From Patescibacteria group bacterium (GTDB lineage Bacteria > Patescibacteriota > Microgenomatia > 0-14-0-10-38-17), in the NCBI GenBank assembly GCA_050953885.1, contig JBMNNJ010000002.1, positions 124,140-188,139 of the forward strand: 64,000 nt of DNA, given 5' to 3'. Both the position numbers and the translations under genes were made by a program. Under the pieces are notes generated by a model that had not been told where the DNA came from, made no database searches, and was given only the letters and a program-made list of their open reading frames with translations. Below, piece after piece: positions 1 through 64,000 of this stretch (positions are counted from its first letter, which is position 1; the number at the start of each line of letters is the position of its first letter).

Positions 1-1559
1 ACCTTAATACCCGTCTTTCTCCTCTTAACCCCTACAATCAGGGCCATTCTTTCTTTGTCTACGGCACCTTGCCTCTTTTTTTAAATAAAAAGCTCGCGCT
101 TGTTTTAAACCATGATAATTATGATGATTTTAATCTTCTTGGCCGCCAACTGGCCGCTTTTTTTGATTTAGGCACCCTTATTTTAGTAGGGCTTAGTGCT
201 AAAAAACTTCTCCCCGGCAAAAATTGGCTCTGGGCGCCTTTTTTCTATAGTATTTCCGTCCTGCCTATCCAGCTGGCCCATTTTTTTACCGTCGACCCTT
301 TTTTAAACTTTTTTCTTGTCTTAGCTTTTCTTTTCCTTGTTGACGCCCAAAAAAGTAACCGCCCTTTCTGGCTTGGCTTAAGCGGAATAGCTTTAGGGGC
401 AGCTTTGGCTTGTAAAGCAAGCGCCGCCCTTTTTTGCCCTCTTATTTTATTTTTTTTAATTTTAAAGCTTAAAAAAGAAAAAAGCCTGCAAAATTTTTTT
501 ATAAGGGGAATTGTTTTTTCTCTAACCTGCTTTTTTTCTTTCCGCCTTTTCCAGCCCTATGCTTTTACCGGTTTAATAAAACCCAATCCTCAATTTTTAG
601 CTAATTTAGCCGAGCTTCGTTCCTACCAAAACCCCGCCTCAACCTATCCTCCCAGCCTTCAGTGGGTAAAAAATAATCATCTTTTTTTCCCGGCTAAAAA
701 CCTTTTTCTTTTTGGTTTAGGACCTATTTTGGGAATAATAAGTTTGCTAAGCTTTTCCCTCACTCCCCTTTCCTTTTTCAAAAAAAGAAAAAATCTTTTT
801 CTTGCCTTTGCTTGGTTTATGGTTCTCGAAATTTTTGTTTTTCACGGCCTCCAGTTTGCCAAACCCAGCCGTTATTTCCTAACCTGTTTCCCTTTTCTTT
901 GCCTTACCAATGCCTACTTTATCAACTCCTCGGTCTTTTTAGGAAAGAAAAAATTATCGCCAAAACTTTTAAAAGCGGCCTTATTTTCTTTAATTATTAT
1001 TCTTTTAGTCTGGCCGCTTTCTTTTTTGCGTATTTATTGCCAACCCCACAGCCGGATAACCGCCTCCGCTTGGATTTACCAGCATCTTCCCACGGGGGCA
1101 ACCCTTTCCTGTGAATACTGGGATGATTGCCTTCCCCTTTTTCTGCCCAATAATAACCCCGCCGCCTATCAAAAAGAAATTATTGACTTTTACCCTCCTG
1201 ACGATGCTCAAAAATGGCAAAAAATTAACCAACAGCTGGCAAAAGTTGACTTCTTAATCATTTCCTCCAACCGTGTTTGGAAGCCAATGATGGAAAATCC
1301 CGAGCGCTACCCTCAAACCGCCCAATTTTATCAAGATCTTTTTGCCGGCCGCTTGGCTTGGGAAAAATTAGCCGAGTTCACCTCTTACCCCGGCTTTCCC
1401 CCTTTCGGCAAACCTTGGTTTATTTTTAAAGATGAAGAGGCCGAAGAATCTTTCACTGTCTACGACCATCCAAGAGTAATTATTTTTCAAAAAACCCAAG
1501 AAACAAAAGAGGAACAAAATTCCTTGTCCAGCTCTAATCGAAAAACTTTCACAAAATAA
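1..1559 (+). CDS. Multi-pass membrane protein, 5'-partial; putative glycosyltransferase-associated protein (PMT/DUF2298-like architecture with a C-terminal soluble domain)
   Basis: The ORF track starts at 69 with TTG, but the frame is open back to position 1 (…YNQGHSFFVYGT|LPLFLNKK), so the gene probably starts upstream of the window. Many hydrophobic TM segments are followed by a soluble C-terminal domain (EYWDD…). Confidence 0.5.
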   Translation, partial: LNTRLSPLNPYNQGHSFFVYGTLPLFLNKKLALVLNHDNYDDFNLLGRQLAAFFDLGTLILVGLSAKKLLPGKNWLWAPFFYSISVLPIQLAHFFTVDPFLNFFLVLAFLFLVDAQKSNRPFWLGLSGIALGAALACKASAALFCPLILFFLILKLKKEKSLQNFFIRGIVFSLTCFFSFRLFQPYAFTGLIKPNPQFLANLAELRSYQNPASTYPPSLQWVKNNHLFFPAKNLFLFGLGPILGIISLLSFSLTPLSFFKKRKNLFLAFAWFMVLEIFVFHGLQFAKPSRYFLTCFPFLCLTNAYFINSSVFLGKKKLSPKLLKAALFSLIIILLVWPLSFLRIYCQPHSRITASAWIYQHLPTGATLSCEYWDDCLPLFLPNNNPAAYQKEIIDFYPPDDAQKWQKINQQLAKVDFLIISSNRVWKPMMENPERYPQTAQFYQDLFAGRLAWEKLAEFTSYPGFPPFGKPWFIFKDEEAEESFTVYDHPRVIIFQKTQETKEEQNSLSSSNRKTFTK

Positions 1560-1625
1560 TAATAAATTCTTTTAATTTCAAGCCTGTTTTGTTTTCTTCT
1601 CTTATCATAAAGAAGCGTTCGCTTG

Positions 1626-3374
1626 TTATTTTTCTTTGCCTAAACCTTGATTAGAATTAAAAAACTCGTAAGTAACAAAAAGTTCTTCCTGATAATAATT
1701 ATGGCTTCTTAAAAAGCCCCCGGGGAAAAACGTCTCGACTTTTTTTAAATCGTCAAGCCTTTCGGGAAGAAAAATAAAAATATTCTTCCCTCCCTGATTC
1801 TTTACTTCCGGCAAAAGGTCATCAATCTCATCACTTTTTACATCCCTAACTTGGGCTTGGGGAGCCAGATATTCCCAAACAGGAACGCTTCGCCAACCCA
1901 TTCTTGAAGAATTTAAAAAGTAAAATTTTGTTTCCGGAGAAAAGGAGGCGGTATAATAGCCTGCTATTGTGGCGACTTTAGTATTGGTATCAATCGCCTT
2001 TACCCAAACGACATCAAGAAAGTAAGCCTTCAAATTAAAAAACATAAAAGCCGCTATTATTAAAGTTAAAATTATTTTGGAGAAAATAACACTTTGGTTA
2101 AACCTTAAAAACCGACTGAAGTGAACTATTCCCAAAGCGGTAACGATCATTATTACCGGAATAATGCTTAAAAGCCGATGGGTAAAATTCAAATCAGCTA
2201 AAATTGCGCTGTTAAAAGTGAGAACGGTAAGAATCCAAAGAAGCAAAAAATTACTCTCCTTTTTTTTAATTTTTAGCAATAAAGAAACCGCTCCCAAAAT
2301 AAAAAAAACATTAAAGGGAAAGGACAAAAAGGGACCACCGTAATGGTAATGAAAATCAAGAGGATAATAAACTAACGATCCCAAAGAACGACTAAGATTA
2401 AAGGGAAGTATTTCTAAAAATTCTCCCGGCTTGAGGCTTAAAAAAAGCGGCTTGCCGGCGGTGCCGGTATTAAAAATCTCGCCAAAACGGGTAAGAAAAA
2501 CAACCAAAGAAGGGCCTATCCCTAAAAAAAGACCCGCTAAAAAATAACCAATTTTTAAGCCCAAAAGAGGCCGCGAACGGTGAAAAGCCAAAAGCATCCA
2601 AATTAAAAAATAAATTGCCGTCAATAATAAAAACGCTCTGATTCCCTGGTAGAAATGAAAAGCCAATCCCATCGCTATTCCTAAAAAAAGCGGCGAGCGC
2701 TTTTCTTTTAAAGAATTCAACAATAAGATTGCCAACAAAGAAGACCAAAAAGAATCAAAAAGAGGCAAAAACTCGCTCCGGCTAAAATGAAGATGAACAT
2801 GATAAACGGCCATTAAAAGCGCCGCCGTTCTCCCCACCGGCGCCCCAAAACACTTTTTAGCCAAAAAATAGGTTAAGACCACTGTTAAAACTCCAAAAAA
2901 GGCCGCCCAAAAACGAATTGCCAAAACAGAATGGCCAAACAAAAGATGAGGAAGAGAAGAAAAAGCAAAAAATAAATTCGGGATGCCATAAACCCCATAG
3001 CCAAAGAAATCCTTTATTTCTCCTCTTAAGAATGCCTCGGGGAGAAATCCCGCGTCTCGTGTTTCGTCTCCCGACAAAAGAGGAATTTTTTCTAAATAAA
3101 AAAATCTCAAAAATGCCGAAAGAAAAACAAGAACCATTAAAAATAAAAGCTCGTTTCTATTAAAAAAACTTTTTTTCTCTTTTCTAAAAAAACCAAAAAA
3201 CAAAGGTATTATTGGCGTTAATATTGCCAAAAGCCACAAGGCCAATGCCCACCAGCGACAGGAAAAATCTTTATCAAGAGCATAAAGCCCCATCGCCAGA
3301 AGATTCAAAATTAAAGCCAGAATTAGAAAAAAAGGCGATGTTGTCTTTTTGTTTGTTTTTAAATACTTGTTCAT
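1626..3374 (-). CDS. GT39/GT83-family (ArnT/PMT-like) membrane glycosyltransferase
   Basis: 582 aa, ~12 TM. N-terminal region LLSGDETRDAGF…GYGVYGIPNLFFAFSS is typical of PMT_2 / ArnT-type lipid-linked sugar transferases. Confidence 0.6.
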   Translation of the reverse strand: MNKYLKTNKKTTSPFFLILALILNLLAMGLYALDKDFSCRWWALALWLLAILTPIIPLFFGFFRKEKKSFFNRNELLFLMVLVFLSAFLRFFYLEKIPLLSGDETRDAGFLPEAFLRGEIKDFFGYGVYGIPNLFFAFSSLPHLLFGHSVLAIRFWAAFFGVLTVVLTYFLAKKCFGAPVGRTAALLMAVYHVHLHFSRSEFLPLFDSFWSSLLAILLLNSLKEKRSPLFLGIAMGLAFHFYQGIRAFLLLTAIYFLIWMLLAFHRSRPLLGLKIGYFLAGLFLGIGPSLVVFLTRFGEIFNTGTAGKPLFLSLKPGEFLEILPFNLSRSLGSLVYYPLDFHYHYGGPFLSFPFNVFFILGAVSLLLKIKKKESNFLLLWILTVLTFNSAILADLNFTHRLLSIIPVIMIVTALGIVHFSRFLRFNQSVIFSKIILTLIIAAFMFFNLKAYFLDVVWVKAIDTNTKVATIAGYYTASFSPETKFYFLNSSRMGWRSVPVWEYLAPQAQVRDVKSDEIDDLLPEVKNQGGKNIFIFLPERLDDLKKVETFFPGGFLRSHNYYQEELFVTYEFFNSNQGLGKEK

Positions 3375-4201
3375 TTCTGCTTAGAAACGATCATGATTAA
3401 GTTTAAATACCTTTTTCCTCCAATCGCGCGGTTATTTATTTTTTCAAAGAAAGCGCTTCCCTTCAAAAGACCGTTGCTAAAAAAATTAGTCCCTTTTCCA
3501 CTTTTAAAGCGGTTAAGACTGGAAAACCATCCTTTTTCCACTAAATTTTTACCTAAGGCGTAAAAAAGAAAATGAGAAAAAGGGAAACAAAAAGAGGTTG
3601 TCTGCCGGCATTTTTCTACTTTTAAGCCCGCCCTTCTTACTTTTTTTGCCAATTCTTCATCGCTATAAAGCCGCCGGTGATCCGCCCAAATCCCCGCCAG
3701 CCACCAAACACGGCTGGGCAAATGAGCATGAAAGGCCCTTTCTAAAAAGAAATTTAGCGGATCCCAAAAGAAAGGATAATTTTTAGCCGGAACGGTAATA
3801 ATCGCTTTCCCTTCCCAAGATAAAACCCGATAAATTTCTTTTATCGCTTTTTCATCGTCTTCAAGATGCTCAAGAATTTCGCTGGCAATAATAAAGTCAA
3901 AAGCGTTATCTTTTAGGGGAAGCTTGGTAATATCTGCCTTAAGGTAAGCAACATTATCCGCCTGAACATAATTTCGAGCTTTTTTAAGATAACCACTATT
4001 TTTATCAACTCCTAAAATTTTTGCTTCGGGCAAAAGTTTTCCGGCCGCTTTCAGATAAAAACCCCGTCCGCAACCAAGATCCAAAATTTTTTTAGGCCGC
4101 AACAAAGAAAGGTTTTCTAAAATTATTCTTGCCCTTAAACGAAAAGCATAATCAACCTCGCCAGCCAAAATTTTCTTAATTGCCGAAGAATAATTTTTCA
4201 T
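3371..4201 (-). CDS. Class I SAM-dependent methyltransferase
   Basis: Motif I LDLGCGRGFY, the acidic motif VDKNS, and DFIIASEILEHL (Methyltransf_11-like). Confidence 0.75.
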   Translation of the reverse strand: MKNYSSAIKKILAGEVDYAFRLRARIILENLSLLRPKKILDLGCGRGFYLKAAGKLLPEAKILGVDKNSGYLKKARNYVQADNVAYLKADITKLPLKDNAFDFIIASEILEHLEDDEKAIKEIYRVLSWEGKAIITVPAKNYPFFWDPLNFFLERAFHAHLPSRVWWLAGIWADHRRLYSDEELAKKVRRAGLKVEKCRQTTSFCFPFSHFLFYALGKNLVEKGWFSSLNRFKSGKGTNFFSNGLLKGSAFFEKINNRAIGGKRYLNLIMIVSKQK

Positions 4202-5849
4202 AGGAAGAAAGCGACTCTTGGGAACTAAATTTCTTCTTTACTAAGGGATAGCGGGCTGAATATTTTTGGGGGGTTTCCAATACCTTGATAATTCCTGCTG
4301 CTAAAGAACGACTGCTTCCGGCCTTAACCAAAACACCAAAACCGGTTTCCTCAACTAACTGTCTTGCCCCGGGAATATCGGTGCAAACAACCGGAGTTCC
4401 CGATAAAGCCGCCTCAATTTGGGCCGAGGGAAAGCAATCGCTGCGGGAAGAAATCACAAAAACATCAAGCATTTTATAAAAACTGGCCAGTCTTTTCTTC
4501 GACTTTATCAAGCCCAAAAAACAAAGGTTTTCTTTATATTTCTTAATTAACGGTAAACATTGCTGATAAAAATTTTCATATTCAATATCTGTTTTCCCCG
4601 CAAAGACAAAAATTGTTTCCGGAAATTTTTCAAGAACATCGGGAATAGCCTTCAATAAATAATCAAAGCCTTTTTCCTCCACAAAACGGCCAGCAAAACC
4701 AACTAACTTTTTGCCCTCTAAGTGATTTTCCCTCTTAATTTCTTCGATAATTGCCTTATCGGGAGCAGGAATTTCCACCGGCGCTTTTATAAAAATCAAT
4801 TTCTTGCCAAGCCGAGATAAAAGAGAAGAACTGCGGGCATAATCTTCTGTTTGAGCAATAATTCCGTCACTTGCCTTTGCCGACCAATAAGTTAACCAAT
4901 AATAAGTCTTTTCCAAAAGACGATTGAATAGTCCTTTAGGCAAAATCAAGTCGCCGTTGTGAGTTAAATACACTTTTTTACCCAATAGCTTTCCTATTAT
5001 TGTTGCCGGTAAAACTTCGGCAAAGGGCAAATGGATACTAATTACTTGATATCGGTCTTTTTCTTTTACCATTTGCCAGATAATGCCGGGGGTTAAAACC
5101 GATCGGCTTAGCTTTAAAAGAGGAGCAATTCTTCTTATCTTTACCCCCTGAAAAACAGCCTTTTTTTCAAGCAGGGGGTCGTGTTGAGATGTTAAAACAT
5201 AAGCCCGATAACCCCTCTTGGCCATAAAACAAGCTATCCGCTGGGCATAAACGGTTAAACCTGTCCAGTGAGGATAATAAAAGGTAAGCAAAAATAAAAC
5301 ACCGTCGGAAGGCTTATCTTGGGGAATAATTTTAGAAAAATAATCACCTAAATCACCATCTTTTTTTATTAAAAACGCCGATACTCCTTTAGATTTTAAA
5401 TAGTTAACCGCTTCCTCATCATCCTCAAAAAAATAATCCAAATTTAGCTCTTTAATAATTCTTTCTTTAAAAAGATGCGGCTGTTCGTTACCTAAATTAA
5501 TAAAAACAGCTTTAAAAAGATTTCCTAGGCCTCTTTTTTTAAGCCAACAATCGGTTTCTAAAGTTAAAAAAGAGTAACGACCGGAAATAACATAAAGTTC
5601 ATATTTCTTTGAATTTAATTTTTTAATAAAATTAATATTTTGACGCAGGGGAGGGCGAAAAAGATAAAAATGGGAAAATTTTCTCACGTATTGTTCGAAC
5701 AAACTTTTGGGGAAGCGGAAGTGAAGAGAAGAGTTGGCCGGTTTTTTAGTTAAAAATTCAATTAAACCCTTAGGCACTAACGGCGGCTTGCTCACAATCA
5801 CCCCATCAAGATCAAAGCCAATTCTAATTATTTTTCTTTCTTCTTCCAC
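4176..5849 (-). CDS. HAD-like hydrolase domain fused to a GT4 (group 1) glycosyltransferase
   Basis: N-terminus IGFDLDGVI (HAD motif I). C-terminal half has the GT4 signature LVGFAGRFVEEKGFDYLLKA…DVFVISSRSDCFPSAQIEAALSGTPVV. Confidence 0.7.
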   Translation of the reverse strand: MEEERKIIRIGFDLDGVIVSKPPLVPKGLIEFLTKKPANSSLHFRFPKSLFEQYVRKFSHFYLFRPPLRQNINFIKKLNSKKYELYVISGRYSFLTLETDCWLKKRGLGNLFKAVFINLGNEQPHLFKERIIKELNLDYFFEDDEEAVNYLKSKGVSAFLIKKDGDLGDYFSKIIPQDKPSDGVLFLLTFYYPHWTGLTVYAQRIACFMAKRGYRAYVLTSQHDPLLEKKAVFQGVKIRRIAPLLKLSRSVLTPGIIWQMVKEKDRYQVISIHLPFAEVLPATIIGKLLGKKVYLTHNGDLILPKGLFNRLLEKTYYWLTYWSAKASDGIIAQTEDYARSSSLLSRLGKKLIFIKAPVEIPAPDKAIIEEIKRENHLEGKKLVGFAGRFVEEKGFDYLLKAIPDVLEKFPETIFVFAGKTDIEYENFYQQCLPLIKKYKENLCFLGLIKSKKRLASFYKMLDVFVISSRSDCFPSAQIEAALSGTPVVCTDIPGARQLVEETGFGVLVKAGSSRSLAAGIIKVLETPQKYSARYPLVKKKFSSQESLSSYEKLFFGN

Positions 5850-5999
5850 CCCTTGCTAAGTTAAATTTCATCTATTATAACAAGTTTTCCACCCTTTTAA
5901 TAAAATAGTATTATTTTTAGCAAAGTGAAAAAATTATGATAGAATGGATAAAGTTTACCTCCTGAAGAAGCATAAATTTTTAATAGGTTACAACATTAT

Positions 6000-6629
6000 A
6001 TGAGCGAAGGCGGTATCAGCCCTGAAATTAATGAAAAAGAGATCGAGCCAATCGAATTACTGGCGAGAAGGCTTGATGAAAGAGTGGGCAAAAAAGAAGG
6101 CATTTCTATTTCCCAGACATGGGAATACCGGGAAAGAGTGAGGGCTAAATATCAACTGCCTGAATGCGCCGGACGCTGGGAAAATCCTGTCGGCTATATT
6201 GACAAAATTACCAAATTTGCGAAAGAGAAGGGTATTCCCATCAGGCCAAAGGATGAATTTCAGCCTTTTTTTGAAAAATACAAAAACGCTAAGGCAGCCA
6301 TTATTGATAATAACTTAGTGGTGGAGAAAGCGTCAGGATCAGATTGGTTTGCCCTAAGAGCCCTGGCAAACCAGCTCTCTCACGAGATTGTCCACGGCTT
6401 ACAAAATCAAAAATATCCCCGTATGTCCGACGAAGAGGCAGAAAGAGAAGCTTTTTATTACCAAATGATCACCCCCGACACAATCAGAAGATACAAAGAC
6501 AATCCCGAATTCCTTCATCACTTCATTAATAAAATTGTGGAGGCAGATATCAAGACTTCCTGCGCAAACGATCAAGCAATCAGAGAAGAGCAGTCCCCTC
6601 CAGCAAACAACAATCAAGAAGAGGAATAA
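6000..6629 (+). CDS. Hypothetical acidic protein with an HEXXH motif (possible small zinc metallopeptidase-like protein)
   Basis: 209 aa with no TM segments and an SHEIVHG (HExxH) motif. Otherwise no recognisable family. Confidence 0.4.
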   Translation: MSEGGISPEINEKEIEPIELLARRLDERVGKKEGISISQTWEYRERVRAKYQLPECAGRWENPVGYIDKITKFAKEKGIPIRPKDEFQPFFEKYKNAKAAIIDNNLVVEKASGSDWFALRALANQLSHEIVHGLQNQKYPRMSDEEAEREAFYYQMITPDTIRRYKDNPEFLHHFINKIVEADIKTSCANDQAIREEQSPPANNNQEEE

Positions 6630-6659
6630 AATGTGACTAGGGTATAAATATGACGAGGC

Positions 6660-6895
6660 AAAATTTAACCGCCTCCTTTTGGAGTAGCGCCATTTCCACC
6701 AGAGGCGGATAAATATTGCGCGCCAGTCCATTCGCTCATTCGCATCTATTCGTTTCCCATTCGTGTTTCCGGCGCGGGCTAAAGCCCGCTACTCCATTTT
6801 TTGGAATAGCGCACTTTAGTGCGCGCCAACAATGAAACAATGAAACAATGAAACAATTTATCACTTTAGCAGTTTAACAATCCAGCATTATGGTT
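6660..6895 (+). repeat. Composite intergenic repeat: large inverted repeat (GGAGTAGCGC…GCGCTACTCC), ATTCG-rich 48-bp element (6728-6770), and CAATGAAA x3.7 tandem with a TTTAACAAT motif
   Basis: The same composite element, in the same part order, recurs at 57640-57840. The ATTCG element alone has 8 copies in the window. Confidence 0.7.
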
Positions 6896-6908
6896 TAAAA
6901 TAGAAATT

Positions 6909-9008
6909 GTGCTGGCAAATGACTTTTTAAGCATTTTCTATTGGTGGTTTATTCTTTTTGGCCTCGGCATTGTTTTTCTGCCCCTGACAGCGAAAATTTT
7001 TGCCCGCTTTTACGATCGCGGCTATCTTTTTGCCAAAGTTTTGGGGTTGGGTATTTTGAGCTACTTCGTTTGGCTTTTTGCCCACCTGAAACTTATTCCT
7101 TTCACTCAAGTTTCTCTTCTGGCCGTTTTTGGAGGAACGGCCGTTATTTCGGCTATTTTTTTAGGCAGGAGAAAATCCCTTAAAAAGAATTTGGCCGGGA
7201 AAAACCTCAAATTAATCTTTTTGGGCGAGGAGTTAATTTTTTTTCTTGCTCTTCTTTTTTGGTGCTTTATCCGCGGTCATAACCCGGAAATCCAATCGTT
7301 GGAGAAATTTATGGATTATGGATTTTTAAATAGCATCCTGCGGAGCCGCTTTTTCCCCCCCGCTGATATGTGGTTTGCCGGCGAGGCGATTAATTATTAC
7401 TACTACGGCCATTATTTAGCCGCTTTTTTAACCAAACTTTCCGGCCTTGACTCCGCCGTTACCTACAACTTAATGATCGCCACCCTATTTGCCTTCACCT
7501 TTGCCCTTACTTTTTCCCTCACCAGCAATCTTTGCTTTTTCGTTCAAAAAAAACCGTCAAAGTCTAAAGGATCACAGCGAGCAACTATTATTTTTGCCGG
7601 TCTTCTTTCCGCTTTTTTAATCTGCTTTGCCAGCAATCTCCACACCCCTTACTATGTTCTAAAAAACGGCGCCCAGAAATACTGGTATCCCGACGCCACC
7701 CGTTATATTGGCTATAACCCGCCAACCAATGACAAAACAATCCATGAATTTCCCTCCTATTCTTTTATCGTCGCCGATCTTCATGGCCATGTTTCCGACC
7801 TTCCCTTTGTTTTCACCTTTCTTGCTCTCAGTCTTAGCCTTTTCTTAAATTTAAAAGATAAAAAAAGGGGGGCTTTAGTTTTGCCTTTTGCCTTTTGCGT
7901 TTTGAGTTTGTCTTTAATGTATATGACCAATGCCTGGGATTTCCCTATTTACCTGCTTTTATTAGGAATAACTCTTTTGGGGACAAACTTAATTCTTTTT
8001 TTCAAAACTAAAAAAACTCCCCCAAAATTCTCCCAATTTCCTCTGCTTTGGCCAATAGTTAAAACCGCCCTGCCTCTTTTGGGCGTTGTTATTCTTTGGT
8101 TTCTCTTCACCCTCCCTTTTAACCTGAACTTTACCCAAATTCCCCAAGGAATTGGCTTAGTCCACACCCACACCCCCATCTTCCAATTTTTTATCCTTTG
8201 GGGGGCGCTGCTTTTTTTCTCTCTTGCTTTTGCCATTTTCTTCTTTAAAAATCCTGATAAAAAGCCAGTTGATTATTTTGTTTCTTTTATGCTCCTAACC
8301 GCCTTTATCCTTCTTTTAATCCCCGAGGTAATTTATGTAAAGGATATCTATGGCGCCGATTATTATCGGGCGAACACGATGTTTAAATTTACTTATCAGG
8401 CTTATGTTTTGATGACCGTCGCGGTGGGTTTTATTATTTTTCGCCTCTTAAAGGCAATTTCCCAAAAAGCAGTTAAAATCTCCTTGGGAGCTCTTTTTTT
8501 CTTGCTTGTTTCTCTTCTTCTTTTCTATCCTTCCTTTTCTCTTCCCGGCTATTATGGAAAAATCGGCACCAAGAATTACCAAGGCCTTTACGGTTTAAAT
8601 TTTCTGGCGAAAAGCTACCCGGAAGATTATCAGGCAATTTTATGGCTTAAAGAAAATGTGAGCGGCCAGCCGGTAACTCTGGAAGCTCCGGGCGACAGCT
8701 ACACCAACTATAACCGCGTTTCCGCTTTTACCGGCCTGCCTACCATTCAGGGTTGGCTGGTTCACGAATGGCTCTGGCGAGGTGGTTATGACGAGCCGGC
8801 AAAGCGCGCCGCCGAGGTCGAAAAAGTTTACCAAAACGGCTCGTTTGTAGAGGCCAAAGAAATTTTAAACCGCTACCGGGTTGAATATATTTTCTTTGGC
8901 GCCTTGGAAAAAGAAAAATATCCCCAAGCCTCCTCCAAGCGCTTAGAGCAATTAGGCCAGCCGATTTACCAAGCCGGGGAAACGGTGGTTTATAAGATAG
9001 AAAGATAA
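6909..9008 (+). CDS. DUF2298 / Chlor_Arch_YYY-family integral membrane protein (glycosylation-associated)
   Basis: 699 aa, many TM segments, AINYYYYGHY motif, and a C-terminal soluble domain with GWLVHEWLWRGG. Confidence 0.6.
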   Translation: MLANDFLSIFYWWFILFGLGIVFLPLTAKIFARFYDRGYLFAKVLGLGILSYFVWLFAHLKLIPFTQVSLLAVFGGTAVISAIFLGRRKSLKKNLAGKNLKLIFLGEELIFFLALLFWCFIRGHNPEIQSLEKFMDYGFLNSILRSRFFPPADMWFAGEAINYYYYGHYLAAFLTKLSGLDSAVTYNLMIATLFAFTFALTFSLTSNLCFFVQKKPSKSKGSQRATIIFAGLLSAFLICFASNLHTPYYVLKNGAQKYWYPDATRYIGYNPPTNDKTIHEFPSYSFIVADLHGHVSDLPFVFTFLALSLSLFLNLKDKKRGALVLPFAFCVLSLSLMYMTNAWDFPIYLLLLGITLLGTNLILFFKTKKTPPKFSQFPLLWPIVKTALPLLGVVILWFLFTLPFNLNFTQIPQGIGLVHTHTPIFQFFILWGALLFFSLAFAIFFFKNPDKKPVDYFVSFMLLTAFILLLIPEVIYVKDIYGADYYRANTMFKFTYQAYVLMTVAVGFIIFRLLKAISQKAVKISLGALFFLLVSLLLFYPSFSLPGYYGKIGTKNYQGLYGLNFLAKSYPEDYQAILWLKENVSGQPVTLEAPGDSYTNYNRVSAFTGLPTIQGWLVHEWLWRGGYDEPAKRAAEVEKVYQNGSFVEAKEILNRYRVEYIFFGALEKEKYPQASSKRLEQLGQPIYQAGETVVYKIER

Positions 9009-9020
9009 ATTATTAAAAAA

Positions 9021-9236
9021 ACGCGAATTAACGCGAAAAATAAACTCAAATGTTAAATCGCAAAACTCAAAACTACAACTTAAAACTCAAATCTGAAAAA
9101 CACTTTTAAGTTCTAAGAAAGATTTAAGATTTGACATGTAGTTTTGCCATTTGCCATTTGCGTTTTGAGTTTATTTATTGTCTTTGAACTTTGATTTAGG
9201 TTTTGATTTTTGCGCTTTGCTCTTTGAGTTTGTCTG
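9021..9236. repeat. Long AT-rich imperfect palindromic element (AAAACTCAAA… / …TTTGAGTTTT family)
   Basis: The left arm is rich in AAAACTCAAAACT and the right arm is its reverse complement, centred near ACATGTAGTTTTG. Paralogous elements lie at 22552, 28585, 35040, 39290, 52236, 61010 and 62396. Confidence 0.7.
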
Positions 9237-9310
9237 TCACCTATAATAATTTAACCATTAAACATCCTTTATCAGAATTATAATCAACTGATATCATTTA
9301 TAATATTATT

Positions 9311-11107
9311 ATGGACAATTCTCTTCTTTCCTCTCTTAACCCTCAACAACAAAAAGCGGTTCTTTTTGGCAACGGCCCCCTGCTGGTTTTGGCCGGCGCT
9401 GGCAGCGGCAAAACCCGCGTTTTAACTCATCGCGTTGCCTACCTTGTTGGCGAAAAAAAAATTAACCCCCAAAATATTCTTTGTATCACTTTCACCAATA
9501 AGGCTGCCGAGGAAATGAGAGAGCGGCTGCAAGAGCTCTTGCCCGGCCAAAATTTGCCTTTTGCCGGCACTTTTCACGCTTTCTGCGTTTCTGTTTTGCG
9601 CCGGGAAGCAAGAGCAATTAACCTTTCCCCCCATTTTGTGATTTGGGACGAAACCGACCAACTGGCCGCCATAAGAAAAATCCTCAAGAAAAAAGGCCAA
9701 GATTATCAGCCTTCTTCTGTTCTTAGCGCCATATCGCAAGCTAAAAACGAGCTTATCTCGGCCCTTGAATATCCTCAATATGCCCGCAATTCTTTCCAAG
9801 AGTTGGTAGCCGAAGTTTATCTTGCCTATCAAAAAGAACTAAAGCTTGCCCAAGCTCTGGACTTCGATGATCTGTTGGTAGAAACCGTCAGGCTTTTTCA
9901 AAACTATCCCGAAATTTTAGGAAAATACCAAGAACGCTACCAGTATATTTTTGTTGATGAATATCAAGACACCAACGCCGCCCAATATTTTCTCACCAAA
10001 GCCTTAGCCGGCCGCCATCAGAATCTTTTTGCCGTTGGCGATATAGCGCAGTCGATCTATTCGTGGCGAGGAGCCGATTATCATAATGTTTTACGCCTTA
10101 AAGATGACTTTCCTAATTTAACGGTGATCAACTTAGAGCAAAATTATCGCTCCACCCAAAATATTCTTGACGCCGCCTATGGTGTTATCTCCCAAAACCA
10201 TTCCCATCCGGTTCTTCATCTTTGGACCCAAAAAGAGAAGGGCGAAAAAATTTGCCTTTATAACGGCGCCAGCGAAGAAGATGAGGCTCGTTTTATTGCC
10301 GAAAAAATTATTGAACTTACCCAAAAAGGTTATCAAAACAATCAAATGGCTATTCTTTACCGCACCAACGCCCAGTCAAGAATTTTAGAAGAAGTTTTAC
10401 TTCGTTATAATCTTAATTATAAATTAATCGGCGGCGTTCGTTTTTACGAAAGACGGGAAGTTAAGGATGTTTTGGCTTTCTTGCGCGCTTTGGTTAACCC
10501 CCAAGATTCTCTTGCCTGGCAAAGAATCGAAAAAATTGGTAAAAGAATTAAAGGAAAATGGGAAAAATTTAGCCAAGAAAACAAGCCCTCCCGAGAACTT
10601 GAAAGCGCAAAATTGGTAAAGCTCGCCTTAGAAGAAAGCGGCTATCTTGGAAAACTTAACCCCGAAAAAGAAGAAGATCTTTCCCGAATAGAAAATATTA
10701 AAGAGCTGATTAGTGTGGCCCAAAATTTTCCCAATGTTGATGATTTTCTTGCCAATATTGCTTTGATGGAAGAAGAATATTTCCCTCAAGGAAAGCTTGA
10801 AAGCCAAAACAGCCAAGTCGCAGCGGTTAACCTGATGACTCTTCATCGGGCTAAGGGAACGGAATTCCCTGTTGTTTTTATTACCGGCCTAGAGGAAGGG
10901 CTCCTGCCTCATTATCGCGCCCTTAACAATCCTCAAGAGCTTGAAGAAGAACGCCGGCTTTGCTACGTTGGTCTCACCCGCGCCCAGGAAAAATTATTTT
11001 TAACCCTTGCCTCAAGGCGGCTTCTTTTTGGCAAAAAAAGCAGTAATCCGCCCTCAAGGTTTTTAAGCAATATCCCGGAAGATTTAATCAACCTTATTAA
11101 TTATTAG
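9311..11107 (+). CDS. UvrD/PcrA/Rep-family ATP-dependent DNA helicase (no intein)
   Basis: Walker A GAGSGKTRVLT, motif Ia TFTNKAAEEM, DEYQDTN, and an intact motif III VGDIAQSIYSWRGA. Confidence 0.8.
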   Translation: MDNSLLSSLNPQQQKAVLFGNGPLLVLAGAGSGKTRVLTHRVAYLVGEKKINPQNILCITFTNKAAEEMRERLQELLPGQNLPFAGTFHAFCVSVLRREARAINLSPHFVIWDETDQLAAIRKILKKKGQDYQPSSVLSAISQAKNELISALEYPQYARNSFQELVAEVYLAYQKELKLAQALDFDDLLVETVRLFQNYPEILGKYQERYQYIFVDEYQDTNAAQYFLTKALAGRHQNLFAVGDIAQSIYSWRGADYHNVLRLKDDFPNLTVINLEQNYRSTQNILDAAYGVISQNHSHPVLHLWTQKEKGEKICLYNGASEEDEARFIAEKIIELTQKGYQNNQMAILYRTNAQSRILEEVLLRYNLNYKLIGGVRFYERREVKDVLAFLRALVNPQDSLAWQRIEKIGKRIKGKWEKFSQENKPSRELESAKLVKLALEESGYLGKLNPEKEEDLSRIENIKELISVAQNFPNVDDFLANIALMEEEYFPQGKLESQNSQVAAVNLMTLHRAKGTEFPVVFITGLEEGLLPHYRALNNPQELEEERRLCYVGLTRAQEKLFLTLASRRLLFGKKSSNPPSRFLSNIPEDLINLINY

Positions 11108-11108
11108 C

Positions 11109-11705
11109 ATGGAGATTCTCTCTTTCAAGCTAGGTCCCTTGGAAACTAACGCCTATCTTGTCTTCTGCCCAAAAACACGGGCCGGCTTAATTATTGACCC
11201 AGCCGATGAGGCTAATTTTCTAAGCGAAAAAATTTTGAGAGAAAAAATTAAACCGCTTGCCATTGTTGCCACCCATGGCCATTTTGATCACCTTCTAGCC
11301 GCTAACGAACTCCAGCTGGCTTTTGACATTCCTTTTTTAATTCATCAAAACGACCAAAAAGTTCTTTCCACCATGCAAAAATCCGCCTCTTGGCATCTTA
11401 GGAGAAAAATGAGCGAGGAGCCGCCAAAAAAATTAAGTTTTCTAAAAGAAGGAGAGGAAATTTGCTTCGGTAAGGAATCGCTAACCGTGATTGAACTTCC
11501 CGGGCACACGCCCGGCAGTATTGGCCTTTATAACTTTTCTCAAAAAATTCTCTTCAGTGGCGACACCATTTTTAAAGATGGGGTGGGGAGAGCTGACTTT
11601 TTCTACAGTTCACCGGAAAATTTAGCGTCCTCGCTTCAAAAGATAAAAGAAAAATTTAGCGGTTTTATGATTTTCCCCGGCCATGGCGAAAGCTTCCGGC
11701 TTTAA
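11109..11705 (+). CDS. MBL-fold metallo-hydrolase (glyoxalase II-like)
   Basis: HGHFDHL metal-binding motif and GHTPGS. Confidence 0.7.
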   Translation: MEILSFKLGPLETNAYLVFCPKTRAGLIIDPADEANFLSEKILREKIKPLAIVATHGHFDHLLAANELQLAFDIPFLIHQNDQKVLSTMQKSASWHLRRKMSEEPPKKLSFLKEGEEICFGKESLTVIELPGHTPGSIGLYNFSQKILFSGDTIFKDGVGRADFFYSSPENLASSLQKIKEKFSGFMIFPGHGESFRL

Positions 11706-11999
11706 TTAAACCGTAGCGCGGATCTCAAATTGGCCAAAGAAGGGATCCTTTTTGATCGCTTTTTTCCCCTTAATTCTTACCTCTTCTACCCGCGCCAAAG
11801 GCGAGCCACGTTTAAGCCAGGAAAGCATTTCTTCAATTTTCTCCCTAGGGCCAACAAGCATTGCCTCTACCCGGCCATCTTTTAAATTCCGCACCCAACC
11901 GGAAAGGCCTAAATTCTCGGCCTTTATTTTGGTAAACATCCGAAAGCCTACCCCTTGTACCCGGCCGGAAACGAAAAGATGAACTTTGAGAAAAGGCAT
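11706..11999 (-). CDS. acyP: Acylphosphatase
   Basis: 97 aa, with [11 protein letters not shown] and [12 protein letters not shown] signatures. Confidence 0.8.
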
Positions 12000-12101
12000 G
12001 ATTAATCAAGCACAATGGGCGATTCATGAATCGCCCCTACAGATTTATTTTCGTTTTAAAACAATTTAACAGTTTAACAGTTATTTTGTGTTATTATAAC
12101 A

Positions 12102-13121
12102 TTGATGCTCGTTAAACCTGTTTCCTCTTCGCAAAAAGAAGACTTTGACCGCTTGGCCACCCATCCCCTCCAGTCATGGGCGTGGGGAGAATTTCGCCAA
12201 AAAATGGGCCAAAAAGTGGCCCGCTTTGGGATCTTTGAAAGCCAGAAAATGGTCGGTTCCTTTCAGCTTTTCTTCCACCATCTCCCTCATCTTTCTTATA
12301 CCGTAGGCTATTTTCCTAAAGGACCAATGCCTACCCCGTTAATAATAAAAACTCTTAAAAAAGTAGGCCAAGAAAACAAAGCCATTTTTATTAAACTGGA
12401 ACCAAATATCCAAAAATCCGAAACCCGATCCGCCAGTAGGCGGACGAAATCCGAAATAAAAAAGTTAGGGCTTATAAAAGGCAAGCCGCTTTTTACCCGC
12501 CACACCATGATTATTAACTTAGAAAAAAGCGAAGAAGAACTAATGGCCGGTTTTGCTTCAAAAACCCGCTATAATATCCGCCTCGCCCAAAAAAGAGGAG
12601 TAAAAATCGTTGAAGATAATTCCCAAAAAGGGTTTGAACAGTACTGGCAATTGATGGAAGAAACCACTAAAAGACAAAAATTTTACGCCCATAACAAGGC
12701 CTACCACCAGCTGATGTGGCAAGAAATGAGCCGCGCCGGCATCGCCCACCTTTTAAAAGCAGTTTACCAAAAAGAAACTCTGGCCGCTTGGATTCTTTTT
12801 GCCTTTAACGGCGTTCTTTATTATCCTTATGGGGCTTCAACGCGGCGCCATCAGGAAGTAATGGCCTCAAATTTAATGATGTGGGAGGCAATTCGCTTGG
12901 GAAAAAGATTGGGTTGCAAAAAGTTTGATTTATGGGGAACCCCGGGACCCGATCCAAAACCCGATGACCCCTGGTTTGGTTTTCACCGTTTCAAGATGGG
13001 CTACCGGCCGGAAATTGTTGAATTTATCGGCACTTACGATTTAGTCCTCCGCCCTGTTTTCTATCAATTTTATCTTTGGGCTGACAAAGTTCGCTGGCAA
13101 TTTTTGCGCCTTAAAGCCTAA
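12102..13121 (+). CDS. FemAB-family aminoacyltransferase-like protein (peptidoglycan interpeptide bridge formation family)
   Basis: 339 aa. KTRYNIRLAQKRGVKIVE and overall FemAB/GNAT-fold resemblance; family assignment made by eye. Confidence 0.5.
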   Translation: MMLVKPVSSSQKEDFDRLATHPLQSWAWGEFRQKMGQKVARFGIFESQKMVGSFQLFFHHLPHLSYTVGYFPKGPMPTPLIIKTLKKVGQENKAIFIKLEPNIQKSETRSASRRTKSEIKKLGLIKGKPLFTRHTMIINLEKSEEELMAGFASKTRYNIRLAQKRGVKIVEDNSQKGFEQYWQLMEETTKRQKFYAHNKAYHQLMWQEMSRAGIAHLLKAVYQKETLAAWILFAFNGVLYYPYGASTRRHQEVMASNLMMWEAIRLGKRLGCKKFDLWGTPGPDPKPDDPWFGFHRFKMGYRPEIVEFIGTYDLVLRPVFYQFYLWADKVRWQFLRLKA

Positions 13122-14190
13122 CTATCTCCCCCTGCCAACCCTGTCGAGCCTCGGTGGCGCTCACCAGCACTTGATTTCCCTCAAGTTCTTTAATCACCAG
13201 TTCCTCAAAGTTTTCGTCTAATTCGGAAAAAATATCATCTAAAAGCAGCACCGGCTTTTCTTTTTTCACCTTTTCCCAAAAAGCAAGTTGACCTAATTTA
13301 AGCCATAAAACCCCCAGCCGTTGTTCTCCCCGGGAGCCAAAAAGGGCTAAATCCCGCTCGTTTTTTAAAACCAAGAAATTATCGCGGTGCGGACCCACCA
13401 AAGTTTTTCCCAGTAAAATTTCCAACTCTTTTTTCTCTTCCAAGCGCGCCGGTGAGATAACATTTTTTTCGTAAACCGCTCTCATCTTTCCCCAAGGGGA
13501 TTCTTTCTGATTTAAAAACTCTAAAAATTCTTCTCTTTTTTGGGCAATTTTCTCCCCATTTTCCACCAAAAGATGATCATAGAAAAATAACGATTTGGGG
13601 GTGGTTCTTTTCTCCCGAATTTGTTCCAAAATCTTGTTGCGCGCCCGAAGGCCCCGCTGGTAAGAAGAAAGACAACGATAATATTCCCGATCAGCCGAAG
13701 AAAGCACCTCATCTAAAAAATTGCGCCTCAACGCGGGCGAATCAATAATCACTTCCAAATCCTCCGGCCGAAAAATAACCGCCAAAAAATTACCCAAAAA
13801 ATTGCCTTTAGTCTTGGCCACACCGTTAACCAGCCACCGACTTAAAACCGTCCTCTGGCCTCCCACCTGACCGTTGGTTAAAACTATCTGCAGCTGTCGC
13901 TTTTCCTCGCCACCAACCCTTGCCTCAAGATGAGCCACTTCCTGCCCAAAATGAACCATTTCCTCAATTTTCTTAGCCCGAAAACTTTGCCCGGAAGAAA
14001 AAAGATAAATTGCTTCCAGAAGATTTGTTTTGCCCGCCGTATTTGGACCAACAATTAAATTCTTCCCCTCCGCAAAAGAAAATTCTCTCTCCTCAAAGTT
14101 GCGAAAATTTTTTAACTTAATTTTTTCTAAAATCATTCTTATATTATATACGATTATACTTAAGCACGCTAATAGCGCCCTCTTAATCAC
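13111..14190 (-). CDS. recF: DNA replication and repair protein RecF
   Basis: N-terminus LEKIKLKNFRNF, Walker A GPNTAGKTNLLEAI, and C-terminal LLLDDIFSELD. Confidence 0.85.
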   Translation of the reverse strand: MIKRALLACLSIIVYNIRMILEKIKLKNFRNFEEREFSFAEGKNLIVGPNTAGKTNLLEAIYLFSSGQSFRAKKIEEMVHFGQEVAHLEARVGGEEKRQLQIVLTNGQVGGQRTVLSRWLVNGVAKTKGNFLGNFLAVIFRPEDLEVIIDSPALRRNFLDEVLSSADREYYRCLSSYQRGLRARNKILEQIREKRTTPKSLFFYDHLLVENGEKIAQKREEFLEFLNQKESPWGKMRAVYEKNVISPARLEEKKELEILLGKTLVGPHRDNFLVLKNERDLALFGSRGEQRLGVLWLKLGQLAFWEKVKKEKPVLLLDDIFSELDENFEELVIKELEGNQVLVSATEARQGWQGEIVRL

Positions 14191-14403
14191 AAAATTGTCC
14201 GCTTACACAAGACATTAAAATTAATAATGCGGACGGGGCATAAATAAAGCGGCGCATTTTAAAGCGCGCCAATTCCAGCACAAACAGCCTGCCTGCCACA
14301 AGAGGAAAGTTTACTACCAGCAAACGGCAGAATAAATTGCATCTCAACCGCAAATAACAAAATAAGATAAATATAAGAATCAAAAGGAGGATGTCTCCAT
14401 AAT

Positions 14404-14482
14404 TTCTGAAATGCTTTAGATCATTTCAGAAATTACAAAAAGAGTGGAATTACTAGCAATTAAATGCTTTAGAGCATTTCGT
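14404..14482. promoter_or_regulatory. Two copies of the GAAATGCTTTA(A/G)A(G/T)CATTTC palindrome, in the recF upstream region and downstream of the YerC-like gene
   Basis: 14404-14431 TTCTGAAATGCTTTAGATCATTTCAGAA and 14463-14482 AAATGCTTTAGAGCATTTCG. Confidence 0.4.
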
Positions 14483-14567
14483 AATATAAAGATTTTTTAA
14501 TGCTATAAGACGCTATTAATACTTAAGAGTATCGGAGGCAAAGGGTTTGGGTCTTAAAAGAAAGAAG

Positions 14568-15032
14568 TTATTTTTTCTCTTTAGGAGGAAGAATGCCTAA
14601 TTCTTCTAAAATCCGGTCAACTTGAGGATGAGAAACCGGCCGGAAACGGTCGGCGGCCATCTTTTTATCAATTTTTTCCTGCCTTGCCTCCTCTTCTTGG
14701 GGGTAAATAAAAATTAAATAAATTGCCCTTGCCAATTCCAGTTGGGAAAAAAGCAACTGGTGAATTTTGCTAATGGTGTTAGAACTGGTATTAATTTCCT
14801 TCTCAATTTTCCGATAATCCTTGCCTGCTAACAATAGAATCGCTATTTGCAACCTTTTAGCCAGAATTTCTTTTTCCTGGGGGCTTAAAAAAATCTCCAA
14901 GAATAGTTGCTGCTCAAAAGAAGATTCCAGTGATTCTAAAAATAGGCCAAAGTTCGCTAAAATTTTTTCTTTTATTGTTCGCGGAAGCGGTTCTTTAGGC
15001 AGGCGACTCATTATAATTCCATAATAAAACAA
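14568..15032 (-). CDS. TrpR-related YerC/YecD-family DNA-binding protein
   Basis: LSPQEKEILAKRLQIAILLLAGKDYRKIEKEINTSSNTISKI matches the YerC/YecD helix-turn-helix region. Confidence 0.6.
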   Translation of the reverse strand: MFYYGIIMSRLPKEPLPRTIKEKILANFGLFLESLESSFEQQLFLEIFLSPQEKEILAKRLQIAILLLAGKDYRKIEKEINTSSNTISKIHQLLFSQLELARAIYLIFIYPQEEEARQEKIDKKMAADRFRPVSHPQVDRILEELGILPPKEKK

Positions 15033-15092
15033 AAACCTTTTCCCTTACAACTACTAAATTATCCCAAGCTAATTAGTTATTAGAAAAAAACC

Positions 15093-15114
15093 CGAAATGC
15101 TTTAAAGCATTTCG
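15093..15114. promoter_or_regulatory. Perfect 22-bp palindrome CGAAATGCTTTAAAGCATTTCG, ~60 bp upstream of the YerC/TrpR-like gene (candidate operator)
   Basis: The palindrome is perfect. It belongs to the same motif family as 14404, 14463 and 57585. Confidence 0.4.
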
Positions 15115-15179
15115 GAATATAAAAATTTAAAAAACACTAACCCAAAGGGCCAAAATATTATTTTCCCAACGGTTTTGCT

Positions 15180-16043
15180 TTATTTTTGACAACGGGGGCA
15201 AAAAAAGGTACCGCGACCGCCTAAATTAATTCGCTGAATTGTTCCCCTTCCACAACGCGGGCAGGATTTACCTGCCTGCTGATAAACCCTTAAGTAACGC
15301 TGATAACCGCCCGGCGTGGCATCGGGCTTAACGTAAGCATCATCGGCGGCACTGGTTCCCCCCGCCTTAATTGCCGCTTTAAGAATTTTAACAATCGCTT
15401 GATAAAGCTTACCAATTTCTTGACTCGTCAGGCTATTAGCCGGCCGACGGGGGTCAATGCCGGCCTCAAAAAGAGCCTCGTTGGCATAAATATTTCCCAA
15501 GCCGGCAATCTTTTTCTGATCCATTAAGACAATTTTTATCGCCCGGCGAGTTTTTGAAAAAATATCTTGGAGATATTCAAGAGTAAACTTTTCTTCCAAA
15601 GGTTCCGGCCCGTATTCTTCTTCTTTCTGCTCCAATTTCTGGTCAGGAATTACTTTTATCCAGCCAAACTTGCGCAAATCATTAAAAAAAAGCTTGCTTC
15701 CATCGGCAAATTCAATAATAATCCGGGTGGTTTTCCCCGGCAGTTTATTATCAGCAAAGGGAAGAGAAGAAGGCAAAACCAGTTCCTCTTTTAAACAATG
15801 ATCGGCAAAAAAAATAATCTGGCCGGTAAGTTTTAGATGGATTAGAAGAGTTAAGTTATTATCCAAAACAAACCCTAAAGTTTTGGCCCGCCGAAAAACT
15901 TTTTCCACTTTGGCGCCGATAATCTGCTTTGGATCGCCAATGAATTGCTTTTTCTCCAAAATTTTAACCGCGACAACTTTTTTGCCTACTAAACTTTTAG
16001 AAAGATAGCGCCTGATGGTTTCGACTTCCGGTAGTTCGGGCAT
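15180..16043 (-). CDS. mutM: Formamidopyrimidine-DNA glycosylase (Fpg/MutM)
   Basis: N-terminal MPELPEVE (catalytic Pro2/Glu3) and a C-terminal zinc finger CPRCG…CPRC. Confidence 0.85.
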   Translation of the reverse strand: MPELPEVETIRRYLSKSLVGKKVVAVKILEKKQFIGDPKQIIGAKVEKVFRRAKTLGFVLDNNLTLLIHLKLTGQIIFFADHCLKEELVLPSSLPFADNKLPGKTTRIIIEFADGSKLFFNDLRKFGWIKVIPDQKLEQKEEEYGPEPLEEKFTLEYLQDIFSKTRRAIKIVLMDQKKIAGLGNIYANEALFEAGIDPRRPANSLTSQEIGKLYQAIVKILKAAIKAGGTSAADDAYVKPDATPGGYQRYLRVYQQAGKSCPRCGRGTIQRINLGGRGTFFCPRCQK

Positions 16044-16084
16044 AGAAAGAAAAATAAATTGCTAAATGGTCAAATTGTTAAATT

Positions 16085-16115
16085 GTTGCAGGCTTGTAGG
16101 GGCGTATTGCATACG
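16085..16115. repeat. GC-rich hairpin GGCTTGTAGGGGCGTATTGCATACGCCCG (second copy, inverted, at 50521-50556)
   Basis: 8-bp arms GGGCGTAT/ATACGCCC; it sits in the mutM upstream region. Confidence 0.55.
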
Positions 16116-16188
16116 CCCGCAACAATATAGCAATTTAACAATTTAACAATATAGCAATGAATTCCACCGCTTTTTATTTCAAAAAAAA

Positions 16189-17304
16189 TTAACCAAGATT
16201 AACAACTTTATCAACAAATCGCTTTATCTCCCTCTCAAACCTTTCTTGACTAAATTTTCGGGCTTGCTTAATACAATCCTCGCTATTATAGAGTGTATCA
16301 TTAAAACTTGCCAAAACACGAGCAAGGGAAGAGACAGTGGGTTTTTCAAAAAACTCCCCGGTTTTACCGGGAATAATTGTTTCCAAAACTCCACCGGAAG
16401 AAAAAGCAATTACCGGCCGGCCGGCGGCCATCGCCTCCACCGGCACAATGCCAAAGTCTTCCTCCTGCGCCGGAAAAATAAAAGCCCGGCAGCGCTGATA
16501 TAAAGAAACCAACTGGGCATCATTCACCTCTCCCAAAAATTCCACCTTTCCCCCCTGAGCCATTTTCTTAAGTTCTTCTCCGTAGTCGCCAAAAGGGCGA
16601 CCAAAAACTTTAAGCGGCAAACCCAACTTAACACAAGCTTTAATCGCCAAATCAATCCGCTTGGCACGCGCCAGCCGACCCCCGGCCAAAAAATAATTTT
16701 CTACTTTAACTTTTTTTGGGGGGATAAATTTTTCCACCGCCACCGGCGGATAAATCACCCGGCTTTCCCGGCGGTAAAACTTTTTAATTCTGGCAGCGGT
16801 ATTTTGGGAATTGGCTATAAAATAATCTACCTTTTGGGCGGCTTCAAAATCTTTTTGGCGCAAAAAATGGTTTACCAACTGCCCGGCAATTCTGCCCCAC
16901 CAGTGTTTTTGCCAATTTCGCGCCGTCGGGTAGCCATATAGAAACCGTGGCGGCGTATGGCAGTAACAAAAATGAGCTCCTTTCTTGGTTTTTACCAAAT
17001 TTGGCTGATAAGCGCCGGTTGAAGAAACAATTACCACTTCAAAATCGGTTAAGTTAAGATGAGAAAAATAATGAGGGGTAAGAAGACGAAAGGGGCTAAT
17101 CAGGTGATCGGCCAAAGGAAGCTTTCCTACCCACCAGCTTTTCACCGGCCATTTTTCAATCCGCTGGCGGTGAGGGCCGAGAAAGCGGGGAAAATAAAAA
17201 GCGGTATAAATTTCGCTTTGCGGCCAAATTTCTCGCAAGGCCTCCAAAACCCTCTCCGCCCCCCCATATTCTTTAAGATAATCATGAACTAAGGCAACTC
17301 TCAT
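16189..17304 (-). CDS. GT4 (group 1) glycosyltransferase
   Basis: MRVALVHDYLKEYGGAERV N-terminus, and EDFGIVPVEAMAAGRPVIA C-terminal sugar-donor binding region. Confidence 0.75.
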   Translation of the reverse strand: MRVALVHDYLKEYGGAERVLEALREIWPQSEIYTAFYFPRFLGPHRQRIEKWPVKSWWVGKLPLADHLISPFRLLTPHYFSHLNLTDFEVVIVSSTGAYQPNLVKTKKGAHFCYCHTPPRFLYGYPTARNWQKHWWGRIAGQLVNHFLRQKDFEAAQKVDYFIANSQNTAARIKKFYRRESRVIYPPVAVEKFIPPKKVKVENYFLAGGRLARAKRIDLAIKACVKLGLPLKVFGRPFGDYGEELKKMAQGGKVEFLGEVNDAQLVSLYQRCRAFIFPAQEEDFGIVPVEAMAAGRPVIAFSSGGVLETIIPGKTGEFFEKPTVSSLARVLASFNDTLYNSEDCIKQARKFSQERFEREIKRFVDKVVNLG

Positions 17305-17315
17305 TATAAAAATTT

Positions 17316-18209
17316 TTAAAATAACCTCGCCTGGTTAACGTTTTTCTTTTCTTTTTTCTTTTTTTGACCCAGAAAGGAGCGGAAACCTAAATTTTTAAAA
17401 AAATCTTCTGTCTCCTTTTTCTCCCAATTACCAAAACGAAAATCATCTAACTTTACCCGCAAAGGCACATCCTTCCTCACCATGGCCAATTCTTGTGATA
17501 AAAAAGCCGCCTCCCGTCCTTTTTCTAGCTTTTCCCGCAAAGAAGGGGGCTCGATTTTGGCTAAATTTTGATAAATTTGTTCAAGCGAACCGTATTCTTG
17601 AAGCAATTTTTGGGCGGTTTTTGGCCCCACTCCCGCCACCCCGGGATAATTATCGGAAGAGTCGCCGGCTAAAGCCTTGTAATCCACCACTTGCTCCGGT
17701 TTTATCCCTAAAATTTTCTCTACCTCTTTTTCTTTTACTAAAAGAGGAGTGGAAAGCCCTCGTTGGGGGAAATAAAGAGAAACTTGCTTGTCTACCAATT
17801 GCATTAAATCCCGATCGCCGGTGACAATAAAAACTTCGGCCCCTTTTTTAAATTTTTCCGCCAGAGTGCCTAAGAGATCGTCCGCTTCAAAACCTTCTTT
17901 TTCCAGCTTTTTTATTCCCATCACCACCAAAGCCTCCTTTGCTAAGCTGATTTGGTCGGCAAGCTCTTCGTCCATTTTCGGCCGTTTTGCCTGATAACCG
18001 ACAAATTTTTGGTGCCGAAAAGTAGGCTTGGGGGTGTCAAAGGCGACCGCTAAATAATCAGGTGCTAAATCCTCTCGCAGTTTAAAAAGCATCTTTAAAA
18101 AACCATAAACAGCGTTAACCGGATAGCCCTGCGGTGAAGAAAGAGGGGGAAGAGCATGATAGGCCCGGTGAAGAAGAGCGTGAGCGTCAAGCAAAACTAA
18201 TTTCTTCAT
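17316..18209 (-). CDS. 5'-3' exonuclease (FEN/Pol I N-terminal nuclease domain, standalone)
   Basis: LLDAHALLHRAYHA, GFEADDLLGTLA, and a helix-hairpin-helix region. Confidence 0.75.
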   Translation of the reverse strand: MKKLVLLDAHALLHRAYHALPPLSSPQGYPVNAVYGFLKMLFKLREDLAPDYLAVAFDTPKPTFRHQKFVGYQAKRPKMDEELADQISLAKEALVVMGIKKLEKEGFEADDLLGTLAEKFKKGAEVFIVTGDRDLMQLVDKQVSLYFPQRGLSTPLLVKEKEVEKILGIKPEQVVDYKALAGDSSDNYPGVAGVGPKTAQKLLQEYGSLEQIYQNLAKIEPPSLREKLEKGREAAFLSQELAMVRKDVPLRVKLDDFRFGNWEKKETEDFFKNLGFRSFLGQKKKKEKKNVNQARLF

Positions 18210-20164
18210 TAATTTTTACTAACTTTTTTCTTGCCCATTAAGGCTTCAAATTCCTCTTGATCCAAAGTTTCTTTTTCTAAAAGCGCCTTAGCCAGCTCAT
18301 CAAGCTTAATGCGGTTTTTGGTTAAGATCTTTTTGGCCTCTTGGTATGCCTCATCAACCAATTTTTTCACCCTCTTGTCTACCTCCGCCTGCATTTCTTG
18401 AGAAAGATTCTGGTCCTGCGGCCAAAAATAACCAAACTCTGTTTCCACCGGCTGGGGGCCAAAAGAAATCGGCCCCAAGTCGCTCATCCCCAAGTCAACC
18501 ACCATTTTACGCGCTAAAGAGGTCGCTTTATCAATATCATCGGCGGCGCCGGTGGTAATTTCTTTAAAAACCACTTCCTCAGCCGCCCGACCCCCTAACA
18601 TCACTGCCATTTGCTCCAAAAGCCGACTTTTGGTTTCCTGCCCCCGGTCATGAGCGGGAGGTAAGAAAGTATGGCCTAAGGTTAATCCCCGGGCAACAAT
18701 GGAAATCCTCCCTACTGGATCCATATGGGGTAAGAAGTGCGCCACCAAAGCATGGCCGCTTTCATGATAAGCGGCCATTTCTTTTTCCTCTTTTGACTGC
18801 AAACGCTTGCGCTGGGGGCCTAATTTTACCTTGGTGGCCGCTTCTTCAATGTCCGCCATCTGGATCTCCATTTTCCCATCCCGCGCCGCCAAAATAGCCG
18901 CCTCATTAAGCATGTTTTCTAAATCCGCCCCGGAAAATCCCACCGTTTGTTTGGCCACCTGCTCCCAATTAACACTCTTGGCAAAGGGTTTGCCGCGGGC
19001 ATGCACTTTCAAAATTGCCTTTCGCCCCTCAATATCGGGCATGTCCAAAACCACCCGCCGGTCAAAACGTCCCGGCCGCATCAGCGCCGGGTCTAAAAGA
19101 TCAGGGCGGTTAGTGGCTCCAATTACCACCACATTATCATTGGGAGCGAAACCGTCCATTTCCACCAGCATTTGGTTAAGAGTTTGCTCCCGCTCGTCAT
19201 GGCTACTGAAACCACCTAAAGAACGCGCCCGGCCAATGCTTTCAATTTCGTCAATAAAGATAATTGAAGGAGCATTCTTCTTGGCCGTTTCAAATAAATC
19301 TCGCATCCGCGCCGACCCTACTCCCACCAGCATCTCCATAAACTCCGACCCGGCCATCGAGAAAAAAGGCACGTTTGCCTCGCCGGCCACCGCCCGCGCT
19401 AAAAGCGTTTTTCCCGTTCCCGGCGGTCCTACCAAGAGCACTCCTTTTGGTGTCCGCGCCCCCAAGCGACGATACTTTTGGGGGTTTTTCAAAAAATCCA
19501 CCACTTCTTTCAACTCCTGCTTGGCCTCATCCACCCCCGCCACATCGGCAAAGGTAGCCTTTTGCTTACCTTTAATAAAGGGCTTGGCCCGTGATTTGCC
19601 AAAAGAAAAAATTGAGTCCTGAGCTCCTTTTGCTTGTCTAAAAGAAAAATAGAAAAAAATACCAATTAAAATCAAAGGAACAAAGGTGATAAAAATCTCC
19701 CACCAAACTTGAGAAAAAGACTGGTCCACTACCTTAATGTCCAAACTCGAAGGGTCAATCGCTTCTTCCTGAAGAATATTCACTAAGCTTTGTTGAGGCT
19801 CTTTATTGGCAAGGGCTACCTTACCATCGTTATAAATTAGGCTTATCTGATTGCCCGCTACCTCTACCGATTTAACCTTCCCCTCTCTAATATCGGCAAT
19901 TGCCTGCGAAAGGGGAATTTCCAAATTGCTTCTCGCCCAACCAGAAAGAGCAATAAAAAACCAAACCACCAAAAAAATTCCCAAAATTCCGGTGAGAATT
20001 TTCTTGGGGCTAAGTTTCACCTCCACTTTTTTAGCCCCCTCAGGAAGCTTAATTTCCGGCTTCCCTGCTTCCTCTTTGGTATTATTTTTTGAACCTCTTT
20101 TTTGAGGCTTTTTAAAAATCGCCATAATGTTTTTATTATGATTAAAGGAAAAATGGAATAGCAA
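18209..20164 (-). CDS. ftsH: ATP-dependent zinc metalloprotease FtsH
   Basis: AAA Walker [12 protein letters not shown], second region of homology, HESGHALV zinc site, N-terminal TM. The likely true start is the internal MAIFKK. Confidence 0.9.
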
Positions 20165-20180
20165 ACTTTAGCCCGCGCCT

Positions 20181-20229
20181 ATCATTCGCTCATTCGTGTT
20201 AATTCGTTTCCAATTCGCGCTAATTCGCG
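20181..20229 (+). repeat. ATTCG-rich 48-bp repeat element (copy b)
   Basis: ATCATTCGCTCATTCGTGTTAATTCGTTTCCAATTCGCGCTAATTCGCG, followed by TTAACAGTTTAACAC. Confidence 0.7.
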
Positions 20230-20262
20230 TCTTTTAACAGTTTAACACTTTAATTTTATGAT

Positions 20263-21261
20263 TTAATGATTTTTTATCTTTCTTAACCCCATTTTTTCTT
20301 TTACCTCATCCATCGTTTTCTTGGCCAAGGGAAGAGCGTAATCTCGCCCTTCTTTCAAGATCGCTGCCACGGCTTCAGGATTTTCCTCAAAATAATGTCG
20401 CCTTTGCCGAAAAGGTTCAAGCTCCTGATAAATCGCCTCCGCCAGCTCACTCTTAAGAGAGGCATATTTTATCCCTTTTCCTAAATATTCCTTTTCATAT
20501 TCTTCCCGCCGTTTTTTTCCTAAAAAAAGAGCGGCCATGGCCAGCAAATTAGCCACCCCGCCTTCTTTGGGTACTTCTTTCCCTTTCCCCAAATCAGTCG
20601 GCACCCGGGCTATTTTTCGGTTAATCTCCTCCTTGCTGTCAGCTAAGAAAATGGCGCTGCCAGCTACTGACTTACTCATCTTCCCCTCTCCTGTCAACGA
20701 AGGAACAATCTCGCCTACAATTGCATAACGTTGGGGTTCGGGAAAAGTTTTCCCAAACATCTGGTTAAACCGCCGGGCAATTTCCCGGCTCACCTCCAAA
20801 TGAGGCTCCTGATCTTTACCCACCGGTACCAACTCGGCTTTGTAAAGCAAAATGTCAGCTGCCATTAAAACCGGGTAATAAAGCAAGCCTAAATTAATAT
20901 AACCCGGCTGTTCTTTCTTTTTATCTTTATAAGTAGGCAGCTGCTCCAAACGGGAAACAGGAAAAATAGTCCCCAAAAGATAAGCAAGTTCCACATGATA
21001 GGGAACTTCGGACTGAATCATCAAATGGGCCTTCTTGGGGTCAATTCCTGCCCCTAAATAATCAAGCACTACTTGATAAATATCCTCCTGCAGGGTTGCC
21101 GGCTGATAAGGCGAGGTAATGGTATGAAGATCAACGACCGAAAAAATACAATCGTATTTATCCTGTAGGTCTACCATTCCCTTCATCGCTCCCAAATAAT
21201 TCCCCAAATGAAGCCGGCCGGTAGCTCTGATCCCTGAAAAAACCCGTTTTTTTTCTCCCAT
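20263..21261 (-). CDS. trpS: Tryptophan--tRNA ligase
   Basis: 332 aa class I aaRS with an HLGN (HIGH-like) motif and KMSKS. Confidence 0.75.
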   Translation of the reverse strand: MGEKKRVFSGIRATGRLHLGNYLGAMKGMVDLQDKYDCIFSVVDLHTITSPYQPATLQEDIYQVVLDYLGAGIDPKKAHLMIQSEVPYHVELAYLLGTIFPVSRLEQLPTYKDKKKEQPGYINLGLLYYPVLMAADILLYKAELVPVGKDQEPHLEVSREIARRFNQMFGKTFPEPQRYAIVGEIVPSLTGEGKMSKSVAGSAIFLADSKEEINRKIARVPTDLGKGKEVPKEGGVANLLAMAALFLGKKRREEYEKEYLGKGIKYASLKSELAEAIYQELEPFRQRRHYFEENPEAVAAILKEGRDYALPLAKKTMDEVKEKMGLRKIKNH

Positions 21262-21292
21262 TCCTTAATTATAACACCGAAGGAAAAGAAAG

Positions 21293-22540
21293 CTATGTGC
21301 GGTGTCCAGGACATGCTATACACTTCATGAGGTTTGGGTATGAGGAATATGTAAGAAGAGTGTTAAAATTGGTGGGTGTTAATTTTGAGAGTGTAGTAAA
21401 GGGGGTGAAAAAGCATGAGTCCTGGAATCCATGGAATCCGGATAGACTACAAGGAATTAAGAAAGATTAATCCAGAAGCAGCCAGACAAACAGTGATTGA
21501 GTATCTAAAGACTAATGGCCACAACATTGCTGATACCGCCAGGGTTTTTAGGGTCAACAGGACAGTGGTTTATGACATCTTGGCAAAAAGCAAAGAGGGC
21601 AATCTTAAAGACAGACCCAAGATACCAAAACACCAGCCCAACAAGACACCAGCCAAGACAGAAGGTAAAGTCATTAAGGCCAAGAACAAAACCCACCTGG
21701 GGCCAAAAAGATTATCACGCTACCTTGAGAAACATGAAGGGATTCTTGTTCCTCCAGGAACAATCAGGCACATTCTAAGGAGGAATAAAGACAGGCTTAC
21801 TTACAAACTAAAATCAAACAAGAGAAGAAAACAACCAAGGGAGTTTGTTGACTGGTATTCAGCTAAACCTTTTGAGATTGTCCAAATGGATATCAAATTC
21901 ATTAGGGATCAGAAAGCCCTGACTAAAAAGCAAATTATTCATCTTAACCAATATGATATTCCCAACTATCAATGGGGAGCCCTGGATGTTAACTCTAGGT
22001 TTAAACTAATTGCTTATTCCAAGGAAAAATCTTGGACTAATGGTTTGTGTTTTTACCTTTGGACTATTTCCTGGTTAAGGTCTCATGGGGTTAAATCAGA
22101 GATTGCCTTTACTGTTGATAATGGTGAGGAATTTGGGGGTAGATCCTGGTTGAAGGTCAAAGAGTTAAGAAAACTGATCAGGGGTTTTGGCTGTAGATTA
22201 ATCCAGAACCACAAAGGTCATCCTGAGGAGAATGCTCATTTGGAAAGAAGCCATAGAACCGATGACGAAGAGTTCTACATTCCCAGGGTCCTACAGATTA
22301 AGAGCAAAAAAGATCTCTTGAATGAGGCCCTGGGTTACATTTATTACTACAACAATGTCCGGGAACACTCATCCTTAGACTATCAAATACCCTACCAATA
22401 TCTGAAAATGCAATTACCAGAGATTGATGATAACATACGTTATGTACAACCGATTATCCTTGATGATGTCTCGGTAAAACTAGGCCCTTGGAGTGGATAC
22501 AATGTCTTGGCACATCACCGCTAAATTATTAAATGGCTAA
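21293..22540 (+). mobile_element. IS481-family-like insertion sequence (single DDE transposase); right boundary approximate
   Basis: The left end TGTGCGGTGTCCAGGA is shared with a truncated second copy at 25667. It encodes a 369-aa HTH + rve-type DDE transposase. Terminal inverted repeats were not resolved by eye. Confidence 0.6.
21415..22524 (+). CDS. DDE transposase (N-terminal HTH + integrase-core rve domain), IS481-like
   Basis: N-terminal HTH (IADTARVFRVNRTVVYDIL). The core has WGALDVN (D), TVDNGEEF (D) and HLERSHRTDDEEFY (E) in an rve-like arrangement. Confidence 0.7.
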   Translation: MSPGIHGIRIDYKELRKINPEAARQTVIEYLKTNGHNIADTARVFRVNRTVVYDILAKSKEGNLKDRPKIPKHQPNKTPAKTEGKVIKAKNKTHLGPKRLSRYLEKHEGILVPPGTIRHILRRNKDRLTYKLKSNKRRKQPREFVDWYSAKPFEIVQMDIKFIRDQKALTKKQIIHLNQYDIPNYQWGALDVNSRFKLIAYSKEKSWTNGLCFYLWTISWLRSHGVKSEIAFTVDNGEEFGGRSWLKVKELRKLIRGFGCRLIQNHKGHPEENAHLERSHRTDDEEFYIPRVLQIKSKKDLLNEALGYIYYYNNVREHSSLDYQIPYQYLKMQLPEIDDNIRYVQPIILDDVSVKLGPWSGYNVLAHHR

Positions 22541-22551
22541 ACTCCCCTAAA

Positions 22552-22672
22552 AAAGTCAAAAGTTAAAATTTAAAAGTCAAAATTACAAGTAAAAACCTAA
22601 AAGTGAAGCAAAAAAACTTTTAACTTTTAAATTTTGAATTTTGAATTTTGACTTTTGAATTATATACTTAAT
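22552..22672. repeat. AT-rich palindromic element (AAAAGTCAAAAGTTAAAATTT… / …AAATTTTGAATTTTGACTTTT)
   Basis: Left and right arms are reverse complements. It lies between the IS right end and the tRNA-Met 3' end. Confidence 0.65.
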
Positions 22673-22685
22673 ACTAGCGCCTTTG

Positions 22686-22759
22686 TGGCAGGGGTCGGAT
22701 TCGAACCGACGACCGGGCGGTTATGATTCGCCTGCTCTAACCAGCTGAGCTACCCTGCC
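22686..22759 (-). tRNA. tRNA-Met (anticodon CAT); elongator type most likely, an Ile2 (lysidine) type cannot be excluded
   Basis: Manual cloverleaf. Acceptor GGCAGGG/CCCTGCC, D-stem GCTC/GAGC, anticodon stem GGCGA/CCGCC with loop ATCATAA, T-arm GTCGG-TTCGAAT-CCGAC, discriminator A, no encoded CCA. Confidence 0.8.
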
Positions 22760-22993
22760 CTCATTTAAAAAACTGGCTTTATTTTATCAAATCTTGTTAA
22801 TTTTACCAAGTTTTTAAGATGGTAATCTGCCGGAGCATTGTCTTTGCTCCAAGACCCTAATTTTTGGCAAGGCCTATCCTTGTGAAACAAAAAGCTGGCT
22901 TCTTCTTAATCTTCCCCGAGCTTAAAAACCCTTCTTTTATATTACCGGGAAAAAGGAGGCATGTCGCAAATGTATTTGACTTATACAAAAAAA

Positions 22994-23022
22994 TTGACAT
23001 TTGGAAAGTCTAAGTTTATAAT
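22994..23022 (+). promoter_or_regulatory. Consensus sigma70-type promoter (TTGACA-N17-TATAAT) reading into tRNA-fMet
   Basis: -35 TTGACA at 22994-22999 and -10 TATAAT at 23017-23022, both perfect, with a 17-bp spacer. The tRNA starts at 23065. Confidence 0.5.
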
Positions 23023-23064
23023 TGGACAAGGTGGAAAAAGGAAATATAAGATTAATTTATGACG

Positions 23065-23134
23065 CGCGGGGTAGTGTACGGCAGCACGTGAGGCTCATAA
23101 TCTCACAGACCAGGTTCGACCCCTGGCCCCGCAA
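23065..23134 (+). tRNA. tRNA-Met (anticodon CAT), initiator-like (fMet): 5' CGCGGGG…CCCCGCAA 3' with a C1·A72 mismatch
   Basis: The acceptor matches the E. coli tRNA-fMet ends (CGCGGGG / CCCCGCA-A). Anticodon loop is CTCATAA. T-arm CCAGG-TTCGACC-CCTGG. The D-loop is short, and the anticodon stem lacks the canonical three G-C pairs. Confidence 0.65.
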
Positions 23135-23141
23135 CTAAACA

Positions 23142-23495
23142 TCATTTTTGGCCAAAAAAAAGCTCCCACCACTGCCGCCAAACAGGAGAAGGAGGAGAAA
23201 AAGCCGTTTCGGCCTTTACCTCTTCTTCTTGGGGCAAAACAATCATCATTTCTCCCTCTTTGCTCATCCCCAAACTATTCCGCGCTTCTTTTTCCAAAAA
23301 GGAATCGCTCTCAACATAATCCAAATAAGCTCTTAGCTCCTCGTTTTCCTTCTCAATTTGGGCTAAATTTTTCTTCTCTTCCTGCCATTTTTTGGCCCGT
23401 CCCACCAAATCCGCCGTTCTTTGCGACAAACTTATAATGGCCATTATTAAAATCGCCAAAAGCAAAAACCGAAAAATTCTTTTAACCGTTGACAT
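23142..23495 (-). CDS. FtsB/DivIC-like septum formation initiator
   Basis: 117 aa with an N-terminal TM (FRFLLLAILIMAIISL) followed by a coiled coil (KKNLAQIEKENEELRAYLDYVE). Confidence 0.55.
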   Translation of the reverse strand: MSTVKRIFRFLLLAILIMAIISLSQRTADLVGRAKKWQEEKKNLAQIEKENEELRAYLDYVESDSFLEKEARNSLGMSKEGEMMIVLPQEEEVKAETAFSPPSPVWRQWWELFFGQK

Positions 23496-23525
23496 TCTAA
23501 CCGCAAAAATGCTATTATAAGGTTT

Positions 23526-24407
23526 ATGAAGAAAACCGATAATCTCACCTCATTAACAAAGGCTCAAGAACGTTTTGTCGCCCATCTTAAAGCGCAAAAA
23601 CGCTCTACCAACACCATCATAGCATACCAAAACGATATCGGGCAATTAATCAGTTTTTTGGCAGAAAAAAACATCAAAGAGGCCGGCGAGGTAAACGCCG
23701 CTCATATTGAAGATTTTAAAAAAGATCTGCTGACGGAGAAAAAATATACCAAAAAAACGGTTTCCCGCAAACTTAACTCTATCAAGTCGTTTTTCCGCTT
23801 CTTAAAAGATAACGGCGTTGTTACCGAAGACCCCAGCCTCAAGGTGGCTCATCCCAAAGTGAGCCAAAAGCCGCCACGAATTCTTTCATCCTTGGAGTAC
23901 CGGGCTCTGCGCGATGCTTGCCGCAATGACAACCGCGCTTATGCAATTGTGGAACTTATGCTACAGGCTGGTCTACGCATTTCCGAAGTGGCTAATTTGG
24001 AACTTAACGATATCACCGAAAACACTATTATCGTCCGTGCCTATGAATCCCATCCCCAACGGGTTGTTCCCCTAAATCGCGCCGCTAAAGAGGCGGTAAG
24101 GCGCTATATCGAAAATGATCGGCCGAAAACCAACCGCACCAAAAAAATCTTTGTTACCAAAACCGGCCGGCCGCTTTTGGTGCGCAACATCAGAAACAAT
24201 CTTAACCGTTATTTTGAACTGGCGGGCATTAAAAACGCCTATGTCAATAATTTACGCGATACCTTCGTGGTTAGCCAGCTGGAAGCCAATGTTCCCCTTA
24301 ATGTTATTTCCCAAATTATCGGCCACAAAAGAATTTCCTCAACCGAAAAATATCTTGCCTTGGTAAAAAACCGCGAAGAGGAGAAAATAAAACTTAAGGA
24401 ACTTTAA
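23526..24407 (+). CDS. Tyrosine recombinase (XerC/XerD-like integrase family)
   Basis: N-terminal SAM-like domain (NTIIAYQNDIGQLISFL). C-terminal GLRISEV (Arg I), LR (Arg II) and GHKRISSTEKYLAL (His/Tyr). The HxxR box reads NNLR, so the His is not conserved. Confidence 0.7.
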   Translation: MKKTDNLTSLTKAQERFVAHLKAQKRSTNTIIAYQNDIGQLISFLAEKNIKEAGEVNAAHIEDFKKDLLTEKKYTKKTVSRKLNSIKSFFRFLKDNGVVTEDPSLKVAHPKVSQKPPRILSSLEYRALRDACRNDNRAYAIVELMLQAGLRISEVANLELNDITENTIIVRAYESHPQRVVPLNRAAKEAVRRYIENDRPKTNRTKKIFVTKTGRPLLVRNIRNNLNRYFELAGIKNAYVNNLRDTFVVSQLEANVPLNVISQIIGHKRISSTEKYLALVKNREEEKIKLKEL

Positions 24408-24801
24408 AACCTTCTCTTGCTTCAGTCTGATGGGTACCCGATAAAATGGGCACAGCTTGAAGATGCCGCCGGTCGTTCTCAAAAAACAGTTTCTAGACGA
24501 AGAAAGTGTTTCCCAAAAATCGGGTACTTGACAAGGACCGTATAAAAAACCAAAGTTGAAACATATGCCCTGTCCGGTAAGGCTACCTAGCCATTTACCC
24601 TTGCCGCTTTTTTAATTTTTCCTTGTCATTGGCTAAAAAATATTCAGGAGTAGGATCCTTCAAGTCCCTTGGAACTTGAAATCTGACAACTTCAATTCCC
24701 CGATCAGGAGAAGCTAACCCGTCAATTAAAGTAGATTTTCACAGCAAGAAATGCCCTCAAAGCAAACAACCTTTGGGCTTCCCGATTCTTTTTCTTTATG
24801 A

Positions 24802-25365
24802 TTAAACTGTTCTACCATTTGTCAGATATTTGGCTAGATTAACCCAACAATCAGCATTCCAAAGGCTTAACCTGACATCTTCAGGAAGTGTTGCCAATGG
24901 AGTTTTATAGCCATCCGGAATATAAAGCATATCAATAGTTGAACCATTCACCCCTTCTGCTTTAAAGGCTAGATTTCCATAATTTTCAGATAAAAATGTT
25001 TTTGGTTCTCCTCCGGGCTCACAATAAGCCACACAAATTGGAGATCTCACCCGCCGGTTTTCCTTACCTTCCATCATTTTTATAAGTTCCTGAGGGGTTA
25101 ACCATTGATTAATATATTTAATAAAAGGTCCTGGAAAACCATTTAGTGCTTCAATGTAATATCCTGCGTCAGTCTTTACCACCGGCTTCCCCAATTTGTT
25201 GGCCGCGTACTGAGCAGAATACCCGGCGATTATTTCCACATTCGTATCCTGTATTTCCGGAGTTTCAAGCTTTGTACCGATTAAATTTATCGGATACCCT
25301 TGAATTTTTTCCCTGGCCTGATCAAGTTTTTTCTGATTTCCGGTAATAAAAATTAAATCAAGCAT
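24802..25365 (-). CDS. Ham1/RdgB-like non-canonical purine NTP pyrophosphatase (tentative)
   Basis: 187 aa. ITGNQKKL near the N-terminus resembles the Ham1 TGNxxK motif, and the C-terminus carries FPGPF. Weak assignment. Confidence 0.4.
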   Translation of the reverse strand: MLDLIFITGNQKKLDQAREKIQGYPINLIGTKLETPEIQDTNVEIIAGYSAQYAANKLGKPVVKTDAGYYIEALNGFPGPFIKYINQWLTPQELIKMMEGKENRRVRSPICVAYCEPGGEPKTFLSENYGNLAFKAEGVNGSTIDMLYIPDGYKTPLATLPEDVRLSLWNADCWVNLAKYLTNGRTV

Positions 25366-25666
25366 GTATCCTCCTTAATAAATATTAAACAAAATCCCCA
25401 TGTGGCTTATGACTAAGTTTCAAATAACAGATAATTTCATTATAATAAAGGTCAATGCACCAGATACAGTTATGATTACAAAAATTCACCAGATCAAGTT
25501 CAACCATTACCGGAATAATGTCCTTTCCCTCCGCCAAATCAATAAATCTCTCAAGATGGTTTATATATTTATATGGGCTAAAAGTATCTAGCGTTTTTAT
25601 TGTAATAATGATTGCTAATACAGTGGTTTCTATTATAAACTATATTTACCGATATTCAATTGGGCT

Positions 25667-26035
25667 TTGTGCGGTGTCCAGGAGATGCGATACACTTCAT
25701 GAGGTTTGGGCATGAGGAACATGTAAGAAGAGTGTTAAAATTGGTGGGTGTTAATTTTGAGAGTGTAGTAAAGGGGGTGAAAAAGCATGAGTCCTGGAAT
25801 CCATGGAATCCGGATAGACGACAAGGAGTTAAAAGATTAATCCAGAAGCAGCCAGACAAACAGTGATTGAGTATCTAAAGACTATAATGGCCACAACATT
25901 GCTGATACCGCCAGGGTTTTTAGGGTCAACAGGACAGTGGTTTATGACATCTTGGCAAAAAGCAAAGAGGGCAATCTTAAAGACAGACCCAAGATACCAA
26001 AACACCAGCCAAGACAGAAGATAAAGTCATTCGCA
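25667..26035 (+). pseudogene. Truncated, degenerate second copy of the IS481-like element (5' ~370 bp only)
   Basis: Near-identical to 21293-21665 with point changes, an in-frame TAA, a small insertion and a 15-bp deletion. It ends ~30 bp from the tRNA-Ile 3' end. Confidence 0.7.
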
Positions 26036-26064
26036 ATCTCGTGTTTACCTGCCCAGCGCACGGG

Positions 26065-26136
26065 TGCGCCTGCTTGGATTCGAACCAAGGACGTCTACTT
26101 TATAAGAGTAGCGCTCTACCACTGAGCTACAGGCGC
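26065..26136 (-). tRNA. tRNA-Ile (anticodon TAT; UAU reads AUA)
   Basis: Manual cloverleaf. Acceptor GCGCCTG/CAGGCGC, D-arm GCTC-AGTGGTA-GAGC, anticodon stem CTACT/AGTAG with loop CTTATAA, T-arm CTTGG-TTCGAAT-CCAAG, discriminator A. Confidence 0.75.
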
Positions 26137-26223
26137 AACGAAAGTTAAAAGTTTTTTAGATCGGACTTCTATCTGCTCTTTATTATACTTTATACTCTAT
26201 ACTTTATACACTACACATTAGAT

Positions 26224-28560
26224 TTACAGCCTTGCCCGCCGCGCCACCTCCGCTTCCACCAGTGCCCGGTCCCGACCATACTTTAGCCGCGAAAGCTCTT
26301 TAATTTTTTCCGCCAGTTCGGGATTATCCAAGGCTTTTTCCCGACTCATGTCTTTAGTTAAATCAATAGAAAAAGGCCGCACCGGCTCATTATTAACAAT
26401 TGTCTTCACATAAGCGTTAAAGCGCTCGATGTTTAAAAGATCATTCTCACCAAAAACCGGGGCAAACTCATGCTGGAGATAGGAAGCATCGGCCACCCCC
26501 ACCCGAAAAGCGATAAGAGTGCCCACATTGCCAAAAACCGCATTTTTAACCTCTTCTTCCATTTGGCCAATAAACTGGTTGGCGACCGTTAAATTAAGAT
26601 GATATTTACGCGCCTCGGATAAAATTTGGGCAAAATCAGGGGTGGCAAAGTTTTGAAACTCGTCAACATACAAATAAAAATCGCGACGCTGGGATTCGGG
26701 AACATCTTGCCGACTCATCGCGGCAATTAAAATCCGCGGCACCAAAATTAATCCCAAAAAGCTGGAATTTTCCTCACCAATTTTCCCCTTCGCCAAATTA
26801 ATCAATAAAATTTTTCCCTCATCCATTACTTTTCTAAAATCAAAAGCCGACTGGGATTGGCCGATGATATTGCGCATCATCGGATCGGTAACAAAGCGGC
26901 CAAACTTGGAAACAATATAATCCAAGACTTCGCTTTTATGAAAATCTGATGTTTGGGCAATCTGATCTGTCCAGTAGCGACGCACCATCGGATCGCTAAC
27001 CTTTGGTAAAATCTCCTGAACGAAAGAGGCATCGGTTAACGCCCGCACTACCTCCACAAAGCTTGAGCCCGGTTCGGCCATTACGGTGAGCATCGCATTT
27101 CTTATCGCGTGCTCAAACCGCGGCCCAATAATACCGGTTTTATAAGGATCATAGAGCTTATACATCAAATTGATAATTGAGGAAACCACAAAACTTTTTT
27201 CCTCCTCGGTGCGCGCTTCCAGTAAATTTAACCCCATCGGCCGGCTGGTATCGGAGGGATCAAAATAAATCACGTCTTCCGCCCGTTCGGGAGGAATCCG
27301 GGCTAAAACCTGCTCTACCGTATCATGGGGATCAATAAAGCAAACCCCCTTGCCTTCCTCAATATCCTGCAGAATCATCTGCTTTAAAAGCTCCGACTTG
27401 CCCGTACCGGTTTTCCCAATTACATAAATATGGCGCCGCCGATCATCGTCGCCAATACAAACCGGCCGCACCTGCCCCCGGTAAATGCTTTTTCCCAAAT
27501 ACAAACCGGTGGTGGGCACTTCCGGCGGCACCGGGGCGCGCTTGGCATTAAGCCAATAAATGTTCGGCGTTTCAATCGTTTTGTTAGGGAAATGAAAAAT
27601 TGTCGCCAACTCCGCCGTACTTAAAATAATTGGTGTTGTCAAAAGACGCCAGAGAGAACGATAGCGATAAATAAAATCAATCATAAACATTTTCTTAAAA
27701 CGAATTTTTTTGGAGGAAAGGCCATTTTGATCAGAGTCAAATTGGGCAAAAGCGCTTTTAATATTTCCCAAGTGATTTTTTGCCTCTTCCAGTGTCGGCG
27801 CGCAGACCACCACCCGAATCTCGGTTTCAAATCCCGGCTTGCTACACTTTTCCTCAATTTTCTCCATCGCCTTGGGGTCCATTTTAAAACTGGCTTTTTC
27901 CGGGTCGGCTTCTTTTTTCTTGCTTTGGGCCAAAAATTCCCGACCTCGTTTTTGCCACTTGCTGCCTACGGGAGCGGCCAAAATTTGAATTGCCGCCGCC
28001 TCTCCCTCCTTGAGTTTGGAAAGAGCCGAAGTAATTGAGGAAAGGGGATCAAGAGAAAAATCCTGATAAGTTTTAATTGGGTAAAAAGGAGAATTACGAA
28101 ATTGAAAAGCGGCATAAGCCACTTTACCATTTTTGAAAAAAAGATTATATTCATCAACCACGGTAATTATCGCCGTGGGATAAAAAGCGTAAACTTGCCG
28201 CTCTACCAATTCCTGCTTTCCTCGCGGCACACCGATATAAAAACGAATATCCTCCGGCCGACCAACAATTTCCAAAGTAAAATATTCGAGCGGCTTTAAA
28301 AAAGAAAAGCGACCGCCTTTTTTAAGCGAATGCAGGCTTTGAAAAAGCTGTTCGGCGGCGTCAATTTTAATCTCATTATCCTTGGGAAGAGCCACCTGCA
28401 GTAAAACTAAATTTAAAGAGCGTTCTTCCCGGTCGCGCTCCCGCCACCAGCAAAAAAGTAAATACCCCAAAAAGGAAAGCGCCAAAAGGCACAGAATAAT
28501 AATTATGCCCGAAATGAGATAGTGGGTAAGTAGGGAAATAAGATCGTTTAAAGGGGACAT
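26224..28560 (-). CDS. Membrane-anchored FtsK/HerA/TraG-superfamily P-loop ATPase (type IV secretion coupling-protein-like, TraG/TraD/VirD4 or DUF87 type)
   Basis: 778 aa with an N-terminal TM, Walker A IGKTGTGKSELLK and Walker B LYVDEFQNF. The architecture is typical of T4SS-DNA_transf / HerA-like ATPases. The exact family was not resolved. Confidence 0.5.
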   Translation of the reverse strand: MSPLNDLISLLTHYLISGIIIILCLLALSFLGYLLFCWWRERDREERSLNLVLLQVALPKDNEIKIDAAEQLFQSLHSLKKGGRFSFLKPLEYFTLEIVGRPEDIRFYIGVPRGKQELVERQVYAFYPTAIITVVDEYNLFFKNGKVAYAAFQFRNSPFYPIKTYQDFSLDPLSSITSALSKLKEGEAAAIQILAAPVGSKWQKRGREFLAQSKKKEADPEKASFKMDPKAMEKIEEKCSKPGFETEIRVVVCAPTLEEAKNHLGNIKSAFAQFDSDQNGLSSKKIRFKKMFMIDFIYRYRSLWRLLTTPIILSTAELATIFHFPNKTIETPNIYWLNAKRAPVPPEVPTTGLYLGKSIYRGQVRPVCIGDDDRRRHIYVIGKTGTGKSELLKQMILQDIEEGKGVCFIDPHDTVEQVLARIPPERAEDVIYFDPSDTSRPMGLNLLEARTEEEKSFVVSSIINLMYKLYDPYKTGIIGPRFEHAIRNAMLTVMAEPGSSFVEVVRALTDASFVQEILPKVSDPMVRRYWTDQIAQTSDFHKSEVLDYIVSKFGRFVTDPMMRNIIGQSQSAFDFRKVMDEGKILLINLAKGKIGEENSSFLGLILVPRILIAAMSRQDVPESQRRDFYLYVDEFQNFATPDFAQILSEARKYHLNLTVANQFIGQMEEEVKNAVFGNVGTLIAFRVGVADASYLQHEFAPVFGENDLLNIERFNAYVKTIVNNEPVRPFSIDLTKDMSREKALDNPELAEKIKELSRLKYGRDRALVEAEVARRARL

Positions 28561-28584
28561 ATTCGTAATGTAAAAGTCACTCCG

Positions 28585-28860
28585 CCGGCGGGCGGAGCAA
28601 AATTAAAAATCAGTAATTCGTAATATGTAATAAAAAAAGCGCAAAAAGCAAAACGCAAAGAGCAAAACCTAAATCAAAGTTCAAAAATATTTTTAATTTT
28701 TGGTTTTGGTTTTTGAGCTTGGTTTTGCATTTTACTCTTTGCACTTTAATCTTGTTTTCTCACGAGTTACTAACTTTTTACACTTTACTTTTGAATTTTG
28801 ACTTGTAATTTTGATTTAGGTTTTAATCTTTTCCGCCAGCTGGCGGATTGACTTTTCGTT
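28585..28860. repeat. AT-rich palindromic element plus GC palindrome CCGCCAGCTGGCGG (28833-28846)
   Basis: AAAGCAAAACGCAAAGAGCAAAACCTAAATCAAAG … CTTTGCACTTTAATC arms. It includes the TTGAGCTTGGTTTTGCATTTTA segment also found at 62402. Confidence 0.65.
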
Positions 28861-28877
28861 TTACATTAATTTAGCGT

Positions 28878-29261
28878 TTATCCTGTGTGCTTCCCCGCAA
28901 ACCCCACTTTTCCCCCCAAAAGCTTTATTAACCGTTTTGACCATTCCGCCAGCCAGCGCAGGGAATCCTCAATTTTTGCTTCAAGCCCCGCTTGATATTC
29001 TGCCGCTGTTATGGGCAGAATAATCTCTGGCGCTACCGGCGCGGGCGGGGAAACCAAAACTTCGCCGGTTTGATCGTCTAAAACCGGCGTTGGCAAAACA
29101 TACTGTTCCTTTTCTAATTTCTCAATTCCTGTTTCAGGCGCCACTTCTGGTTCCCGACCCACCTCAATAATCGGCACTCTTTCCTCACTAAAGCCATTTT
29201 CTGCCTTTGCTTCCCGCTCTTTACCGGGCAAGCCGGTTATATCATCAGCCATATTCTTCAT
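28878..29261 (-). CDS. Hypothetical acidic protein
   Basis: 127 aa, Glu/Pro-rich, no recognisable domain. Confidence 0.45.
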   Translation of the reverse strand: MKNMADDITGLPGKEREAKAENGFSEERVPIIEVGREPEVAPETGIEKLEKEQYVLPTPVLDDQTGEVLVSPPAPVAPEIILPITAAEYQAGLEAKIEDSLRWLAEWSKRLIKLLGGKVGFAGKHTG

Positions 29262-29417
29262 TATAGCAAAGATGGCGGAAAATTAGTTGTTGGAAAATGG
29301 TAATAGAAATTGGAAATTAGAAATTCCCCCGTCAGGGCGGGGGGTGAAATTAAGAAATTAAAAATTGGGGAAAAAATTTGTTTCATTATTGCGGGCGTAG
29401 GCAATGCGCCCTTGCCT

Positions 29418-29465
29418 CTCATTCGCTCATTCGCGTCCATTCGTTTCTCATTCGCGTTAATTCGC
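29418..29465 (+). repeat. ATTCG-rich 48-bp repeat element (copy c), ~65 bp upstream of the methyltransferase gene
   Basis: TCATTCGCTCATTCGCGTCCATTCGTTTCTCATTCGCGTTAATTCGCG, followed by AATTTAACAATTTAGC. Confidence 0.7.
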
Positions 29466-29528
29466 GTATTTTAGTAATTTAACAATTTAGCTCAAAAACT
29501 TTTTTTATGAGAAAATAGGAAAAAAGCA

Positions 29529-30803
29529 ATGGCAAAAGAAAAACATCAATACTATTTTGTTTTAGGCACCAATCACTCCCTGTGTAAAGCGGATATTGTT
29601 AATGTTCTTGTCCGGGAAAAAGCTAAATTTTCAATTTTGGAGGCTTCGGAGGAAATTTTAATTATCGAAACAAAGGGGAGAATTGACACCGAAAAGCTTA
29701 TCAACACGCTGGGAAGCGCGGTAAAAATAGGCGAGATTTTTAAAAAATACGAGCCAAAAAATTTCCCGGCTCATTTCTTAAAAGAAGTTAACACCGAAAA
29801 ATTCAAAAGTTTTTTCTTAAAAGAGGCTTGCTCCCATTTTGCTATCAGTGTCTACAATGGCGGCGGCGGTTTTAAAAGCCTGAACCAGCTTTGGTTTTCC
29901 TGCCCTAAAATTGCCTCTTACCTTAACCAAAAAACAAAAGTCCGCTATCTGCACTGGCGGGAAAGAAAAATCCCGAGTTTCATTGTGGACCAAAAAAAAC
30001 TTTTAAAAACCGGCTTTGAGCTGATGCTTGCCAATGGCAGACAAAATATTTATGTTGGCAAAACCACCGCTTTGCAGGATTATCAAAGTTATAGTTTCCG
30101 CGACTACCAGCGGCCCCAAAAAGACCCTAAGTCGGGGATGATCCCGCCAAAATTGGCAAAAATAATGATTAATTTGGCCGGCAAGGAGAAAAACCAAACC
30201 TTTTTGGATCCTTTTTGCGGCAGCGGCACTTTTCTTCAGGAGCTAATTCTTTTAGGCTACAAAAACATTATCGGCACCGATAAAAGCCCAAGAGCCATCG
30301 AGGCAACGAAAAAAAATCTTGATTGGCTCTTTAGTCAGTATTCTTTAAATAAAAAAGATTACTCTCTTAAGATTTTTGAAAGTGATGTGCGCACTCTTTC
30401 TTCTAAACTGCCTTCCCAAAGCGTTGACGCTATCGCCAGCGAACCACATTTAGGTTCACCACAGGCAAAATATTTTTCTCCTCAGCAAATAAGGCAGGAA
30501 ATTGACCGCCTTTCTTCTTTTTATCTTAGCGCCTTTGCGGAGTTAAAACCGGTGCTTAAAAAAGACGCCACCATGGTGATTATTTTTCCTGTTTTCAGGC
30601 TTAAAAACCAATTCTTCCAACTTGAGATTTTGGAGAAACTACGCCAATTAGGATTTTTCCCCCAAGATTTTGTGAGCCCAAAGATTCCCGGCGCTAAGCT
30701 TTTAAACTTAAAAATCACTCCTCGCCACTCCCTTATCTTCTTCCACCCCGGCCAAACCATTTCCCGGGAAATTTTTATCTTTAAAACCAGTCATTTGAAA
30801 TAA
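29529..30803 (+). CDS. SAM-dependent methyltransferase (UPF0020/Trm11-RlmL-like, possible THUMP-type RNA methylase) with atypical motif IV
   Basis: Motif I DPFCGSGTFL. Motif IV reads SEPH instead of (D/N)PPY. N-terminal ~160 aa is a possible THUMP-like domain. Confidence 0.55.
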   Translation: MAKEKHQYYFVLGTNHSLCKADIVNVLVREKAKFSILEASEEILIIETKGRIDTEKLINTLGSAVKIGEIFKKYEPKNFPAHFLKEVNTEKFKSFFLKEACSHFAISVYNGGGGFKSLNQLWFSCPKIASYLNQKTKVRYLHWRERKIPSFIVDQKKLLKTGFELMLANGRQNIYVGKTTALQDYQSYSFRDYQRPQKDPKSGMIPPKLAKIMINLAGKEKNQTFLDPFCGSGTFLQELILLGYKNIIGTDKSPRAIEATKKNLDWLFSQYSLNKKDYSLKIFESDVRTLSSKLPSQSVDAIASEPHLGSPQAKYFSPQQIRQEIDRLSSFYLSAFAELKPVLKKDATMVIIFPVFRLKNQFFQLEILEKLRQLGFFPQDFVSPKIPGAKLLNLKITPRHSLIFFHPGQTISREIFIFKTSHLK

Positions 30804-30859
30804 TCGCCGTTAAGTTTTCCCGAGGTTTGAAGCCAATCAACTCCGGGGGTTAAATAGCT

Positions 30860-31378
30860 TCAAACCTCGGGATTTGAGGCTAAAACCGCCCACCAGAAAA
30901 GAAGGGTGGAAAGGCGGTTAAGGTAGGCAAGGCCACGGGGAGAAACCGTTTCTTTTTGGCTCAAGGCCACTAAACTCCGTTCTGCCCGACGGCAAACGGT
31001 GCGGCTAATATTTAAAAGCGTCGCCTCGCGCTTGGTAAAAATCAAAAACTCTTTTATCCGGCCGGCTTCTTTTTCGGCTTTTTCTGTCTCTTTTTCCAAA
31101 AAATCTATTTCTTCCTTATCGATTTCTCCTTCAACACAGCCGGCAATTTGTCCAGAAAGACTACCTAAAGTCTTAATTATTCTTTTAAGAGAAGCCTCTT
31201 TTTCGGGCAAAAAAGAAATCAGTAGTGAAAGCCATGCCTGAAGCTCGTCCAAGTTGCCAATGGCGGCAAAAGGAGGACTGCTTTTAAGAAAACTTTCGCC
31301 GTTTATTTTGGAAAAACCGTTATCACCAGGGTGAGACATGAGAGAACAAATCAAAACGGAAAATAGAAAATTAGCCAA
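30860..31378 (-). CDS. PduO-type ATP:cob(I)alamin adenosyltransferase
   Basis: GDNGFSKI (TKxGDxGxT-like), AIGNLDELQA and NISRTVCRRAER motifs. The likely true start is internal, at MSHPGDNG (~31339). Confidence 0.7.
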   Translation of the reverse strand: MANFLFSVLICSLMSHPGDNGFSKINGESFLKSSPPFAAIGNLDELQAWLSLLISFLPEKEASLKRIIKTLGSLSGQIAGCVEGEIDKEEIDFLEKETEKAEKEAGRIKEFLIFTKREATLLNISRTVCRRAERSLVALSQKETVSPRGLAYLNRLSTLLFWWAVLASNPEV

Positions 31379-31384
31379 AGGTAT

Positions 31385-31432
31385 TTCATTCGCTCATTCG
31401 CGTCCATTCGTTTTTCATTCGCGTTAATTCGC
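31385..31432 (+). repeat. ATTCG-rich 48-bp repeat element (copy d)
   Basis: TTCATTCGCTCATTCGCGTCCATTCGTTTTTCATTCGCGTTAATTCGCG, followed by AGCAATTTAACCGTTTAA. Confidence 0.7.
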
Positions 31433-31469
31433 GTCTTTCAGCAATTTAACCGTTTAATAATTTATTTTT

Positions 31470-34400
31470 CTAACACTTGCTGTATCCGCAATAAAGGCAT
31501 TTATGGCAACCCTCCTCGTAAATTAAGGCTGCCCGGCCACAGGAAGGGCAAAGATCGCGCTTACCGCTCTTGGCAAAAAGCGGCGCCTGCTCGCCAACCG
31601 CCTCCACTACCTCTCCGTCTTTGCCTAAATATTCATTCAAAACTTGAGCAATACCATCGGCCAAAGAACGCACTTTTTTCTTCCCAAAACCAACGCTTTG
31701 GCTACCGCCAATCCCCTCCAGCTGGTCAATCACTTGCGCCAAAACTTCCTGGGGAGAAAAAGAAGAGGCGATGCGCAAATTAAGCGAAATCAGCCGACCA
31801 ATCGCCTCGGCATCGGCGGCAATATCCGAACCGGCCTTACCCACATTAACAAAAACCTCCAAAGGCTGATTATCGCCATTAGCGTTAATCGTCACAAAAG
31901 CGGTTCCCACCGGCGTCTCTACCCGATAAGTTACCCCCACCACCTTGCGCGGCCGTTCTTTAATTAAAGGCAAGGAAACAGTTTTCTTTTCCTCCTCTTT
32001 GCCAACACCGGCATATAAAACCTGTTCGCTCCGGCAACCATCGCGGAAAATGGTAATTCCCAAACAGCCAAGTTTGTAAGCCAAAAGATAAGCTTTTTCC
32101 ACTTCCTCCACTCCCACTTCATGACGTAAATTAACCGTTTTGGAAACGGCATTATCCACTCCTTTTTGAAAAGCCGCCTGCATCCTGATATGGCCCTCGG
32201 GAGAAATTTCGTGGGCGGTGGCAAAAACTTTCTTTAATTTTGGCGGCAAGCTCTTAATTTCTCCCAACACCCCCGCTTCCTCAACTTCTCTGATTTGTTT
32301 GGCGCTCAAGCGATATTTTTTTGCCGCCGCCAAGAAGTAGGGATTAACAAAGGTTAATTCCCGACCGTTAGCCTTATGTTTGAAAGCCAGGGCAAAGGCC
32401 GGCTCAATGCCCGAAGAGGCCCCGGCGATAATGCTAATCGAACCGGTAGGAGCAATGGTTGTTAAGGTAGCGTTGCGCAGGGCCGGCCCGTTTTTGTAAA
32501 TGCTTTTGGAAAAATTTGGAAAGGGGCCGCGCACTTTGGCCAAATTCTGGCTTTCAAGATGCGCCTCGTCATGAATAAAACGCATTAATTTTTCGGCCAA
32601 TTTTTGCGCCTCTCGCGACTCATAGGGAATTTCTAGAAAAAACAGGGCATCGGCCCAACCCATTACCCCCAAGCCGATGCGCCGGTTTAATAGCGTTGCC
32701 TGGCGCACCTCTTCTAAGGGATAAGGATTTGCCTCCACCACGTCATCCAAAAACCGCACCGCCAATCGTACCACACCTCGCAACGCCTCCCAATCAAAAT
32801 CATTCTTTTTCAAGAAATTAACCAAATTAATACTCCCTAAATTACATGACTCGTTAGGATAAAGAGGTTGCTCGCCACAATTATGGATTAAGACCCCATT
32901 GGCAAAAAAGGCATTAGCTCCGGGGACCGAAAGATCATAAACTTTCTCCTTTCGACCCGTTTTCTCTACCAAAAGAACTTTATCTTTAAAATCACGCTGG
33001 TAAACTCCCTGTTTTTTTATCGCTTCTATTTGTTCAGAGTGAACTTTATTCCAAAAGCCAACTTTTTTAATAAAGGTAATTAAGTTTTGCCGGCTAATAT
33101 TAATCTCGAAACAAACCCCATCAGTTAAATAATCCCTCTTTTCCCCTTTAATATTTTGATAAGTAAATGCCCTCCGGGGGGCACGAGAGCGATCATAAAT
33201 CTTGCTAAAAATCCCCAAGTTTAAGAGAAGCAATTGAACTTGCCTTAGCAGTTTTAGTGATTTAGAAGTAAGACGAATATATTTATTACCCTTTTCCTTT
33301 TGATCAGCAATCGTCCCATCCGCGGTAAAAAGACCCTGGAGAAAACCGACCACCGTCTCTTTAGGTGCTCCAAAAATGGCTGCCGGCACTTCTTTTTCGG
33401 CCGCTTTTACCGGCTTTACCCCTAATTTCCTAAAGAAATCTCTTAAATAAGCACTGTGATAAGAAAGATGCCAAACTCCATTTTCTCTTTTAACCAGCTT
33501 GACCTTTCTCCCATACCATTGGTTGATAATTCCCGCTATCTCCTCCATCAAAAGTTTATTTTTCTCTCCAAAAGTAAAGCCAACCCGACCATTATCTTTA
33601 TCATCCCTAAGCCAACCATCACCAACTAGCAACCCTAAAACCAAACCCAACTCATAAGACCATTTTTGGGGGAAATTAAATCTATAAACTCTCCCGTTAT
33701 CACCCTGAACCTCATTTTTAATCTCAAAGGGAAGCTCTTTATTTTCAGAAAAGCCGCCTTCTTGGGCTTGGAGATAAACTTGGTCCTCGCCGGCTTTCAG
33801 CTCGGAAAGTGCCACCCACCCTCGGGGGGTAAAAAATTGGTGGTCAGCAGTCGCCTTAACCACCACCCCTGATTCGGTAACCAGCTGCCAAACCTCTTTT
33901 TCCCCTCTTTCCCAAAAACCGTTCACCGCTTCGTAGGAAAAATCCTTTTTTCCAAGAACTCGATTGTCCACGAACACCGCCACTGGCTCTTTCTTCCGAA
34001 CTATCTGCCCAATGGAAAGCAAACCCCTATCGGTAGCGACTAAGGTTGAACCGACCAAACATGGGTTAGTTGACTCTATCGGTCCCATTTGGGGTACCGG
34101 ATTGGCCGAACCCGCATTCGCCCGATCAATAAAGAAAAGCCCGGGATCGCCCGTTTTCCAAGCCTCTTCAATAATTTTTCCAAAAACCTGCCGCGCCTTA
34201 AGGCTGCCTGCCTTTTTACCAGTATGGGGATCAATTAACGAGTAGTCTTTATCTTCCAAAACTGCTTTCATAAAGCGATCGGTAGCCGCCACGGAAAGGT
34301 TAAAATTGGTAATCCCCCCCTCTTCTTTGCAAACAATAAATTCCAAAATATCGGGATGATCCACCCGTAAAATGCCCATATTCGCCCCCCGGCGCCGGCC

Positions 34401-34922
34401 GCCCTGCTTAATCTCATTGGTGGCCGCATCAAAAACTCGCATAAAAGAAACCGGGCCGGAAGCGACGCCACGGGTAGATTGGACAATGCTCCCTTGGGCG
34501 CGAAGACGCGAAAAAGAAAAACCCGTCCCCCCGCCGGATTTATGAATTAAGGCCGCTTTTTTAACCGCATCGAAAATGCTTTCTAAAGAGTCGTCAACCG
34601 GCAAAACAAAACAAGCCGAATATTGCAAGTGGTCATTACCAACGCCGGCGTTCATTAAGGTTGGTGAGTTGGGAAGAAAATCATGGCGCACAAAAGCCTC
34701 GTAAAAAAGGCGGGTGATTTTTTCAATTTCTTTCTCACTTACCCCAAAATTTTTTTCTATTGAAGCCATTGTTTTGGCCACCCGAAAGCACATTTCGTCC
34801 GGCGTTTCGATCACCTTTCCCTTCTTGTCTTTTCTTAAATAACGCTCGGCCAAAACCTCTTTTGCCTGCTGGCTCCATTTTCCCTTTGGCCACGAAGATA
34901 GTCGCTGGCGATTTTTTGCCAT
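31470..34922 (-). CDS. nrdJ: Class II (adenosylcobalamin-dependent) ribonucleotide reductase NrdJ, interrupted by an intein
   Basis: N-extein FLPNSPTLMNAG…GGGTGFSFSRLR…PIESTNP, intein, then C-extein CGEQPLYPNESCNLGSINL. C-terminal Zn-ribbon CPSCG…CHKCLYCG. 1150 aa in total, with a 756-aa mature enzyme. Confidence 0.85.
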   Translation of the reverse strand: MAKNRQRLSSWPKGKWSQQAKEVLAERYLRKDKKGKVIETPDEMCFRVAKTMASIEKNFGVSEKEIEKITRLFYEAFVRHDFLPNSPTLMNAGVGNDHLQYSACFVLPVDDSLESIFDAVKKAALIHKSGGGTGFSFSRLRAQGSIVQSTRGVASGPVSFMRVFDAATNEIKQGGRRRGANMGILRVDHPDILEFIVCKEEGGITNFNLSVAATDRFMKAVLEDKDYSLIDPHTGKKAGSLKARQVFGKIIEEAWKTGDPGLFFIDRANAGSANPVPQMGPIESTNPCLVGSTLVATDRGLLSIGQIVRKKEPVAVFVDNRVLGKKDFSYEAVNGFWERGEKEVWQLVTESGVVVKATADHQFFTPRGWVALSELKAGEDQVYLQAQEGGFSENKELPFEIKNEVQGDNGRVYRFNFPQKWSYELGLVLGLLVGDGWLRDDKDNGRVGFTFGEKNKLLMEEIAGIINQWYGRKVKLVKRENGVWHLSYHSAYLRDFFRKLGVKPVKAAEKEVPAAIFGAPKETVVGFLQGLFTADGTIADQKEKGNKYIRLTSKSLKLLRQVQLLLLNLGIFSKIYDRSRAPRRAFTYQNIKGEKRDYLTDGVCFEINISRQNLITFIKKVGFWNKVHSEQIEAIKKQGVYQRDFKDKVLLVEKTGRKEKVYDLSVPGANAFFANGVLIHNCGEQPLYPNESCNLGSINLVNFLKKNDFDWEALRGVVRLAVRFLDDVVEANPYPLEEVRQATLLNRRIGLGVMGWADALFFLEIPYESREAQKLAEKLMRFIHDEAHLESQNLAKVRGPFPNFSKSIYKNGPALRNATLTTIAPTGSISIIAGASSGIEPAFALAFKHKANGRELTFVNPYFLAAAKKYRLSAKQIREVEEAGVLGEIKSLPPKLKKVFATAHEISPEGHIRMQAAFQKGVDNAVSKTVNLRHEVGVEEVEKAYLLAYKLGCLGITIFRDGCRSEQVLYAGVGKEEEKKTVSLPLIKERPRKVVGVTYRVETPVGTAFVTINANGDNQPLEVFVNVGKAGSDIAADAEAIGRLISLNLRIASSFSPQEVLAQVIDQLEGIGGSQSVGFGKKKVRSLADGIAQVLNEYLGKDGEVVEAVGEQAPLFAKSGKRDLCPSCGRAALIYEEGCHKCLYCGYSKC
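32880..34061 (-). mobile_element. Intein (394 aa) with LAGLIDADG homing-endonuclease domain, inserted at the NPC|GE active-site loop of NrdJ
   Basis: Block A CLVGSTLVAT (Cys1), block B TADHQF, two dodecapeptide motifs LGLVLGLLVGDGWL and VGFLQGLFTADGTI, C-terminal VLIHN, and a +1 Cys in the extein. Confidence 0.8.
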
Positions 34923-35039
34923 TAATCTCTTTTTTAAAACTAAAAAACTACCAACTAAAAAGAATTAGGACAAGAAGACAACGGGGCAGTTTAATCTTCT
35001 CTTTTATTAAACCCCCAAATGATTAGCGCTGTCAAGGGG

Positions 35040-35235
35040 TATAATAAGATAAGCTCAAATGTTAAAACTCAAAACTCAAATCTACAACTCAAAACTTAAA
35101 ACTTGAAAGACAAAAACAGAATTACAATTTAGAAATACAAATATTAAGCCCTAAAGTTTTTTAGTTTTAAGTTTTAACATGTAGTTTTGAGATTTGCGTT
35201 TTGAGATTTGCGTTTATTTTTCGTGTTAATTCGTG
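35040..35235. repeat. AT-rich palindromic element in the divergent nrdJ / helicase intergenic region
   Basis: CAAATGTTAAAACTCAAAACTCAAATCTACAACTCAAAACTT … AACATGTAGTTTTGAGATTTGCGTTTTGAGATTTGCG, the same architecture as 9021-9236. Confidence 0.65.
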
Positions 35236-35247
35236 TCGTAACTTATC

Positions 35248-38200
35248 ATGCTTTTAAACCCCGAGCAAAAAGCGGCTATTACTTATAAAGGCGGACCGCT
35301 TTTGATCATCGCCGGCGCCGGCACGGGCAAAACCACGGTGATCACCGAAAGAATTAAGCATTTAATTCTTAAGGAAAAAGCGGCTACCGACCAAATTCTG
35401 GCCTTAACTTTTACCCAAAAGGCCGCCGGCGAAATGGAAGAGCGGGTGGACATCGCCCTTCCCTACGGCTACACCGATCTTTGGGTGATGACCTTTCATG
35501 CTTTCTGCGACCGGCTTTTGCGCAACGAGGCGGCTCAAATTGGCTTAAATCCTGACTATCGCTTAGCCAGCGAAGCCGAATCCCTAAAACTTCTTCAAGA
35601 TAATCTTTTTTCCCTCCCTCTAAATTATTTTCGCCCTCTTGGCAATCCCACCCGTTTTTTGGACGGTCTTTTCCGTCATTTTTCCCGGCTTAAAGACGAA
35701 GATGTAAGCCCCGAAGAATATCTTCTCTGGGCTAAAAATTTAAAAACCGAAAAAGAGGAAAAGGAAAAATATCAGGAGCTGGCTAAGGTTTACCAAAAAT
35801 ATGAAGAAATTAAAGTTAAAAAGGGGCTGATGGACTTTGGTGACCTAATTACCCAAGTGTTAACTCTTTTTAGAAAGCGGCCCAATGTTTTGCGCCAATA
35901 CCGGCAAAAGTTTGCCCACATTTTAATCGACGAGTTTCAGGATACCAACATTGCCCAGTACCAGCTTTTAAAGCTTTTGGCCCCGCCCAAAACCAACCCC
36001 GATTTAACCATCGTCGCCGATGATTCCCAATGCCTGCCAAAAGAAACAAAAATTACCCTCCTTAAAGAAGAAAAAAGAATTGACCAAATTAAGCCGGGAG
36101 AAAAAATATTAACCGCGGTCGGCAAGGGATATACCTCTGTCAGCAAAGTCAGGCGCGTTTTTAAAAGAAAAGCGCGGGTGCGTCTGCTCACCTTTGAACT
36201 TGAAAGCGGCCAAAAAATCACCGTTACCGATAATCATAAAATGTTTTGCTATCTTTCTTCAGTAGAAAAAGATGATCGTTATTATCTCTATTTAATGGCC
36301 CAAAAGAAATACGGCTGGCGCTTGGGAATAACCCGAGATTTGTCAACACGGTTGAAAATAGAACCCCCTGCTGACAAAATCATTGGCATCGGCTCTTACG
36401 CCAGCGAAGAAGAGGCGCGCTATTATGAAGCCCTATATGCGGCCAAATATGGTTTGCCGACCGTTCCTTTTAATTCCCGCCCCCATCAGGCCATTAGCGG
36501 GGCTTGGCGGGATAAACTCTTTGCCGCCATTAACACCCGGGAAAAAGCGCAAAAGCTGGCCGACGATCTTCACTTAGAATTAGATTCTCCTCATTGCCTT
36601 GCCGATGGCGTGGTTCGCGGCGAAACAGAAAGAGTTAAGATTAATTTGGAAATGTGTCATCGCTGTTACCCAAGTAAGTATGACCGGGAAGGATTCTTGC
36701 CAAATCCCCAAGTGCTCCACCTGGTCAGGATGGAAACATCATCCGCAAAAATGATTGCCAAATTGAAAAAAGCCGGTTTTAAGCTTCACCCGACAAAAAA
36801 GGGAGAAAAATATCAATTAAGCACCGCCGATTTAAAAAAAGCGTGGGAGATAGCGTTAAAATTAGCAGAATTAACCGGAGGAGTTTTAGATAAAAAGTTC
36901 GCCGTCGGTAAAGTTCAACGCCAAACCAGAGCGGCCAGAATAATGCCTGCCAGCCATATTTTAGTAGGTAATTATCTGCCGGTTTTACAAAATAAGGAAA
37001 TTGTTTATAAAAAGGTAATTAAACGGGAAGAAAAAGTGGCTACCAAAACTGTTTACGACTTAGAGGTGGAGCGGACCCATAACTTTATTGCCAACGGGGT
37101 GGTGGTTCACAACTCAATTTATAAGTTCCGCGGCGCCGCCGTTTCCAACATTCTCCAGTTTAAAAAAGACTATCCTCAAGCAAAAATGGTCAGCCTGATT
37201 AAAAATTATCGGTCTTATCAGGAAATTTTAGACGCCTCCTACCGGCTGATTAAAAATAACGACCCCGACACCTTAGAAGCCCGGCTTAAAATAAGCAAAA
37301 ACTTAAAAAGTCAGCGGGGGGAGGGGGGGGAGGTAGAATTTTGGCATTTTAACCGCTTCGATGAGGAGGCCGAAGCGGTGGCACGAAAAATTAAAGAAAT
37401 GGTTAAAGAAGGCAAATATGCTTATGGCGATTTTGCCATTCTCCTGCGCACCAACCGCGCCGCCCAAAATTTCATCCAAAGCCTGCGCTACCAGCAAATT
37501 CCCTACCAGTTTTTGGGTCCGGGCCTTCTTTTCCATCAACCGGAAATTAAAGACTTAATTGCCTATCTTTCTTTCCTGACAAACCCCAACGATAACCTTC
37601 CCCTTTATCGACTGCTCCGCCTTCCTCCCTTTGGCCTTTCCGGCCGCGACTTGGCCGTGCTTAACGGTTTTGCCAAAAATGCCGGCCTTTCTCTTTTTGA
37701 AGCCATCAGCATCATCGCCAACCCGGCAGAAAAACCGGCTAATTTGCCCCTGCCGTTCTTAAGCCTTCAGGGAAGAAAAACCTTAGAAAAAATCACCCGT
37801 CTTTTAAATCGCCATCTGGAATTAACCAAAAAAGAAAAAAGCGCCGGCCAAATGCTTTATTATTTCTTACAAGATTCCGGACTTTTGGCAAAAATGGGCG
37901 AGGTGAAAACGGTAGAGGGGGAACGTCAGATAAAAAATGTTGCCCGTTTTTTTGAGAAACTGCGCCAATATGAGCTTGATCATGAGGACAGCTCTCCGGA
38001 AGCGGTTTTATCATGGATTAATCTTTCTCTTTCCTTGGGCGAAAGCCCTTTAGCCTCCGAAGTTGACTGGGGCGAGGAAAACCGCGTTAACCTCCTCACC
38101 GTTCATTCGGCCAAGGGCTTGGAATTTCCGGTGGTTTTTTTGGTTAATTTGGCGGCCAATCGTTTCCCCCTTCCCCAGCGCCGGGAACAAATTCCCATTC

Positions 38201-39222
38201 CCGAGGCCTTAATTAAAGAAATCCTCCCCCAGGGGAATTATCACGAACAGGAAGAACGACGGCTTTTTTATGTGGGGATGACGCGGGCGGCCGACTGCCT
38301 TTTCTTAACCGCCGCCGATTATTACGGCGAGAAAAGAAAAAGCCGAATTTCTCCCTTTGTTTTTGAAGCTTTAGGCGAAAAAAACCTTACCAATAAAATT
38401 TCCTCGCCCCTTTCTTTAGCCGAACAGCTTTCAATTTTTAAGTTCGAGGAGACAACGGAAAAAGAGGAAAAGGAGGAAAAGGAGGAAAAATTTATCCTCC
38501 CACCCAAAATTTCTTTTTCCCAACTTGAGACCTTTGAACATTGCCCCGCCCAATTTTACTACGCCTACCTTAAACGCCTGCCCACCCCGCCCACCGGCAA
38601 TCAAAATTTTGGCAGCACGATTCACAAAACCCTTCTTAACTTTTACCAAGCGGTTTTGAATAACCAAGAGGTTAGCCTTGACCTGCTTTTAAGTCTTTAC
38701 GAGAAAAACTGGCTTCCCTTTGGCTTTAAAAGCCGCGCCTGGGAAAAACGGCTTAAAAAAGAAGGCGAGCAAATGTTGAGGCGTTTTTTTAAAGAAGGTT
38801 TTAGTCCGGCCAATAAACCGCTTTTTCTGGAAAAACGTTTTGTTTTTCCCCTTAAGAATTGGCGGCTTTCGGGAGTGATTGACCGGGTGGATAAAACAAG
38901 CAAGGGGTACGAGATTATTGATTACAAAACCGGCAAGGTAATGGCCGATAAGGAAATTGAAAAAAGCCTCCAGATGACCGTTTACGCCTTGGCCGCCACC
39001 GATCCGGGCATTTTGGGCGCCAAACCGGAAGAAATTACCGCCACTTTTTACTTTTTATCCGAAGGGGTGAAGAAAAGTGTCCAGAAAAGCGCCGCCCAGC
39101 TTGAGAAAGGCAGGGAAGAATTGCTTAAACGTCTTGAGGCGTTACAGAATGATAAATTTTTGCCAAAACCGGGCTTTTGGTGCGACTTTTGCCCCTATCG
39201 CGCCCTTTGCGATGCGTGGTAA
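35248..39222 (+). CDS. UvrD/PcrA-like superfamily 1 helicase fused to a C-terminal PD-(D/E)XK (RecB/Cas4-like, Cys-cluster) nuclease domain, interrupted by an intein
   Basis: Walker A GAGTGKTT, DEFQDTN, and motif III split as VADDSQ|intein|SIYKFRGA. C-terminal nuclease region IDYKTGK… and CDFCPYRALC. Confidence 0.8.
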   Translation: MLLNPEQKAAITYKGGPLLIIAGAGTGKTTVITERIKHLILKEKAATDQILALTFTQKAAGEMEERVDIALPYGYTDLWVMTFHAFCDRLLRNEAAQIGLNPDYRLASEAESLKLLQDNLFSLPLNYFRPLGNPTRFLDGLFRHFSRLKDEDVSPEEYLLWAKNLKTEKEEKEKYQELAKVYQKYEEIKVKKGLMDFGDLITQVLTLFRKRPNVLRQYRQKFAHILIDEFQDTNIAQYQLLKLLAPPKTNPDLTIVADDSQCLPKETKITLLKEEKRIDQIKPGEKILTAVGKGYTSVSKVRRVFKRKARVRLLTFELESGQKITVTDNHKMFCYLSSVEKDDRYYLYLMAQKKYGWRLGITRDLSTRLKIEPPADKIIGIGSYASEEEARYYEALYAAKYGLPTVPFNSRPHQAISGAWRDKLFAAINTREKAQKLADDLHLELDSPHCLADGVVRGETERVKINLEMCHRCYPSKYDREGFLPNPQVLHLVRMETSSAKMIAKLKKAGFKLHPTKKGEKYQLSTADLKKAWEIALKLAELTGGVLDKKFAVGKVQRQTRAARIMPASHILVGNYLPVLQNKEIVYKKVIKREEKVATKTVYDLEVERTHNFIANGVVVHNSIYKFRGAAVSNILQFKKDYPQAKMVSLIKNYRSYQEILDASYRLIKNNDPDTLEARLKISKNLKSQRGEGGEVEFWHFNRFDEEAEAVARKIKEMVKEGKYAYGDFAILLRTNRAAQNFIQSLRYQQIPYQFLGPGLLFHQPEIKDLIAYLSFLTNPNDNLPLYRLLRLPPFGLSGRDLAVLNGFAKNAGLSLFEAISIIANPAEKPANLPLPFLSLQGRKTLEKITRLLNRHLELTKKEKSAGQMLYYFLQDSGLLAKMGEVKTVEGERQIKNVARFFEKLRQYELDHEDSSPEAVLSWINLSLSLGESPLASEVDWGEENRVNLLTVHSAKGLEFPVVFLVNLAANRFPLPQRREQIPIPEALIKEILPQGNYHEQEERRLFYVGMTRAADCLFLTAADYYGEKRKSRISPFVFEALGEKNLTNKISSPLSLAEQLSIFKFEETTEKEEKEEKEEKFILPPKISFSQLETFEHCPAQFYYAYLKRLPTPPTGNQNFGSTIHKTLLNFYQAVLNNQEVSLDLLLSLYEKNWLPFGFKSRAWEKRLKKEGEQMLRRFFKEGFSPANKPLFLEKRFVFPLKNWRLSGVIDRVDKTSKGYEIIDYKTGKVMADKEIEKSLQMTVYALAATDPGILGAKPEEITATFYFLSEGVKKSVQKSAAQLEKGREELLKRLEALQNDKFLPKPGFWCDFCPYRALCDAW
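36031..37113 (+). mobile_element. Intein (361 aa) inserted in helicase motif III (GDDxQ|SIYxFRGA)
   Basis: Block A CLPKETKITLL (Cys1), block B TVTDNH, C-terminal YDLEVERTHNFIANGVVVHN, and a +1 Ser. The central region has no clear LAGLIDADG motif; it contains a CHRC pair. Confidence 0.75.
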
Positions 39223-39289
39223 CCCCGCCGTTTTCGTCCACAACTTTTACCAGGCGGTTATTTTTTGAACAACTTAAAATAGTCAAAGA

Positions 39290-39500
39290 GGCAAAATTTG
39301 CTTTCCTAAAACAGGCGGGGTTGATCTCAAATCTCAAATGGCAAATGGCAAAACTATCCACCTAAAATGGCGGATCCGCCGTCTGAGGCGGACATGGCAA
39401 ATGTTAAAACTTTTTTAAAGTTTAAGACGTTTTAGATTTTAGTTTTGAGTTGTAGATTTGATCCGCCAGCTGGCGGATTGCGATTTGAGATTTGCGATTT
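39290..39500. repeat. AT-rich palindromic element plus GC palindrome GATCCGCCAGCTGGCGGATTG (39461-39480), between convergent gene ends
   Basis: CAAATGGCAAATGGCAAAAC … CATGGCAAATGTTAAAAC … TTTTGAGTTGTAGATTTG, followed by CCGCCAGCTGGCGG. Confidence 0.65.
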
Positions 39501-39502
39501 CT

Positions 39503-42500
39503 TTAAGGAATCACCTCCTGCCAAAGGTATGGCTTCTCGCGCAAAACTTTCGGGGCGGTGAAAAGATAGCTTGGGTCAAAGGTAAAAATCTCGGCGGGGG
39601 TAGTGGCGTTGGCACCGCTACGGAAATTTCTCTTCAGGAAAGCTCCTCCCCTAGGAACAAAAATCCCCTGACCATTAAACTGGCTATCGGTGGCCCCATT
39701 ACTTTCCACCGTCAGGTTTCCATCGGCAAAGTAGACTCCCTGGACTTTGGTAACACTTGGAGCAATGGTAATATTGCCGCTGACAATAAAGGCTAAAAAT
39801 CCGCCCGAGGTAACGCTGATGTTTTTGTTAATATTGAGGTTGTCTTCAACAAAAATAACCAGCTTTTGATTGGCACTAATAGAGAAGTTATCTTCATCAA
39901 GAGAAACGGCCATATCACCTGTCCCGTAGGGAGGATAATAATAAAGGCCGGCACTAGCGCCAACCAAAGCGGTTTTATTAATTGTACCTGATTTAATCAC
40001 CTTCACTCCGCTGTTGAAGCTTTCTTCTTTATTATCTTTAATCGCCAAGTCAACCAGATGGTCCAGTTTGTCGTAGGAGTAATCATTAAGAAGGGCTTGA
40101 GCAGAGCCGTCAATACTCCAGGCGTTGCCTTGAGTCTCCGTCGCTGTCCCTTCGCCAAAATCACGACTTGTTTCCGAGGGGGAGGAGATTAAACCAGAAT
40201 AGCCATTTAGGGCAAGAGAGAAATATTCCTTGCAGGTTGGACTCTCTACGCAAGCCTCAGGAATAGGAGAGGAAATGCCGCCACCGCCATGAACATCACC
40301 GCCTTGAGTTTGCCACCAAGGGTCGGGATGGGTAATATCAAAATACCAAACTGAAGAATCGGCGGTTAAAGCGCCATTGGAGGCTCTCACTCCCCAACAA
40401 TATCTTGTATCCCAAGAAAGATTTTCCAAAAATTTTTCAACCGTGCTACCGGAATCACTATCAGCACCGCCATCAAAGGTGAAGACAAAGTCTCGGCCGC
40501 CGACCAAGCTGCCAAAGCTAGGGCAAGGATTACCTTTACCAACATTTTTAACATAAAGAGAATACTGGTTATTACTCACGTCGCAATTGAACCCCCAACT
40601 GCTTAATTCGTACCAGATAAGATTAATTTTGTTCCTTTTAAGGGAAGTTCCGCTACTTGGGGAAATAAGAGAAGGAGCATCAGGGGCTTTATTAATACAA
40701 AATCTCCAAATGTCTGAATCTCTGGAAAGCGCCCCATTCGTTGCCACCACTTTCCAATAATAAGTGTTGCCCGCCTCAACGGTAACTGCTTGCTGTGTTG
40801 TACCTGAACCAACCGCGGCAACAACATCGCTTTCACTAAAGCTACTGCTTCCTTTCTTAAGATAGACCTTGTATTGATTGTTATTGACGTTACAATTTAC
40901 ACCCCAACTGCCTATCGGATTCCAATCTAAAGTAATCCTTGTGCTTGAAGTATGATAGTCATAGACAGGGGAGTAAAGGCTGGGTTTATCGGGGGCAACA
41001 TTTTCGCAGGATATAGAGAGACACTTTTTATCGTTTATCGCACAAGGTTGCCAACCGCTGCCGCAGTCATTGCTACTACAACCAGCTCCAGGACAACTAT
41101 CGCAAAACGCACTGCTGGTATAGTTGCAAAAGGGGTTGCCGGAACAGGCGCCGGGGCTATGAGGAATATCACAATGGAGATAATATTCTCCTACCGGCCA
41201 ATTAGAAGTAAGATTAATACTGTCATTGCAAAAACCACTGCCATTATTAGTGCAACGAGCCAGCTCATAATAACATTTTCCTCCGGAACAATATTTATTC
41301 AAATAGTCTGTCCCCTGGACCACTCCGGTCACCTCCCCACCGTCTCTTTTTTCTAACCATAGTCTTGTAGTTTCTCCGCTACCTAAACCGCTGCCGAAAA
41401 AGCTAACCTGAAATGGATCTGCCTGTTTTTTTATTTCCGAGGGGGCGTTGACAGAACATGTTTTAGAAGAACACTCCCAAAGGCGTAAATTATCAAAAGA
41501 TGCCCCCCAAGGCGTCCCCCACCAACCATAATAAGAAGTCCCTTTGCTTGCCAAATCCACCTTAAGAGAAGTATCGTCATAGGTATACCACAGGCATCTT
41601 TTAGTTTCCCAAGGGCCGTTGGGCTTAATACTCCCCCAACTCCCTCGATAATTATCAGTTAACTTATACCAAGCAGAGGACATGCCCCCTGATGATAACT
41701 TTATGTTTGGCCTCTGATAAGTCCTCTCCCCGCTAACAGACCCTCTTGCCCCCCAAGAAGAAATTTGTATTAAATAGTTAGTATTAGACTTTAAACCGGT
41801 AATTGTATTCGAAATATTATATTCAGGAGATGCATTACCTTCCTTGTAATTTGTAGAGCATAGTCCGGTGCTCTCCCCATTAGGGCAGCAAGACCCTCCT
41901 CCACAATGCTCCGGGTCCCAGGGACAACAGTCCCCACCTTGACCAATCACTCCATAAGGGTTACCAGCCCACATATTGTAGTAATTCTCAAAACGAGGAT
42001 TATACGCAGAAAGATTTACCTCCACTGGGGTTGTCCCCGCAGGGCAAGAGGTAGTCAAGCACGGCGGCGGTTGAGTTGGAATAGGACAAGTCCCCAATGT
42101 AATTTCGTCAGAAACCCCGCAAATGGGGTCGCTGCAAATATTACCCTCTTCCTCATTAGGAATATGGCCACCATAAGAAACTTCTAAAACATAACGGCCT
42201 TGAGGATAAGGACCTATGGGCATATCTTTTGCCCTACTATCAGGCGCCGCTTGCATATTAGTAATATTCCAAAAGCAAGATGACCAATTTTTACAACTCT
42301 CGCTACCAACGCTACAAACAACATAACCATAAGGAATACCGGAGTTCTCGGGTGAGCTAACTATTTTAACGTCTAATTGAGAGTAAGCGCAACCGCAATC
42401 AACAGAACCATGAATTGTTCTGGGGTCTTGTTTTACCTTAACTTCAACATAAGCATTACTAGTACAATCATTATACGTCCCCTCTACATTCATCTGCGCT

Positions 42501-43453
42501 GGGCACGCTTGCGGGGTGCAGCAATAAACTGTGTTAGGATCAGAACAGTAGCAATCTCTTTCTGCGGGGATTACTCTCCCCCCCACGCTGGAACAATCAT
42601 TTGCGTTTGGGGCGCACCATCTCCATTCACCTGATCTACAGTTTTCACAACTTTCTTGTGGAGTTGGTGTTACTGGCGTCGGGCCGCCGGGCGTCGGCGT
42701 CGGGCCGGCGGTGGGGGCAATAGTTTTAGTACAGGTAGCGGTATGTTCGGAGGTACAATTATTTGTCAAGGCCGTACTGGCAACCGAACAGCTATAAGTT
42801 GACCCAGCTGCCCCGGAAACGGTAAAACTGTAAGAAGGAGGATAATTGCAATTGAAAAGAAAAGAGTCGTTTATGCCCCCCCTATATACATCAACCCTTG
42901 TTTGATTTCCCGGAGTAAGAGTGGTCCCTGTGTAGAGAGATTTTCCGTTGATGTAGCTATTAATGGAAATAGTATCACTAGTGTTATTCTTTAGCGTTAA
43001 ATAAATCCTCGACAGGGGATATCCTGTATCACTCTTAGAAATACTGCCATTAGTAACCGTGCTTGTTACCGAATTTACAGGGCATTTGTTTGCTAAAGTA
43101 GCATACCAATAAATTGTTTTTGACTCACCCCTTGAAAGGGTATAGTCATATCTTAATCTCCCCCCATCCCACCTCCAATCACTGGGAGAAACACTAGAAT
43201 AATTCTCTGTTTGGACAGTAGCATACAAAATGCCTGACCTCACTACTTCATCATTGTTGGCAATAACTGTTTTCCACGCTATCCCTGCGCCGGGTTGAAG
43301 ATAGGGATGAGGATAACCACCCGAGTCATTAACAGTATACTGAAGAGAAATTTCCGCCCTCGCTGGTATGATTAATGGGTTTTTCTTAACTGGCAAAAAA
43401 CATAAAAACAAAACTAACAGTTTTAGGATGAATAAAAAAAATTTTTTAGCCAT
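39503..43453 (-). CDS. Very large (1316 aa) secreted Cys-rich cell-surface protein with duplicated FN3-like domains (putative adhesin)
   Basis: Signal peptide MAKKFFLFILKLLVLFLCF, a TPTPGGPTPVTPTP linker, dense Cys clusters, two paralogous ~100-aa modules (…NNQYKVYLKKG…YYWKVVATNGAL… and …NNQYSLYVKNVG…RYCWGVRASNGAL…), and a Gly/Asn-rich C-terminal region. Confidence 0.65.
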   Translation of the reverse strand: MAKKFFLFILKLLVLFLCFLPVKKNPLIIPARAEISLQYTVNDSGGYPHPYLQPGAGIAWKTVIANNDEVVRSGILYATVQTENYSSVSPSDWRWDGGRLRYDYTLSRGESKTIYWYATLANKCPVNSVTSTVTNGSISKSDTGYPLSRIYLTLKNNTSDTISINSYINGKSLYTGTTLTPGNQTRVDVYRGGINDSFLFNCNYPPSYSFTVSGAAGSTYSCSVASTALTNNCTSEHTATCTKTIAPTAGPTPTPGGPTPVTPTPQESCENCRSGEWRWCAPNANDCSSVGGRVIPAERDCYCSDPNTVYCCTPQACPAQMNVEGTYNDCTSNAYVEVKVKQDPRTIHGSVDCGCAYSQLDVKIVSSPENSGIPYGYVVCSVGSESCKNWSSCFWNITNMQAAPDSRAKDMPIGPYPQGRYVLEVSYGGHIPNEEEGNICSDPICGVSDEITLGTCPIPTQPPPCLTTSCPAGTTPVEVNLSAYNPRFENYYNMWAGNPYGVIGQGGDCCPWDPEHCGGGSCCPNGESTGLCSTNYKEGNASPEYNISNTITGLKSNTNYLIQISSWGARGSVSGERTYQRPNIKLSSGGMSSAWYKLTDNYRGSWGSIKPNGPWETKRCLWYTYDDTSLKVDLASKGTSYYGWWGTPWGASFDNLRLWECSSKTCSVNAPSEIKKQADPFQVSFFGSGLGSGETTRLWLEKRDGGEVTGVVQGTDYLNKYCSGGKCYYELARCTNNGSGFCNDSINLTSNWPVGEYYLHCDIPHSPGACSGNPFCNYTSSAFCDSCPGAGCSSNDCGSGWQPCAINDKKCLSISCENVAPDKPSLYSPVYDYHTSSTRITLDWNPIGSWGVNCNVNNNQYKVYLKKGSSSFSESDVVAAVGSGTTQQAVTVEAGNTYYWKVVATNGALSRDSDIWRFCINKAPDAPSLISPSSGTSLKRNKINLIWYELSSWGFNCDVSNNQYSLYVKNVGKGNPCPSFGSLVGGRDFVFTFDGGADSDSGSTVEKFLENLSWDTRYCWGVRASNGALTADSSVWYFDITHPDPWWQTQGGDVHGGGGISSPIPEACVESPTCKEYFSLALNGYSGLISSPSETSRDFGEGTATETQGNAWSIDGSAQALLNDYSYDKLDHLVDLAIKDNKEESFNSGVKVIKSGTINKTALVGASAGLYYYPPYGTGDMAVSLDEDNFSISANQKLVIFVEDNLNINKNISVTSGGFLAFIVSGNITIAPSVTKVQGVYFADGNLTVESNGATDSQFNGQGIFVPRGGAFLKRNFRSGANATTPAEIFTFDPSYLFTAPKVLREKPYLWQEVIP

Positions 43454-43469
43454 TTTAGCTATCTATTAA

Positions 43470-43991
43470 CTATTCTACCTCCCAATCCTTCTCATCAAAA
43501 AAAGGATTAGGACGGGCGAGTTCTCTGATTTGCGCTAAAACTTCAAGGATTTTTTGATTACGATTTTCGGGACTATCACCACTCGCATAATAAACCCCCA
43601 CCAACCAACCTACCGTAATTCTATAGTGTTCGTATTGGTCTAAATTTTCAGGAAACTTATTAGGATCAAGCTCATTTGCTTTTTCAAGATTCTTTAAAAT
43701 ATCTTGAGCTATCTCTGAATTTTCTCCTCCATAGGGTTCATAAATCTTAATAATATCGGCATAGAGTTGTTGCTCTGAAGAAAGAGACGGGGTTGTTGTC
43801 TGCTGGGAAGGCTCGGAGGTAATTATTTGATTCTCTTTTTTTAACTTAAACCAATAAATTCCTTCCCCGATTAGCGCTAAAATCACCAAACCTAACGCCA
43901 AATAAAGAAATATTGGCTTTTTTGCTTTTTCGGGAACTGGAGGAAAAGAAAGGTGGCTTAGCTGTTTTTCTTCCGGCGATAAATTTTCCAT
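43470..43991 (-). CDS. Single-pass membrane protein carrying the shared ~100-aa C-terminal domain X
   Basis: 173 aa with a TM (IFLYLALGLVILALIGEGIYWF). The C-terminus QQLYADIIKIYEPYGG…FFDEKDWEVE is identical to the C-terminus of the 44827 gene. Confidence 0.6.
   Translation of the reverse strand: MENLSPEEKQLSHLSFPPVPEKAKKPIFLYLALGLVILALIGEGIYWFKLKKENQIITSEPSQQTTTPSLSSEQQLYADIIKIYEPYGGENSEIAQDILKNLEKANELDPNKFPENLDQYEHYRITVGWLVGVYYASGDSPENRNQKILEVLAQIRELARPNPFFDEKDWEVE
43473..43777. repeat. 305-bp segment 100% identical to 44833-45137 (encodes domain X)
   Basis: Compared by eye across the whole length; no mismatches seen. Confidence 0.8.
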
Positions 43992-44066
43992 CTATTTAGA
44001 TAGTAAACAACCGGAAAACTTTTGTCAAGCCCGCCAAAAGAAGGCAAGATGAAGTAATAAAACGGG

Positions 44067-44747
44067 TTATTTTGACTTACAACAAATATCTTCTATCTCC
44101 TTACAAGCCTGAATAGAAGAAATAATCATCTCGCCGTCAGCTTTAGCGCAATCATTAATGTTGGTACACCAAGTTCCCTCCGGACATCCCCCCTCGGTAA
44201 GTTTTCCCAAAACTGCTTTAGCCGCATTCTGGCTATCGCAATCAGCAATTAATACGCTACACCATTCTCCGGACGAAGGATTACCGCCCGTAACAAATAC
44301 TCGCCATGCCCCTTCGCCTTCTTTCGCCCAATTGGCATAAAAAACTTCGGCCCGGGCACTACACGAATGAGGCCCTAATTCATTTTCTGGAAAAACCTGA
44401 TAAGTTTTGTATTTACGCACCTCCTGACATCCTTCTACCGAAGATAAAGGGATCTTCCAAACTAAATAAGAACCGGCTTCCCCCTCTTTTCCTTCTTGGG
44501 AAAAATTAGGGGCAGCAATTTCACCTTCCTGGTTATCCGCCAATAAGCGCGCTCCTAAAGTATCCTTGCTTAAATTCATTCTCACCACTTCGTTCGTTGC
44601 TTCGCTCCTTCTTTCTGCCAGAAAAGCTCCGGAAGCACTCCTGTCTTGACTTTCAGCACGTAAGAGCGGCGTTACCGCCGCACTCACAACTAGCAAACTT
44701 GTTCTTTTTAGAAAATCTCTTCGTGTTATCTGTTTTTCTTTATTCAT
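44067..44747 (-). CDS. Tat-signal secreted Cys-rich protein
   Basis: Twin-arginine motif TRRDFLKRTSLLVVSAAV and multiple Cys in the C-terminal half. Confidence 0.55.
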   Translation of the reverse strand: MNKEKQITRRDFLKRTSLLVVSAAVTPLLRAESQDRSASGAFLAERRSEATNEVVRMNLSKDTLGARLLADNQEGEIAAPNFSQEGKEGEAGSYLVWKIPLSSVEGCQEVRKYKTYQVFPENELGPHSCSARAEVFYANWAKEGEGAWRVFVTGGNPSSGEWCSVLIADCDSQNAAKAVLGKLTEGGCPEGTWCTNINDCAKADGEMIISSIQACKEIEDICCKSK

Positions 44748-44826
44748 ATAACACCTATTTTAAAATTATCTAGGTTCTAAGCAATGTATTCTTATATATA
44801 TCACAATCAAAGTTATAAGTCAAATT

Positions 44827-46381
44827 TTACTTTTCTACCTCCCAATCCTTCTCATCAAAAAAAGGATTAGGACGGGCGAGTTCTCTGATTTGCGCTAAAA
44901 CTTCAAGGATTTTTTGATTACGATTTTCGGGACTATCACCACTCGCATAATAAACCCCCACCAACCAACCTACCGTAATTCTATAGTGTTCGTATTGGTC
45001 TAAATTTTCAGGAAACTTATTAGGATCAAGCTCATTTGCTTTTTCAAGATTCTTTAAAATATCTTGAGCTATCTCTGAATTTTCTCCTCCATAGGGTTCA
45101 TAAATCTTAATAATATCGGCATAGAGTTGTTGCTCTTCCGAAGTTAATTCCGGCGTTGGCGTTGGTTCCGCCTCTGCCTCCTTCCATCCCCACTCTCCCT
45201 TCTCCTCGTCATAGGAAACTTGGGCAAAGTCAACCAGCTCGCCTTGGTCGTTTTGCTCTTGAAGAAGGAAGCTGATCTTGCCTTCTTCTTCCTGTTGGAC
45301 AAGATTCCAAATGGCGGGCATCTGGTCGGGATAGGGAACAACGGGGTTTTTAATCAGCTTGCCGTTTATCTGGTCCACAAAGGCAAGGCCAGTGGCTTGC
45401 CTTAGATCTTTGATTAAGTCTTCTCCTTCTATCCGGTTTAGGCCCACCTTGGTTTGCTCTTTGGTTTGGGGATCAACAAGGGTAATCTCGTTTGCTTGAG
45501 GGTCATACTGATAACCATTAGCTTCTAAGAGGTTTTTAAGAGTCAGGGCATTCTTGTTATCAGAGTCGGCCGGAAGGTGGGTGGGGAGAACGGCTAAGTA
45601 GTGGCGGGGGACGCCTTCCTCGGAGGAACGAAGATAGTCAGTAAAGGAAACTAAGGCGAAGTTAAGCTCGCCTGCGGCAACTTCCTTGTCAACAGTAATC
45701 TCCTCGGCCGACTTGGGTTGGTTAAGCAAGCCGACTACCGTCATCTGGGTTTGGGGGCGAAGGAGAAGGCCTTGGGGGGAGACCCGCTCCGGATATTCTT
45801 GCTCCTTTTGCTCTCCTTCTGAAGGAATCTTTTCTAAAGTTAACCTTGGCAGTGATAAGTCTTTTAACTGGGGAAAGATTATCTCTTCTCCTTGCTTTCC
45901 AGGGGTAAAAACGCCTTCTTTACCCTGATAAGTACCTAAGGAAATTAAATATTTTAGTGAAGAAATAGGATCTTCGGATAATTTAGCAAAATCAACTTCT
46001 TCTCCCCACGATGAGGAAACATAATCCTGGCCAAATTGGACCAGCGACACTTCCTCCTGACCGTTGGTAACAATCTCCTCGCCGCCAATACCGGCAAAGG
46101 CGTTCCTTAAGTAGTCGGCAGTGATCGTCGTGCCGGCAATACTTATTATCTCCGGGGCAGGAGAGGGTTCGGGAGAAAGAATAAGGGTTGGCTCTTTTGT
46201 TTTGACAGGGGTTTGGGTAGGAGGGACCTGTCTCGGTTGGAGAAGGGGCTTTGGTTGGTTCTTCCCCAGAGGGTTTTTCTTTAACGCCGCAGGAGGAAAG
46301 CAGGGCCGAGGCGCCCAAAGCGGTGATGCCCTTTAAAAACTGCCTTCTGGTGATTCCCTTTGGTTCCTTTTCTTCAACCAT
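44827..46381 (-). CDS. Tat/lipobox-signal exported protein with Pro-rich linker and C-terminal domain X; apparent frameshift near 46215-46260 (possible pseudogene or sequencing indel)
   Basis: The N-terminal frame (46381→) reads MVEEKEPKGITRRQFLKGITALGASALLSSCG…, then degenerates into an Arg/Cys-rich frame. The frame of the 407-aa ORF is open upstream of its GTG start and reads a sensible Pro-rich linker (…PPTQTPVKTKEPTLILSPEPSPAPEIISIAGTT…). Confidence 0.5.
44833..45137. repeat. Second copy of the 305-bp identical segment (see 43473-43777)
   Basis: Identical sequence. Confidence 0.8.
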
Positions 46382-46424
46382 AAGCTTTTATTTAAGCCTC
46401 AAGGCAAGAATAGCATAGAGAAAG

Positions 46425-47084
46425 CTATAAGTCAAGAGAGCGGTTAAACATTTCTCTTGACAATTTAATTATTTGATTGTCTTTGTTGTGCAACCAGAAA
46501 GAAAGATTTGTTCCTGAACGAAAACCTAATCCTCCTTCACCCGCTTTAGCCAATATCGCACCTTCGGCAACGCTCTGCCCTTCTTGAACTAAAATCTCAC
46601 CAACAATCACATAACTAACCCAAAACTTCCCGTCTTCGCTTTCAAGATGAATCTCGTTAAAAGGCAAATCATCAGGGAATGGTTTCTGATCAAGTAAAAC
46701 TTGGGTAATCTGGCCGTTAAAAACTGCCCTTATTGGTTCATCTTTAGGCAGAAAAAAAGATAAAACTTGAGAAGACTCTTTATCAATAATTGCTTTTTCT
46801 AAATATTCTTTTCTAACTGGCGAGGCTAAAGTTAGCCCTTCTGGCAATTCCACCATATCCGGCTCCACGGCTACTATCGGCGGAGGAGGTATCTTTGTAG
46901 GAGCGGGAGTAATTAACACCGAAGTCTCCAACGCCTTCTCTCCTTTTCTAAGCTTAAAGTAATAAACCCCCTCGATAAGCAAAACTAAAATCACTACACC
47001 TAAAACAATAAAAAGCCATTTGGAGTTTTTTAGTTGCTTAGACGATAAAACTGATGTTTGGCCCAAGGCTGGTAGATTTTCCAT
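46425..47084 (-). CDS. Single-pass membrane protein with C-terminal degenerate LytM (M23-like) domain
   Basis: TM LFIVLGVVILVLLIEGVYYF. The C-terminus YVIVGEILVQEGQSVAEGAILAKAGEGG…NLSFWLH follows the M23 beta-core pattern but lacks the full HxxxD/HxH set. Confidence 0.5.
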   Translation of the reverse strand: MENLPALGQTSVLSSKQLKNSKWLFIVLGVVILVLLIEGVYYFKLRKGEKALETSVLITPAPTKIPPPPIVAVEPDMVELPEGLTLASPVRKEYLEKAIIDKESSQVLSFFLPKDEPIRAVFNGQITQVLLDQKPFPDDLPFNEIHLESEDGKFWVSYVIVGEILVQEGQSVAEGAILAKAGEGGLGFRSGTNLSFWLHNKDNQIIKLSREMFNRSLDL

Positions 47085-47244
47085 CTATCATAAGAATAGA
47101 TGATCAAAAAGAAGTTGTCAAGAGACCACAATATTTACCTTTAATACCCGACAGTGGGATAAAATATGAGCAAGCCCTAAAAGAGACTTTGTTGTTTTCT
47201 AAACTTAAGGCGATAATAGCACAGAGAAAACTATAAACCAAGAC

Positions 47245-49029
47245 TTATCCTACCTTAACTGCCAAAAACCAGCCAATTCCTCTCATCCATTGCGCTAAAG
47301 TATCAAAAGTATAGACCTTCTTTGAGCCGCTACCATAAGGAAGAGGATCGCTAATTTCAATCAAGAAATTACCATCATCAACAGACATTACCCGCCCGGC
47401 AACGCAATGCTCTCCATAAGCCATTGGATATTGCTCGCCGGTGCGCGGATTAGCCCGCCATTCAACCGATTTTTCGTTCCATCTTCCCCAAAGACAAAGC
47501 ACTTGGTTATTATGATAAGAATCAATTAAAACCTGTTTCAGCTGCTCTCTGCCGTTATCAAGATCTTTAATGGTAATGGCTTCGGCCGGAATGCCCAGCT
47601 GACGATAGCCGTTTAAAAGCGGCTCGTTGTAAACCCCGTAGCCGGCTCCCGAAGAAGCGTCGCAACTGGTGGAAAGCCAACCATTAACCGCCCCGCAATA
47701 ACCCTCAACAGGATTATCCGCCAATCCGGCTTCGGCAATAAAAAAATCTTCAAAGGTTTTAAATCCTTCGGGAACGGCAATTTCCCCGCCGGCAATGGCT
47801 TGGTTATACCATAAAACGGTAATCTCCGCTGCCGCCAGCTCGCAAGATAAAGTATAGGCCTGGGGATCAATTGGCAACGGCGTTTCCGGCGCTTTTTCCC
47901 GAGGGGCAATTGTCGGCAAGGGAGTTTCTATCGGCGCTGGGGAAGATTCAAACAATTTTTCATATCCTTCTTCTCCCTGATAGGCTCCCTCGCCTTGCCA
48001 CGCCCCCTTTTCCAAATCCCAAAAACCAACATAGGGATAATTATTTTCTTGACTATTTTCCCACATATGCCATTTGGCGGTCGCCAAATCAAAAACAGTC
48101 ACGAACCGACTTTGATCAAATTTTCCCTTGCCAGAAGGCAGGGGAGGAAGTTTTTCCTCCTCTTTAAAAGATAAAAAGAAGGTTTCAGGCAACGATCGTT
48201 CCTCATTTAAAGGGGCAGCCGTAAAAAGATAACCAACCATGGACTTCCCCTCGGCAATTTCTGAAAATTCTCCATTTTCACCTACCGTCACCGGAACCAA
48301 TCTACTTAGATCAGCCCCAAAAGTCGTTTTTTCTTCCCGATAAGCTAAACCATCAGGGCAGGAAATAAGAAGAGAGCTTTCAACCTTTTGCTGGCAGCCG
48401 CTTCCCCAAATTTTTGGTTCAGGAGTAAAAAGATCAGGAATCGCTTCTATTTTAATCTCCGGGCTACCTTTCTCCTCGCTTGCATAATAAATCTTTTCTT
48501 CATCCCCCTTGATTAAGACAAAAGCTCTTAAATTATCCTCTGCTTGACCTTCTACACTTTGCAAATCGGACTGCCCTTGCTCATTCTCCTTAATTTGAGG
48601 AAAGGTGCCAACAAAAAGCTCCGCTTGCGCCAACGTCTCTCCTTTTTGCTCCCATTGTTTAGTTAATCGTTCAAGAAAATTTCCCCAACGGTCTTTTTCA
48701 GGAAGGTTTTCTTTTGCGCCGCCGGTTGATTCCCCTCTCCCCAAAACCCAAATTTTCCTCCATTTTTCTTCTAAAACCTCAGGAGAAACAGCTTTAGGGG
48801 CTTCGACAGGAAAAGGATCAAGAGCGGAAGTAAGATAGGATTCCACCCGCACCGGCTTAACTAATTTATAGGGGGAAGGGCTCACCGTTGGCCCCTTATT
48901 TTCGCCACCCTCCTGCTTAGGGTCAGAATTAGAAATAGGTTCTATCCTGCAAGAGTTAAGAAGAAAACCTGCTGTTGCTAAACCAACCTTTTTAAGAAAA
49001 TCGCGACGACCAATTTCTTTACTAGACAT
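47245..49029 (-). CDS. Tat-signal lipoprotein with C-terminal papain-like (peptidase C39-like) domain
   Basis: RRDFLKKVGLATAGFLLNSC (Tat + lipobox). C-terminal LSCELAAAE (Cys region resembling C39 xxCGxAxLAM) and GEHCVAG (His region). Confidence 0.45.
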   Translation of the reverse strand: MSSKEIGRRDFLKKVGLATAGFLLNSCRIEPISNSDPKQEGGENKGPTVSPSPYKLVKPVRVESYLTSALDPFPVEAPKAVSPEVLEEKWRKIWVLGRGESTGGAKENLPEKDRWGNFLERLTKQWEQKGETLAQAELFVGTFPQIKENEQGQSDLQSVEGQAEDNLRAFVLIKGDEEKIYYASEEKGSPEIKIEAIPDLFTPEPKIWGSGCQQKVESSLLISCPDGLAYREEKTTFGADLSRLVPVTVGENGEFSEIAEGKSMVGYLFTAAPLNEERSLPETFFLSFKEEEKLPPLPSGKGKFDQSRFVTVFDLATAKWHMWENSQENNYPYVGFWDLEKGAWQGEGAYQGEEGYEKLFESSPAPIETPLPTIAPREKAPETPLPIDPQAYTLSCELAAAEITVLWYNQAIAGGEIAVPEGFKTFEDFFIAEAGLADNPVEGYCGAVNGWLSTSCDASSGAGYGVYNEPLLNGYRQLGIPAEAITIKDLDNGREQLKQVLIDSYHNNQVLCLWGRWNEKSVEWRANPRTGEQYPMAYGEHCVAGRVMSVDDGNFLIEISDPLPYGSGSKKVYTFDTLAQWMRGIGWFLAVKVG

Positions 49030-49046
49030 CTTAAGAATCCTATTTT

Positions 49047-50393
49047 TTACCTTAAAACCTCAGAAACTGTCGTGGGCTGTAAGCCCTTTTCTATAATTCC
49101 CCTTATAGTAGCATTAAGATAAAGAGTGTCCCAAGCATTAAAATGCAATAAAATGATTGTTCCCCGCCCGGCGCTATTGACAACATGAGCCGTTACCTCT
49201 TGAGCAATTGGCGCCACCGGATCGGCATTTAAATTATAATTTTTTAACACCGCCGCGTAAGTTTCGGCCGACCAGGCAATGGGCCGATAACCGGCTTCGG
49301 CAACCGCTTCCAACACTCCCTCACTATTGTGACCGGCGCCGCCGGGAAAACGAACATAAGGAAATTCCTGCTTCATCTGCCGCACATATTCTTCTCCCAA
49401 AACTTCCCCCGCCGCCGCTTCCCAACGAGCCAATTCTTCTTTTATTTCCTCCCCCGAAAGAGAAGAAAGATAAGTATGGGTGTAGGTGTGATTACAAATC
49501 TGGTGACCATCAGCCGCCGCCTGTCGCCAAAGATCGGGGTAAGCTTTAAGCTGGGAGCCAATAACAAAAAATGTTCCCTGAATATTATTAGCCCTTAAAA
49601 CTTCTAAAGTTGTTTGGATCGCTTGAGCAGAAAAGCCGTCATCAAAAGTCAAGGCTACTTCTGGCTGATTACGGTCGCCCCAAAAAACAGCCCGACAAAC
49701 CTCTACTTCTTTCTCTGCCGATTTTTCCTGAATAATAGCAGCTGAAGTAGGCTCTGCTGTTGGCGTTGGCCGAGGTGTGGCCGTGGGGGAAGGCGAAATT
49801 GCTTCGGCGGTTAAGGTTAAAAGCGGCGCCTCTTCTACTTTCTCATTTGTGGCCACATAGGAAGATTTACCGCTAACCCATCCTTCTTTCTCTTGGTCCC
49901 CCTCCTGCCAGTGTACCTTAAGCCAACCATTTTCTGCCCGTCCCACCACTGCCACCGACGCTCCCCGGAATAAACCATCAATAGCAGGATAAGCTGTTCC
50001 CGGCCCGCTTCTCACATTTAAAGCGTTAACAACTACCTCGGCGCCGGGGGTAGCCTCTGGAGAAGGAGACTCCACAGGGCTTAGGGTAATGGTTGGCGTT
50101 GTTTCAAGAGCAAGGGATAATTCGTGAATCGGCTGACGGTTAGCGGCTAGTGCTGATTCAGAAGTTGGTGTAGGAATATTAACCTTTTCTTCGTTGCTGG
50201 CTTGAGGAAAATAAAGGGTATGAATGGGGGTTTTCTGGGCATCTACAAAAGAAGGGTCTTCTTCAATTTGGCGAGGCAGGTTTTCTATAGGGCCTTTCAT
50301 CGCCCCCGCCACTATTATCGCCAAAAAGGTGTTTCTAAACCTATCTTTCGGGATAAACGTTTCTTTAGCCATCTTGAACCGAATATACCACAA
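49047..50393 (-). CDS. Polysaccharide deacetylase (NodB/CE4) with N-terminal bacterial SH3 domain
   Basis: SH3b: NVRSGPGTAYPAIDGLFRGASVAVVGRAENGWLKV. NodB: ALTFDDGF…GTFFVIG…HTYTHTYL. Confidence 0.75.
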   Translation of the reverse strand: MWYIRFKMAKETFIPKDRFRNTFLAIIVAGAMKGPIENLPRQIEEDPSFVDAQKTPIHTLYFPQASNEEKVNIPTPTSESALAANRQPIHELSLALETTPTITLSPVESPSPEATPGAEVVVNALNVRSGPGTAYPAIDGLFRGASVAVVGRAENGWLKVHWQEGDQEKEGWVSGKSSYVATNEKVEEAPLLTLTAEAISPSPTATPRPTPTAEPTSAAIIQEKSAEKEVEVCRAVFWGDRNQPEVALTFDDGFSAQAIQTTLEVLRANNIQGTFFVIGSQLKAYPDLWRQAAADGHQICNHTYTHTYLSSLSGEEIKEELARWEAAAGEVLGEEYVRQMKQEFPYVRFPGGAGHNSEGVLEAVAEAGYRPIAWSAETYAAVLKNYNLNADPVAPIAQEVTAHVVNSAGRGTIILLHFNAWDTLYLNATIRGIIEKGLQPTTVSEVLR

Positions 50394-50520
50394 TTAATAT
50401 TATAAGTCAATACTAAAATACGCAAATTAGCAGCTAAAAAACGAAGGAGGGTAATTTTGTCGGGGTGGGGTCTTTCCGCCCGATAAAAATTCCCCACCCG
50501 AAACCAAACGGGTCGGGAAA

Positions 50521-50556
50521 CCCGCCCCCATACGGGCGTATGCAATACGCCCCTAC
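50521..50556. repeat. GC-rich hairpin (inverted copy of 16085-16115), within a run of GC hairpins at 50455-50560
   Basis: CCCATACGGGCGTATGCAATACGCCCCTACAAGCC. Also CGGGGTGGGG…CCCCACCCG. Confidence 0.5.
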
Positions 50557-50593
50557 AAGCCCACTCATAAACTGATGTTATAATAAGGCCAAG

Positions 50594-51382
50594 ATGGGCG
50601 CGGAAATTTCGAGAACAACGGTTTTTTCTCCCGATTGGCTAAACCGCCTTAATTCCGCCCGGACAGAGGCTTTCGCTACCCAAAAATTTTTAGAGCAACG
50701 AGGCGGGCGGGGGGTAGTCTTGGGCAACGGCGGTAAAGCCGATTTGGAAAAAATTTTCCAAGCAAGCCTTTTGGGGTTGCGGCTTAAAAATAAGGTGGAA
50801 GTTGATAAAAATGCCCTTAGCCCCTATGAACGAAGTTTAATCAACCAAGACGCTCGCCTTTTAACGATTATCGATTGGGACGGAGTAATGGGCAGTCCCC
50901 TTCACGCGGTCTTAAAATTTGCCCAAAAGCCCGCCTCATGGAAAGGGGGATTTGGAGAAATTAAAAAATTAGGGCGAGTTAATCTTGAAGAATGGCGCTG
51001 GTTTAAAAAAATGGCCCGGGCAAGCGATTATTTGGTCGTTTGGTCAAGCCGCTTCTTGGTTGACGAAGAATCTCCCTTAAGTTTCCTTGCCAAACCCTTC
51101 GCCGCCCCCATCAGCTACTGGCCTTTCTTTGACAAAAGTTCTCTTCGCCGTCTTGCCTTAATTGAGCCGGATAAAATCGAGGTTTGGCCGCAAAAGCCGC
51201 TTTTGGACCGCAAAACCTCTTTGGAAAAAATTATCGGCGGCACCACCATTAAATCTTGGGAGATGATTTACTATGTCGGCAGCAGCCATTTTGACCGCCA
51301 AACGGTCCGCCGCTTTGTTAAGAAAAATCCCCATCTTGCTCCCCGTTTTGTCTTTTTTGACACCAGCCACCTGATTTTTTAA
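50594..51382 (+). CDS. Hypothetical protein, possible HAD-like fold
   Basis: 262 aa. IIDWDGVM resembles HAD motif I. Weak. Confidence 0.35.
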   Translation: MGAEISRTTVFSPDWLNRLNSARTEAFATQKFLEQRGGRGVVLGNGGKADLEKIFQASLLGLRLKNKVEVDKNALSPYERSLINQDARLLTIIDWDGVMGSPLHAVLKFAQKPASWKGGFGEIKKLGRVNLEEWRWFKKMARASDYLVVWSSRFLVDEESPLSFLAKPFAAPISYWPFFDKSSLRRLALIEPDKIEVWPQKPLLDRKTSLEKIIGGTTIKSWEMIYYVGSSHFDRQTVRRFVKKNPHLAPRFVFFDTSHLIF

Positions 51383-51383
51383 A

Positions 51384-52229
51384 CTATTTCCCCAACCGCC
51401 GCCGGTAGCCCAAAAATTTTCTAATTTCCAAAAGCAAGTTTTGGGGGGAAAGATCCGGAAAGTAAACCGGAGAGAAAGCCCAACAGGCGTAAGATGTCTG
51501 AAGAGGTAAAAAACCGCTGGTATGAGGCAATTCGCCGCGGTCAACCCCGGTTCTTACCACCAAATCAGGCAAGGCCTGACCGGCGGTATCCAGATAGTTA
51601 AAAATTAGCTGAGGATTTTTGAGGATTTTCTCAAAAAGTAATTTTTCCTTTCTCGTTGCCTCGCCAATTTTAACAATTGCCCGCGCCACTTCGTTCAAGC
51701 CGCCGTAGTCCATCGCTAAATTAAGCCGATAATCGGTAAAGCTTTTTGTTTCTTCCTCCAGACCCGCCAAAGCTTCTCTTACTTTTGGCGGCAGGCGATC
51801 ACGCCGGCCAATTTGGGTAAATTTCACCTTATTTTCTATTATCTCCCGTCGCAATTGGGAATCGGCCAAAAAACGCGCCGCCAAATTCATAATGTACTTT
51901 ACCTGCTTTTCCTCCCTCTCCCAATTCTCCGTTGACCAAACCCAAAAAGTAATAGTTCTCACTCCCCATTTTCGGCAAACCCGCGCCGCTCCCTGGATCA
52001 CTTCAATCCCCGCCCGGTGACCAAAATAAGGATCAAACCCTCGCGCTTTGGCGGCCCGGCGATTGCCGTCGCAAATAATCGCCAAATGCCCAAGCTTACC
52101 CTGAGCAATTTTAAAATCAGGTGATTTTTCCCACCTTGCTTTAATCTCTTCAAGCCACTGGTTAAGTTTTTGTCCGTTTTGCACTCTTAAGATAGAAATG
52201 ATTATAACCCACTTGCTTTTTTTCGGCAA
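51384..52229 (-). CDS. uppS: Undecaprenyl-diphosphate synthase (cis-prenyltransferase)
   Basis: GHLAIICDGNRRAAK (DGNxRxA motif) with a conserved C-terminal region. Confidence 0.8.
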   Translation of the reverse strand: MPKKSKWVIIISILRVQNGQKLNQWLEEIKARWEKSPDFKIAQGKLGHLAIICDGNRRAAKARGFDPYFGHRAGIEVIQGAARVCRKWGVRTITFWVWSTENWEREEKQVKYIMNLAARFLADSQLRREIIENKVKFTQIGRRDRLPPKVREALAGLEEETKSFTDYRLNLAMDYGGLNEVARAIVKIGEATRKEKLLFEKILKNPQLIFNYLDTAGQALPDLVVRTGVDRGELPHTSGFLPLQTSYACWAFSPVYFPDLSPQNLLLEIRKFLGYRRRLGK

Positions 52230-52283
52230 TTCTCCTTACTAATTTTTCACTTTTGAATTTTGACTTTTAACTTTTGACCTTTT

Positions 52284-53348
52284 TTAATATCTTCTCTCCA
52301 CCATAAAGTCAATCCCCGCCCTGATTTGGGAACGAGCGGGCTCTTTTTTTAAAAAGCCCAAGTTTTCTTCAAAAAATTCTCCGGCTTTTTGGGCTAATTT
52401 TTGAGCCAACTTTTCTCCATAAAAAAGACTGCCGTATTTTTCCATCGCCTTAATCACCCAAAGCGCTTCTTCCTCGCTTTTTTCCTCCCTTTTCTTTACT
52501 AAAATCTTAAGCAGTTTTTGCCGATCTTCGCCTTTAGCGCTTCGTAGAAGGTGAGCCAGCATGATTGTTCGTTTGCCCTCGTAAATATCATTGCCGGTTT
52601 GCTTTTTTAAGCCGGCAAAATCGGAGGTTAAATCAAGCAGATCGTCACGGATTTGAAAAGCGCGGCCTAAAATCTGGCCAAACCGATAAAGAGAAACCAG
52701 CTGTTTTTGACTCCCGTTGGCCAAAATGGCTCCCAAACGCATCGGCCCGGCAATGGTGTAGTAAGAAGTTTTGCCGTCTAAAATGAAAAAGATATCCTCA
52801 TCGGTTAAATCAAGACGATTTTCCCGAGCCCATTTTATCTCCGCCGTTTGCCCCAAAGCGGTTCGGCTAAGCATTTGGTAAAATTCCTCCTCTATTGCTA
52901 AGGCTTTCTTTTGGCCTAAAAGGGAAAAATTATCTGCCAAAATCTTCCACATTAAAATATGCAAAGCATCCCCGGCATTAATCGCCAGCTCTATCCCGTA
53001 AAGGCGATGAAGCGCCGGCTGACCGCGACGCTGGCGGGAATTATCCTCCACATCGTCATGGCCTAAAAGCCAGTCCTCGGAAACCTGCATTGCCGCCGCC
53101 GTTTTAAGCGCCTTCTCTTGGGAAAAACCCATCGCCTCGGCGGTCAGCAAAACCAGTGTTGGCCGCAGATATTTCCCCTGCCGGCGGGGATATTCGGCGG
53201 TTATTTTTTGGTGAAAAGAAGCAAGAGGGGAATATTTTTTGGAAATTTGGCAATAAGAGGGGAGGCGGACCAGGCCGGTAAGATATTTTTCAATTTCTGG
53301 CCAAACCAAGGCTTTTTTCTCGGCTAAAACTTCCGGAAAAGAGAGCAT
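52284..53348 (-). CDS. trans-Polyprenyl diphosphate synthase (IspA/GGPPS family)
   Basis: FARM LGHDDVEDNSRQRRG and SARM FQIRDDLLD. Confidence 0.8.
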   Translation of the reverse strand: MLSFPEVLAEKKALVWPEIEKYLTGLVRLPSYCQISKKYSPLASFHQKITAEYPRRQGKYLRPTLVLLTAEAMGFSQEKALKTAAAMQVSEDWLLGHDDVEDNSRQRRGQPALHRLYGIELAINAGDALHILMWKILADNFSLLGQKKALAIEEEFYQMLSRTALGQTAEIKWARENRLDLTDEDIFFILDGKTSYYTIAGPMRLGAILANGSQKQLVSLYRFGQILGRAFQIRDDLLDLTSDFAGLKKQTGNDIYEGKRTIMLAHLLRSAKGEDRQKLLKILVKKREEKSEEEALWVIKAMEKYGSLFYGEKLAQKLAQKAGEFFEENLGFLKKEPARSQIRAGIDFMVERRY

Positions 53349-53395
53349 CGTTGAAAATTAAAATTGTATTTTATATCTGTATTAAGCTGGGGTAC

Positions 53396-53442
53396 GCGAA
53401 TTAACACGAATGAGAAACGAATGAACGCGAATGAACGAATGC
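53396..53442 (-). repeat. ATTCG-rich repeat element (copy e, inverted), ~50 bp upstream of the polyprenyl synthase gene. Followed at 53443-53476 by nested palindrome GTCATCCTGATGAATCCGCCAGCTGGCGGACAGGATCTG
   Basis: CGCGAATTAACACGAATGAGAAACGAATGAACGCGAATGAACGAATG. Confidence 0.7.
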
Positions 53443-53534
53443 GTCATCCTGATGAATCCGCCAGCTGGCGGACAGGATCTGCCTTACCCATTACCCCATT
53501 ACGAGTTTTTGATTTTTGCGTTAATTCTCATTTG

Positions 53535-54560
53535 CTATTCCTTTTCCTCTGCCTCGCTTTCTTCCCCCAACGCCCGCGTTTGGTTTAACCGCTGACCTAG
53601 AGCGGAAAAATCGTTGTTCACGCTTCCCATTTGGTTATAAGCATTGGTTAAATGGCGATTCAAAACTCCTAAGCGTTCATTTACTTTCTCATAATCTCTC
53701 TCGATGGCTCGAAGAGAGGCAAGAATTTGCCGCGCCTTGGCCTCAATTTTTTGGCCCTCAAAACTGGCTAAAATTGCCTTAAGATAGGCGTAAAAAGTGC
53801 TGGCCGAAACCGGTAAAACCCGGTTTTTCCCCGCGTAGTCAAAAAGTTCCGGGTCATTGGCCACCTCGTAATAAACGGCTTCCGAAGGAAGATACATCAG
53901 GGCGTAATCAATCGTCCCCTCGGCGGGAAGAATATATTTTGAAGAAATCGCCCGAATATGTTTTTTAACATCATTGGCAAAATCGCGCCGCGCCGCTTCC
54001 TTTTCTTTTTCCCCCTCCGCGCTCATCAGGCGCCGGAAGCTTTCCATGGGAAATTTAGAATCCACCGGAATAATTCCGGCTTGCGTTTGCACCGCCGCGT
54101 CCACCGTTTCTCCTGATTTGAAAGTGTATTGGAGGAAAAAGGCTTTTTTGGGAAGCATTTGCCCCAAAATTTCTTTTAAAACCATCTCGCCAATGTTGCC
54201 GCGCAGTTTGGGAGAACGCAAAAACTCCTGCAGATCTTTCATCCCCCGGCCAATTTCCGCCATCTGCCCCACCTCTTTTTTCACCCCGGCAATAAACTCC
54301 GCCGCTTTATCCAAACGCTCGTTCATTCCCTGACTGGTTTTTTGCAAATTTTCCACCATCGCCTGATTGCTTTCCCGCATTGCCTGGTTAAGATTGCGAT
54401 TAGTTTCCTCAACGGTGGCTTGCATAGTTTTCAACCATGCCGTCAAGGTTTCGTCAGGTTTGCTTTTCTCCTCCAGCTGGTTTATTTTCCGGACTAAAAA
54501 AAAGGCCAAAAGAATAAAAGCAAGAAGAACAATGAAAAGAATAATCGTGGTAGAGGTCAT
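53535..54560 (-). CDS. rmuC: DNA recombination protein RmuC
   Basis: N-terminal TM, a coiled coil, and the conserved C-terminal GEMVLKEILGQ…DSKFPMESF…ALMYLPSEAVYYE. Confidence 0.75.
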   Translation of the reverse strand: MTSTTIILFIVLLAFILLAFFLVRKINQLEEKSKPDETLTAWLKTMQATVEETNRNLNQAMRESNQAMVENLQKTSQGMNERLDKAAEFIAGVKKEVGQMAEIGRGMKDLQEFLRSPKLRGNIGEMVLKEILGQMLPKKAFFLQYTFKSGETVDAAVQTQAGIIPVDSKFPMESFRRLMSAEGEKEKEAARRDFANDVKKHIRAISSKYILPAEGTIDYALMYLPSEAVYYEVANDPELFDYAGKNRVLPVSASTFYAYLKAILASFEGQKIEAKARQILASLRAIERDYEKVNERLGVLNRHLTNAYNQMGSVNNDFSALGQRLNQTRALGEESEAEEKE

Positions 54561-54572
54561 TTTGGTAATTTA

Positions 54573-54938
54573 TCAACCAAGGGCAATTTCGCCCCCCGGC
54601 ACTAACCTTTTTTCTTTCCTTTCCTCGCCAATACCTTCTTCTTTCTTCTCCAAATAATCGGCCGGTCGCAACGCCCCGCCAAAAGGAAGTCGCCGCGCTT
54701 CCACCCCATCGCCGGGTTTAATATCCAAACTTTTTATATCCCGATAAAGAACCACCGCTCTCTCTTCCCTTGTCGTTGATAAAAAAGCCACCTTTTCGCC
54801 ATCAAAGCCCTCCATTGGCAGCACCTCTTTAACCACACCCTGCGTTACTCTCACCCCAACCGGTAAACGGCCGGCTAAGCGCCCCGCCAGCCCATGTTCC
54901 ACTTTGCTCATCTTAACTTTATTATAGCATCTAACCAA
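54573..54938 (-). CDS. Hypothetical protein
   Basis: 121 aa with no clear family. Confidence 0.35.
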   Translation of the reverse strand: MVRCYNKVKMSKVEHGLAGRLAGRLPVGVRVTQGVVKEVLPMEGFDGEKVAFLSTTREERAVVLYRDIKSLDIKPGDGVEARRLPFGGALRPADYLEKKEEGIGEERKEKRLVPGGEIALG

Positions 54939-55052
54939 TAATTAAAAAAATTATTTCCCTGCGCCCCTTTACTAAATTACTACATAGTAATTTAGTGCTT
55001 ATAGTAAATTAATCACTAAAAAATAGGAAACTTTTTGGGATAAAATAAAAAT

Positions 55053-55397
55053 ATGGTTTTAACCAAAAGAAAAAAAAAGGAAGTCCGAATTAATCCCAAA
55101 AAGCTCATGCTAGCGGGAACAATTTTGCTTTGGCTGGCAACGGCTTGTTTTTTTTATTTTATTCCCCCAAAAAGTAATTTGATTATCAGCTTGGCGTTTT
55201 TACTTCTTTTCCTTTGCCTTTTTGCCCCGGCTTTCTTGTTGCTTAAAGTCGTCCTGGCGGCGTTTTTTCTTTCCCTCGGTCTCTGGCTTCTTTTATTATT
55301 TCAATTTTTCTCCCTTTTAACCCTACCCTTAAGCTTAACAACGATTCTCTTTACCAGCCTGATCGCCTTGTATGTTTTGCTAAACAAAAAATCGTAG
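55053..55397 (+). CDS. Small hypothetical membrane protein
   Basis: 114 aa, 3 predicted TM. Confidence 0.45.
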   Translation: MVLTKRKKKEVRINPKKLMLAGTILLWLATACFFYFIPPKSNLIISLAFLLLFLCLFAPAFLLLKVVLAAFFLSLGLWLLLLFQFFSLLTLPLSLTTILFTSLIALYVLLNKKS

Positions 55398-55424
55398 GGT
55401 CGGGTTTTCCGACCCGTTTGATTT
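55397..55424 (+). terminator. Putative intrinsic terminator GGGTCGGGTTTTCCGACCCG + TTTGATTT
   Basis: GC hairpin followed by a T-rich run immediately after the stop codon. A second GC hairpin follows (GGGCGGGAAGACCCCGCCCCG). Confidence 0.4.
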
Positions 55425-55449
55425 CGGGCGGGAAGACCCCGCCCCGACA

Positions 55450-55498
55450 AATTCGTTCATTCATGTTTATTCGTTCGCTATTCGTTCCCATTCGTGTC
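55450..55498 (+). repeat. ATTCG-rich repeat element (copy f, degenerate), ~50 bp upstream of trxB
   Basis: AATTCGTTCATTCATGTTTATTCGTTCGCTATTCGTTCCCATTCGTGTC. Confidence 0.6.
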
Positions 55499-55548
55499 TC
55501 TTAATCTCCCTTGCCAAAAACTCTCTTAAACTTTATAATTAAACTCAA

Positions 55549-56520
55549 ATGAAAAAGCTTCCTCCTTACGACCTGATTATCATCGGCACCGGGCCGGCGG
55601 GGTTAGCGGCTTCTATTTATGCCAGCCGCTACCGGATAAAGCATTTGGTTTTAGGCCAACAGCCCGGAGGAACCATCACCCTAGCCCACAGAGTGGAAAA
55701 CTATCCCGGTTTTCCTTCAATTTCCGGCTTTGAATTAGGGCAAAAATTCTTAGACCATGCTAAAAGCTTAGGGGGCGATATCGAAAATAAAGAAGTGGTG
55801 GAAATTAAAAAAGAAAATAACCATTTTAAAATCATTACCAACAATAACGGTCAATATCAGGCAAAAGCCATTATTATTGCCACCGGCACCAAAAGGAAAA
55901 GTTTGGGTATTCCCGGCGAGGATACTTATTTGGGCCACGGCGTTTCCTATTGCGCCACCTGCGACGCCGCTTTTTATAAAGGAAAAACCGTTGCCGTGGT
56001 GGGCGGAGCCAACGCCGCCTGCTCCGGCGCTCTGCATCTGGCCCGCTTTGCCCAAAAAGTTTATCTTATTTATCGCGGCGAGCGCTTGCGGGCAGAACCG
56101 GCTTGGGTACAAGAAGCTCGGGAAAATCCTAAAATTGAAATAATTTTTAACACCAATCCCCTCGCTATTTCAGGCGACGGGCAAAAAGTCACCGCCATTG
56201 CCTTAGACAAGCCCTATGGAGGGCAAAAAGAACTTGCCGTTGACGGCGTTTTTATTGAAGTGGGGGGAGTGCCGGTAGCCGGTTTAGTTAAAAATTTAGG
56301 GGTTAAAACCGATGAGGATAATTATCTTTTAACCGATAATTCGATGGCTACTAATATCCCCGGCATTTTCGCCGCCGGCGATATCAACGCTTTCCAGAAA
56401 AACTGTCAGCAGGTGGTTACCGCTGTGGCCGAAGGCGCTCAAGCGGCCTTAGGGGTTTACCAATATCTAAGTCAGACTACCGCTTCTCCTCGCCAGCCGG
56501 CAAAACGGACAAAGGATTAA
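55549..56520 (+). CDS. trxB: Thioredoxin-disulfide reductase
   Basis: FAD site IIGTGPAGLAA, redox-active CATCDA, and NADPH site GGANAACSGA. Confidence 0.85.
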   Translation: MKKLPPYDLIIIGTGPAGLAASIYASRYRIKHLVLGQQPGGTITLAHRVENYPGFPSISGFELGQKFLDHAKSLGGDIENKEVVEIKKENNHFKIITNNNGQYQAKAIIIATGTKRKSLGIPGEDTYLGHGVSYCATCDAAFYKGKTVAVVGGANAACSGALHLARFAQKVYLIYRGERLRAEPAWVQEARENPKIEIIFNTNPLAISGDGQKVTAIALDKPYGGQKELAVDGVFIEVGGVPVAGLVKNLGVKTDEDNYLLTDNSMATNIPGIFAAGDINAFQKNCQQVVTAVAEGAQAALGVYQYLSQTTASPRQPAKRTKD

Positions 56521-57181
56521 TTTTTTCCTCGTTAAGAATGATCTCCAAATGTAGATGAGGGCCGGTGGAAAAACCAGTGCTTCCTACCCGACCGATAATG
56601 GTCTCCTTCTCTACCTTCTCTCCTTTTTCCACCTCAATTTTAGACAAATGGGCATAAACCGAATAAAAAGCCGGACTGTGACGGATAACCACATAATTAC
56701 CCAACCCGAAGCGATTAAAACTGGTCAAAAGCACTTCGCCCGCGCTCACCGGCTTGACCATCGTTCCCAAAGGAGCGGCCAAATCAATTGCCTGATGAAA
56801 ACGAGAATAGCTTTGGGTAAGAGTAAAATTCTCCAAAGGAAATTGAAGGGCGCTTTGGGTTAAAACGCTAATCTCTTCCGGCTCAATCGCTAAAGCCTGG
56901 AAAACCACCTCGTCTTGGTTATCAAGCCCTACTGAAAAAGAAAAAACTGGCGCCATTAAATTAAGGCTAAGGCCGATCAGGGCAAAAGCCGAAGCCGCCG
57001 CCAACCGATATTGGCTGGCTTTCTGGGCCAAAATCCGGCCTAGCCGGCTTAATTTACTCCCTTTGCGGACGTTTTTAAGCCGCAAAAAGCCCGCGCCTAA
57101 CTTTTGGAAATAGTTTTTGGCCAACAAACTGGCCCGGAAGAAAAGACGTTTCATAGAGCGGGTTGATTTAGCCCGCGCCAA
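56477..57181 (-). CDS. M23-family peptidase (LytM domain) with N-terminal membrane anchor
   Basis: HQAIDLAAPLGTMV (HxxxD) and GSTGFSTGPHLHLEI (HxH). Confidence 0.8.
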   Translation of the reverse strand: MARAKSTRSMKRLFFRASLLAKNYFQKLGAGFLRLKNVRKGSKLSRLGRILAQKASQYRLAAASAFALIGLSLNLMAPVFSFSVGLDNQDEVVFQALAIEPEEISVLTQSALQFPLENFTLTQSYSRFHQAIDLAAPLGTMVKPVSAGEVLLTSFNRFGLGNYVVIRHSPAFYSVYAHLSKIEVEKGEKVEKETIIGRVGSTGFSTGPHLHLEIILNEEKINPLSVLPAGEEKR

Positions 57182-57275
57182 TAAAAAATCTACACTTTCA
57201 AAGTGTAGATTACCAGCAATTATATACTATAGGGGGTTAAAAGTCAAATAACACCCCGCCTGGGCGGGGCGAAGG

Positions 57276-57362
57276 CGGAGGAGGGGAGATTCGAACTCCC
57301 GTGAGCCTTGCGGCTCGCAGGTTTAGCAAACCTGTGCAATGGACCGGCTATGCGACTCCTCC
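57276..57362 (-). tRNA. tRNA-Ser (anticodon GCT)
   Basis: Acceptor GGAGGAG/CTCCTCC, discriminator G, anticodon stem CAGGT/ACCTG with loop TTGCTAA, long variable arm CGAGCCGCAAGGCTCAC, T-arm GGGAG-TTCGAAT-CTCCC. Confidence 0.85.
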
Positions 57363-57401
57363 AAAAAACAATATGCTTATTATAGCAAAAATTGAAAGAG
57401 A

Positions 57402-57453
57402 CGCGAATTGGCACGAATGAGAAACGAATGGACGCGAACGAGCGAATGAAATG
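57402..57453 (-). repeat. ATTCG-rich repeat element (copy g, inverted), ~40 bp upstream of tRNA-Ser
   Basis: CGCGAATTGGCACGAATGAGAAACGAATGGACGCGAACGAGCGAATGAAATG. Confidence 0.65.
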
Positions 57454-57639
57454 TAGGTGTGCCCCTTGTGGACGTTCGACCATGCGGGCCCTGTACCAGA
57501 ACGGTACGGGGCGGGCGGGGATACTCCCGAGGTTCCTGCCTAATCAACCCCCGGAGTTGATTAGCTTGCAACCTCGGGATTAAATGCTTTAGAACATTTC
57601 AAAAAAATTCATTACCGGAAATTACAGGGGTTGGTAGCC

Positions 57640-57840
57640 GGAATTTTGTCTGCGCCAACCAAGAAGAGAGCGCAATAAATTGCGCTATTCCACCTTGTTT
57701 TGGAATAGCGGGCTTTCCGCCAGGGGCGGACAGGTAGCCCGCGCCCACCATTCGCTCATTCGTATTAATTCGTTTCCCGTTCGTGTTAATTCGTGTATCT
57801 TAACAATGAAGCAATGAAGCAATGAAACAATTTAACAATC
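57640..57840 (+). repeat. Second copy of the composite repeat seen at 6660-6895 (TTTTGGAATAGCG inverted repeat + ATTCG element 57748-57795 + CAATGAAG tandem + TTTAACAATC)
   Basis: Same part order as 6660-6895. Includes a GAAATGCTTTAGAACATTTC-family palindrome at 57585-57603 just upstream. Confidence 0.7.
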
Positions 57841-57851
57841 TGAAGCTTCTC

Positions 57852-59489
57852 TTAGTACTCCGGCATTTGGGGGGCGCCGCCGGCAGGAGCCGGTTCTTTC
57901 TCGGGAAGATCGGTAATCATCGCCTCGGTGGTTAGGGCCATAATCCCCACCGAAACGGCATTTTGAAGCGCCAAGCGGGTTACTTTCAAAGGGTCGATAA
58001 TGCCTTTTTGAGTCATCGAGCCAAACTCTCCCGTCAGGGCATCAAACCCATAATCCGCCCGGCTGTTATTTTTAAAAACTTCTTCTTTAATTTTGGCCAC
58101 CACATAACCCTCATCTTCGCCGCTGTTTCGGGCAATTAAGCGAGTGGGCTGTTCTAAAGCAAGGCGTAAAATTTTCACTCCCACCGCTTCCTCATCATTA
58201 AGTCCCTTTAGGTTATCTAATGCCTTTTGGGCATAAATAAGGGAAGAGCCGCCGCCGGGAATAATCCCTTCCTCCACCGCCGCTTTGGTGGCTTCTACCG
58301 CATCCTTAACCCGTTCTTTTTTCTCGGAAAGCTCCACTTCGGTGGCCGCCCCCACATTAATTTGCGCCACCCCGCCGGCAAGTTTAGCTAATCTTTCCTC
58401 CAGCTTCTCGCGGTCAAAATCAGAATCGGTTTCCTCAAGCTGGCGCCTAATCTGCGCCACCCGCGCCTTAATGTCCACCGCATTTCCTTTCCCGCCAATA
58501 ATCCGGCAATTTTCTTTATCCGCCCAAACCTTTTCCGCCCGGCCGCAATCCTCCACCTTAATCGCATCAAGCTTTCGCCCAGTTTCCTCCGAAATTACCG
58601 TCCCGCCCGTTAAAATCGCAATATCTTCAAGCATTTCTTTGCGCCGGTCGCCAAAGCCGGGAGCCTTTACCGCCAAAATGTTAAAAGTCCCCCTTAATTT
58701 ATTAACCACCAGCGTTGCCAACGCCTCGCCCTCTACCTCATCGGCAATAATCACGATATTTTTGGACACCTTGATTAAATTCTCCAAAGAGGGAAGAATG
58801 TCGGCGATAGCGGAAATCTTTTGGTCAGTGATAATAATGTAAGGGTTCTCGACCTCTGCCTCCATTGTTTCGGGGTTGCTCACAAAATAGGGGGAAACAT
58901 AACCGTTATCAAATTCCATTCCTTCCTTATATTCAATTTCCAAATCCCAGCCCTTTGACTCCTCCACGCTAATCACCCCGTCACGACCCACCTTCGCCAG
59001 TGCCTCAGCAATCTTTTTCCCAATCGCCTCATCTCCGGCGGAAATAGTCGCCACCTGTTCAATATCGGAATTGCCTTTCACCGGCTTGGCAATTTCTTTT
59101 AGGCAAGCCACCACTGCTTCGCCACCTTTCTCCAAACCTCGGCGTAAGATCATCGGGTTGGCGCCGGCGGTAATGTTTTTCATTCCCTCGGCAATAATCG
59201 CTTGGGCTAAAACTGTGGAAGTGGTGGTGCCGTCGCCGGCATTGTCATTGGTTTTTTCCGCCGCTTCTTTAATCAACTGGGCTCCCATGTTTTCAAAAGG
59301 ATCTTCCAATTCAATTTCTTTTGCCACCGTGACACCATCATGAACCACATTGGGCGAGCCCCATTTGCGGTCAATGGCCACATTGCGGCCCCGGGGACCC
59401 AACGTTGTCCCCACCGTTTTGGCTAAAATCTGGGCTCCTTTTAAAATTGCCTCTCTTGCCTCGTCACTGTATTTAATTTGCTTGGCCAT
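57852..59489 (-). CDS. groL: Chaperonin GroEL (Cpn60)
   Basis: The ORF runs from 59528 but the conserved start is the internal [18 protein letters not shown]. GroEL-wide conservation. The C-terminus ends …GGAPQMPEY rather than a GGM repeat. Confidence 0.9.
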
Positions 59490-59526
59490 ATTCAAAATAG
59501 TATTAAGTATAAAGAACTCAAATCGC

Positions 59527-59549
59527 AATCCGCCAAGCTGGCGGATTCG
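59527..59549. promoter_or_regulatory. GC palindrome AATCCGCCAAGCTGGCGGATT in the groES-groEL intergenic spacer
   Basis: Member of the AATCCGCCAGCTGGCGGATT family (others at 28833, 39461, 53455; degenerate copies at 60831, 60968, 61275). Followed by GTCAGAATGAC and ACAATTTGACAATTTAACAAT. Confidence 0.5.
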
Positions 59550-59605
59550 TCAGAATGACATTTACGAATATTCCGTCACAATTTGACAATTTAACAATAT
59601 AACGT

Positions 59606-59905
59606 TTATCTTACTATTCCCAAAATATCCTCAAATTTAATAAAAAGATATTCTTTTTCTCCTTCTTTATATTCATTGCCGCCCCATTCTTTATAAATTA
59701 CCGTTTCCCCCACTTTGCAAGGGGCCTCTCTTTTAACACCGCCTTCGGTAATTTCCGCACCGCCTACGGCTAAAACCTTCCCTTTTTGGGGCTTTTCCTC
59801 ATGAGAATCAGGCAAAACAATCCCCGAAGCCGTTTTTCTTTCGGTCTTGGTTGGTTCAACTAAAATGTAACCAGAAGCAGGAGTAATTTTTAAAGAAACC
59901 GTCAT
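59606..59905 (-). CDS. groS: Co-chaperonin GroES (Cpn10)
   Basis: 99 aa with ILVEPTKTERKTASGIVLP and GKVLAVG. Confidence 0.85.
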   Translation of the reverse strand: MTVSLKITPASGYILVEPTKTERKTASGIVLPDSHEEKPQKGKVLAVGGAEITEGGVKREAPCKVGETVIYKEWGGNEYKEGEKEYLFIKFEDILGIVR

Positions 59906-59949
59906 TTTTTAACAAAGTTTTAAAAAGATTTGTCTTGGGCTAATTTTTA

Positions 59950-59977
59950 ATTATAGCCAAATTCTTTTTTTTGTCAA
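59950..59977 (-). promoter_or_regulatory. Sigma70-type promoter for groES-groEL (TTGACA-N16-TATAAT on the minus strand); no CIRCE element seen
   Basis: -35 is the reverse complement of 59972-59977. -10 is the reverse complement of 59950-59955. It lies ~45 bp upstream of the groES start. Confidence 0.4.
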
Positions 59978-60010
59978 GAGTTTTTTTAAACCCCTCTCTA
60001 ACCCGAAAAG

Positions 60011-60415
60011 TTACAAGCTAATAACCTCAAGACCGGCAATTTTTTGGTGATGTCGAGGATTAGCGGTCACCAAGATCGCCTTTTGAGTCTTGGCTAAGGC
60101 CAAAAAGCAAGCGTCATAATAAGAAATACCCAACTTCTCGGCAAATTTATAACTTAATTCCGCCAACCCCAAATTCTCTTCGACAAAAATTAAAGGTAAA
60201 CTATAAAAAATTTTTAACGCCAATTCTGCCTCCTTATAAGAAAGCTTTTTCTCTTTTAAAAGAGCGTTCGCCAGCTCATATTTAACTAATGCCGGCAGAT
60301 AAATTTCCGCTTCTTGTTTCTCAAGCAATTTTAGCCAACCTTCTGCCTCATCCGTGCCTTCTTCCTGGGAAAACCACTTTACCACCACCGAAGTATCCAA
60401 AATATATTTTTTCAT
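60011..60415 (-). CDS. vapC: PIN-domain ribonuclease toxin (VapC-like)
   Basis: YILDTSVVVKWF (Asp in the first strand), a conserved acidic residue in ISYYDACFLA, and ~134 aa length. Confidence 0.7.
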   Translation of the reverse strand: MKKYILDTSVVVKWFSQEEGTDEAEGWLKLLEKQEAEIYLPALVKYELANALLKEKKLSYKEAELALKIFYSLPLIFVEENLGLAELSYKFAEKLGISYYDACFLALAKTQKAILVTANPRHHQKIAGLEVISL

Positions 60416-60417
60416 TT

Positions 60418-60675
60418 TTAATGACTCGCCCTGTCGGTAACCACAAAATCCGCCAAGTTACTTTTTGCGCCCCAGTTTTTAACTTTTTTTAAATTTTCCC
60501 AAATTTCAGGCCAACTAACCACGCTCTCCCGATAAGGTTCCACTAAAACCTTATCCTCGCCAACTAAAACCCACCTGACAACTTTTTGCGTCTTAAGCCA
60601 GCTTAAATTCTTCCTAATCTCTTCGGGAATAGTTAATTGATACCTATCCCTGATAATGGCAAGGCTATCTTTCAT
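60418..60675 (-). CDS. vapB: Antitoxin (AbrB/MazE/VapB-like swapped-hairpin domain)
   Basis: 85 aa immediately upstream of the PIN gene with a 2-bp gap. QLTIPEEIRKNL is typical of the AbrB/SpoVT fold. Confidence 0.55.
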   Translation of the reverse strand: MKDSLAIIRDRYQLTIPEEIRKNLSWLKTQKVVRWVLVGEDKVLVEPYRESVVSWPEIWENLKKVKNWGAKSNLADFVVTDRASH

Positions 60676-60699
60676 ATTATGAGCAGAATATCAGAAAAT

Positions 60700-61000
60700 C
60701 AGACGCCTGTCAAGAGGAAAAATAGTAGGGGCGGACCCATGTGTCCGCCCGTCAAGGGGTTCGTGATTGTCTATTTAAAACCATTAATCGGGTCGACACA
60801 TGGGTCGACCCCTACAAATTCCTTATCTGCCCGCTGGCGGACAAAATCATCCCCGTAGCTGTCATTCCTGAATTAAATTCAGGACAGGCTCTGACGAAAG
60901 TGTCATCCTGACGAAAGTCAGGATCTGTTTTGATTCTGAATCAAGTTCAGAATGACGCTAATCGTGGCCGTCATTCTGACGAATTCGCCAGCTAACAGAC
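60700..61000. repeat. Cluster of GC-rich hairpins: paired CATG-centred palindromes (GGGCGGACCCATGTGTCCGCCC; GGGTCGACACATGGGTCGACCC) followed by four tandem related hairpin units (TCCTGAATT/AATTCAGGA; ATCCTGAC/GTCAGGAT; ATTCTGAA/TTCAGAAT; GTCATTCTGAC…)
   Basis: Read directly from the sequence. ~300 bp without a plausible ORF between vapB and the next gene. Confidence 0.6.
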
Positions 61001-61073
61001 AAGTCAAAATTAAAAAATAAAGCAAAAAAAAACTTTTAACTTTTAACTTGCACTTTTGACTTTTGAATTTTTT

Positions 61074-61955
61074 TTAATCTTTTATCATCTTCCGATACCT
61101 CCTCATCATTTCCCCTCGCCGGTCTTGGGGATGGAAAAAAAGCTGGCCGGGTAAAATTTCCTCCCGTCCCTGATGAGTGCTAATCCTTTTTAACTGAAGG
61201 CCAGCCAAAATCTTCTCGACAATAGGAGGAGAAACAGCCGTTACTTCCTTTTCTTCTTTACTTTTGACTTTTGTTCGCCAGTTAGCGGATTGACTTTTGA
61301 CTTTTTTCTCTCCCCACGCCTGCGGCAAAAAAGAAGCCGCCCAAAAATTGGCCTGTAAAAAACGCTGATAAGCATTGGCTTTATCAACCAAGGGCTTCAT
61401 CTGTAAAATCTCATGGGCGGTATATAAGTCATGCCGTTCTTTTTTCAAAGCCAAATGACCCTCCTCTAAAAAAAGATTAAGGCAAATTTTATCCCGCACT
61501 TCTTTTTGATTTGGTCGCCGCCGCCAGCCCAAAAGCTCCAAGAAAATAACGGCCAAAAAGCGGCTTCGCCAAAGCCAGCCGGAACGGGTAATTATTAAAA
61601 AATCAATATCGTCTTCTTTTTTGGCCGCCTTCATCGCCAAGTTGCCCGTTAACCCCACCAAAAGAACTCCCGGCAAAAAGCCCAAAAGCCGCGCCGCCTT
61701 TTGGGCTTTTTTTATTTTTCCCTCTGCATACCTTTCCCGTTTTTTCCTTAACTCGACGCTGTTTTTGGGAGGGAAAAAATAAAAACCATCTTTAACGCTA
61801 ACTTTTCCCGCCTTTCTTAATTCTTCCAAAGCTTTTTTTACTTCTTGCCGCCCTGCTTTGGCCGGCAGCCAAAGAAAAACTTCTTCCTCGCGAAGGGGGT
61901 AGGAGAAAAGATCAAAATAAGAAAGGCAAGCTAAGACGGCACTCTTTGTCTTCAT
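61074..61955 (-). CDS. Nucleotidyltransferase-domain protein (Pol beta superfamily, minimal NTase motif)
   Basis: GLTGNLAM…EDDIDFLII (GS/T…DxD). Contains a degenerate copy of the CGCCAGCTGGCGGATTGACTTTT repeat at 61270-61300. Confidence 0.45.
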   Translation of the reverse strand: MKTKSAVLACLSYFDLFSYPLREEEVFLWLPAKAGRQEVKKALEELRKAGKVSVKDGFYFFPPKNSVELRKKRERYAEGKIKKAQKAARLLGFLPGVLLVGLTGNLAMKAAKKEDDIDFLIITRSGWLWRSRFLAVIFLELLGWRRRPNQKEVRDKICLNLFLEEGHLALKKERHDLYTAHEILQMKPLVDKANAYQRFLQANFWAASFLPQAWGEKKVKSQSANWRTKVKSKEEKEVTAVSPPIVEKILAGLQLKRISTHQGREEILPGQLFFHPQDRRGEMMRRYRKMIKD

Positions 61956-62039
61956 AAAATATTGGAAGTATCACTTCTTATCTTCTAAACTTGCCCTCAT
62001 CAAACCTTAGCGCAAAAAGCAAATAGCAGAAATCAAAAC

Positions 62040-62429
62040 CTAAATCAAAGATTTGAGACTTCTTTTCCCTTTCATGGTCAAGATGCTAGCGCTTAAAATT
62101 TTGGCAATTTCTTCAGTTTCCCTCAAAAAACCGTTAATTTTGTCTTTTTGATCTGGAAGTAATTCTCTTAGCATCGCTAACCAATATTTAGTCTCTTGAG
62201 CACTTTTCAAAGAGATTTCGAAGAATTTTAAAAATTCTCTTTTGGAAACTGCACTTTTAGCCTCAACGATATTCGCCCCAATTGAGGTAACCGCCCTAAT
62301 AAGTTGATTAGCAATAATTTTTATTGCCTGCCGATATTCTAAACTCTCTAAGAAACTTATTATTTCCAAACTTAAACGAAACACCCTATATTTTAATTCT
62401 GTTTTTGGTCTTTGAGCTTGGTTTTGCAT
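62040..62429 (-). CDS. Four-helix-bundle protein (TIGR02436 / 23S rRNA intervening-sequence protein family)
   Basis: EYRQAIKIIANQLIRAVTSIGANIVEAKSAVSKREFLKFFEISLKSAQETKYWLAML is typical of this family. The N-terminal codons overlap a repeat segment (TTGAGCTTGGTTTTGCATTTTA, also at 28706). Confidence 0.65.
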   Translation of the reverse strand: MQNQAQRPKTELKYRVFRLSLEIISFLESLEYRQAIKIIANQLIRAVTSIGANIVEAKSAVSKREFLKFFEISLKSAQETKYWLAMLRELLPDQKDKINGFLRETEEIAKILSASILTMKGKRSLKSLI

Positions 62430-62521
62430 TTTAAAATTTGATTTTTACATTCTACAGTAAAAGTATCTTTTCGCTCGTCATTTTCGCCTAAAGTAAAGTA
62501 TATGAATCAGAATCAAACTCG

Positions 62522-63943
62522 TTATATTCCGTATTTTTCCAACACCGAAGCCACTCCCTGACTGACCGTAGTTTCAAGTTGGGGATCTCCACCCGACAAG
62601 GAACGATTAATGGCATCCTCAAAGTATTTTCTGATCGTGTCATTAATCCCGTTATCAAGCGTGCGGGAGCAAAGATACCAGCTTTTGGCATAAGACGCCT
62701 GCTCTAAAAACGGCCCCAAAAGAGGGTCGTTTTTAAGAGTTGGGGCCAGACTTTTCCGGGGATACAAAGCGCCAATATAATGCACCTGGCTGCCGGCCTG
62801 AAAGATCCGTTCTAAGGTTTCGTTTTGGGCTAAATAGGCTAAAAATTCAAAAGCCAAGCTCTGCTGCTGGCTTTTAGCCGAAACCCCTTCCACCCAAAAG
62901 CTGGCCCAGGAAACAGGCTTTTCCTGTCCGGGTATTTGCGGCAGTTGCGGTACGGGCGCAACGCCAAAATTAAGATTAGGATTAAGTTCGCGAAGGCTGA
63001 TAATCCGCCACGAGGGGCCAAAATAAAAAGCCAACTTGTTACCGGCAAAGGCCATCGTGGAGGCGGGAAGAGTTTCATCCCAAACCTTATCCTCGCGGGA
63101 AAAAACCATAAAAAAATCAAAAGCTTGCTTGGCAATTTCATCATATGGCCCGGCCAAATTAACCTCGTTCTGCAGCATCATCAGTCCCAAAATATCGCTC
63201 CAATGATCAACGTTGGAGGCGGCCCCCAAGGCCGCTCCCGCCACCATAATTCGTCCCGCCTCGTCACGTTGGGTAAGCTGATAGGCCGTCTGGCGAAATT
63301 CATCCCAGGTTTTGGGAACGCTTGCGTTCGCCGCCGTTAAGATGTCTTTATTATAAAAAAGCGCCAAGGTGTCAACCATCAAAGGAACGCCGTAAAAGTT
63401 GCTGCCCGCTTTTACCGCTTCCAACCCCACGGGATAAAAATCAGTTTCCAAGCCTATTTGCGCCACCACGCTTTGCGGCAAGGGAGCCAAATCACCTTTA
63501 AACATCGGCAGCCAAGTGTTGTGAAAGCGAAAAATATCCGGACCTCGGCCGGAAGCTAGGGCATTTTGCAAACGAAGACGATAATCGGTGATTGACTGTT
63601 GCTCATAGCGAATTTTAACGCCAGGATGAGTTTTTTCAAATTCAGCAATTACTCCTTCCATCACCGCCGGCGGCTCCCAAAGCCCCCAATAGGTAAGCTC
63701 AACCATTTTTTCCTCCCCGCCGGAGGAACGGTGGGAAAAGTACCAAAAAGCCCCTCCTCCCAAAACAAGAAGCAAAATTATTATTCCCAAAAGCCAACCC
63801 TTGCCTCCCAAAAACCGTTTTTTTTCGGTAATGAAAGGAGAGGACGGGGGAGGAGGGGTGGTGGCAGCTGCCGGCGACGGCTCTCCTGAAGACGTCAGGC
63901 TCCCGCCCGAAATAGGCGGTTTTGGCGGCGGCACTGGTGGCAC
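62522..63943 (-). CDS. ABC transporter extracellular solute-binding protein (family 1, sugar type), 5'-partial at window end
   Basis: Pro-rich N-terminus, TM anchor GWLLGIIILLLVLGG, then an SBP_bac_1-like domain (TYWGLWEP…PDIFRFHNTWLPMF). The listed start is GTG and the frame stays open to the window edge, so the true start may lie beyond 64000. Confidence 0.7.
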   Translation of the reverse strand: MPPVPPPKPPISGGSLTSSGEPSPAAATTPPPPSSPFITEKKRFLGGKGWLLGIIILLLVLGGGAFWYFSHRSSGGEEKMVELTYWGLWEPPAVMEGVIAEFEKTHPGVKIRYEQQSITDYRLRLQNALASGRGPDIFRFHNTWLPMFKGDLAPLPQSVVAQIGLETDFYPVGLEAVKAGSNFYGVPLMVDTLALFYNKDILTAANASVPKTWDEFRQTAYQLTQRDEAGRIMVAGAALGAASNVDHWSDILGLMMLQNEVNLAGPYDEIAKQAFDFFMVFSREDKVWDETLPASTMAFAGNKLAFYFGPSWRIISLRELNPNLNFGVAPVPQLPQIPGQEKPVSWASFWVEGVSAKSQQQSLAFEFLAYLAQNETLERIFQAGSQVHYIGALYPRKSLAPTLKNDPLLGPFLEQASYAKSWYLCSRTLDNGINDTIRKYFEDAINRSLSGGDPQLETTVSQGVASVLEKYGI

Positions 63944-64000
63944 TACCGATGGCGAGGGAAAAACTTCCTTCTCTTCCTTATCAGGAGAAACTGGTTCCGG

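What the first reader, a model, noticed from the sequence alone, without database searches (positions are those of the whole stretch)
6660..57840. Eight-copy ATTCG-rich 48-bp intergenic element, mostly 40-140 bp upstream of gene starts
The consensus CATTCGCTCATTCGCGTCCATTCGTTTCTCATTCGCGTTAATTCGCG is a run of CATTCGN heptad-like units.

Copies lie at 6728, 20181, 29418, 31385, 53396(rc), 55450, 57402(rc) and 57748, and all are intergenic. Five are oriented toward, and 40-140 bp upstream of, the next gene start: the DUF2298 gene, the methyltransferase, the polyprenyl synthase, trxB and tRNA-Ser. The other three sit just past the stop of a minus-strand gene.

Most copies are followed within 5-40 bp by a second motif, AATTTAACAATTTAACA or TTAACAGTTTAACA. 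Two copies (6660 and 57640) are embedded in a larger ~200-bp composite that also carries a TTTTGGAATAGCG…CGCTATTCCAAAA inverted repeat and a CAATGAA(A/G) tandem.

Such a conserved, oriented, promoter-proximal element in a tiny genome could be a shared operator or UP-like element for a global regulator, a MITE family, or a recombination site. I cannot match it to any described element.
Basis: seen in the sequence. Interest (0 to 1): 0.6.

Follow-up and report, generated by a model that had tools for sequence, protein, structure and literature searches.

The report
ATTCG-array mosaic intergenic repeat module
A 50-bp block of five ATTCG units is a real, many-copy intergenic repeat in a small Patescibacteria (CPR) genome, but it behaves like one module of a fast-shuffling mosaic repeat, not like an oriented promoter operator.

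Summary
There are exactly eight ATTCG arrays at the stated coordinates, and all are intergenic. Simulated sequence gives about 0.015 such clusters, and the chance that all eight fall between genes is about 4e-8.

The interpretation mostly fails. I surveyed about 200 further copies from digester, sludge and landfill metagenomes and from related MAGs.
- The array's 3' end faces a gene start 49 times and a gene stop 46 times.
- Arrays occur between convergent genes.
- Their distance to promoters is not fixed.
- The neighbouring genes share no function.

Strains 88-97% identical differ in array presence, in the flanking modules and in one case in orientation, at about 4 of 9 loci.

The array is stereotyped: five units with core spacing 8, 10, 11, 10. 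It lies at the gene-proximal edge of an intergenic mosaic of hairpins and short-period repeats. Its 3' end is often 0-15 nt from a stop codon or from an ATG with no Shine-Dalgarno sequence. Paired arrays always lie 5'-to-5'.

Similar five-unit or inverted ATTCG arrays occur in Chloroflexota and in other CPR lineages. Rfam, plasmid, phage and literature searches found nothing.

Best reading: a new BIME/MITE/STRR-like repeat module. A conserved protein partner is not excluded.

The parts
6729..6775 (+). ATTCG array, copy 1. It has 4 units; unit 5 is replaced by a ~98-nt insert of other modules.
   Evidence: strain L075 has the intact 5-unit array here
6776..6880 (+). Inserted mosaic: an inverted GGARTAGCG hairpin pair (CGCTACTCCA 6787-6796, TGGAATAGCG 6802-6811), CAATGAAA x3 (6830-6852) and a TTTAACA tail (6873-6879).
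20183..20233 (+). ATTCG array, copy 2 (5 units). Its 3' end faces the TrpRS stop 30 nt away. TTTAACA x2 follows at 20233-20247.
29420..29470 (+). ATTCG array, copy 3 (the consensus copy), 58 nt upstream of the methyltransferase ATG.
   Evidence: absent from strain L146
31387..31437 (+). ATTCG array, copy 4. Its 3' end faces the ribonucleotide reductase stop 33 nt away.
   Evidence: four strains carry four different mosaics at this locus
53392..53441 (-). ATTCG array, copy 5, 43 nt upstream of the polyprenyl synthase ATG. It is preceded by a GATCCTG-TCCGCCAGCTGGCGGA hairpin module.
55450..55500 (+). ATTCG array, copy 6 (degenerate). It is followed by the trxB promoter-like site TTGCCA-17-TATAAT at 55511-55539.
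   Evidence: conserved in strains L064, L080 and L151
57398..57448 (-). ATTCG array, copy 7. It ends 10 nt before TGCTATAAT (57379-57387), upstream of tRNA-Ser (57274-57362).
57449..57748 (.). Central 300 nt between the two arrays that lie 5'-to-5'. It holds hairpin modules, including CGCTATTCCA (57683-57692) / TGGAATAGCG (57701-57710) and TCCGCCAGGGGCGGA.
57749..57799 (+). ATTCG array, copy 8. Its 3' end faces the GroEL stop. It is followed by CAATGAAR x3 (57804-57826) and TTTAACA (57831-57837).

Best explanation
The 50-bp element (YY-ATTCGCTC-ATTCGYGTYY-ATTCGTTTCYC-ATTCGYGTYA-ATTCGYGT-MTTT) is one discrete module of a non-coding mosaic repeat system. That system fills most intergenic DNA of this Patescibacteria lineage.

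**Shown.**
- The module is amplified to roughly one copy per 8-10 kb.
- It is tolerated only between genes.
- It is joined combinatorially to other modules: GC-rich hairpins (some with a 5' GTAG, as in REP elements), TTTTGAM arrays, and CAATGAAR or TTTARCA arrays.
- It is gained, lost and re-flanked between closely related strains.

**Inferred.**
- Spread and reshuffling occur by recombination or gene conversion between mosaics, and possibly by an unidentified end-recognising enzyme.
- Unit-number changes arise by 21-bp slippage.

**Promoter proximity.** It is incidental. In a compact, co-oriented genome nearly every gap contains a gene start. The module is not a gene-specific operator.

**Polarity.** The module is polar: its 3' end is an outer edge that abuts unique DNA. 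This is what one expects of the terminus of a mobile or recombining unit.
For: **Multi-copy and strictly intergenic.**
- 8 of 8 copies in the window are intergenic.
- 193 of 198 copies in related contigs are intergenic.
- Metagenome contigs often end at the array.

**No orientation or promoter logic.**
- The array's 3' end faces a gene start 49 times and a stop 46 times.
- In tandem gene gaps it is sense 37 times and antisense 54 times, and it lies in 9 convergent gaps.
- Gap-type distribution is no more promoter-rich than for gaps without arrays.
- The array ends 10 nt before the TGCTATAAT upstream of tRNA-Ser (16 nt before its TATAAT hexamer). At trxB it ends 10 nt before the TTGCCA -35 hexamer, 33 nt before TATAAT.
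- Neighbours are functionally diverse.

**Turnover between strains 88-97% identical.**
- A 98-nt module swap lies inside the copy at 6729.
- The array is absent from L146 at the 29420 locus.
- Four different mosaics occupy the 31387 locus.
- L176 has an array at window position ~12.0 kb, where the window has a GTAG hairpin.

**Mosaic context.** The same array is joined to at least 7 different upstream modules. Many other repeat families occupy the window's gaps.

**Polarity.**
- The 3' end lies a median 14 nt from a stop or 42 nt from a start. The 5' side is a median ~185 nt from the next gene.
- Junctions are sharp.
- In 6 of 7 array pairs of opposite orientation the 5' ends face each other; the seventh (L049) is convergent.

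**Not a known RNA.** Rfam gives nothing, and folding finds only weak small hairpins.
Against: **Mobility is not demonstrated.**
- No mobilising enzyme was identified.
- No target-site duplication and no clean empty site were found.
- Most copies are solo, so the array is not a classical MITE.

**Signs of sequence-level constraint.**
- 126 of 157 arrays have exactly five units, and 114 have spacing 8, 10, 11, 10.
- ATTCG cores are about 99% invariant even in units that were not part of the search pattern, while a few spacer sites are about 50:50.
- Roseiflexus carries a five-unit ATTCG array of almost the same span, and inverted versions occur in several other lineages.
- A purely selfish repeat need not show any of this.

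**Locus-level conservation.**
- Orthologous arrays diverge 4.0%, no faster than the mostly coding surroundings.
- The trxB and tRNA-Ser copies are retained in all strains seen and sit next to good promoters.

**Limits of the gene calls.** Gene calls in the census are crude: ORFs of at least 90 aa.
Confidence: 0.6

Rival explanations
1. The array is a binding platform for a DNA-binding protein: five ATTCG sites about one helical turn apart on one face of the duplex. The protein would be conserved in Patescibacteria and Chloroflexota. It would act independently of orientation, for example as a nucleoid-associated or boundary protein or as a transcriptional roadblock at gene edges. The repeat would be maintained by selection for that binding.
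For: - The five-unit architecture is stereotyped, and expansions come in 21-bp (two-turn) steps.
- Cores are invariant while spacers vary.
- A five-unit array of nearly equal span occurs in Roseiflexus. Inverted arrays with mirrored 8/10 spacing occur in Oscillochloris, Anaerolineae, Aquidulcis, Saccharibacteria and others.
- The array sits at ORF boundaries in either orientation.
- Orthologous copies are no more diverged than coding DNA.
Against: - No candidate protein was found.
- The first spacing is 8 bp, which is off-phase.
- Arrays are gained and lost between near-identical strains.
- The variable sites could simply mark master-copy subfamilies.
- The cross-phylum similarity was partly forced by the search pattern.
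Confidence: 0.2
2. The array is a true MITE-like transposable element, and the arrays are its terminal inverted repeats, with multiple subterminal transposase-binding pentamers. The complete form is array(-) - cargo hairpins - array(+). Solo arrays are one-ended remnants or products of one-ended transposition.
For: - In 6 of 7 array pairs of opposite orientation the 3' ends point outward; the exception is a convergent pair in L049. The outward pairs include window 57398(-)/57749(+), L060 and L094. In other lineages they include a 150-bp element that exactly fills the mraZ-rsmH gap.
- The outer boundary is sharp and abuts stop or start codons.
- Cargo between the arrays is variable.
Against: - Only about 3 of about 95 distinct contexts in the window's lineage have both ends.
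- No target-site duplication is visible at any junction examined.
- No transposase with matching ends was found; the only IS-like gene in the window (rve_3, 21415-22524) is not flanked by arrays.
- The element is absent from plasmid and phage collections.
Confidence: 0.12
3. The array is an oriented UP-like element or operator, or a portable promoter and leader, that controls the downstream gene through a global regulator.
For: - 5 of 8 window copies point at a gene start 35-142 nt away.
- The trxB and tRNA-Ser copies lie directly upstream of strong promoter-like sites.
- The tail TTAACA matches the -35 consensus TTGACA at 5 of 6 positions.
- Many genes without a Shine-Dalgarno sequence start 5-30 nt after the array, so their transcripts must begin in or before it.
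Against: - Orientation is 49 starts to 46 stops.
- Arrays occur in convergent gaps, and divergent gaps are not enriched.
- There is no fixed register to -35 or -10.
- The base that would make a -10 (M = A) is not enriched in start-facing copies.
- The neighbours form no regulon.
- Turnover at orthologous promoters is rapid.
Confidence: 0.06
4. The array acts at the RNA level. It would be a protein-binding leader (CAUUCG repeats) or a 3'UTR element (CGAAUG repeats) of the adjacent gene.
For: Arrays abut ORF ends so closely that they are probably transcribed with the neighbouring gene.
Against: - The two orientations would give unrelated RNAs in equal numbers.
- There is no Rfam match.
- Predicted folding is weak: z-scores near -2 from two tiny hairpins.
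Confidence: 0.03

Closest known systems
REP / BIME (bacterial interspersed mosaic elements) of enterobacteria and pseudomonads
   Same: - Strictly extragenic and many-copy.
- Built from a small vocabulary of modules joined in variable combinations.
- Often tight against stop codons.
- Variable between strains.
- Neighbouring modules here include GTAG-plus-GC-palindrome hairpins, like REPs.
   Different: - The ATTCG array itself is not palindromic; it is five direct, non-identical units.
- No RAYT (REP-associated tyrosine transposase) gene was looked for or found.
- The array has a strict polarity, with its 3' edge outward.
MITEs (for example Correia/NEMIS, RUP, Nezha)
   Same: - Short, non-coding, amplified and intergenic.
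- Sharp outer ends.
- Paired copies are inverted with the same end outward.
- They can carry or sit next to promoters.
   Different: - Most copies are solo.
- No target-site duplication was seen.
- No related autonomous insertion sequence was found.
- The ends are made of repeated pentamers.
STRR (short tandemly repeated repetitive sequences) of heterocystous cyanobacteria; BOX elements of pneumococcus
   Same: - Short-period repeats that populate intergenic DNA.
- Modular make-up, as in boxA-B-C.
- Function unknown or only modulatory.
   Different: - STRRs are identical tandem heptamers. Here the units are 8-11 bp, each with its own conserved spacer, and the whole 50-mer is the copied unit.
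- BOX elements fold into stable hairpins; this array does not.
Phased direct-repeat protein sites (PhoB/OmpR boxes, SARP heptads, plasmid iterons, R1 parC 5+5 repeats)
   Same: - Short cores repeated about every 10-11 bp.
- A 21-bp two-unit super-period.
- Five repeats per cluster, as in parC.
- Sometimes directly upstream of a -35 hexamer.
   Different: - No fixed distance or orientation to promoters.
- About 100 copies per genome at unrelated genes.
- Rapid gain and loss.
- Spacers are conserved as well as cores.

Membership tests
MITE | Terminal inverted repeats on each copy | tested here: not met
   Most arrays are solo. Only about 3 distinct loci in the lineage have two arrays in inverted orientation. 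Inverted pairs are common in other lineages.
MITE | Target-site duplication flanking the insertion | tested here: not met
   No duplication was seen at the junctions inspected in strain comparisons or at palindromic copies. No clean empty site was available, so this is a weak test.
MITE | Short, non-coding, multi-copy and polymorphic between strains | tested here: met
MITE | Related autonomous element with matching ends | tested here: inconclusive
   None in the window; the rve_3 gene at 21415-22524 is not flanked by arrays. None in plasmid or phage collections. The whole genome was not available.
REP/BIME | Imperfect GC-rich palindrome with a conserved 5' GT(A/G)G | tested here: not met
   The array has no palindrome. 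Adjacent modules such as GTAGGGGCG...CGCCCCTAC and GGARTAGCG-hairpin do have this anatomy.
REP/BIME | Extragenic mosaic of modules in variable combinations | tested here: met
REP/BIME | Cognate RAYT (Y1 transposase) in the genome | not tested
   Only 64 kb plus fragments were available, and no targeted search was made.
UP element / operator of a regulon | Fixed position and orientation relative to -35/-10 or the transcription start | tested here: not met
   Orientation is 49 starts to 46 stops. The register differs at the tRNA-Ser and trxB promoters. Start distances range from -5 to more than 100 nt.
UP element / operator of a regulon | Conserved at orthologous promoters; functionally coherent targets | tested here: not met
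   The array is lost or replaced at about 4 of 9 loci in strains 88-97% identical. Neighbours are diverse, and pilin enrichment is weak (OR 2.3, p=0.08).
STRR-type simple tandem repeat | Identical short units (heptamers) in tandem, with variable number | tested here: not met
   Units are 8, 10, 11 and 10 bp with unit-specific spacers. 126 of 157 arrays have exactly 5 units.
Structured RNA family (Rfam) | Match to a curated covariance model, or a stable conserved fold | tested here: not met
   No match at gathering or E-value thresholds. Folding finds only two 3-4-bp hairpins, z about -2.

The most novel reading that the evidence does not exclude
The five-unit ATTCG array is the recognition platform of an as yet unknown DNA-binding protein shared by Patescibacteria and Chloroflexota. 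It would be a polar 'gene-boundary' element set directly against start and stop codons, either solo or as 5'-to-5' pairs. Its dispersal through intergenic DNA would be driven or maintained by that protein rather than being purely selfish.
Probability: 0.15. Interest if true: 0.75.

Novelty: new variant of a known kind. Interest (0 to 1): 0.45.

Why it matters
**Genome biology of CPR bacteria.** Their genomes are usually described as minimal and streamlined. Here much of the scarce intergenic DNA is a fast-evolving mosaic of repeat modules, and this array is the most stereotyped of them.

**Practical consequences.**
- The array breaks metagenome assemblies.
- It marks hot spots of strain-level rearrangement.
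- It could serve as a strain-typing marker.

**Open questions.**
- Similar five-unit or inverted ATTCG arrays in Chloroflexota give a concrete handle on whether the two groups share a DNA-binding or DNA-mobilising activity. Some phylogenies place these phyla as relatives.
- Many genes without a Shine-Dalgarno sequence start a few nucleotides after the array. This raises the question of how such genes are transcribed and translated.

Tried and rejected
**Known RNA family.** Rfam at gathering score on the whole window, and at E-value threshold on the tRNA-Ser/GroEL gap and on 9 loci, gave only tRNAs and noise.

**RNA fold of the array with and without flanks.** Only weak folding was found.

**Fixed promoter geometry or a portable -10.** Rejected.

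**Regulon of type IV pilus genes.** Pilin-like neighbours are frequent, at 11 of 54 small neighbours. Enrichment over non-neighbours is weak (OR 2.3, p=0.08), and all orientations occur.

**Replication-linked polarity.** The ATTCG strand lies on the C-rich strand 103 times versus 60. This is a modest bias from non-independent copies and was not pursued.

**Plasmid, phage or virus origin.** There is no match in PLSDB or INPHARED, and one chance hit inside a coding region in IMG/VR.

**Small selfish genes as partners in the window.** Only one 23S_rRNA_IVP gene is present, and it is not next to an array.

**Literature.** Searches for the sequence, for ATTCG direct repeats, and for CPR plus REP elements found nothing relevant.

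**Extending the census in the same genome.** About 16 kb beyond the window ends, taken from sister strains, held no further arrays.


Full report
**1. Observation**

A scan for clusters of the pentamer ATTCG or its complement finds exactly eight in the 64-kb window. They are at 6730, 20184, 29421, 31388, 55451 and 57750 on the + strand, and at 53397-53440 and 57404-57447 on the - strand (sequences). An nhmmer profile built from these eight recovers the same eight and nothing else.

First-order Markov simulations give 0.015 clusters per window.

The window is 88% coding. All eight copies lie in 7 of the 34 gaps of at least 60 nt, so the chance of this is about 4e-8.

DUF2298, a methyltransferase, polyprenyl synthase, TrxB and tRNA-Ser lie downstream of five copies. 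The stop codons of TrpRS, ribonucleotide reductase and GroEL face the other three.

The TTTAACA-type tail follows 5 of 8 copies.

One correction: the units are not heptads. Core-to-core spacing is 8, 10, 11, 10 bp.

**2. Whose genome, and how widespread**

Exact-protein look-ups place the window in a 'Patescibacteria group bacterium' MAG on a 247-kb contig. Sister strains come from biogas and digester samples.

A pattern covering units 1-3 hit 46 loci among GTDB species genomes and at least 120 metagenome contigs from digesters, sludge and landfill.
- Near-identical five-unit arrays occur in a Shapirobacteria MAG. They also occur on short contigs binned as Paceibacterota, 'Omnitrophota' and 'Desulfotomaculum', which are probably mis-binned relatives.
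- A Curtissbacteria copy sits between grpE and dnaK.
- Related arrays occur in bona fide Chloroflexota on long contigs: Roseiflexus (21 matches in one MAG, nearly all with five units and spacing 8, 10, 8, 12), Chloroflexus, an Oscillochloris isolate, Anaerolineae and Aquidulcis.
- They also occur in Saccharibacteria and in an unclassified bin.

About 8 hits have only the three pattern-specified units and look like chance. The 20 specified bases would give roughly one chance match in this collection (my own estimate).

The array is absent from plasmid and phage collections. IMG/VR gave a single chance hit inside a coding region. Rfam has no matching family. I found no description in the searchable literature.

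**3. Tests of the regulatory reading**

With the nhmmer profile I collected 231 copies, of which 198 are of the window's type. Gene calls were crude: greedy ORFs of at least 90 aa.

- *Position.* 193 of 198 copies are intergenic.
- *Orientation.* It is unrelated to genes. In tandem gene pairs the array is sense 37 times and antisense 54 times, and 9 copies lie between convergent genes. After collapsing to 95 independent downstream contexts, the 3' end faces a gene start 49 times and a gene stop 46 times.
- *Gap type.* Gaps with arrays are tandem 73, convergent 8, divergent 12. Gaps of at least 60 nt without arrays are 94, 18 and 37. Arrays therefore do not prefer promoter-rich gaps.
- *Promoter register.* It is not fixed. 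At tRNA-Ser the array ends 10 nt before an extended -10, TGCTATAAT at 57379-57387. At trxB it ends 10 nt before the TTGCCA of TTGCCA-17-TATAAT at 55511-55539, 33 nt before TATAAT.
- *Possible -10 base.* The base that would create a TAnnnT -10 at the array's end is no more frequent in start-facing copies.
- *Neighbour function.* Neighbours are diverse. Type IV pilin genes are frequent neighbours, but enrichment is weak (OR 2.3, p=0.08) and occurs in every orientation.

The window's 5-of-8 'toward a start' pattern is therefore what a random orientation would often give in a genome where nearly every gap contains a start.

**4. Turnover between strains**

Thirteen contigs from strains 88-98% identical overlap the window.
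- At 6729, strain L075 has the intact five-unit array. In the window, unit 5 is replaced by a 98-nt block made of an inverted GGARTAGCG hairpin pair plus CAATGAAA x3.
- At 29420, L111 and L122 keep the array. L146 lacks it and carries an extra gene there.
- At 31387, four strains have four different mosaics: the window, L146 with different flanks, L122 with no array within 250 nt, and L125 with a different neighbouring gene.
- L176 has a full mosaic with an array at window position ~12.0 kb. The window has a GTAG hairpin there, plus what looks like the last-unit remnant of an array.
- Downstream of GroEL, L153 appears to have the array in the opposite orientation. This was seen in the listing, which was cut mid-row, and was not checked further.
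- The trxB array is retained in L064, L080 and L151, and the tRNA-Ser arrays in L080 and L151.

Where arrays are orthologous they differ by 4.0%. That is similar to the mostly coding surroundings, which differ by 1.4-10.5%.

This is the behaviour of a recombining or mobile repeat, not of a conserved cis-regulatory site.

**5. Anatomy and regularities that still need explaining**

The array is very stereotyped.
- 126 of 157 arrays have five units, and 114 have spacing 8, 10, 11, 10.
- Longer arrays add (11, 10), which is 21 bp.
- In units 4 and 5, which were not part of the search pattern, the ATTCG cores are about 99% invariant.
- A handful of spacer positions are roughly 50:50 C/T.
- This pattern fits selection on the cores, but it also fits a few master-copy subfamilies.

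Both boundaries are sharp. At least seven different modules precede it:
- GATCCTGA...TCAGGATGAC hairpins
- TTTTGAM arrays ending in GCGCCAG
- GGARTAGCG hairpins with compensatory stem changes
- GTAG-GC palindromes
- others.

There is a strong polarity.
- The 3' end lies a median 14 nt from a stop codon or 42 nt from a start. The 5' side is a median ~185 nt from the next gene.
- In many independent contexts the stop codon (tta or cta on the array strand) lies 0-3 nt after ...CGYGTMTT, so the element's tail supplies or overlaps the stop.
- In others an ATG with no Shine-Dalgarno sequence lies 5-30 nt after it.
- When two arrays share a gap in opposite orientation they lie 5'-to-5' with the 3' ends outward. 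Examples are window 57398(-)/57749(+), L060 and L094. One convergent pair (L049) is the exception.
- In other lineages inverted partners are likewise upstream in about 10 taxa and downstream in one. One of these is a ~150-bp palindromic element that exactly fills the mraZ-rsmH gap.

The array therefore behaves as the outer terminus of a larger unit. I could find no target-site duplications, no clean empty site and no enzyme.

**6. Interpretation**

*Shown:*
- a real, amplified, strictly intergenic, polar, five-unit module
- combinatorial association with other modules
- rapid gain, loss and re-flanking
- no orientation, distance or functional relationship to the neighbouring genes.

*Inferred:* it is a module of a BIME/MITE/STRR-like mosaic repeat system. 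It spreads by recombination or gene conversion, and perhaps by an unidentified end-recognising enzyme. Promoter proximity is incidental.

*Main rival:* the invariant cores, the fixed five-unit architecture and the Chloroflexota counterparts may reflect a conserved DNA-binding partner acting at gene boundaries. The two readings are not exclusive, because REP elements are both selfish and bound by host proteins (my own knowledge, not tested here).

*Weakly supported:* the operator/UP reading and an RNA-level role.

**7. Novelty**

I found no described family that matches.
- It fails the defining tests for a MITE (terminal inverted repeats, target-site duplication).
- It fails the test for REP (palindrome).
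- It fails the test for STRR (identical heptamers).
- It shares the general biology of interspersed mosaic repeats.

I rate it a new variant of a known kind. It is moderately interesting in itself. It would be more interesting if the cross-phylum arrays prove to share a protein partner.

Noticed in passing
window 16091-16119 and 50533-50561; also ~12010-12040; many loci: REP-like modules: GTAG followed by a GC-rich palindrome (GGCTTGTAGGGGCGTATTGCATACGCCCG, two arms 100% complementary). Loop and stem variants elsewhere keep the pairing. The GGARTAGCG-hairpin module likewise shows compensatory stem changes between copies. This suggests a RAYT-type system that was not searched for.
   Followed up: partly
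window 9021-9236, 22547-22672, 28638-28831, 35046-35236, 52240-52277, 61029-61066, 62009-62447: A second abundant repeat family: arrays of TTTTGAM / TTTGCG units with a period of about 7-8 nt. They are often arranged as long inverted pairs, for example 35046-35108 versus 35158-35220, and 81-nt arms at 9021 and 35156 that are 85% complementary.
   Followed up: no
window 28832, 39462, 53457, 61274: A recurrent hairpin module, TCCGCCAGCTGGCGGA, with four copies in the window. It is also common next to arrays in related contigs.
   Followed up: no
window 21292-21460 / 25664-25832 and 21513-21638 / 25885-26010; genes 21415-22524 and 26224-28560; tRNAs 22685-23135 and 26062-26137: Duplicated 169-nt and 126-nt segments (96-100% identical) lie 4372 nt apart around an rve_3 integrase-core gene. 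Nearby are a TraG/T4SS-coupling-like gene, two tRNA-Met genes and a tRNA-Ile(TAT) gene. This looks like an IS or integrated-element region.
   Followed up: no
window 43466-43765 and 44826-45125: A 300-nt direct repeat, 99% identical. It covers the 3' ends of two minus-strand ORFs lying 1.4 kb apart (43470-43991 and 44827-46050).
   Followed up: no
window 31470-34922 and 35248-39222: Inteins are present in the ribonucleotide reductase (with a LAGLIDADG domain) and in an AddA-like UvrD/PD-(D/E)XK helicase-nuclease.
   Followed up: no
related loci, e.g. L019, L039, L049, L074, L099, L165; window 55540-55551, 53346-53360: Many genes start 5-30 nt after the array, or a few nt after a -10 hexamer, with no Shine-Dalgarno sequence. 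The HU gene has a strong AAGGAGGTG. This suggests frequent leaderless or SD-independent initiation in this lineage.
   Followed up: partly
L015 1240-1710, L033 6653-7117, L038 4122-4640: In three of the non-Roseiflexus Chloroflexota loci the gene adjoining the ATTCG array is a small PDDEXK_3 ('GxxExxY') nuclease-family gene. The window has a 23S_rRNA_IVP gene at 62040-62429, flanked by TTTTGA-type modules but not by an ATTCG array.
   Followed up: partly
L169-L172 (contigs start ~147 nt upstream of trxB); many L047-L166 contigs end at arrays: Short-read metagenome contigs repeatedly break at the array. This fits a high-copy repeat, and it is a practical cause of fragmented CPR bins and of mis-binned short contigs, such as those labelled 'Omnitrophota' and 'Desulfotomaculum'.
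   Followed up: partly
L002, L008, L011, L023, L028 (Roseiflexus MAG): In Roseiflexus the five-unit ATTCG array alternates with purine-rich GAGGCRMGAGG tracts in tandem composites of about 85-100 bp. It sits near CCCTAAC-type heptamer repeats. This is an STRR-like intergenic landscape in a second phylum.
   Followed up: no

What the first reader, a model, noticed from the sequence alone, without database searches (positions are those of the whole stretch)
9021..62440. Family of long (100-250 bp) AT-rich imperfect palindromes filling intergenic regions
At least eight regions carry elements of this family: 9021-9236, 22552-22672, 28585-28830, 35040-35235, 39290-39460, 52236-52283, 61010-61075 and 62396-62440. 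Each has a left arm rich in AAAACTCAAAACT or AAAGTCAAAAGT units and a right arm that is the reverse complement (…AGTTTTGAGTTTT…), often centred on CATGT/ACATG. The 9021 and 35040 copies share the CAAATGTTAAA…AACATGTAGTTTTG core. Each would fold into a very long hairpin as RNA or a cruciform as DNA.

They sit between convergent genes, between divergent genes, and between the IS and a tRNA. One copy contributes the first codons of the four-helix-bundle protein gene. This looks like a proliferating MITE-like or structured-RNA family specific to this lineage.
Basis: seen in the sequence. Interest (0 to 1): 0.5.

Follow-up and report, generated by a model that had tools for sequence, protein, structure and literature searches.

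The report
Hairpin relics of four-helix-bundle gene cassettes
The AT-rich palindromes are real, related repeats: they are the paired end-arms of a small "23S rRNA intervening-sequence protein" gene cassette, mostly with the gene deleted. This shows that this old, unexplained element type lives and turns over outside ribosomal RNA genes in an uncultured bacterial lineage.

Summary
Five regions (9021-9240, 22545-22672, 28561-28877, 35034-35225, 39316-39518) are the longest inverted repeats in the window and fold far better than arm-preserving shuffles. Three further regions are single or weak arms.

Together they bracket a TIGR02436/PF05635 four-helix-bundle gene (S23p, the "23S rRNA intervening-sequence protein").

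In 74 cassettes across 80 metagenomic loci of this gene, the ORF is bracketed the same way. A-rich tandem heptamers cover the start codon, and complementary T-rich heptamers follow the stop codon. Profiles built only from those foreign arms hit exactly the finding's regions, plus one site inside a gene, and hit nothing in block-shuffled controls.

The core hairpin at 28617-28769 is an internal-deletion copy of the window's own cassette. Independent deletion copies occur in other organisms.

Orthologous intergenic regions in relatives (82-96% protein identity) carry different elements or none, with no target-site duplication seen.

Best reading: these are extragenic IVS-type cassettes and their ORF-less, MITE-like relics. 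RNase III processing of the stem is inferred, not shown. I rate it a new variant of a known kind.

The parts
61996..62465 (-). Complete cassette. The 5' arm of A-rich heptamers (62389-62453) includes the ATG and first ~11 codons. The ORF is 62040-62429 (129 aa, four-helix-bundle S23p/IVP). The 3' arm of T-rich heptamers (61997-62066) overlaps the last codons and stop.
   Evidence: Pfam PF05635 E 1.6e-18. NCBIfam TIGR02436 E 3.2e-24. PDB 2RLD E 1.7e-12. Whole-cassette HMM hit 62453-61996, E 1e-103. The terminal stem appears in both the MFE and the centroid fold.
28617..28769 (.). E3 core: an ORF-less copy of the window's own cassette type. A-arm 28617-28694, T-arm 28697-28769.
   Evidence: 28637-28679 matches 62009-62050 (42 nt, 86%) and 28686-28734 matches 62387-62433 (48 nt, ~90%). 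The minus strand keeps ATG CAA AAC CAA GCT CAA and CTTTGATTTAG. Its best 8-mer match among all cassettes is the window cassette. Arm HMM E 7.5e-8 to 1.3e-9.
28561..28877 (.). Whole E3 intergenic composite. It has outer GC mini-hairpins (28577-28600, 28832-28847), the E3 core, and an extra GTCAAAA-type T-arm at 28787-28830.
   Evidence: Fold z = -6.5 and -7.1. Exact 18-nt match 28787-28804 = 52249-52266. The GC hairpins are the only terminator-like calls here.
9021..9240 (.). E1. CGAAT module 9021-9037; CTCAAAA-type hairpin (A-arm 9033-9097, T-arm 9115-9176); extra solo T-arm 9181-9236, which is the reverse complement of the E3/cassette left-arm type.
   Evidence: z -3.9; E 7.8e-7 to 3e-9. In relative L097 the same intergenic region holds an ORF-less cassette of the GCAAAAC type whose right arm matches 9181-9236.
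22541..22676 (.). E2: a GTCAAAA-type hairpin between the IS transposase gene and tRNA-Met. A-arm 22541-22608, T-arm 22610-22676.
   Evidence: (z -6.6). Both arms align collinearly with the 5' arm and the stop-codon/3' arm of cassette L076.
35034..35225 (.). E4: a CTCAAAA-type hairpin between the divergent RNR and AddA-like genes. A-arm 35034-35106, T-arm 35137-35222.
   Evidence: Longest inverted repeat in the window. z -6.7. Arm HMM E 8e-11. The right arm aligns from the TAG stop of cassette L062 (57 nt, ~81%).
39316..39518 (.). E5: a nested or decayed hairpin between convergent genes. A-arm 39316-39357, T-arm 39434-39518, interrupted by GC mini-hairpins (about 39368-39396 and 39461-39477).
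   Evidence: (z -5.2). The whole 275-nt block 39223-39497 is replaced by 'aaacc' in strain L016, which has 95% AddA identity.
52244..52291 (+). Solo T-rich arm (GTCAAAA type) filling the 54-nt spacer between two minus-strand genes.
   Evidence: Arm HMM E 7e-3. Exact 18-nt matches to 22639-22656 and 28787-28804. Aligns to both arms of L076.
61000..61075 (.). Weak, degenerate small copy. The T-arm 61020-61071 keeps 'AAACTTTTAA', the last codons and stop of an L076-type cassette.
   Evidence: Fold is not better than shuffles. Arm HMM E 0.01-0.015. 37-nt alignment to the L076 3' arm.

Best explanation
The palindromes are the terminal arms of an IVS-type gene cassette, mostly in ORF-less form.

The full unit, shown at 61996-62465, is a small gene for a four-helix-bundle protein (S23p, '23S rRNA intervening-sequence protein', TIGR02436/PF05635). 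Its start codon and first ~10 codons lie in about 4-8 tandem A-rich heptamers. Its stop codon is followed at once by the complementary T-rich heptamers. The two ends of the unit therefore pair into an imperfect A/T-rich duplex a few tens of base pairs long, with the ORF in the loop.

Shown:
- This architecture is general for the gene family in metagenomes of related uncultured bacteria.
- The two arms of one cassette match each other better than they match arms of other cassettes.
- ORF-less hairpins arise repeatedly by internal deletion. They keep the start-codon side and the stop-codon side.
- The elements come and go between close relatives, without target-site duplications at the one junction that could be compared.

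Inferred:
- As with classical IVSs in 23S rRNA, the duplex formed in transcripts is probably a substrate for RNase III. The cassette or hairpin would then be cut out of, or would end, longer transcripts.
- The ORF-less copies are mainly selfish or neutral relics. They spread and are replaced by recombination or template switching between dispersed arms rather than by a transposase.
- The constant A-arm-then-T-arm order is inherited from the cassette. There the translated 5' arm must be A-rich, giving a hydrophilic Lys/Gln/Asn tail rather than a hydrophobic one.
For: Cassette identity.

Arms in other organisms: 80 loci with homologous genes, 74 with an A-arm and T-arm 250-520 nt apart.

Period 7 in both arms.

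Own arms share more reverse-complement 7-mers than foreign arms: 10.4 vs 6.6, permutation p<1e-4.

Arm profiles built without the window copy hit only the finding's regions, apart from one CDS site. They hit nothing in block-shuffled controls.

E3 core equals the two flanks of the window's cassette brought together.

Independent deletion derivatives lie next to their parent cassette in L086 and L093. L097 has one at the locus orthologous to E1.

E2, E4 and E7 arms align from the stop codon of foreign cassettes.

Turnover at orthologous intergenic regions.

Cassettes 80-87% identical sit in unrelated flanks.

Literature: IVSs are bordered by complementary ends forming a stem, are cut by RNase III, and can carry an S23p ORF. 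The Coxiella IVS has tandem heptamer repeats of variable copy number just upstream of the S23p start (PMC4990558).
Against: - None of these elements is in an rRNA gene, which is where IVSs are defined.
- RNase III cleavage, transcription and any function are untested.
- Duplex energies of a cassette's own arms are only slightly better than those with foreign arms (-39.3 vs -35.4 kcal/mol). Both strands fold equally well. So there is no evidence that pairing is selected at the RNA level rather than being a DNA-level inverted repeat.
- Full-length parents for the CTCAAAA- and GTCAAAA-type hairpins were not found in the window.
- The whole-cassette RNA does not fold better than shuffles overall (z -0.15).
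- The direction of evolution (deletion of the ORF versus insertion of an ORF into a hairpin) rests on retained codons, not on a phylogeny.
Confidence: 0.7

Rival explanations
1. Classical MITEs: non-autonomous DNA transposons mobilised in trans by a transposase, for example the rve-family IS at 21415-22524. The arms would act as terminal inverted repeats.
For: Dispersed copies with inverted arms. Derivation by internal deletion. Presence/absence and replacement between relatives. Short contigs of related strains break inside the arms.
Against: No target-site duplication at the E5 indel junction, and none seen at the other elements by eye. Arms are variable-length tandem heptamers without a fixed terminus. 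Copies share only 21-23-nt exact blocks. The parent unit encodes a four-helix-bundle protein, not a transposase. The duplicated IS segments (21296-21664 = 25668-26020) are separate repeats from the arm blocks, and the arm HMMs do not hit them.
Confidence: 0.1
2. Host-functional hairpins: bidirectional transcription terminators or mRNA processing and stability elements kept by selection in intergenic regions. This would be independent of, or co-opted from, the cassette.
For: The order is always A-rich arm then T-rich arm, so transcripts from either direction end in a U-rich 3' side. Four of five large hairpins lie at the 3' end of at least one gene. Some hairpin of this family is often present at orthologous intergenic regions even when its sequence differs.
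Against: E4 lies between divergent gene starts. The E5 block is simply absent in a 95%-identical strain. The stems lack the GC-rich stem plus T-run of intrinsic terminators and are not called by the scan; terminator-like sites are at shuffle level (31 vs 28.8). In full cassettes the arms are 330-400 nt apart.
Confidence: 0.2
3. Protein-binding arrays: the repeated heptamers are binding sites for an oligomeric protein, possibly the S23p protein itself. S23p of Xanthomonas campestris is a homopentameric toroid (PMC4990558) and the family is homologous to the DGR accessory protein Avd (PMC10053308). Binding would give autoregulation or mobilisation.
For: Strict 7-nt periodicity with about 4-8 units per arm. 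Constant association of arms with this gene family. The S23p-Avd homology is stated in PMC10053308; any nucleic-acid-binding role is my own assumption and was not checked here.
Against: Heptamer sequence varies widely between cassettes (ATCAAAG, CTCAAAA, GTCAAAA, GCTAAAA, CAGAAAT) while the proteins stay 50-95% identical. There is no binding data. Periodicity can also arise from slippage.
Confidence: 0.12
4. Compositional noise: low-complexity AT-rich intergenic DNA that looks palindromic by chance.
For: Intergenic GC is low (0.22-0.32 in these spacers). Any A-rich heptamer array pairs fairly well with any T-rich one.
Against: Exact 21-23-nt shared blocks are confined to intergenic regions. 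Folds beat arm-preserving shuffles. Foreign-arm profiles hit only these sites, apart from one CDS site, and none in block-shuffled windows.
Confidence: 0.01

Closest known systems
23S rRNA intervening sequences (IVS) carrying an S23p ORF (Leptospira, Coxiella, Brucella, Xanthomonas type)
   Same: Complementary termini form a long stem that encloses an ORF of about 120-130 aa of the same protein family (PF05635/TIGR02436). Tandem heptamer repeats of variable number lie at the ORF start in Coxiella. ORF-less short forms exist. Origin and mobility are unexplained. (PMC4990558.)
   Different: These elements are not in rRNA; they lie between protein and tRNA genes. The arms are built wholly of A/T-rich heptamers and overlap the start and stop codons. 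There are several copies and arm subtypes in 64 kb. RNase III excision is not shown.
MITEs and other small bacterial palindromic repeats (Correia/NEMIS, RUP, ERIC, REP/BIME)
   Same: Short, dispersed, hairpin-forming intergenic repeats. Some derive from a longer unit by internal deletion. Strain-to-strain presence/absence. They can overlap gene ends.
   Different: No target-site duplication, no fixed termini and no transposase parent. Arms are tandem heptamers. Copies are mosaics, not near-identical.
Cyanobacterial short tandemly repeated repetitive (STRR) heptamer sequences (from my own knowledge, not checked here)
   Same: Tandem heptanucleotide arrays confined to intergenic regions of one lineage.
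   Different: STRR units are different sequences. To my knowledge they are not described as paired inverted arms around a defined gene.
DGR accessory gene avd
   Same: Homologous four-helix-bundle protein fold family (PMC10053308).
   Different: No reverse transcriptase domain was found among the window's ORFs of at least 100 aa that were scanned, and template/variable repeats were not looked for. Heptamer arms are, to my knowledge, not a described DGR feature.

Membership tests
23S rRNA intervening sequence (IVS) | Inserted in helix 25 or 45 of a 23S rRNA gene | tested here: not met
   Rfam finds only four tRNAs in the window. It finds only tRNAs in 20 sampled cassette loci.
23S rRNA intervening sequence (IVS) | Complementary termini forming a long stem around the element | tested here: met
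   Arms of 40-70 nt with 72-88% complementarity.
23S rRNA intervening sequence (IVS) | Large forms carry an S23p (PF05635/TIGR02436) ORF in the loop | tested here: met
   62040-62429(-): PF05635 E 1.6e-18, TIGR02436 E 3.2e-24, PDB 2RLD E 1.7e-12. The other seven regions lack the ORF.
23S rRNA intervening sequence (IVS) | Tandem heptamer repeats next to the S23p start (described for Coxiella) | tested here: met
   Autocorrelation peaks at lags 7 and 14. Median 4 chained units per arm, spanning about -9 to +31 around the start codon. Literature: PMC4990558.
23S rRNA intervening sequence (IVS) | Excision from the transcript by RNase III | not testable with these tools
   Needs RNA end mapping or an in vitro cleavage assay.
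MITE | Target-site duplication flanking the element | tested here: not met
   At the E5 indel, the window has 275 nt where L016 has 'aaacc', with no duplicated bases. None was seen at E1-E4 by eye.
MITE | Derived by internal deletion from a longer element with the same ends | tested here: met
   E3 core vs the window cassette. L086 and L093 vs their neighbouring cassettes. L097.
MITE | Parent element encodes a transposase that recognises the terminal inverted repeats | tested here: not met
   The parent ORF is a four-helix-bundle protein. The IS copies are separate repeats that the arm HMMs do not hit.
MITE | Insertion polymorphism between related genomes | tested here: met
   Different or absent elements at four orthologous intergenic regions in L014, L015, L016, L097 and L098.
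Intrinsic (bidirectional) terminator | Short GC-rich stem followed by a T run | tested here: not met
   The heptamer hairpins are not called. Only the separate GC mini-hairpins at 28577-28600 and 28832-28847 are. The overall count is at shuffle level.
Known RNA family (Rfam) | Match to a curated covariance model at gathering score | tested here: not met
   No Rfam hit in any of the regions.

The most novel reading that the evidence does not exclude
The S23p cassette may be a distinct kind of hairpin-ended selfish element. Its pentameric four-helix-bundle protein would recognise the repeated heptamers of its own arms, as RNA or single-stranded DNA. It would promote copying or relocation of the cassette, and in trans of the ORF-less hairpins. 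Classical rRNA IVSs would then be just the copies that landed in 23S rRNA.

A wider version follows from a second observation. In this lineage whole transcription units are also bracketed by complementary repeat arrays (the ATTCG/8-mer modules around DUF2298). These could act as RNase III 'punctuation' of long transcripts, as the processing stems do in rRNA operons.
Probability: 0.12. Interest if true: 0.8.

Novelty: new variant of a known kind. Interest (0 to 1): 0.58.

Why it matters
IVS elements and their S23p ORFs have been known since about 1990, yet the Coxiella study still states that their 'functionality and origin remain unclear' (PMC4990558).

This locus, together with the 80 metagenomic loci, shows four things. 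The S23p gene with complementary heptamer arms exists as a free-standing, multi-locus cassette outside rRNA in uncultured Microgenomates-type bacteria. The arms evolve in concert. The ORF is repeatedly lost to leave hairpins. These hairpins are a major, fast-changing component of intergenic DNA.

That gives a concrete source population for rRNA IVSs. It also gives testable material for whether the stem is an RNase III site and whether S23p binds it.

On the practical side, the arms break short-read assemblies of these genomes and can mislead gene-start calling.

Tried and rejected
- Promoter reading. I considered that the T-rich arms (TTGACT/TTGAAT units) are outward-facing -35 boxes or UP elements. 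Spacing to -10 boxes is poor. Orientation relative to genes is inconsistent (52244-52291 and E1's left arm face gene 3' ends). The scan is only about two standard deviations above shuffles (37 vs 25.6, sd 5.3).
- Terminator reading. Not supported by the scan, and E4 sits between divergent genes.
- Strand-specific RNA selection through G-U pairs. No asymmetry was found.
- Own-arm specificity by duplex energy. The effect is weak because all arms cross-pair. The k-mer test was needed instead.
- Close genomes. The genome-contig scan with the AddA-like protein gave no close relative; the best were 40% identity (two Rokuibacteriota genomes) and 31-35% (Patescibacteria-group genomes).
- Viral contigs. 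No close S23p relative.
- In-frame insertion in DUF2298. An arm-like 44 nt at 7866-7912 looked like an insertion into the gene, but homologues all have a transmembrane helix at that position, so it is not an insertion.
- The neighbouring 127-aa ORF (28878-29261) as a second S23p gene. There is no similarity and no family hit.
- Literature searches for a prior description of extragenic S23p cassettes or of such repeats in Candidate Phyla Radiation genomes found nothing beyond the Coxiella IVS paper. The searchable library is limited.

Full report
**Source and lineage.** The window is part of a 71.6-kb JGI metagenome contig (3300060679, Ga0591961_000541). Its AddA-like helicase is 90% identical to a protein annotated as Candidatus Shapirobacteria (GCA_018052565.1). 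The gene content fits a small Patescibacteria-type chromosome: GroEL, FtsH, TrpRS, RNR, PcrA, tRNAs and glycosyltransferases. No close genome was found in the species-level genome collection.

- As single strands the five large elements fold with z = -3.9 to -6.7 against dinucleotide shuffles. Against shuffles that keep each half's A- or T-richness, z = -3.8 to -7.1.
- 61000-61075 is no better than shuffles. 52236-52283 and 62396-62440 are single arms.
- Both arms consist of degenerate tandem heptamers.
- The copies share real sequence. Exact blocks of 21-23 nt connect different intergenic regions, while comparable matches between coding regions are rare apart from two true duplications.

**The missed partner arm.** The arm at 62396-62440 supplies the first codons of ORF 62040-62429(-). 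That ORF is a TIGR02436/PF05635 four-helix-bundle protein, the '23S rRNA intervening-sequence protein' or S23p, with PDB relative 2RLD. A second arm lies at 61997-62066, overlapping the stop codon. The two flanks of this gene are homologous to the two arms of the hairpin core at 28617-28769:
- 42 nt at 86% and 48 nt at about 90% identity.
- In E3 the flanks are 7 nt apart. At the gene they are about 336 nt apart.
- E3's minus strand still reads ATG CAA AAC CAA GCT CAA and ends with the gene's last codons, CTTTGATTTAG.

E3 is therefore the same unit without its ORF.

**Generality.** A metagenome scan with the 129-aa protein found 321 relatives and returned 80 loci at 50-95% identity.
- In almost all of them the ORF is bracketed in the same way. 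A-rich heptamers run from just upstream of the start codon through about the first ten codons. The complementary T-rich heptamers start at the stop codon.
- With arm profiles, 74 loci show an A-arm and a T-arm 250-520 nt apart.
- Both arms have a clear period of 7.
- The heptamer sequence differs between cassettes, but the two arms of one cassette share more exact reverse-complement 7-mers than arms of different cassettes (10.4 vs 6.6, permutation p<1e-4). The arms therefore evolve in concert.
- By duplex energy the specificity is small (-39.3 vs -35.4 kcal/mol), and sense and antisense strands pair equally well. Nothing says the pairing is selected at the RNA level in particular.
- In the predicted fold of the window's cassette RNA, the terminal stem closes the molecule and includes the start codon. 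It is present in both the MFE and the centroid.

**Membership of the ORF-less palindromes.** Profile HMMs built from the 5' and 3' arms of 54 foreign cassettes, with the window's copy left out, were run on the window.
- All hits with E<1e-3 fall in the finding's regions, apart from one site in a gene (7872-7930).
- A whole-cassette profile hits 62453-61996 end to end (E 1e-103). It hits the other regions only with its arm positions.
- Twenty windows shuffled in 60-nt blocks, which keeps local A- or T-richness, gave no hit below E 0.1.
- Pairwise alignments show that E2, E4 and the weak copy at 61000-61075 align from the stop codon of foreign cassettes into the 3' arm. E2's other arm also aligns from codon 2 of L076 into the 5' arm.
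- At least three arm subtypes occur in the window. The GCAAAAC/CCTAAATC type covers the cassette, the E3 core and 9181-9236. The CTCAAAA/CAAATCT type covers E1, E4 and E5. The GTCAAAA type covers E2, 28787-28830, 52244-52291 and 61020-61071.

**Direction of change and turnover.**
- ORF-less copies that keep the first 13-35 codons and the 3' arm lie next to their full-length parent in L086 and L093, which come from other organisms.
- In relative L097 the intergenic region orthologous to E1 holds an ORF-less GCAAAAC-type cassette with the start-region sequence gcaaaaccaagctcaaagaccaaa.
- Six further ORF-less hairpins occur in the foreign loci.

Orthologous intergenic regions in relatives with 82-96% identical flanking proteins hold different elements:
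- RNR/AddA spacer: a CTCAAAA-type hairpin in the window, a GTCAAAA-type hairpin in L014, and other repeat modules in L015.
- AddA 3' spacer: a 275-nt composite in the window, 5 nt in L016, with no duplicated target bases.
- Spacer holding E3: a shorter, different hairpin in L015.
- DUF2298/PcrA spacer: three different contents in the window, L097 and L098.

Cassettes 80-87% identical at the DNA level sit in unrelated flanks, whereas one vertically inherited pair keeps 85-88% identical flanks. Contigs of the same strain from another sample end inside the arms.

**Comparison with the known.** Classical IVSs are elements in helix 25 or 45 of 23S rRNA, bordered by complementary sequences that form a stem, and excised by RNase III. 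The larger ones carry an S23p ORF. The Coxiella IVS has two to three tandem heptamers (GACAGAT), variable between strains, just upstream of the S23p start. The authors state that IVS function and origin remain unclear (PMC4990558). The present elements share the stem, the ORF family and the heptamers, but they are not in rRNA. They fail MITE criteria on target duplication, fixed termini and a transposase parent. They meet the criteria on deletion derivation and insertion polymorphism. They are not canonical terminators and match no Rfam family.

**Mechanism.**
- Shown: architecture, homology, concerted arms, deletion derivatives and turnover.
- Inferred from IVS biology: the duplex is an RNase III substrate in transcripts, and the ORF-less copies are mostly selfish or neutral relics that move or are replaced by recombination between dispersed arms.
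- My own inference: the fixed A-then-T order (one search found the reverse order only where two elements abut) follows from the cassette. The translated 5' arm has to be A-rich to encode a hydrophilic tail.

A host role as processing or termination sites, or binding of the arms by the S23p pentamer, cannot be excluded.

**Verdict.** It missed the parent gene and the wide distribution. I rate the finding a new variant of a known kind, of moderate to good interest.

Noticed in passing
window 6728-6775, 20180-20232, 29419-29467, 31385-31434, 55450-55497, 57765-57800 (+); 53394-53440, 57400-57450, 9021-9037 (reverse complement); 35215-35236 (partial): A second repeat family: a ~50-nt array of five ATTCG units (tcattcgctcattcgcgtccattcgtttctcattcgcgttaattcgcgt), usually joined to CAATTTAA/AACAATGA 8-mers. 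The 8-mer end always faces the nearest gene boundary, in sense at gene starts and as reverse complement at gene ends. DUF2298 is thus bracketed by inverted copies here and in L098.
   Followed up: partly
window 28577-28600, 28832-28847, 39461-39477, 53455-53472, 59529-59545; 16091-16119 and 50533-50561; L017 vs L018 3' arm: GC-rich mini-palindromes (TCCGCCAGCTGGCGGA; GGGGCGTATTGCATACGCCC) are scattered in intergenic regions and nested inside the heptamer arms. One is present in the 3' arm of L017 but absent from the 99.7% identical cassette of L018, so it is an insertion polymorphism of its own.
   Followed up: partly
window 7866-7912 (inside DUF2298 gene 6909-9008): 44 nt about 89% identical to E1's right arm (tagttttgcc[t/a]tttgcc[t/a]tttgcgttttgagttt) encode a transmembrane helix (LVLPFAFCVLSL). 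Homologues all have a helix at that position, so it is not an insertion. The near-identity to an arm 1.2 kb away suggests local sequence exchange between a repeat arm and a coding region.
   Followed up: partly
window 14400-14480, 15095-15120, 57582-57605: Another small hairpin family, gaaatgctttagagcatttc, recurs in three intergenic regions.
   Followed up: no
window 31470-34922(-) and 35248-39222(+); L014, L015, L016: Inteins interrupt the RNR gene (with a LAGLIDADG domain) and the AddA-like helicase-nuclease. Relatives at 90-95% identity lack both inteins (756-758 aa RNR, 959-960 aa helicase), so the inteins are polymorphic within the lineage.
   Followed up: partly
window 43473-43776 and 44833-45136: A 304-nt exact direct duplication lies inside two neighbouring minus-strand ORFs of unknown function (43470-43991 and 44827-46050).
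   Followed up: no
window 21296-21664 and 25668-26020: The 5' end of the IS, comprising the upstream region plus the first ~250 nt of the rve-family transposase gene at 21415-22524, is duplicated next to tRNA-Ile as a truncated second copy.
   Followed up: no
window 26062-26137: A tRNA-Ile with anticodon UAU (tat), an uncommon way of reading AUA in bacteria.
   Followed up: no
window 6895-6911, 12088-12104, 21262-21280(-), 50570-50596, 55525-55551: Many genes have a TATAAT-like box only about 6-9 nt upstream of the start codon and no Shine-Dalgarno sequence. This suggests frequent leaderless or very short-leader mRNAs.
   Followed up: no
window 34985-35045; L014 9830-9895; L015 8385-8450: A conserved block between the RNR start and the variable hairpin holds TTGACA-N17-TTTAAT on the minus strand (a likely RNR promoter with an ~80-nt leader). 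A conserved TATAAT on the plus strand points into the hairpin.
   Followed up: no
window 11706-12000; L097 10754-11047: The 396-nt 'intergenic' region after the metallo-beta-lactamase-fold gene corresponds in position to an acylphosphatase gene called on the minus strand in relative L097. It is probably an uncalled short gene or pseudogene.
   Followed up: no

Follow-up and report, generated by a model that had tools for sequence, protein, structure and literature searches.

What purpose do the palindromes serve that surround a small regulator gene in a genome of the Patescibacteria? To our knowledge, transcriptional regulation is almost unexplored in the CPR/Patescibacteria; transcription factors are very few in these bacteria, which are also hard to culture. 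In the window analysed here, the whole stretch of 64,000 nucleotides (64 kb) from a Patescibacteria group bacterium, a gene for a TrpR-like protein lies next to a long perfect palindrome, and related palindromes follow behind its stop codon. Proteins of the TrpR family bind 20-bp palindromes and often autoregulate (PMC9413887). A preliminary description of the window had read the long palindrome as a candidate autoregulatory operator of the adjacent gene and had placed recF, the next gene downstream, in the same small regulon. The palindromes may, however, also be hairpins in RNA, repeats that move or recombine, or sites for a different protein, and the evidence bearing on each of these readings is given below.

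The regulator gene and its protein

The gene is the only one of the TrpR family within the window. Its product matches the Trp_repressor profile PF01371 over residues 25-87 (40.1 bits versus a cut-off of 27; E = 4e-10), while the cut-offs of the NCBIfam models for YerC/YecD (TIGR02531, 27.8 versus 42.2 bits) and for TrpR proper were both missed. Translation more likely starts at ATG 15011, yielding 147 aa, than at TTG 15032 (154 aa), since the N-terminus MSRLPK of the shorter form agrees with all homologues, unlike that of the TTG form; the 147-aa form is found identically on ten public contigs. The extent given in the preliminary description (14568-15032, 154 aa) is therefore probably too long. 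With the start at ATG 15011, 81 bp separate the end of the palindrome from the start codon, instead of the roughly 60 bp that had been stated.

An AlphaFold2 model based on 40 homologues (pLDDT 90.6) displays an all-helical TrpR fold with core helices at residues 11-27, 31-41, 44-61, 66-73 and 77-89, the fourth and fifth of which form a predicted helix-turn-helix of the TrpR type. Beyond this core, the model contains a 32-residue helix (91-122), a short terminal helix and a basic tail. When the model was compared with the PDB by Foldseek, the first 37 matches (probability 1.0, target-normalised TM-scores 0.64-0.81) were all either E. coli TrpR or TrpR-like proteins, the latter from S. aureus, E. 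eligens and R. obeum. The putative recognition helix, TISKIHQ, does not vary among the eight close homologues. In an exhaustive profile search, 672 clusters of relatives at 50% identity were obtained, mostly 140-155 aa in length; named relatives belong to Shapiro-, Levy-, Woese- and Curtissbacteria and to 'Patescibacteria', and usually carry the label 'YerC/YecD family TrpR-related protein'. These affiliations place the source of the window among the CPR bacteria, near Candidatus Shapirobacteria, and the gene within a long-form branch of the TrpR family that is large and uncharacterised.

The tryptophan co-repressor pocket of E. coli TrpR, which we take to consist of Arg54, Arg84, Gly85, Thr44 and Thr81, is retained in part. 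In the alignment, R53, S43 and T79 are conserved as the counterparts of Arg54, Thr44 and Thr81, and R53 and T79 are invariant across the family. Arg84 and Gly85, however, are replaced by K82 and I83, so that the residue set of the tryptophan pocket is incomplete and tryptophan is unlikely to be the ligand of the 147-aa protein. No trp or other amino-acid biosynthesis genes were found near the TrpR-like gene.

Distribution of the palindrome in the window

The palindrome upstream of the gene, CGAAATGCTTTAAAGCATTTCG at 15093-15114, is as perfect as had been described and is the sole perfect palindrome of at least 22 bp in the window; it extends to a perfect 24 bp (CCGAAATGCTTTAAAGCATTTCGG, palindrome A). 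In 100 composition-preserving block shuffles of the window, no loop-free perfect palindrome with arms of at least 11 occurred. A search of the window with GAAATGCTTTAAAGCATTTC, allowing up to 3 mismatches, returned 4 matches where 0.02 are expected by chance, and a looser pattern led to copy E. The coordinates of all copies and of the features around them are collected in Table 1. The three lesser copies of the preliminary description (14404-14431, 14463-14482 and 57585-57603) are real objects, although their coordinates were off by 2-4 bases; copy E was absent from that list.

Three of the five copies (A, B and C) flank the TrpR-like gene. Palindrome B agrees with A at 19 of 24 positions, a match that beats all 1570 background windows, and on the minus strand A and B also share the 5' flank TTTATATT(c/a)CG. 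The centres of B and C are 53 bp apart. Copy E is strongly similar to ACTTAATTACTATATATTAATTAAGT, the downstream operator candidate of a homologue from Woesebacteria (locus L140, see below). Palindrome A is present in identical form in contigs L001-L010, L014-L016 and L098, and copy D also occurs in L054 and L114. Among the motif matches listed from metagenome contigs, about 115 were chance matches in unrelated organisms, and the relevant ones were those in L054, L098, L114, L126 and L133.

Table 1. Positions of the TrpR-like gene, its neighbours, the putative transcription signals and the palindrome copies within the 64-kb window.
Feature	Position	Strand	Remarks
TrpR-family regulator gene	14568..15011	-	147 aa, PF01371 match, long form with C-terminal helical extension
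fpg/mutM, upstream neighbour	15180..16043	-	H2TH, Fapy_DNA_glyco and zf-FPG matches
recF, downstream neighbour	13111..14136	-	SMC_N match
Sigma-70-like promoter candidate TTGTAA-18-TATTAT	15021..15050	-	9/12 matches; ~10 nt before ATG
T7 run directly 3' of hairpin A	15084..15090	-	putative terminator tail for fpg transcripts
Palindrome A, CCGAAATGCTTTAAAGCATTTCGG	15092..15115	.	24-bp perfect; core match 15094-15113, 0 mismatches
Palindrome B, TAAATGCTTTAGAGCATTTC	14461..14480	.	2 mismatches; 86 bp past TrpR-like stop codon; repeat family D14
Palindrome C, TAATTTCTGAAATGCTTTAGATCATTTCAGAAATTA	14400..14435	.	core 14408-14427, 2 mismatches; arms extend to 14 bp
Copy D, TAAATGCTTTAGAACATTTC	57581..57600	.	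3 mismatches; solitary, in the 489-bp non-coding stretch groEL/tRNA-Ser
Copy E, ACTAAATTACTACATAGTAATTTAGT	54971..54996	.	variant palindrome; between divergent genes for a 112-aa product and a 114-aa membrane protein

Close relatives and a mosaic locus

In close relatives, the palindromes accompany the regulator gene into different surroundings. Among the matches listed from a protein-based search of GTDB genomes, the one relevant locus was that of a Shapirobacteria contig. The proteins of L011/L012/L017 (a Shapirobacteria MAG) and of L013 are 76% identical to that of the window, and their genes have different neighbours on both sides; still, one palindrome lies upstream and two lie downstream, with the related core AAATACTACATAGTATTT. 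In L015 and L016 the protein is 93% identical, fpg precedes the gene and the upstream palindrome is the same as in the window, whereas the downstream palindromes are of the L011 type and are followed by a ThiI-like gene instead of recF. The comparison places a recombination breakpoint inside the gene, near 14770, and the locus is thus a mosaic. Since TISKIHQ is invariant, a single protein specificity must cover both cores, which leads to the clade consensus AAATRCT-N4-AGYATTT.

The element is not confined to the regulator gene. A module of about 110 bp with two palindromes, homologous to the B-C pair including its spacer, recurs in a convergent intergenic region of L126 and L133, and within the 1.4-4.7 kb of these contigs no TrpR-like gene was found. 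Together with copies D and E, this module indicates that the element is not exclusive to the gene, though regulon-like, and the position of the module would be compatible with a regulon site. Similar palindrome pairs, 63 bp apart and lacking a TrpR-like gene, were noticed in L035, L042, L082 and L136 and were treated as unrelated; L035, the only one of the four inspected, is free of long ORFs. A scan of viral contigs found nothing.

Two further observations were set aside. The spacer between fpg and the TrpR-like gene shows 0-2 changes in 168 bp, compared with 5-6 in 36-101 bp of the fpg 3' end; as a sign of selection this was discarded because a recombination tract fits equally well. Helical phasing of the two downstream sites was also considered, and the spacings (53, 53, 53, 62, 62, 64, ~63 and 47 bp) were inconsistent.

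Palindromes beside distant members of the family

The comparison was extended to a set of seven distant members, those of L138-L142 and two paralogues in L143, whose proteins are 21-34% identical to that of the window. All ten further instances of the family gene have a long palindrome of their own upstream, and in L138-L143 it measures 22-30 bp and lies 0-12 bp from the start codon. In L138 the upstream palindrome GCTATCATGATATATATTATGTAAGT touches the ATG and is matched by ACTATCATGATATATATTATGATAGT 7-8 nt past the stop codon. In L139 (Levybacteria) the identical 28 nt of TACTAAAATGATTTAAATCATTAAAGCA follow the gene, and in L142 the downstream copy agrees with GTTATCATGTTCCGTTACATGATAAC at 25 of 26 positions. 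The gene of L140 (Woesebacteria) has ATACTTAAATACTATATAGTATTTAAGTAT overlapping its ATG and ACTTAATTACTATATATTAATTAAGT 2-3 nt past its stop, while ATGTTGTAATGTTGTACAACAATACAACAT in L141 stands before the ribosome-binding site and has no downstream partner. The two paralogues of L143 (Curtissbacteria) differ from each other: the first is preceded by TGTGTTAATGTTTTAAAACATTAACACA and followed by TAATGTATTAAAACATTA, the second is preceded by TACTTCACTGTTTCGAAACAGTGAAGTA and followed by a half-site only.

For 8 of 10 genes, that of the window included, the first 150 bp past the stop codon contain a version of the upstream palindrome that scored better than every background window of the same locus; in the case of L011, the only background windows with equal scores are those that contain the upstream palindrome itself. 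The downstream copy is present irrespective of the neighbouring genes. The loci L140-L143, with five genes of the family, contain 15 long palindromes in 74.7 kb, and 7 of these fall within 130 bp of the five genes. A core, AATGnTTTAAAnCATT, is common to three lineages (the window, L139 and the first L143 paralogue), and its variable n is the position that varies among copies A-D of the window. Co-variation between recognition helix and operator was suggestive, and the proteins are too few to claim it.

These results speak for a conserved association of gene and palindrome. The preliminary description had proposed a comparison with related genomes, and had held that membership of the palindrome in a generic repeat family, lacking any positional association with the gene in relatives, would speak against an operator. 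The association proved to be conserved in the relatives.

We consider it unlikely that the palindromes are REP- or MITE-type mobile or recombinogenic repeats, or boundary repeats of a gene cassette, with no protein binding involved. The main support for such an origin is the recurrence of the two-palindrome module in L126 and L133. In addition, the neighbourhoods vary among close relatives, the mosaic locus has its breakpoint within the gene, direct repeats of up to 29 bp are formed by the upstream and downstream copies, and the genome is rich in other intergenic repeat families; given the mosaic locus, the flanking repeats could partly reflect movement of the gene. Against this, in five loci of 13-20 kb, L139, L140 and L141 among those searched, the lineage-specific palindrome was confined to the flanks of the TrpR-like gene; in the window, three of five copies in 64 kb are at the gene. 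No transposase or recombinase is linked to them. The family appears to have diversified vertically, with 21-34% identity between orders, and a locus has one copy or two but not a large number of identical ones. The upstream copies, moreover, coincide with promoters.

Promoter and hairpin features

In the window, the sigma-70-like candidate listed in Table 1 is the only consensus promoter found for the TrpR-like gene, and some 40 bp separate its -35 element from palindrome A further upstream. In the distant relatives, a consensus scan identified strong promoters on the upstream palindrome itself in L139 (9952-9981, TTGACA-18-TAAAAT) and L143 (11104-11132, TTCACT-17-TATAAT). The expected promoter position, at which the preliminary description had placed palindrome A, is therefore borne out by the distant relatives, in which the palindrome overlaps the promoter, and not by the window. 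Weaker candidates, unlisted by the scan, were read by eye in L141 (TTGACA-17-TGTAAT) and at the first L143 paralogue (TTGACT-17-TAAAAC). In L011 and L013, a TTGTAG or TTGCAA -35 plus a -10 are likewise readable by eye at the equivalent place relative to the ATG. Minus-strand promoters overlapping A or B are no more than a possibility: TATATT lies directly 5' of both, but the -35 matches are poor and the promoter scan did not list them. An extended -10-like element past B on the plus strand, TGCTATAAG, has a counterpart in L133 (TGCTATAGG); it is devoid of the conserved final T and was rejected.

When the copies were folded as RNA, palindrome A gave a strong hairpin on the sense (minus) strand (-14.8 kcal/mol, z = -5.7) with an 11-bp stem and a 4-nt loop, followed by G and U7 and located 66 nt past the fpg stop codon. 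This copy thus combines the stem-loop, the U tract and the position downstream of a co-directional gene that characterise an intrinsic terminator, and the consensus scan listed it as terminator-like; in RNA it probably also ends the transcription of fpg. The combination is not shown by copies B, C, D and E: hairpin C is strong (-17.5 kcal/mol), B is weak (-5.7 kcal/mol) and D negligible (-0.6 to -3.3 kcal/mol), and all three are without a U tract. Despite their poor hairpins, B and D have retained AAATGCTTTAGAnCATTT, which points to recognition of the sequence and not of the fold. With Rfam, no match reached the gathering thresholds over the window, and nothing credible appeared at E up to 10 in two intergenic regions and around D, or at E up to 1 in the L133 module; a tmRNA search of the window was also negative.

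Could the palindromes be RNA hairpins and nothing else, with A as the fpg terminator, B and C as 3'-end or stabilising hairpins, a local duplication as their origin and no protein to read them? The terminator features of A could by themselves account for the strong hairpin at this position, in L013, T6 comes after the equivalent palindrome, which again stands downstream of a co-directional gene, and C folds well. However, four of the six upstream palindromes of the distant members sit between divergent genes, where no transcript needs to be terminated, and a clean U tract is present in none of the downstream copies across the family, indicating that termination is not the general role. The distant upstream palindromes, moreover, adjoin or overlap the start codon and the -10 element, so that at most half of each would be transcribed, and conservation of a core sequence across orders is not something a terminator requires. 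We therefore regard an exclusive role in RNA as very unlikely.

A further possibility, that the sites are operators of another DNA-binding protein encoded elsewhere, with the TrpR-like gene merely one of its targets, would suit the positions of D, E and the L126/L133 module away from the gene and the fact that the visible portion of the genome is 64 kb, but appears most unlikely, as the palindrome changes by lineage together with the adjacent TrpR-like gene and the two L143 paralogues each have a distinct palindrome, indicating a cognate pair and not a shared outside regulator.

recF and other potential targets

The spacer between the TrpR-like gene and recF measures 377 bp if recF starts at GTG 14190 and 431 bp if it starts at ATG 14136, and its G+C content is 35% compared with 43% for the window, in agreement with the AT-rich region of 380 bp described before. 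Palindrome C is at least 265 bp away from the recF start, and a terminator-like hairpin (14271..14250) lies in between. No DnaA-box-like sequence was seen near recF when the region was read by eye with an oriC in mind. As it is the regulator gene that the downstream sites accompany, and a ThiI-like gene takes the place of recF in relatives, the proposed inclusion of recF in a regulon finds no support, and we do not accept recF as a demonstrated target. Moreover, two downstream copies of distant members sit between convergent genes, suggesting that control of the next gene is not the general explanation for these sites. Copies D and E, each a possible further target site, are stronger candidates than recF.

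Discussion

A palindrome that changes along with the neighbouring regulator gene, stands close to the start codon and over the promoter, and is different for each paralogue of one genome bears the usual signature of a cognate autoregulatory operator. With a lineage-specific palindrome beside every family member examined, comparative genomics supports the autoregulatory operator of the preliminary description, and we put the probability that the palindromes are the TrpR-like regulator's own operators, serving autoregulation, at roughly 0.72.

In such an arrangement, a dimer would bind each palindrome of about 20 bp by its helix-turn-helix, with TISKIHQ as the recognition helix. With A upstream and B and C downstream, the protein would bracket its own gene and regulate its own synthesis. 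In the distant members, an upstream site over the -10 element and the transcription start would allow simple occlusion of the promoter. Palindrome A of the window lies about 40 bp upstream of the promoter, so that repression would need cooperation between upstream and downstream sites; A may act together with B and C, at distances of 633 and 686 bp, through a DNA loop or a roadblock at the 3' end. Judging from its hairpin and its U tract, A probably has a double role in this clade, as the fpg terminator in RNA and as the distal operator in DNA. The sequence features, the family of the protein and the conserved pairing of gene and palindrome are observations, while binding as such, the sign of regulation, a ligand and the contribution of the downstream sites are inferences.

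Among known systems, E. coli TrpR resembles the protein in PF01371 and in predicted fold (Foldseek top matches 2oz9, 1trr and 1tro, probability 1.0), and the candidate layout is similar in that TrpR acts through palindromic operators of about 20 bp (trpO, aroH and its own promoter) and controls its own gene. The two differ in length, with 108 aa for E. coli TrpR and 147 aa for the window protein with its long helix 91-122 and basic tail. They also differ in the putative operator, TGTAcTnGTnnACnAgTACA for TrpR versus the window consensus GAAATGCTTTAAAGCATTTC with half-sites closer together, and in the second candidate operator copy past the stop codon of the window gene.

HisR (YerC in B. subtilis), the histidine repressor of the TrpR family in Firmicutes, uses 20-bp palindromic operators with lineage-specific consensus sequences (HisR consensus cacTTTAnnnnnnTAAAgtg) that precede his biosynthesis and transport genes, and it has been predicted to autoregulate in roughly half the genomes examined (PMC9413887). 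HisR/YerC is the closest named subfamily to the window protein, and the fold search placed its structures 3kor, 3g1c and 3frw among the best matches. However, HisR has less than 100 aa compared with 147 aa, the operator consensus differs, and in place of the his genes that HisR targets, which are absent at the window locus, the neighbours are fpg and recF. Also, an operator copy after the stop codon, as proposed for the window gene, is not reported for HisR.

The sites on both sides of the gene have a parallel elsewhere. Lambda CI, with OL and OR around cI-rexAB, and the gal and deo repressors use separated operators that cooperate by DNA looping. The likeness concerns the layout only, in which the regulated unit is flanked by sites at either end; these proteins belong to families unrelated to that of the TrpR-like protein, and in the family described here the second site lies 0-90 bp past the stop codon of a 450-bp gene. 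Intrinsic terminators are similar to palindrome A on the minus strand, whereas B-E and nearly all copies across the family lack the U tract, and many family copies sit where no transcript must end.

In a wider reading, which we offer tentatively and hold to be doubtful, the long TrpR-like proteins of about 147 aa in CPR/Microgenomates would be a separate class of autoregulatory units, each complete in itself and bracketed by its own operator ahead of the start codon and again directly behind the stop codon. The added C-terminal helix might let two DNA-bound dimers associate, so that the 450-bp gene would be closed in a repression loop, or a downstream roadblock might replace the terminator. 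If the palindrome changed rapidly from lineage to lineage, and even from one paralogue to another in the same genome, the units would stay insulated from each other.

Autoregulation through a palindromic operator is textbook knowledge for the TrpR family. The conserved operator-gene-operator layout and the 147-aa long-form branch of the CPR, on the other hand, appear to be undescribed in the searchable literature, as searches for either found nothing. An operator copy behind the stop codon is unusual for the TrpR family. Should this copy be functional, the locus would represent, in compact form, a loop that encloses a gene or a termination by roadblock; otherwise the case would be one of ordinary autoregulation. 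Each member of the family apparently has its putative binding site written beside it twice, which would provide ready protein-operator pairs. The family would thus constitute a naturally diversified set of TrpR-type specificities and may open a route to predicting small regulons, as with copies D and E here.

Recombination and homologous loci

Comparison of the window with L015 and L016, contigs of close relatives, revealed a recombination mosaic whose breakpoint lies within the TrpR-like gene, near position 14770. In both contigs, the upstream spacer and the 5′ half of this gene are ~99% identical to the window, the 3′ half is ~13% diverged, and a wholly different downstream region follows. 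Two near-identical direct duplications also occur in the window, and the more widely spaced pair adjoins the genes for tRNA-Met and, at 26062-26137, a gene for a tRNA-Ile whose anticodon, TAT, is rare.

One Curtissbacteria contig (L143) encodes two paralogs of the long-form TrpR-like family, located 8 kb apart (2947-3381 and 11140-11580), and a perfect 28-bp palindrome, differing between the two, is present at each of their starts. In L126, one of two orthologous contigs with a module homologous to palindromes B and C, an IS3-type helix-turn-helix ORF (249-599, minus strand) interrupts the gene upstream of the two palindromes; the other contig, L133, lacks this insertion. Within the non-coding DNA adjoining the palindromes of both contigs, short stretches match other intergenic regions of the window (near 6686-6724 and 20151-20179).

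Intergenic regions and repeat families

On the minus strand (14250-14400), palindrome C is separated from recF by 265 nt, at the end of which a terminator-like hairpin, GGCGCGCTTTAAAATGCGCC, with a T-rich tail is located. No convincing ORF was found within this interval, which may represent a small RNA or a leader of recF.

Site D, the solitary related palindrome copy, lies in the middle of a non-coding, hairpin-rich and GC-rich (47%) region of ~300 nt between groEL and tRNA-Ser, which is bracketed by two CATTCGnn arrays that are inverted relative to each other. An Rfam search of this region returned no matches even at E = 10, and a tmRNA search yielded no call.

CATTCGnn arrays, which have an 8-nt period (example unit run, CATTCGCTCATTCGCGTCCATTCGTTTCTCATTCGCG), also occur in other intergenic regions, often with a TGCTATAAT-type promoter directly downstream, e.g., ahead of tRNA-Ser and ftsH. 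Two further intergenic families of the same period, (AACAATGA)n and (TTTTGAnn)n, are common to related Shapirobacteria contigs, as L011 and L013 matched the repeat regions of the window in blastn. In addition, a second palindrome family, TCCGCCAGCTGGCGGA, is present in five copies, one of them at the 5′ end of groEL. These palindromes may be the site of another regulator or may constitute a hairpin family.

Positions of repeats and of the region around site D in the window
Feature	Positions	Remarks
Direct duplication	43466-43765, 44826-45125	300 nt, 99% identity, 1360 bp apart
Direct duplication	21292-21638, 25664-26010	~350 nt, 96-100% identity, 4372 bp apart
GC-rich region	57440-57740	
CATTCGnn arrays	6728-6767, 20171-20267, 29408-29504, 31375-31471, 55449-55488, 57385-57440, 57737-57833	57385-57440 inverted
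(AACAATGA)n and (TTTTGAnn)n repeats	6820-6879, 16113-16164, 57794-57845; also 7875-7912, 9157-9244, 22607-22672, 28686-28831, 35153-35227, 52240-52277, 61029-61066, 62385-62447	
TCCGCCAGCTGGCGGA palindromes	28832-28847, 39462-39477, 53457-53472, 59527-59547, 61274-61289
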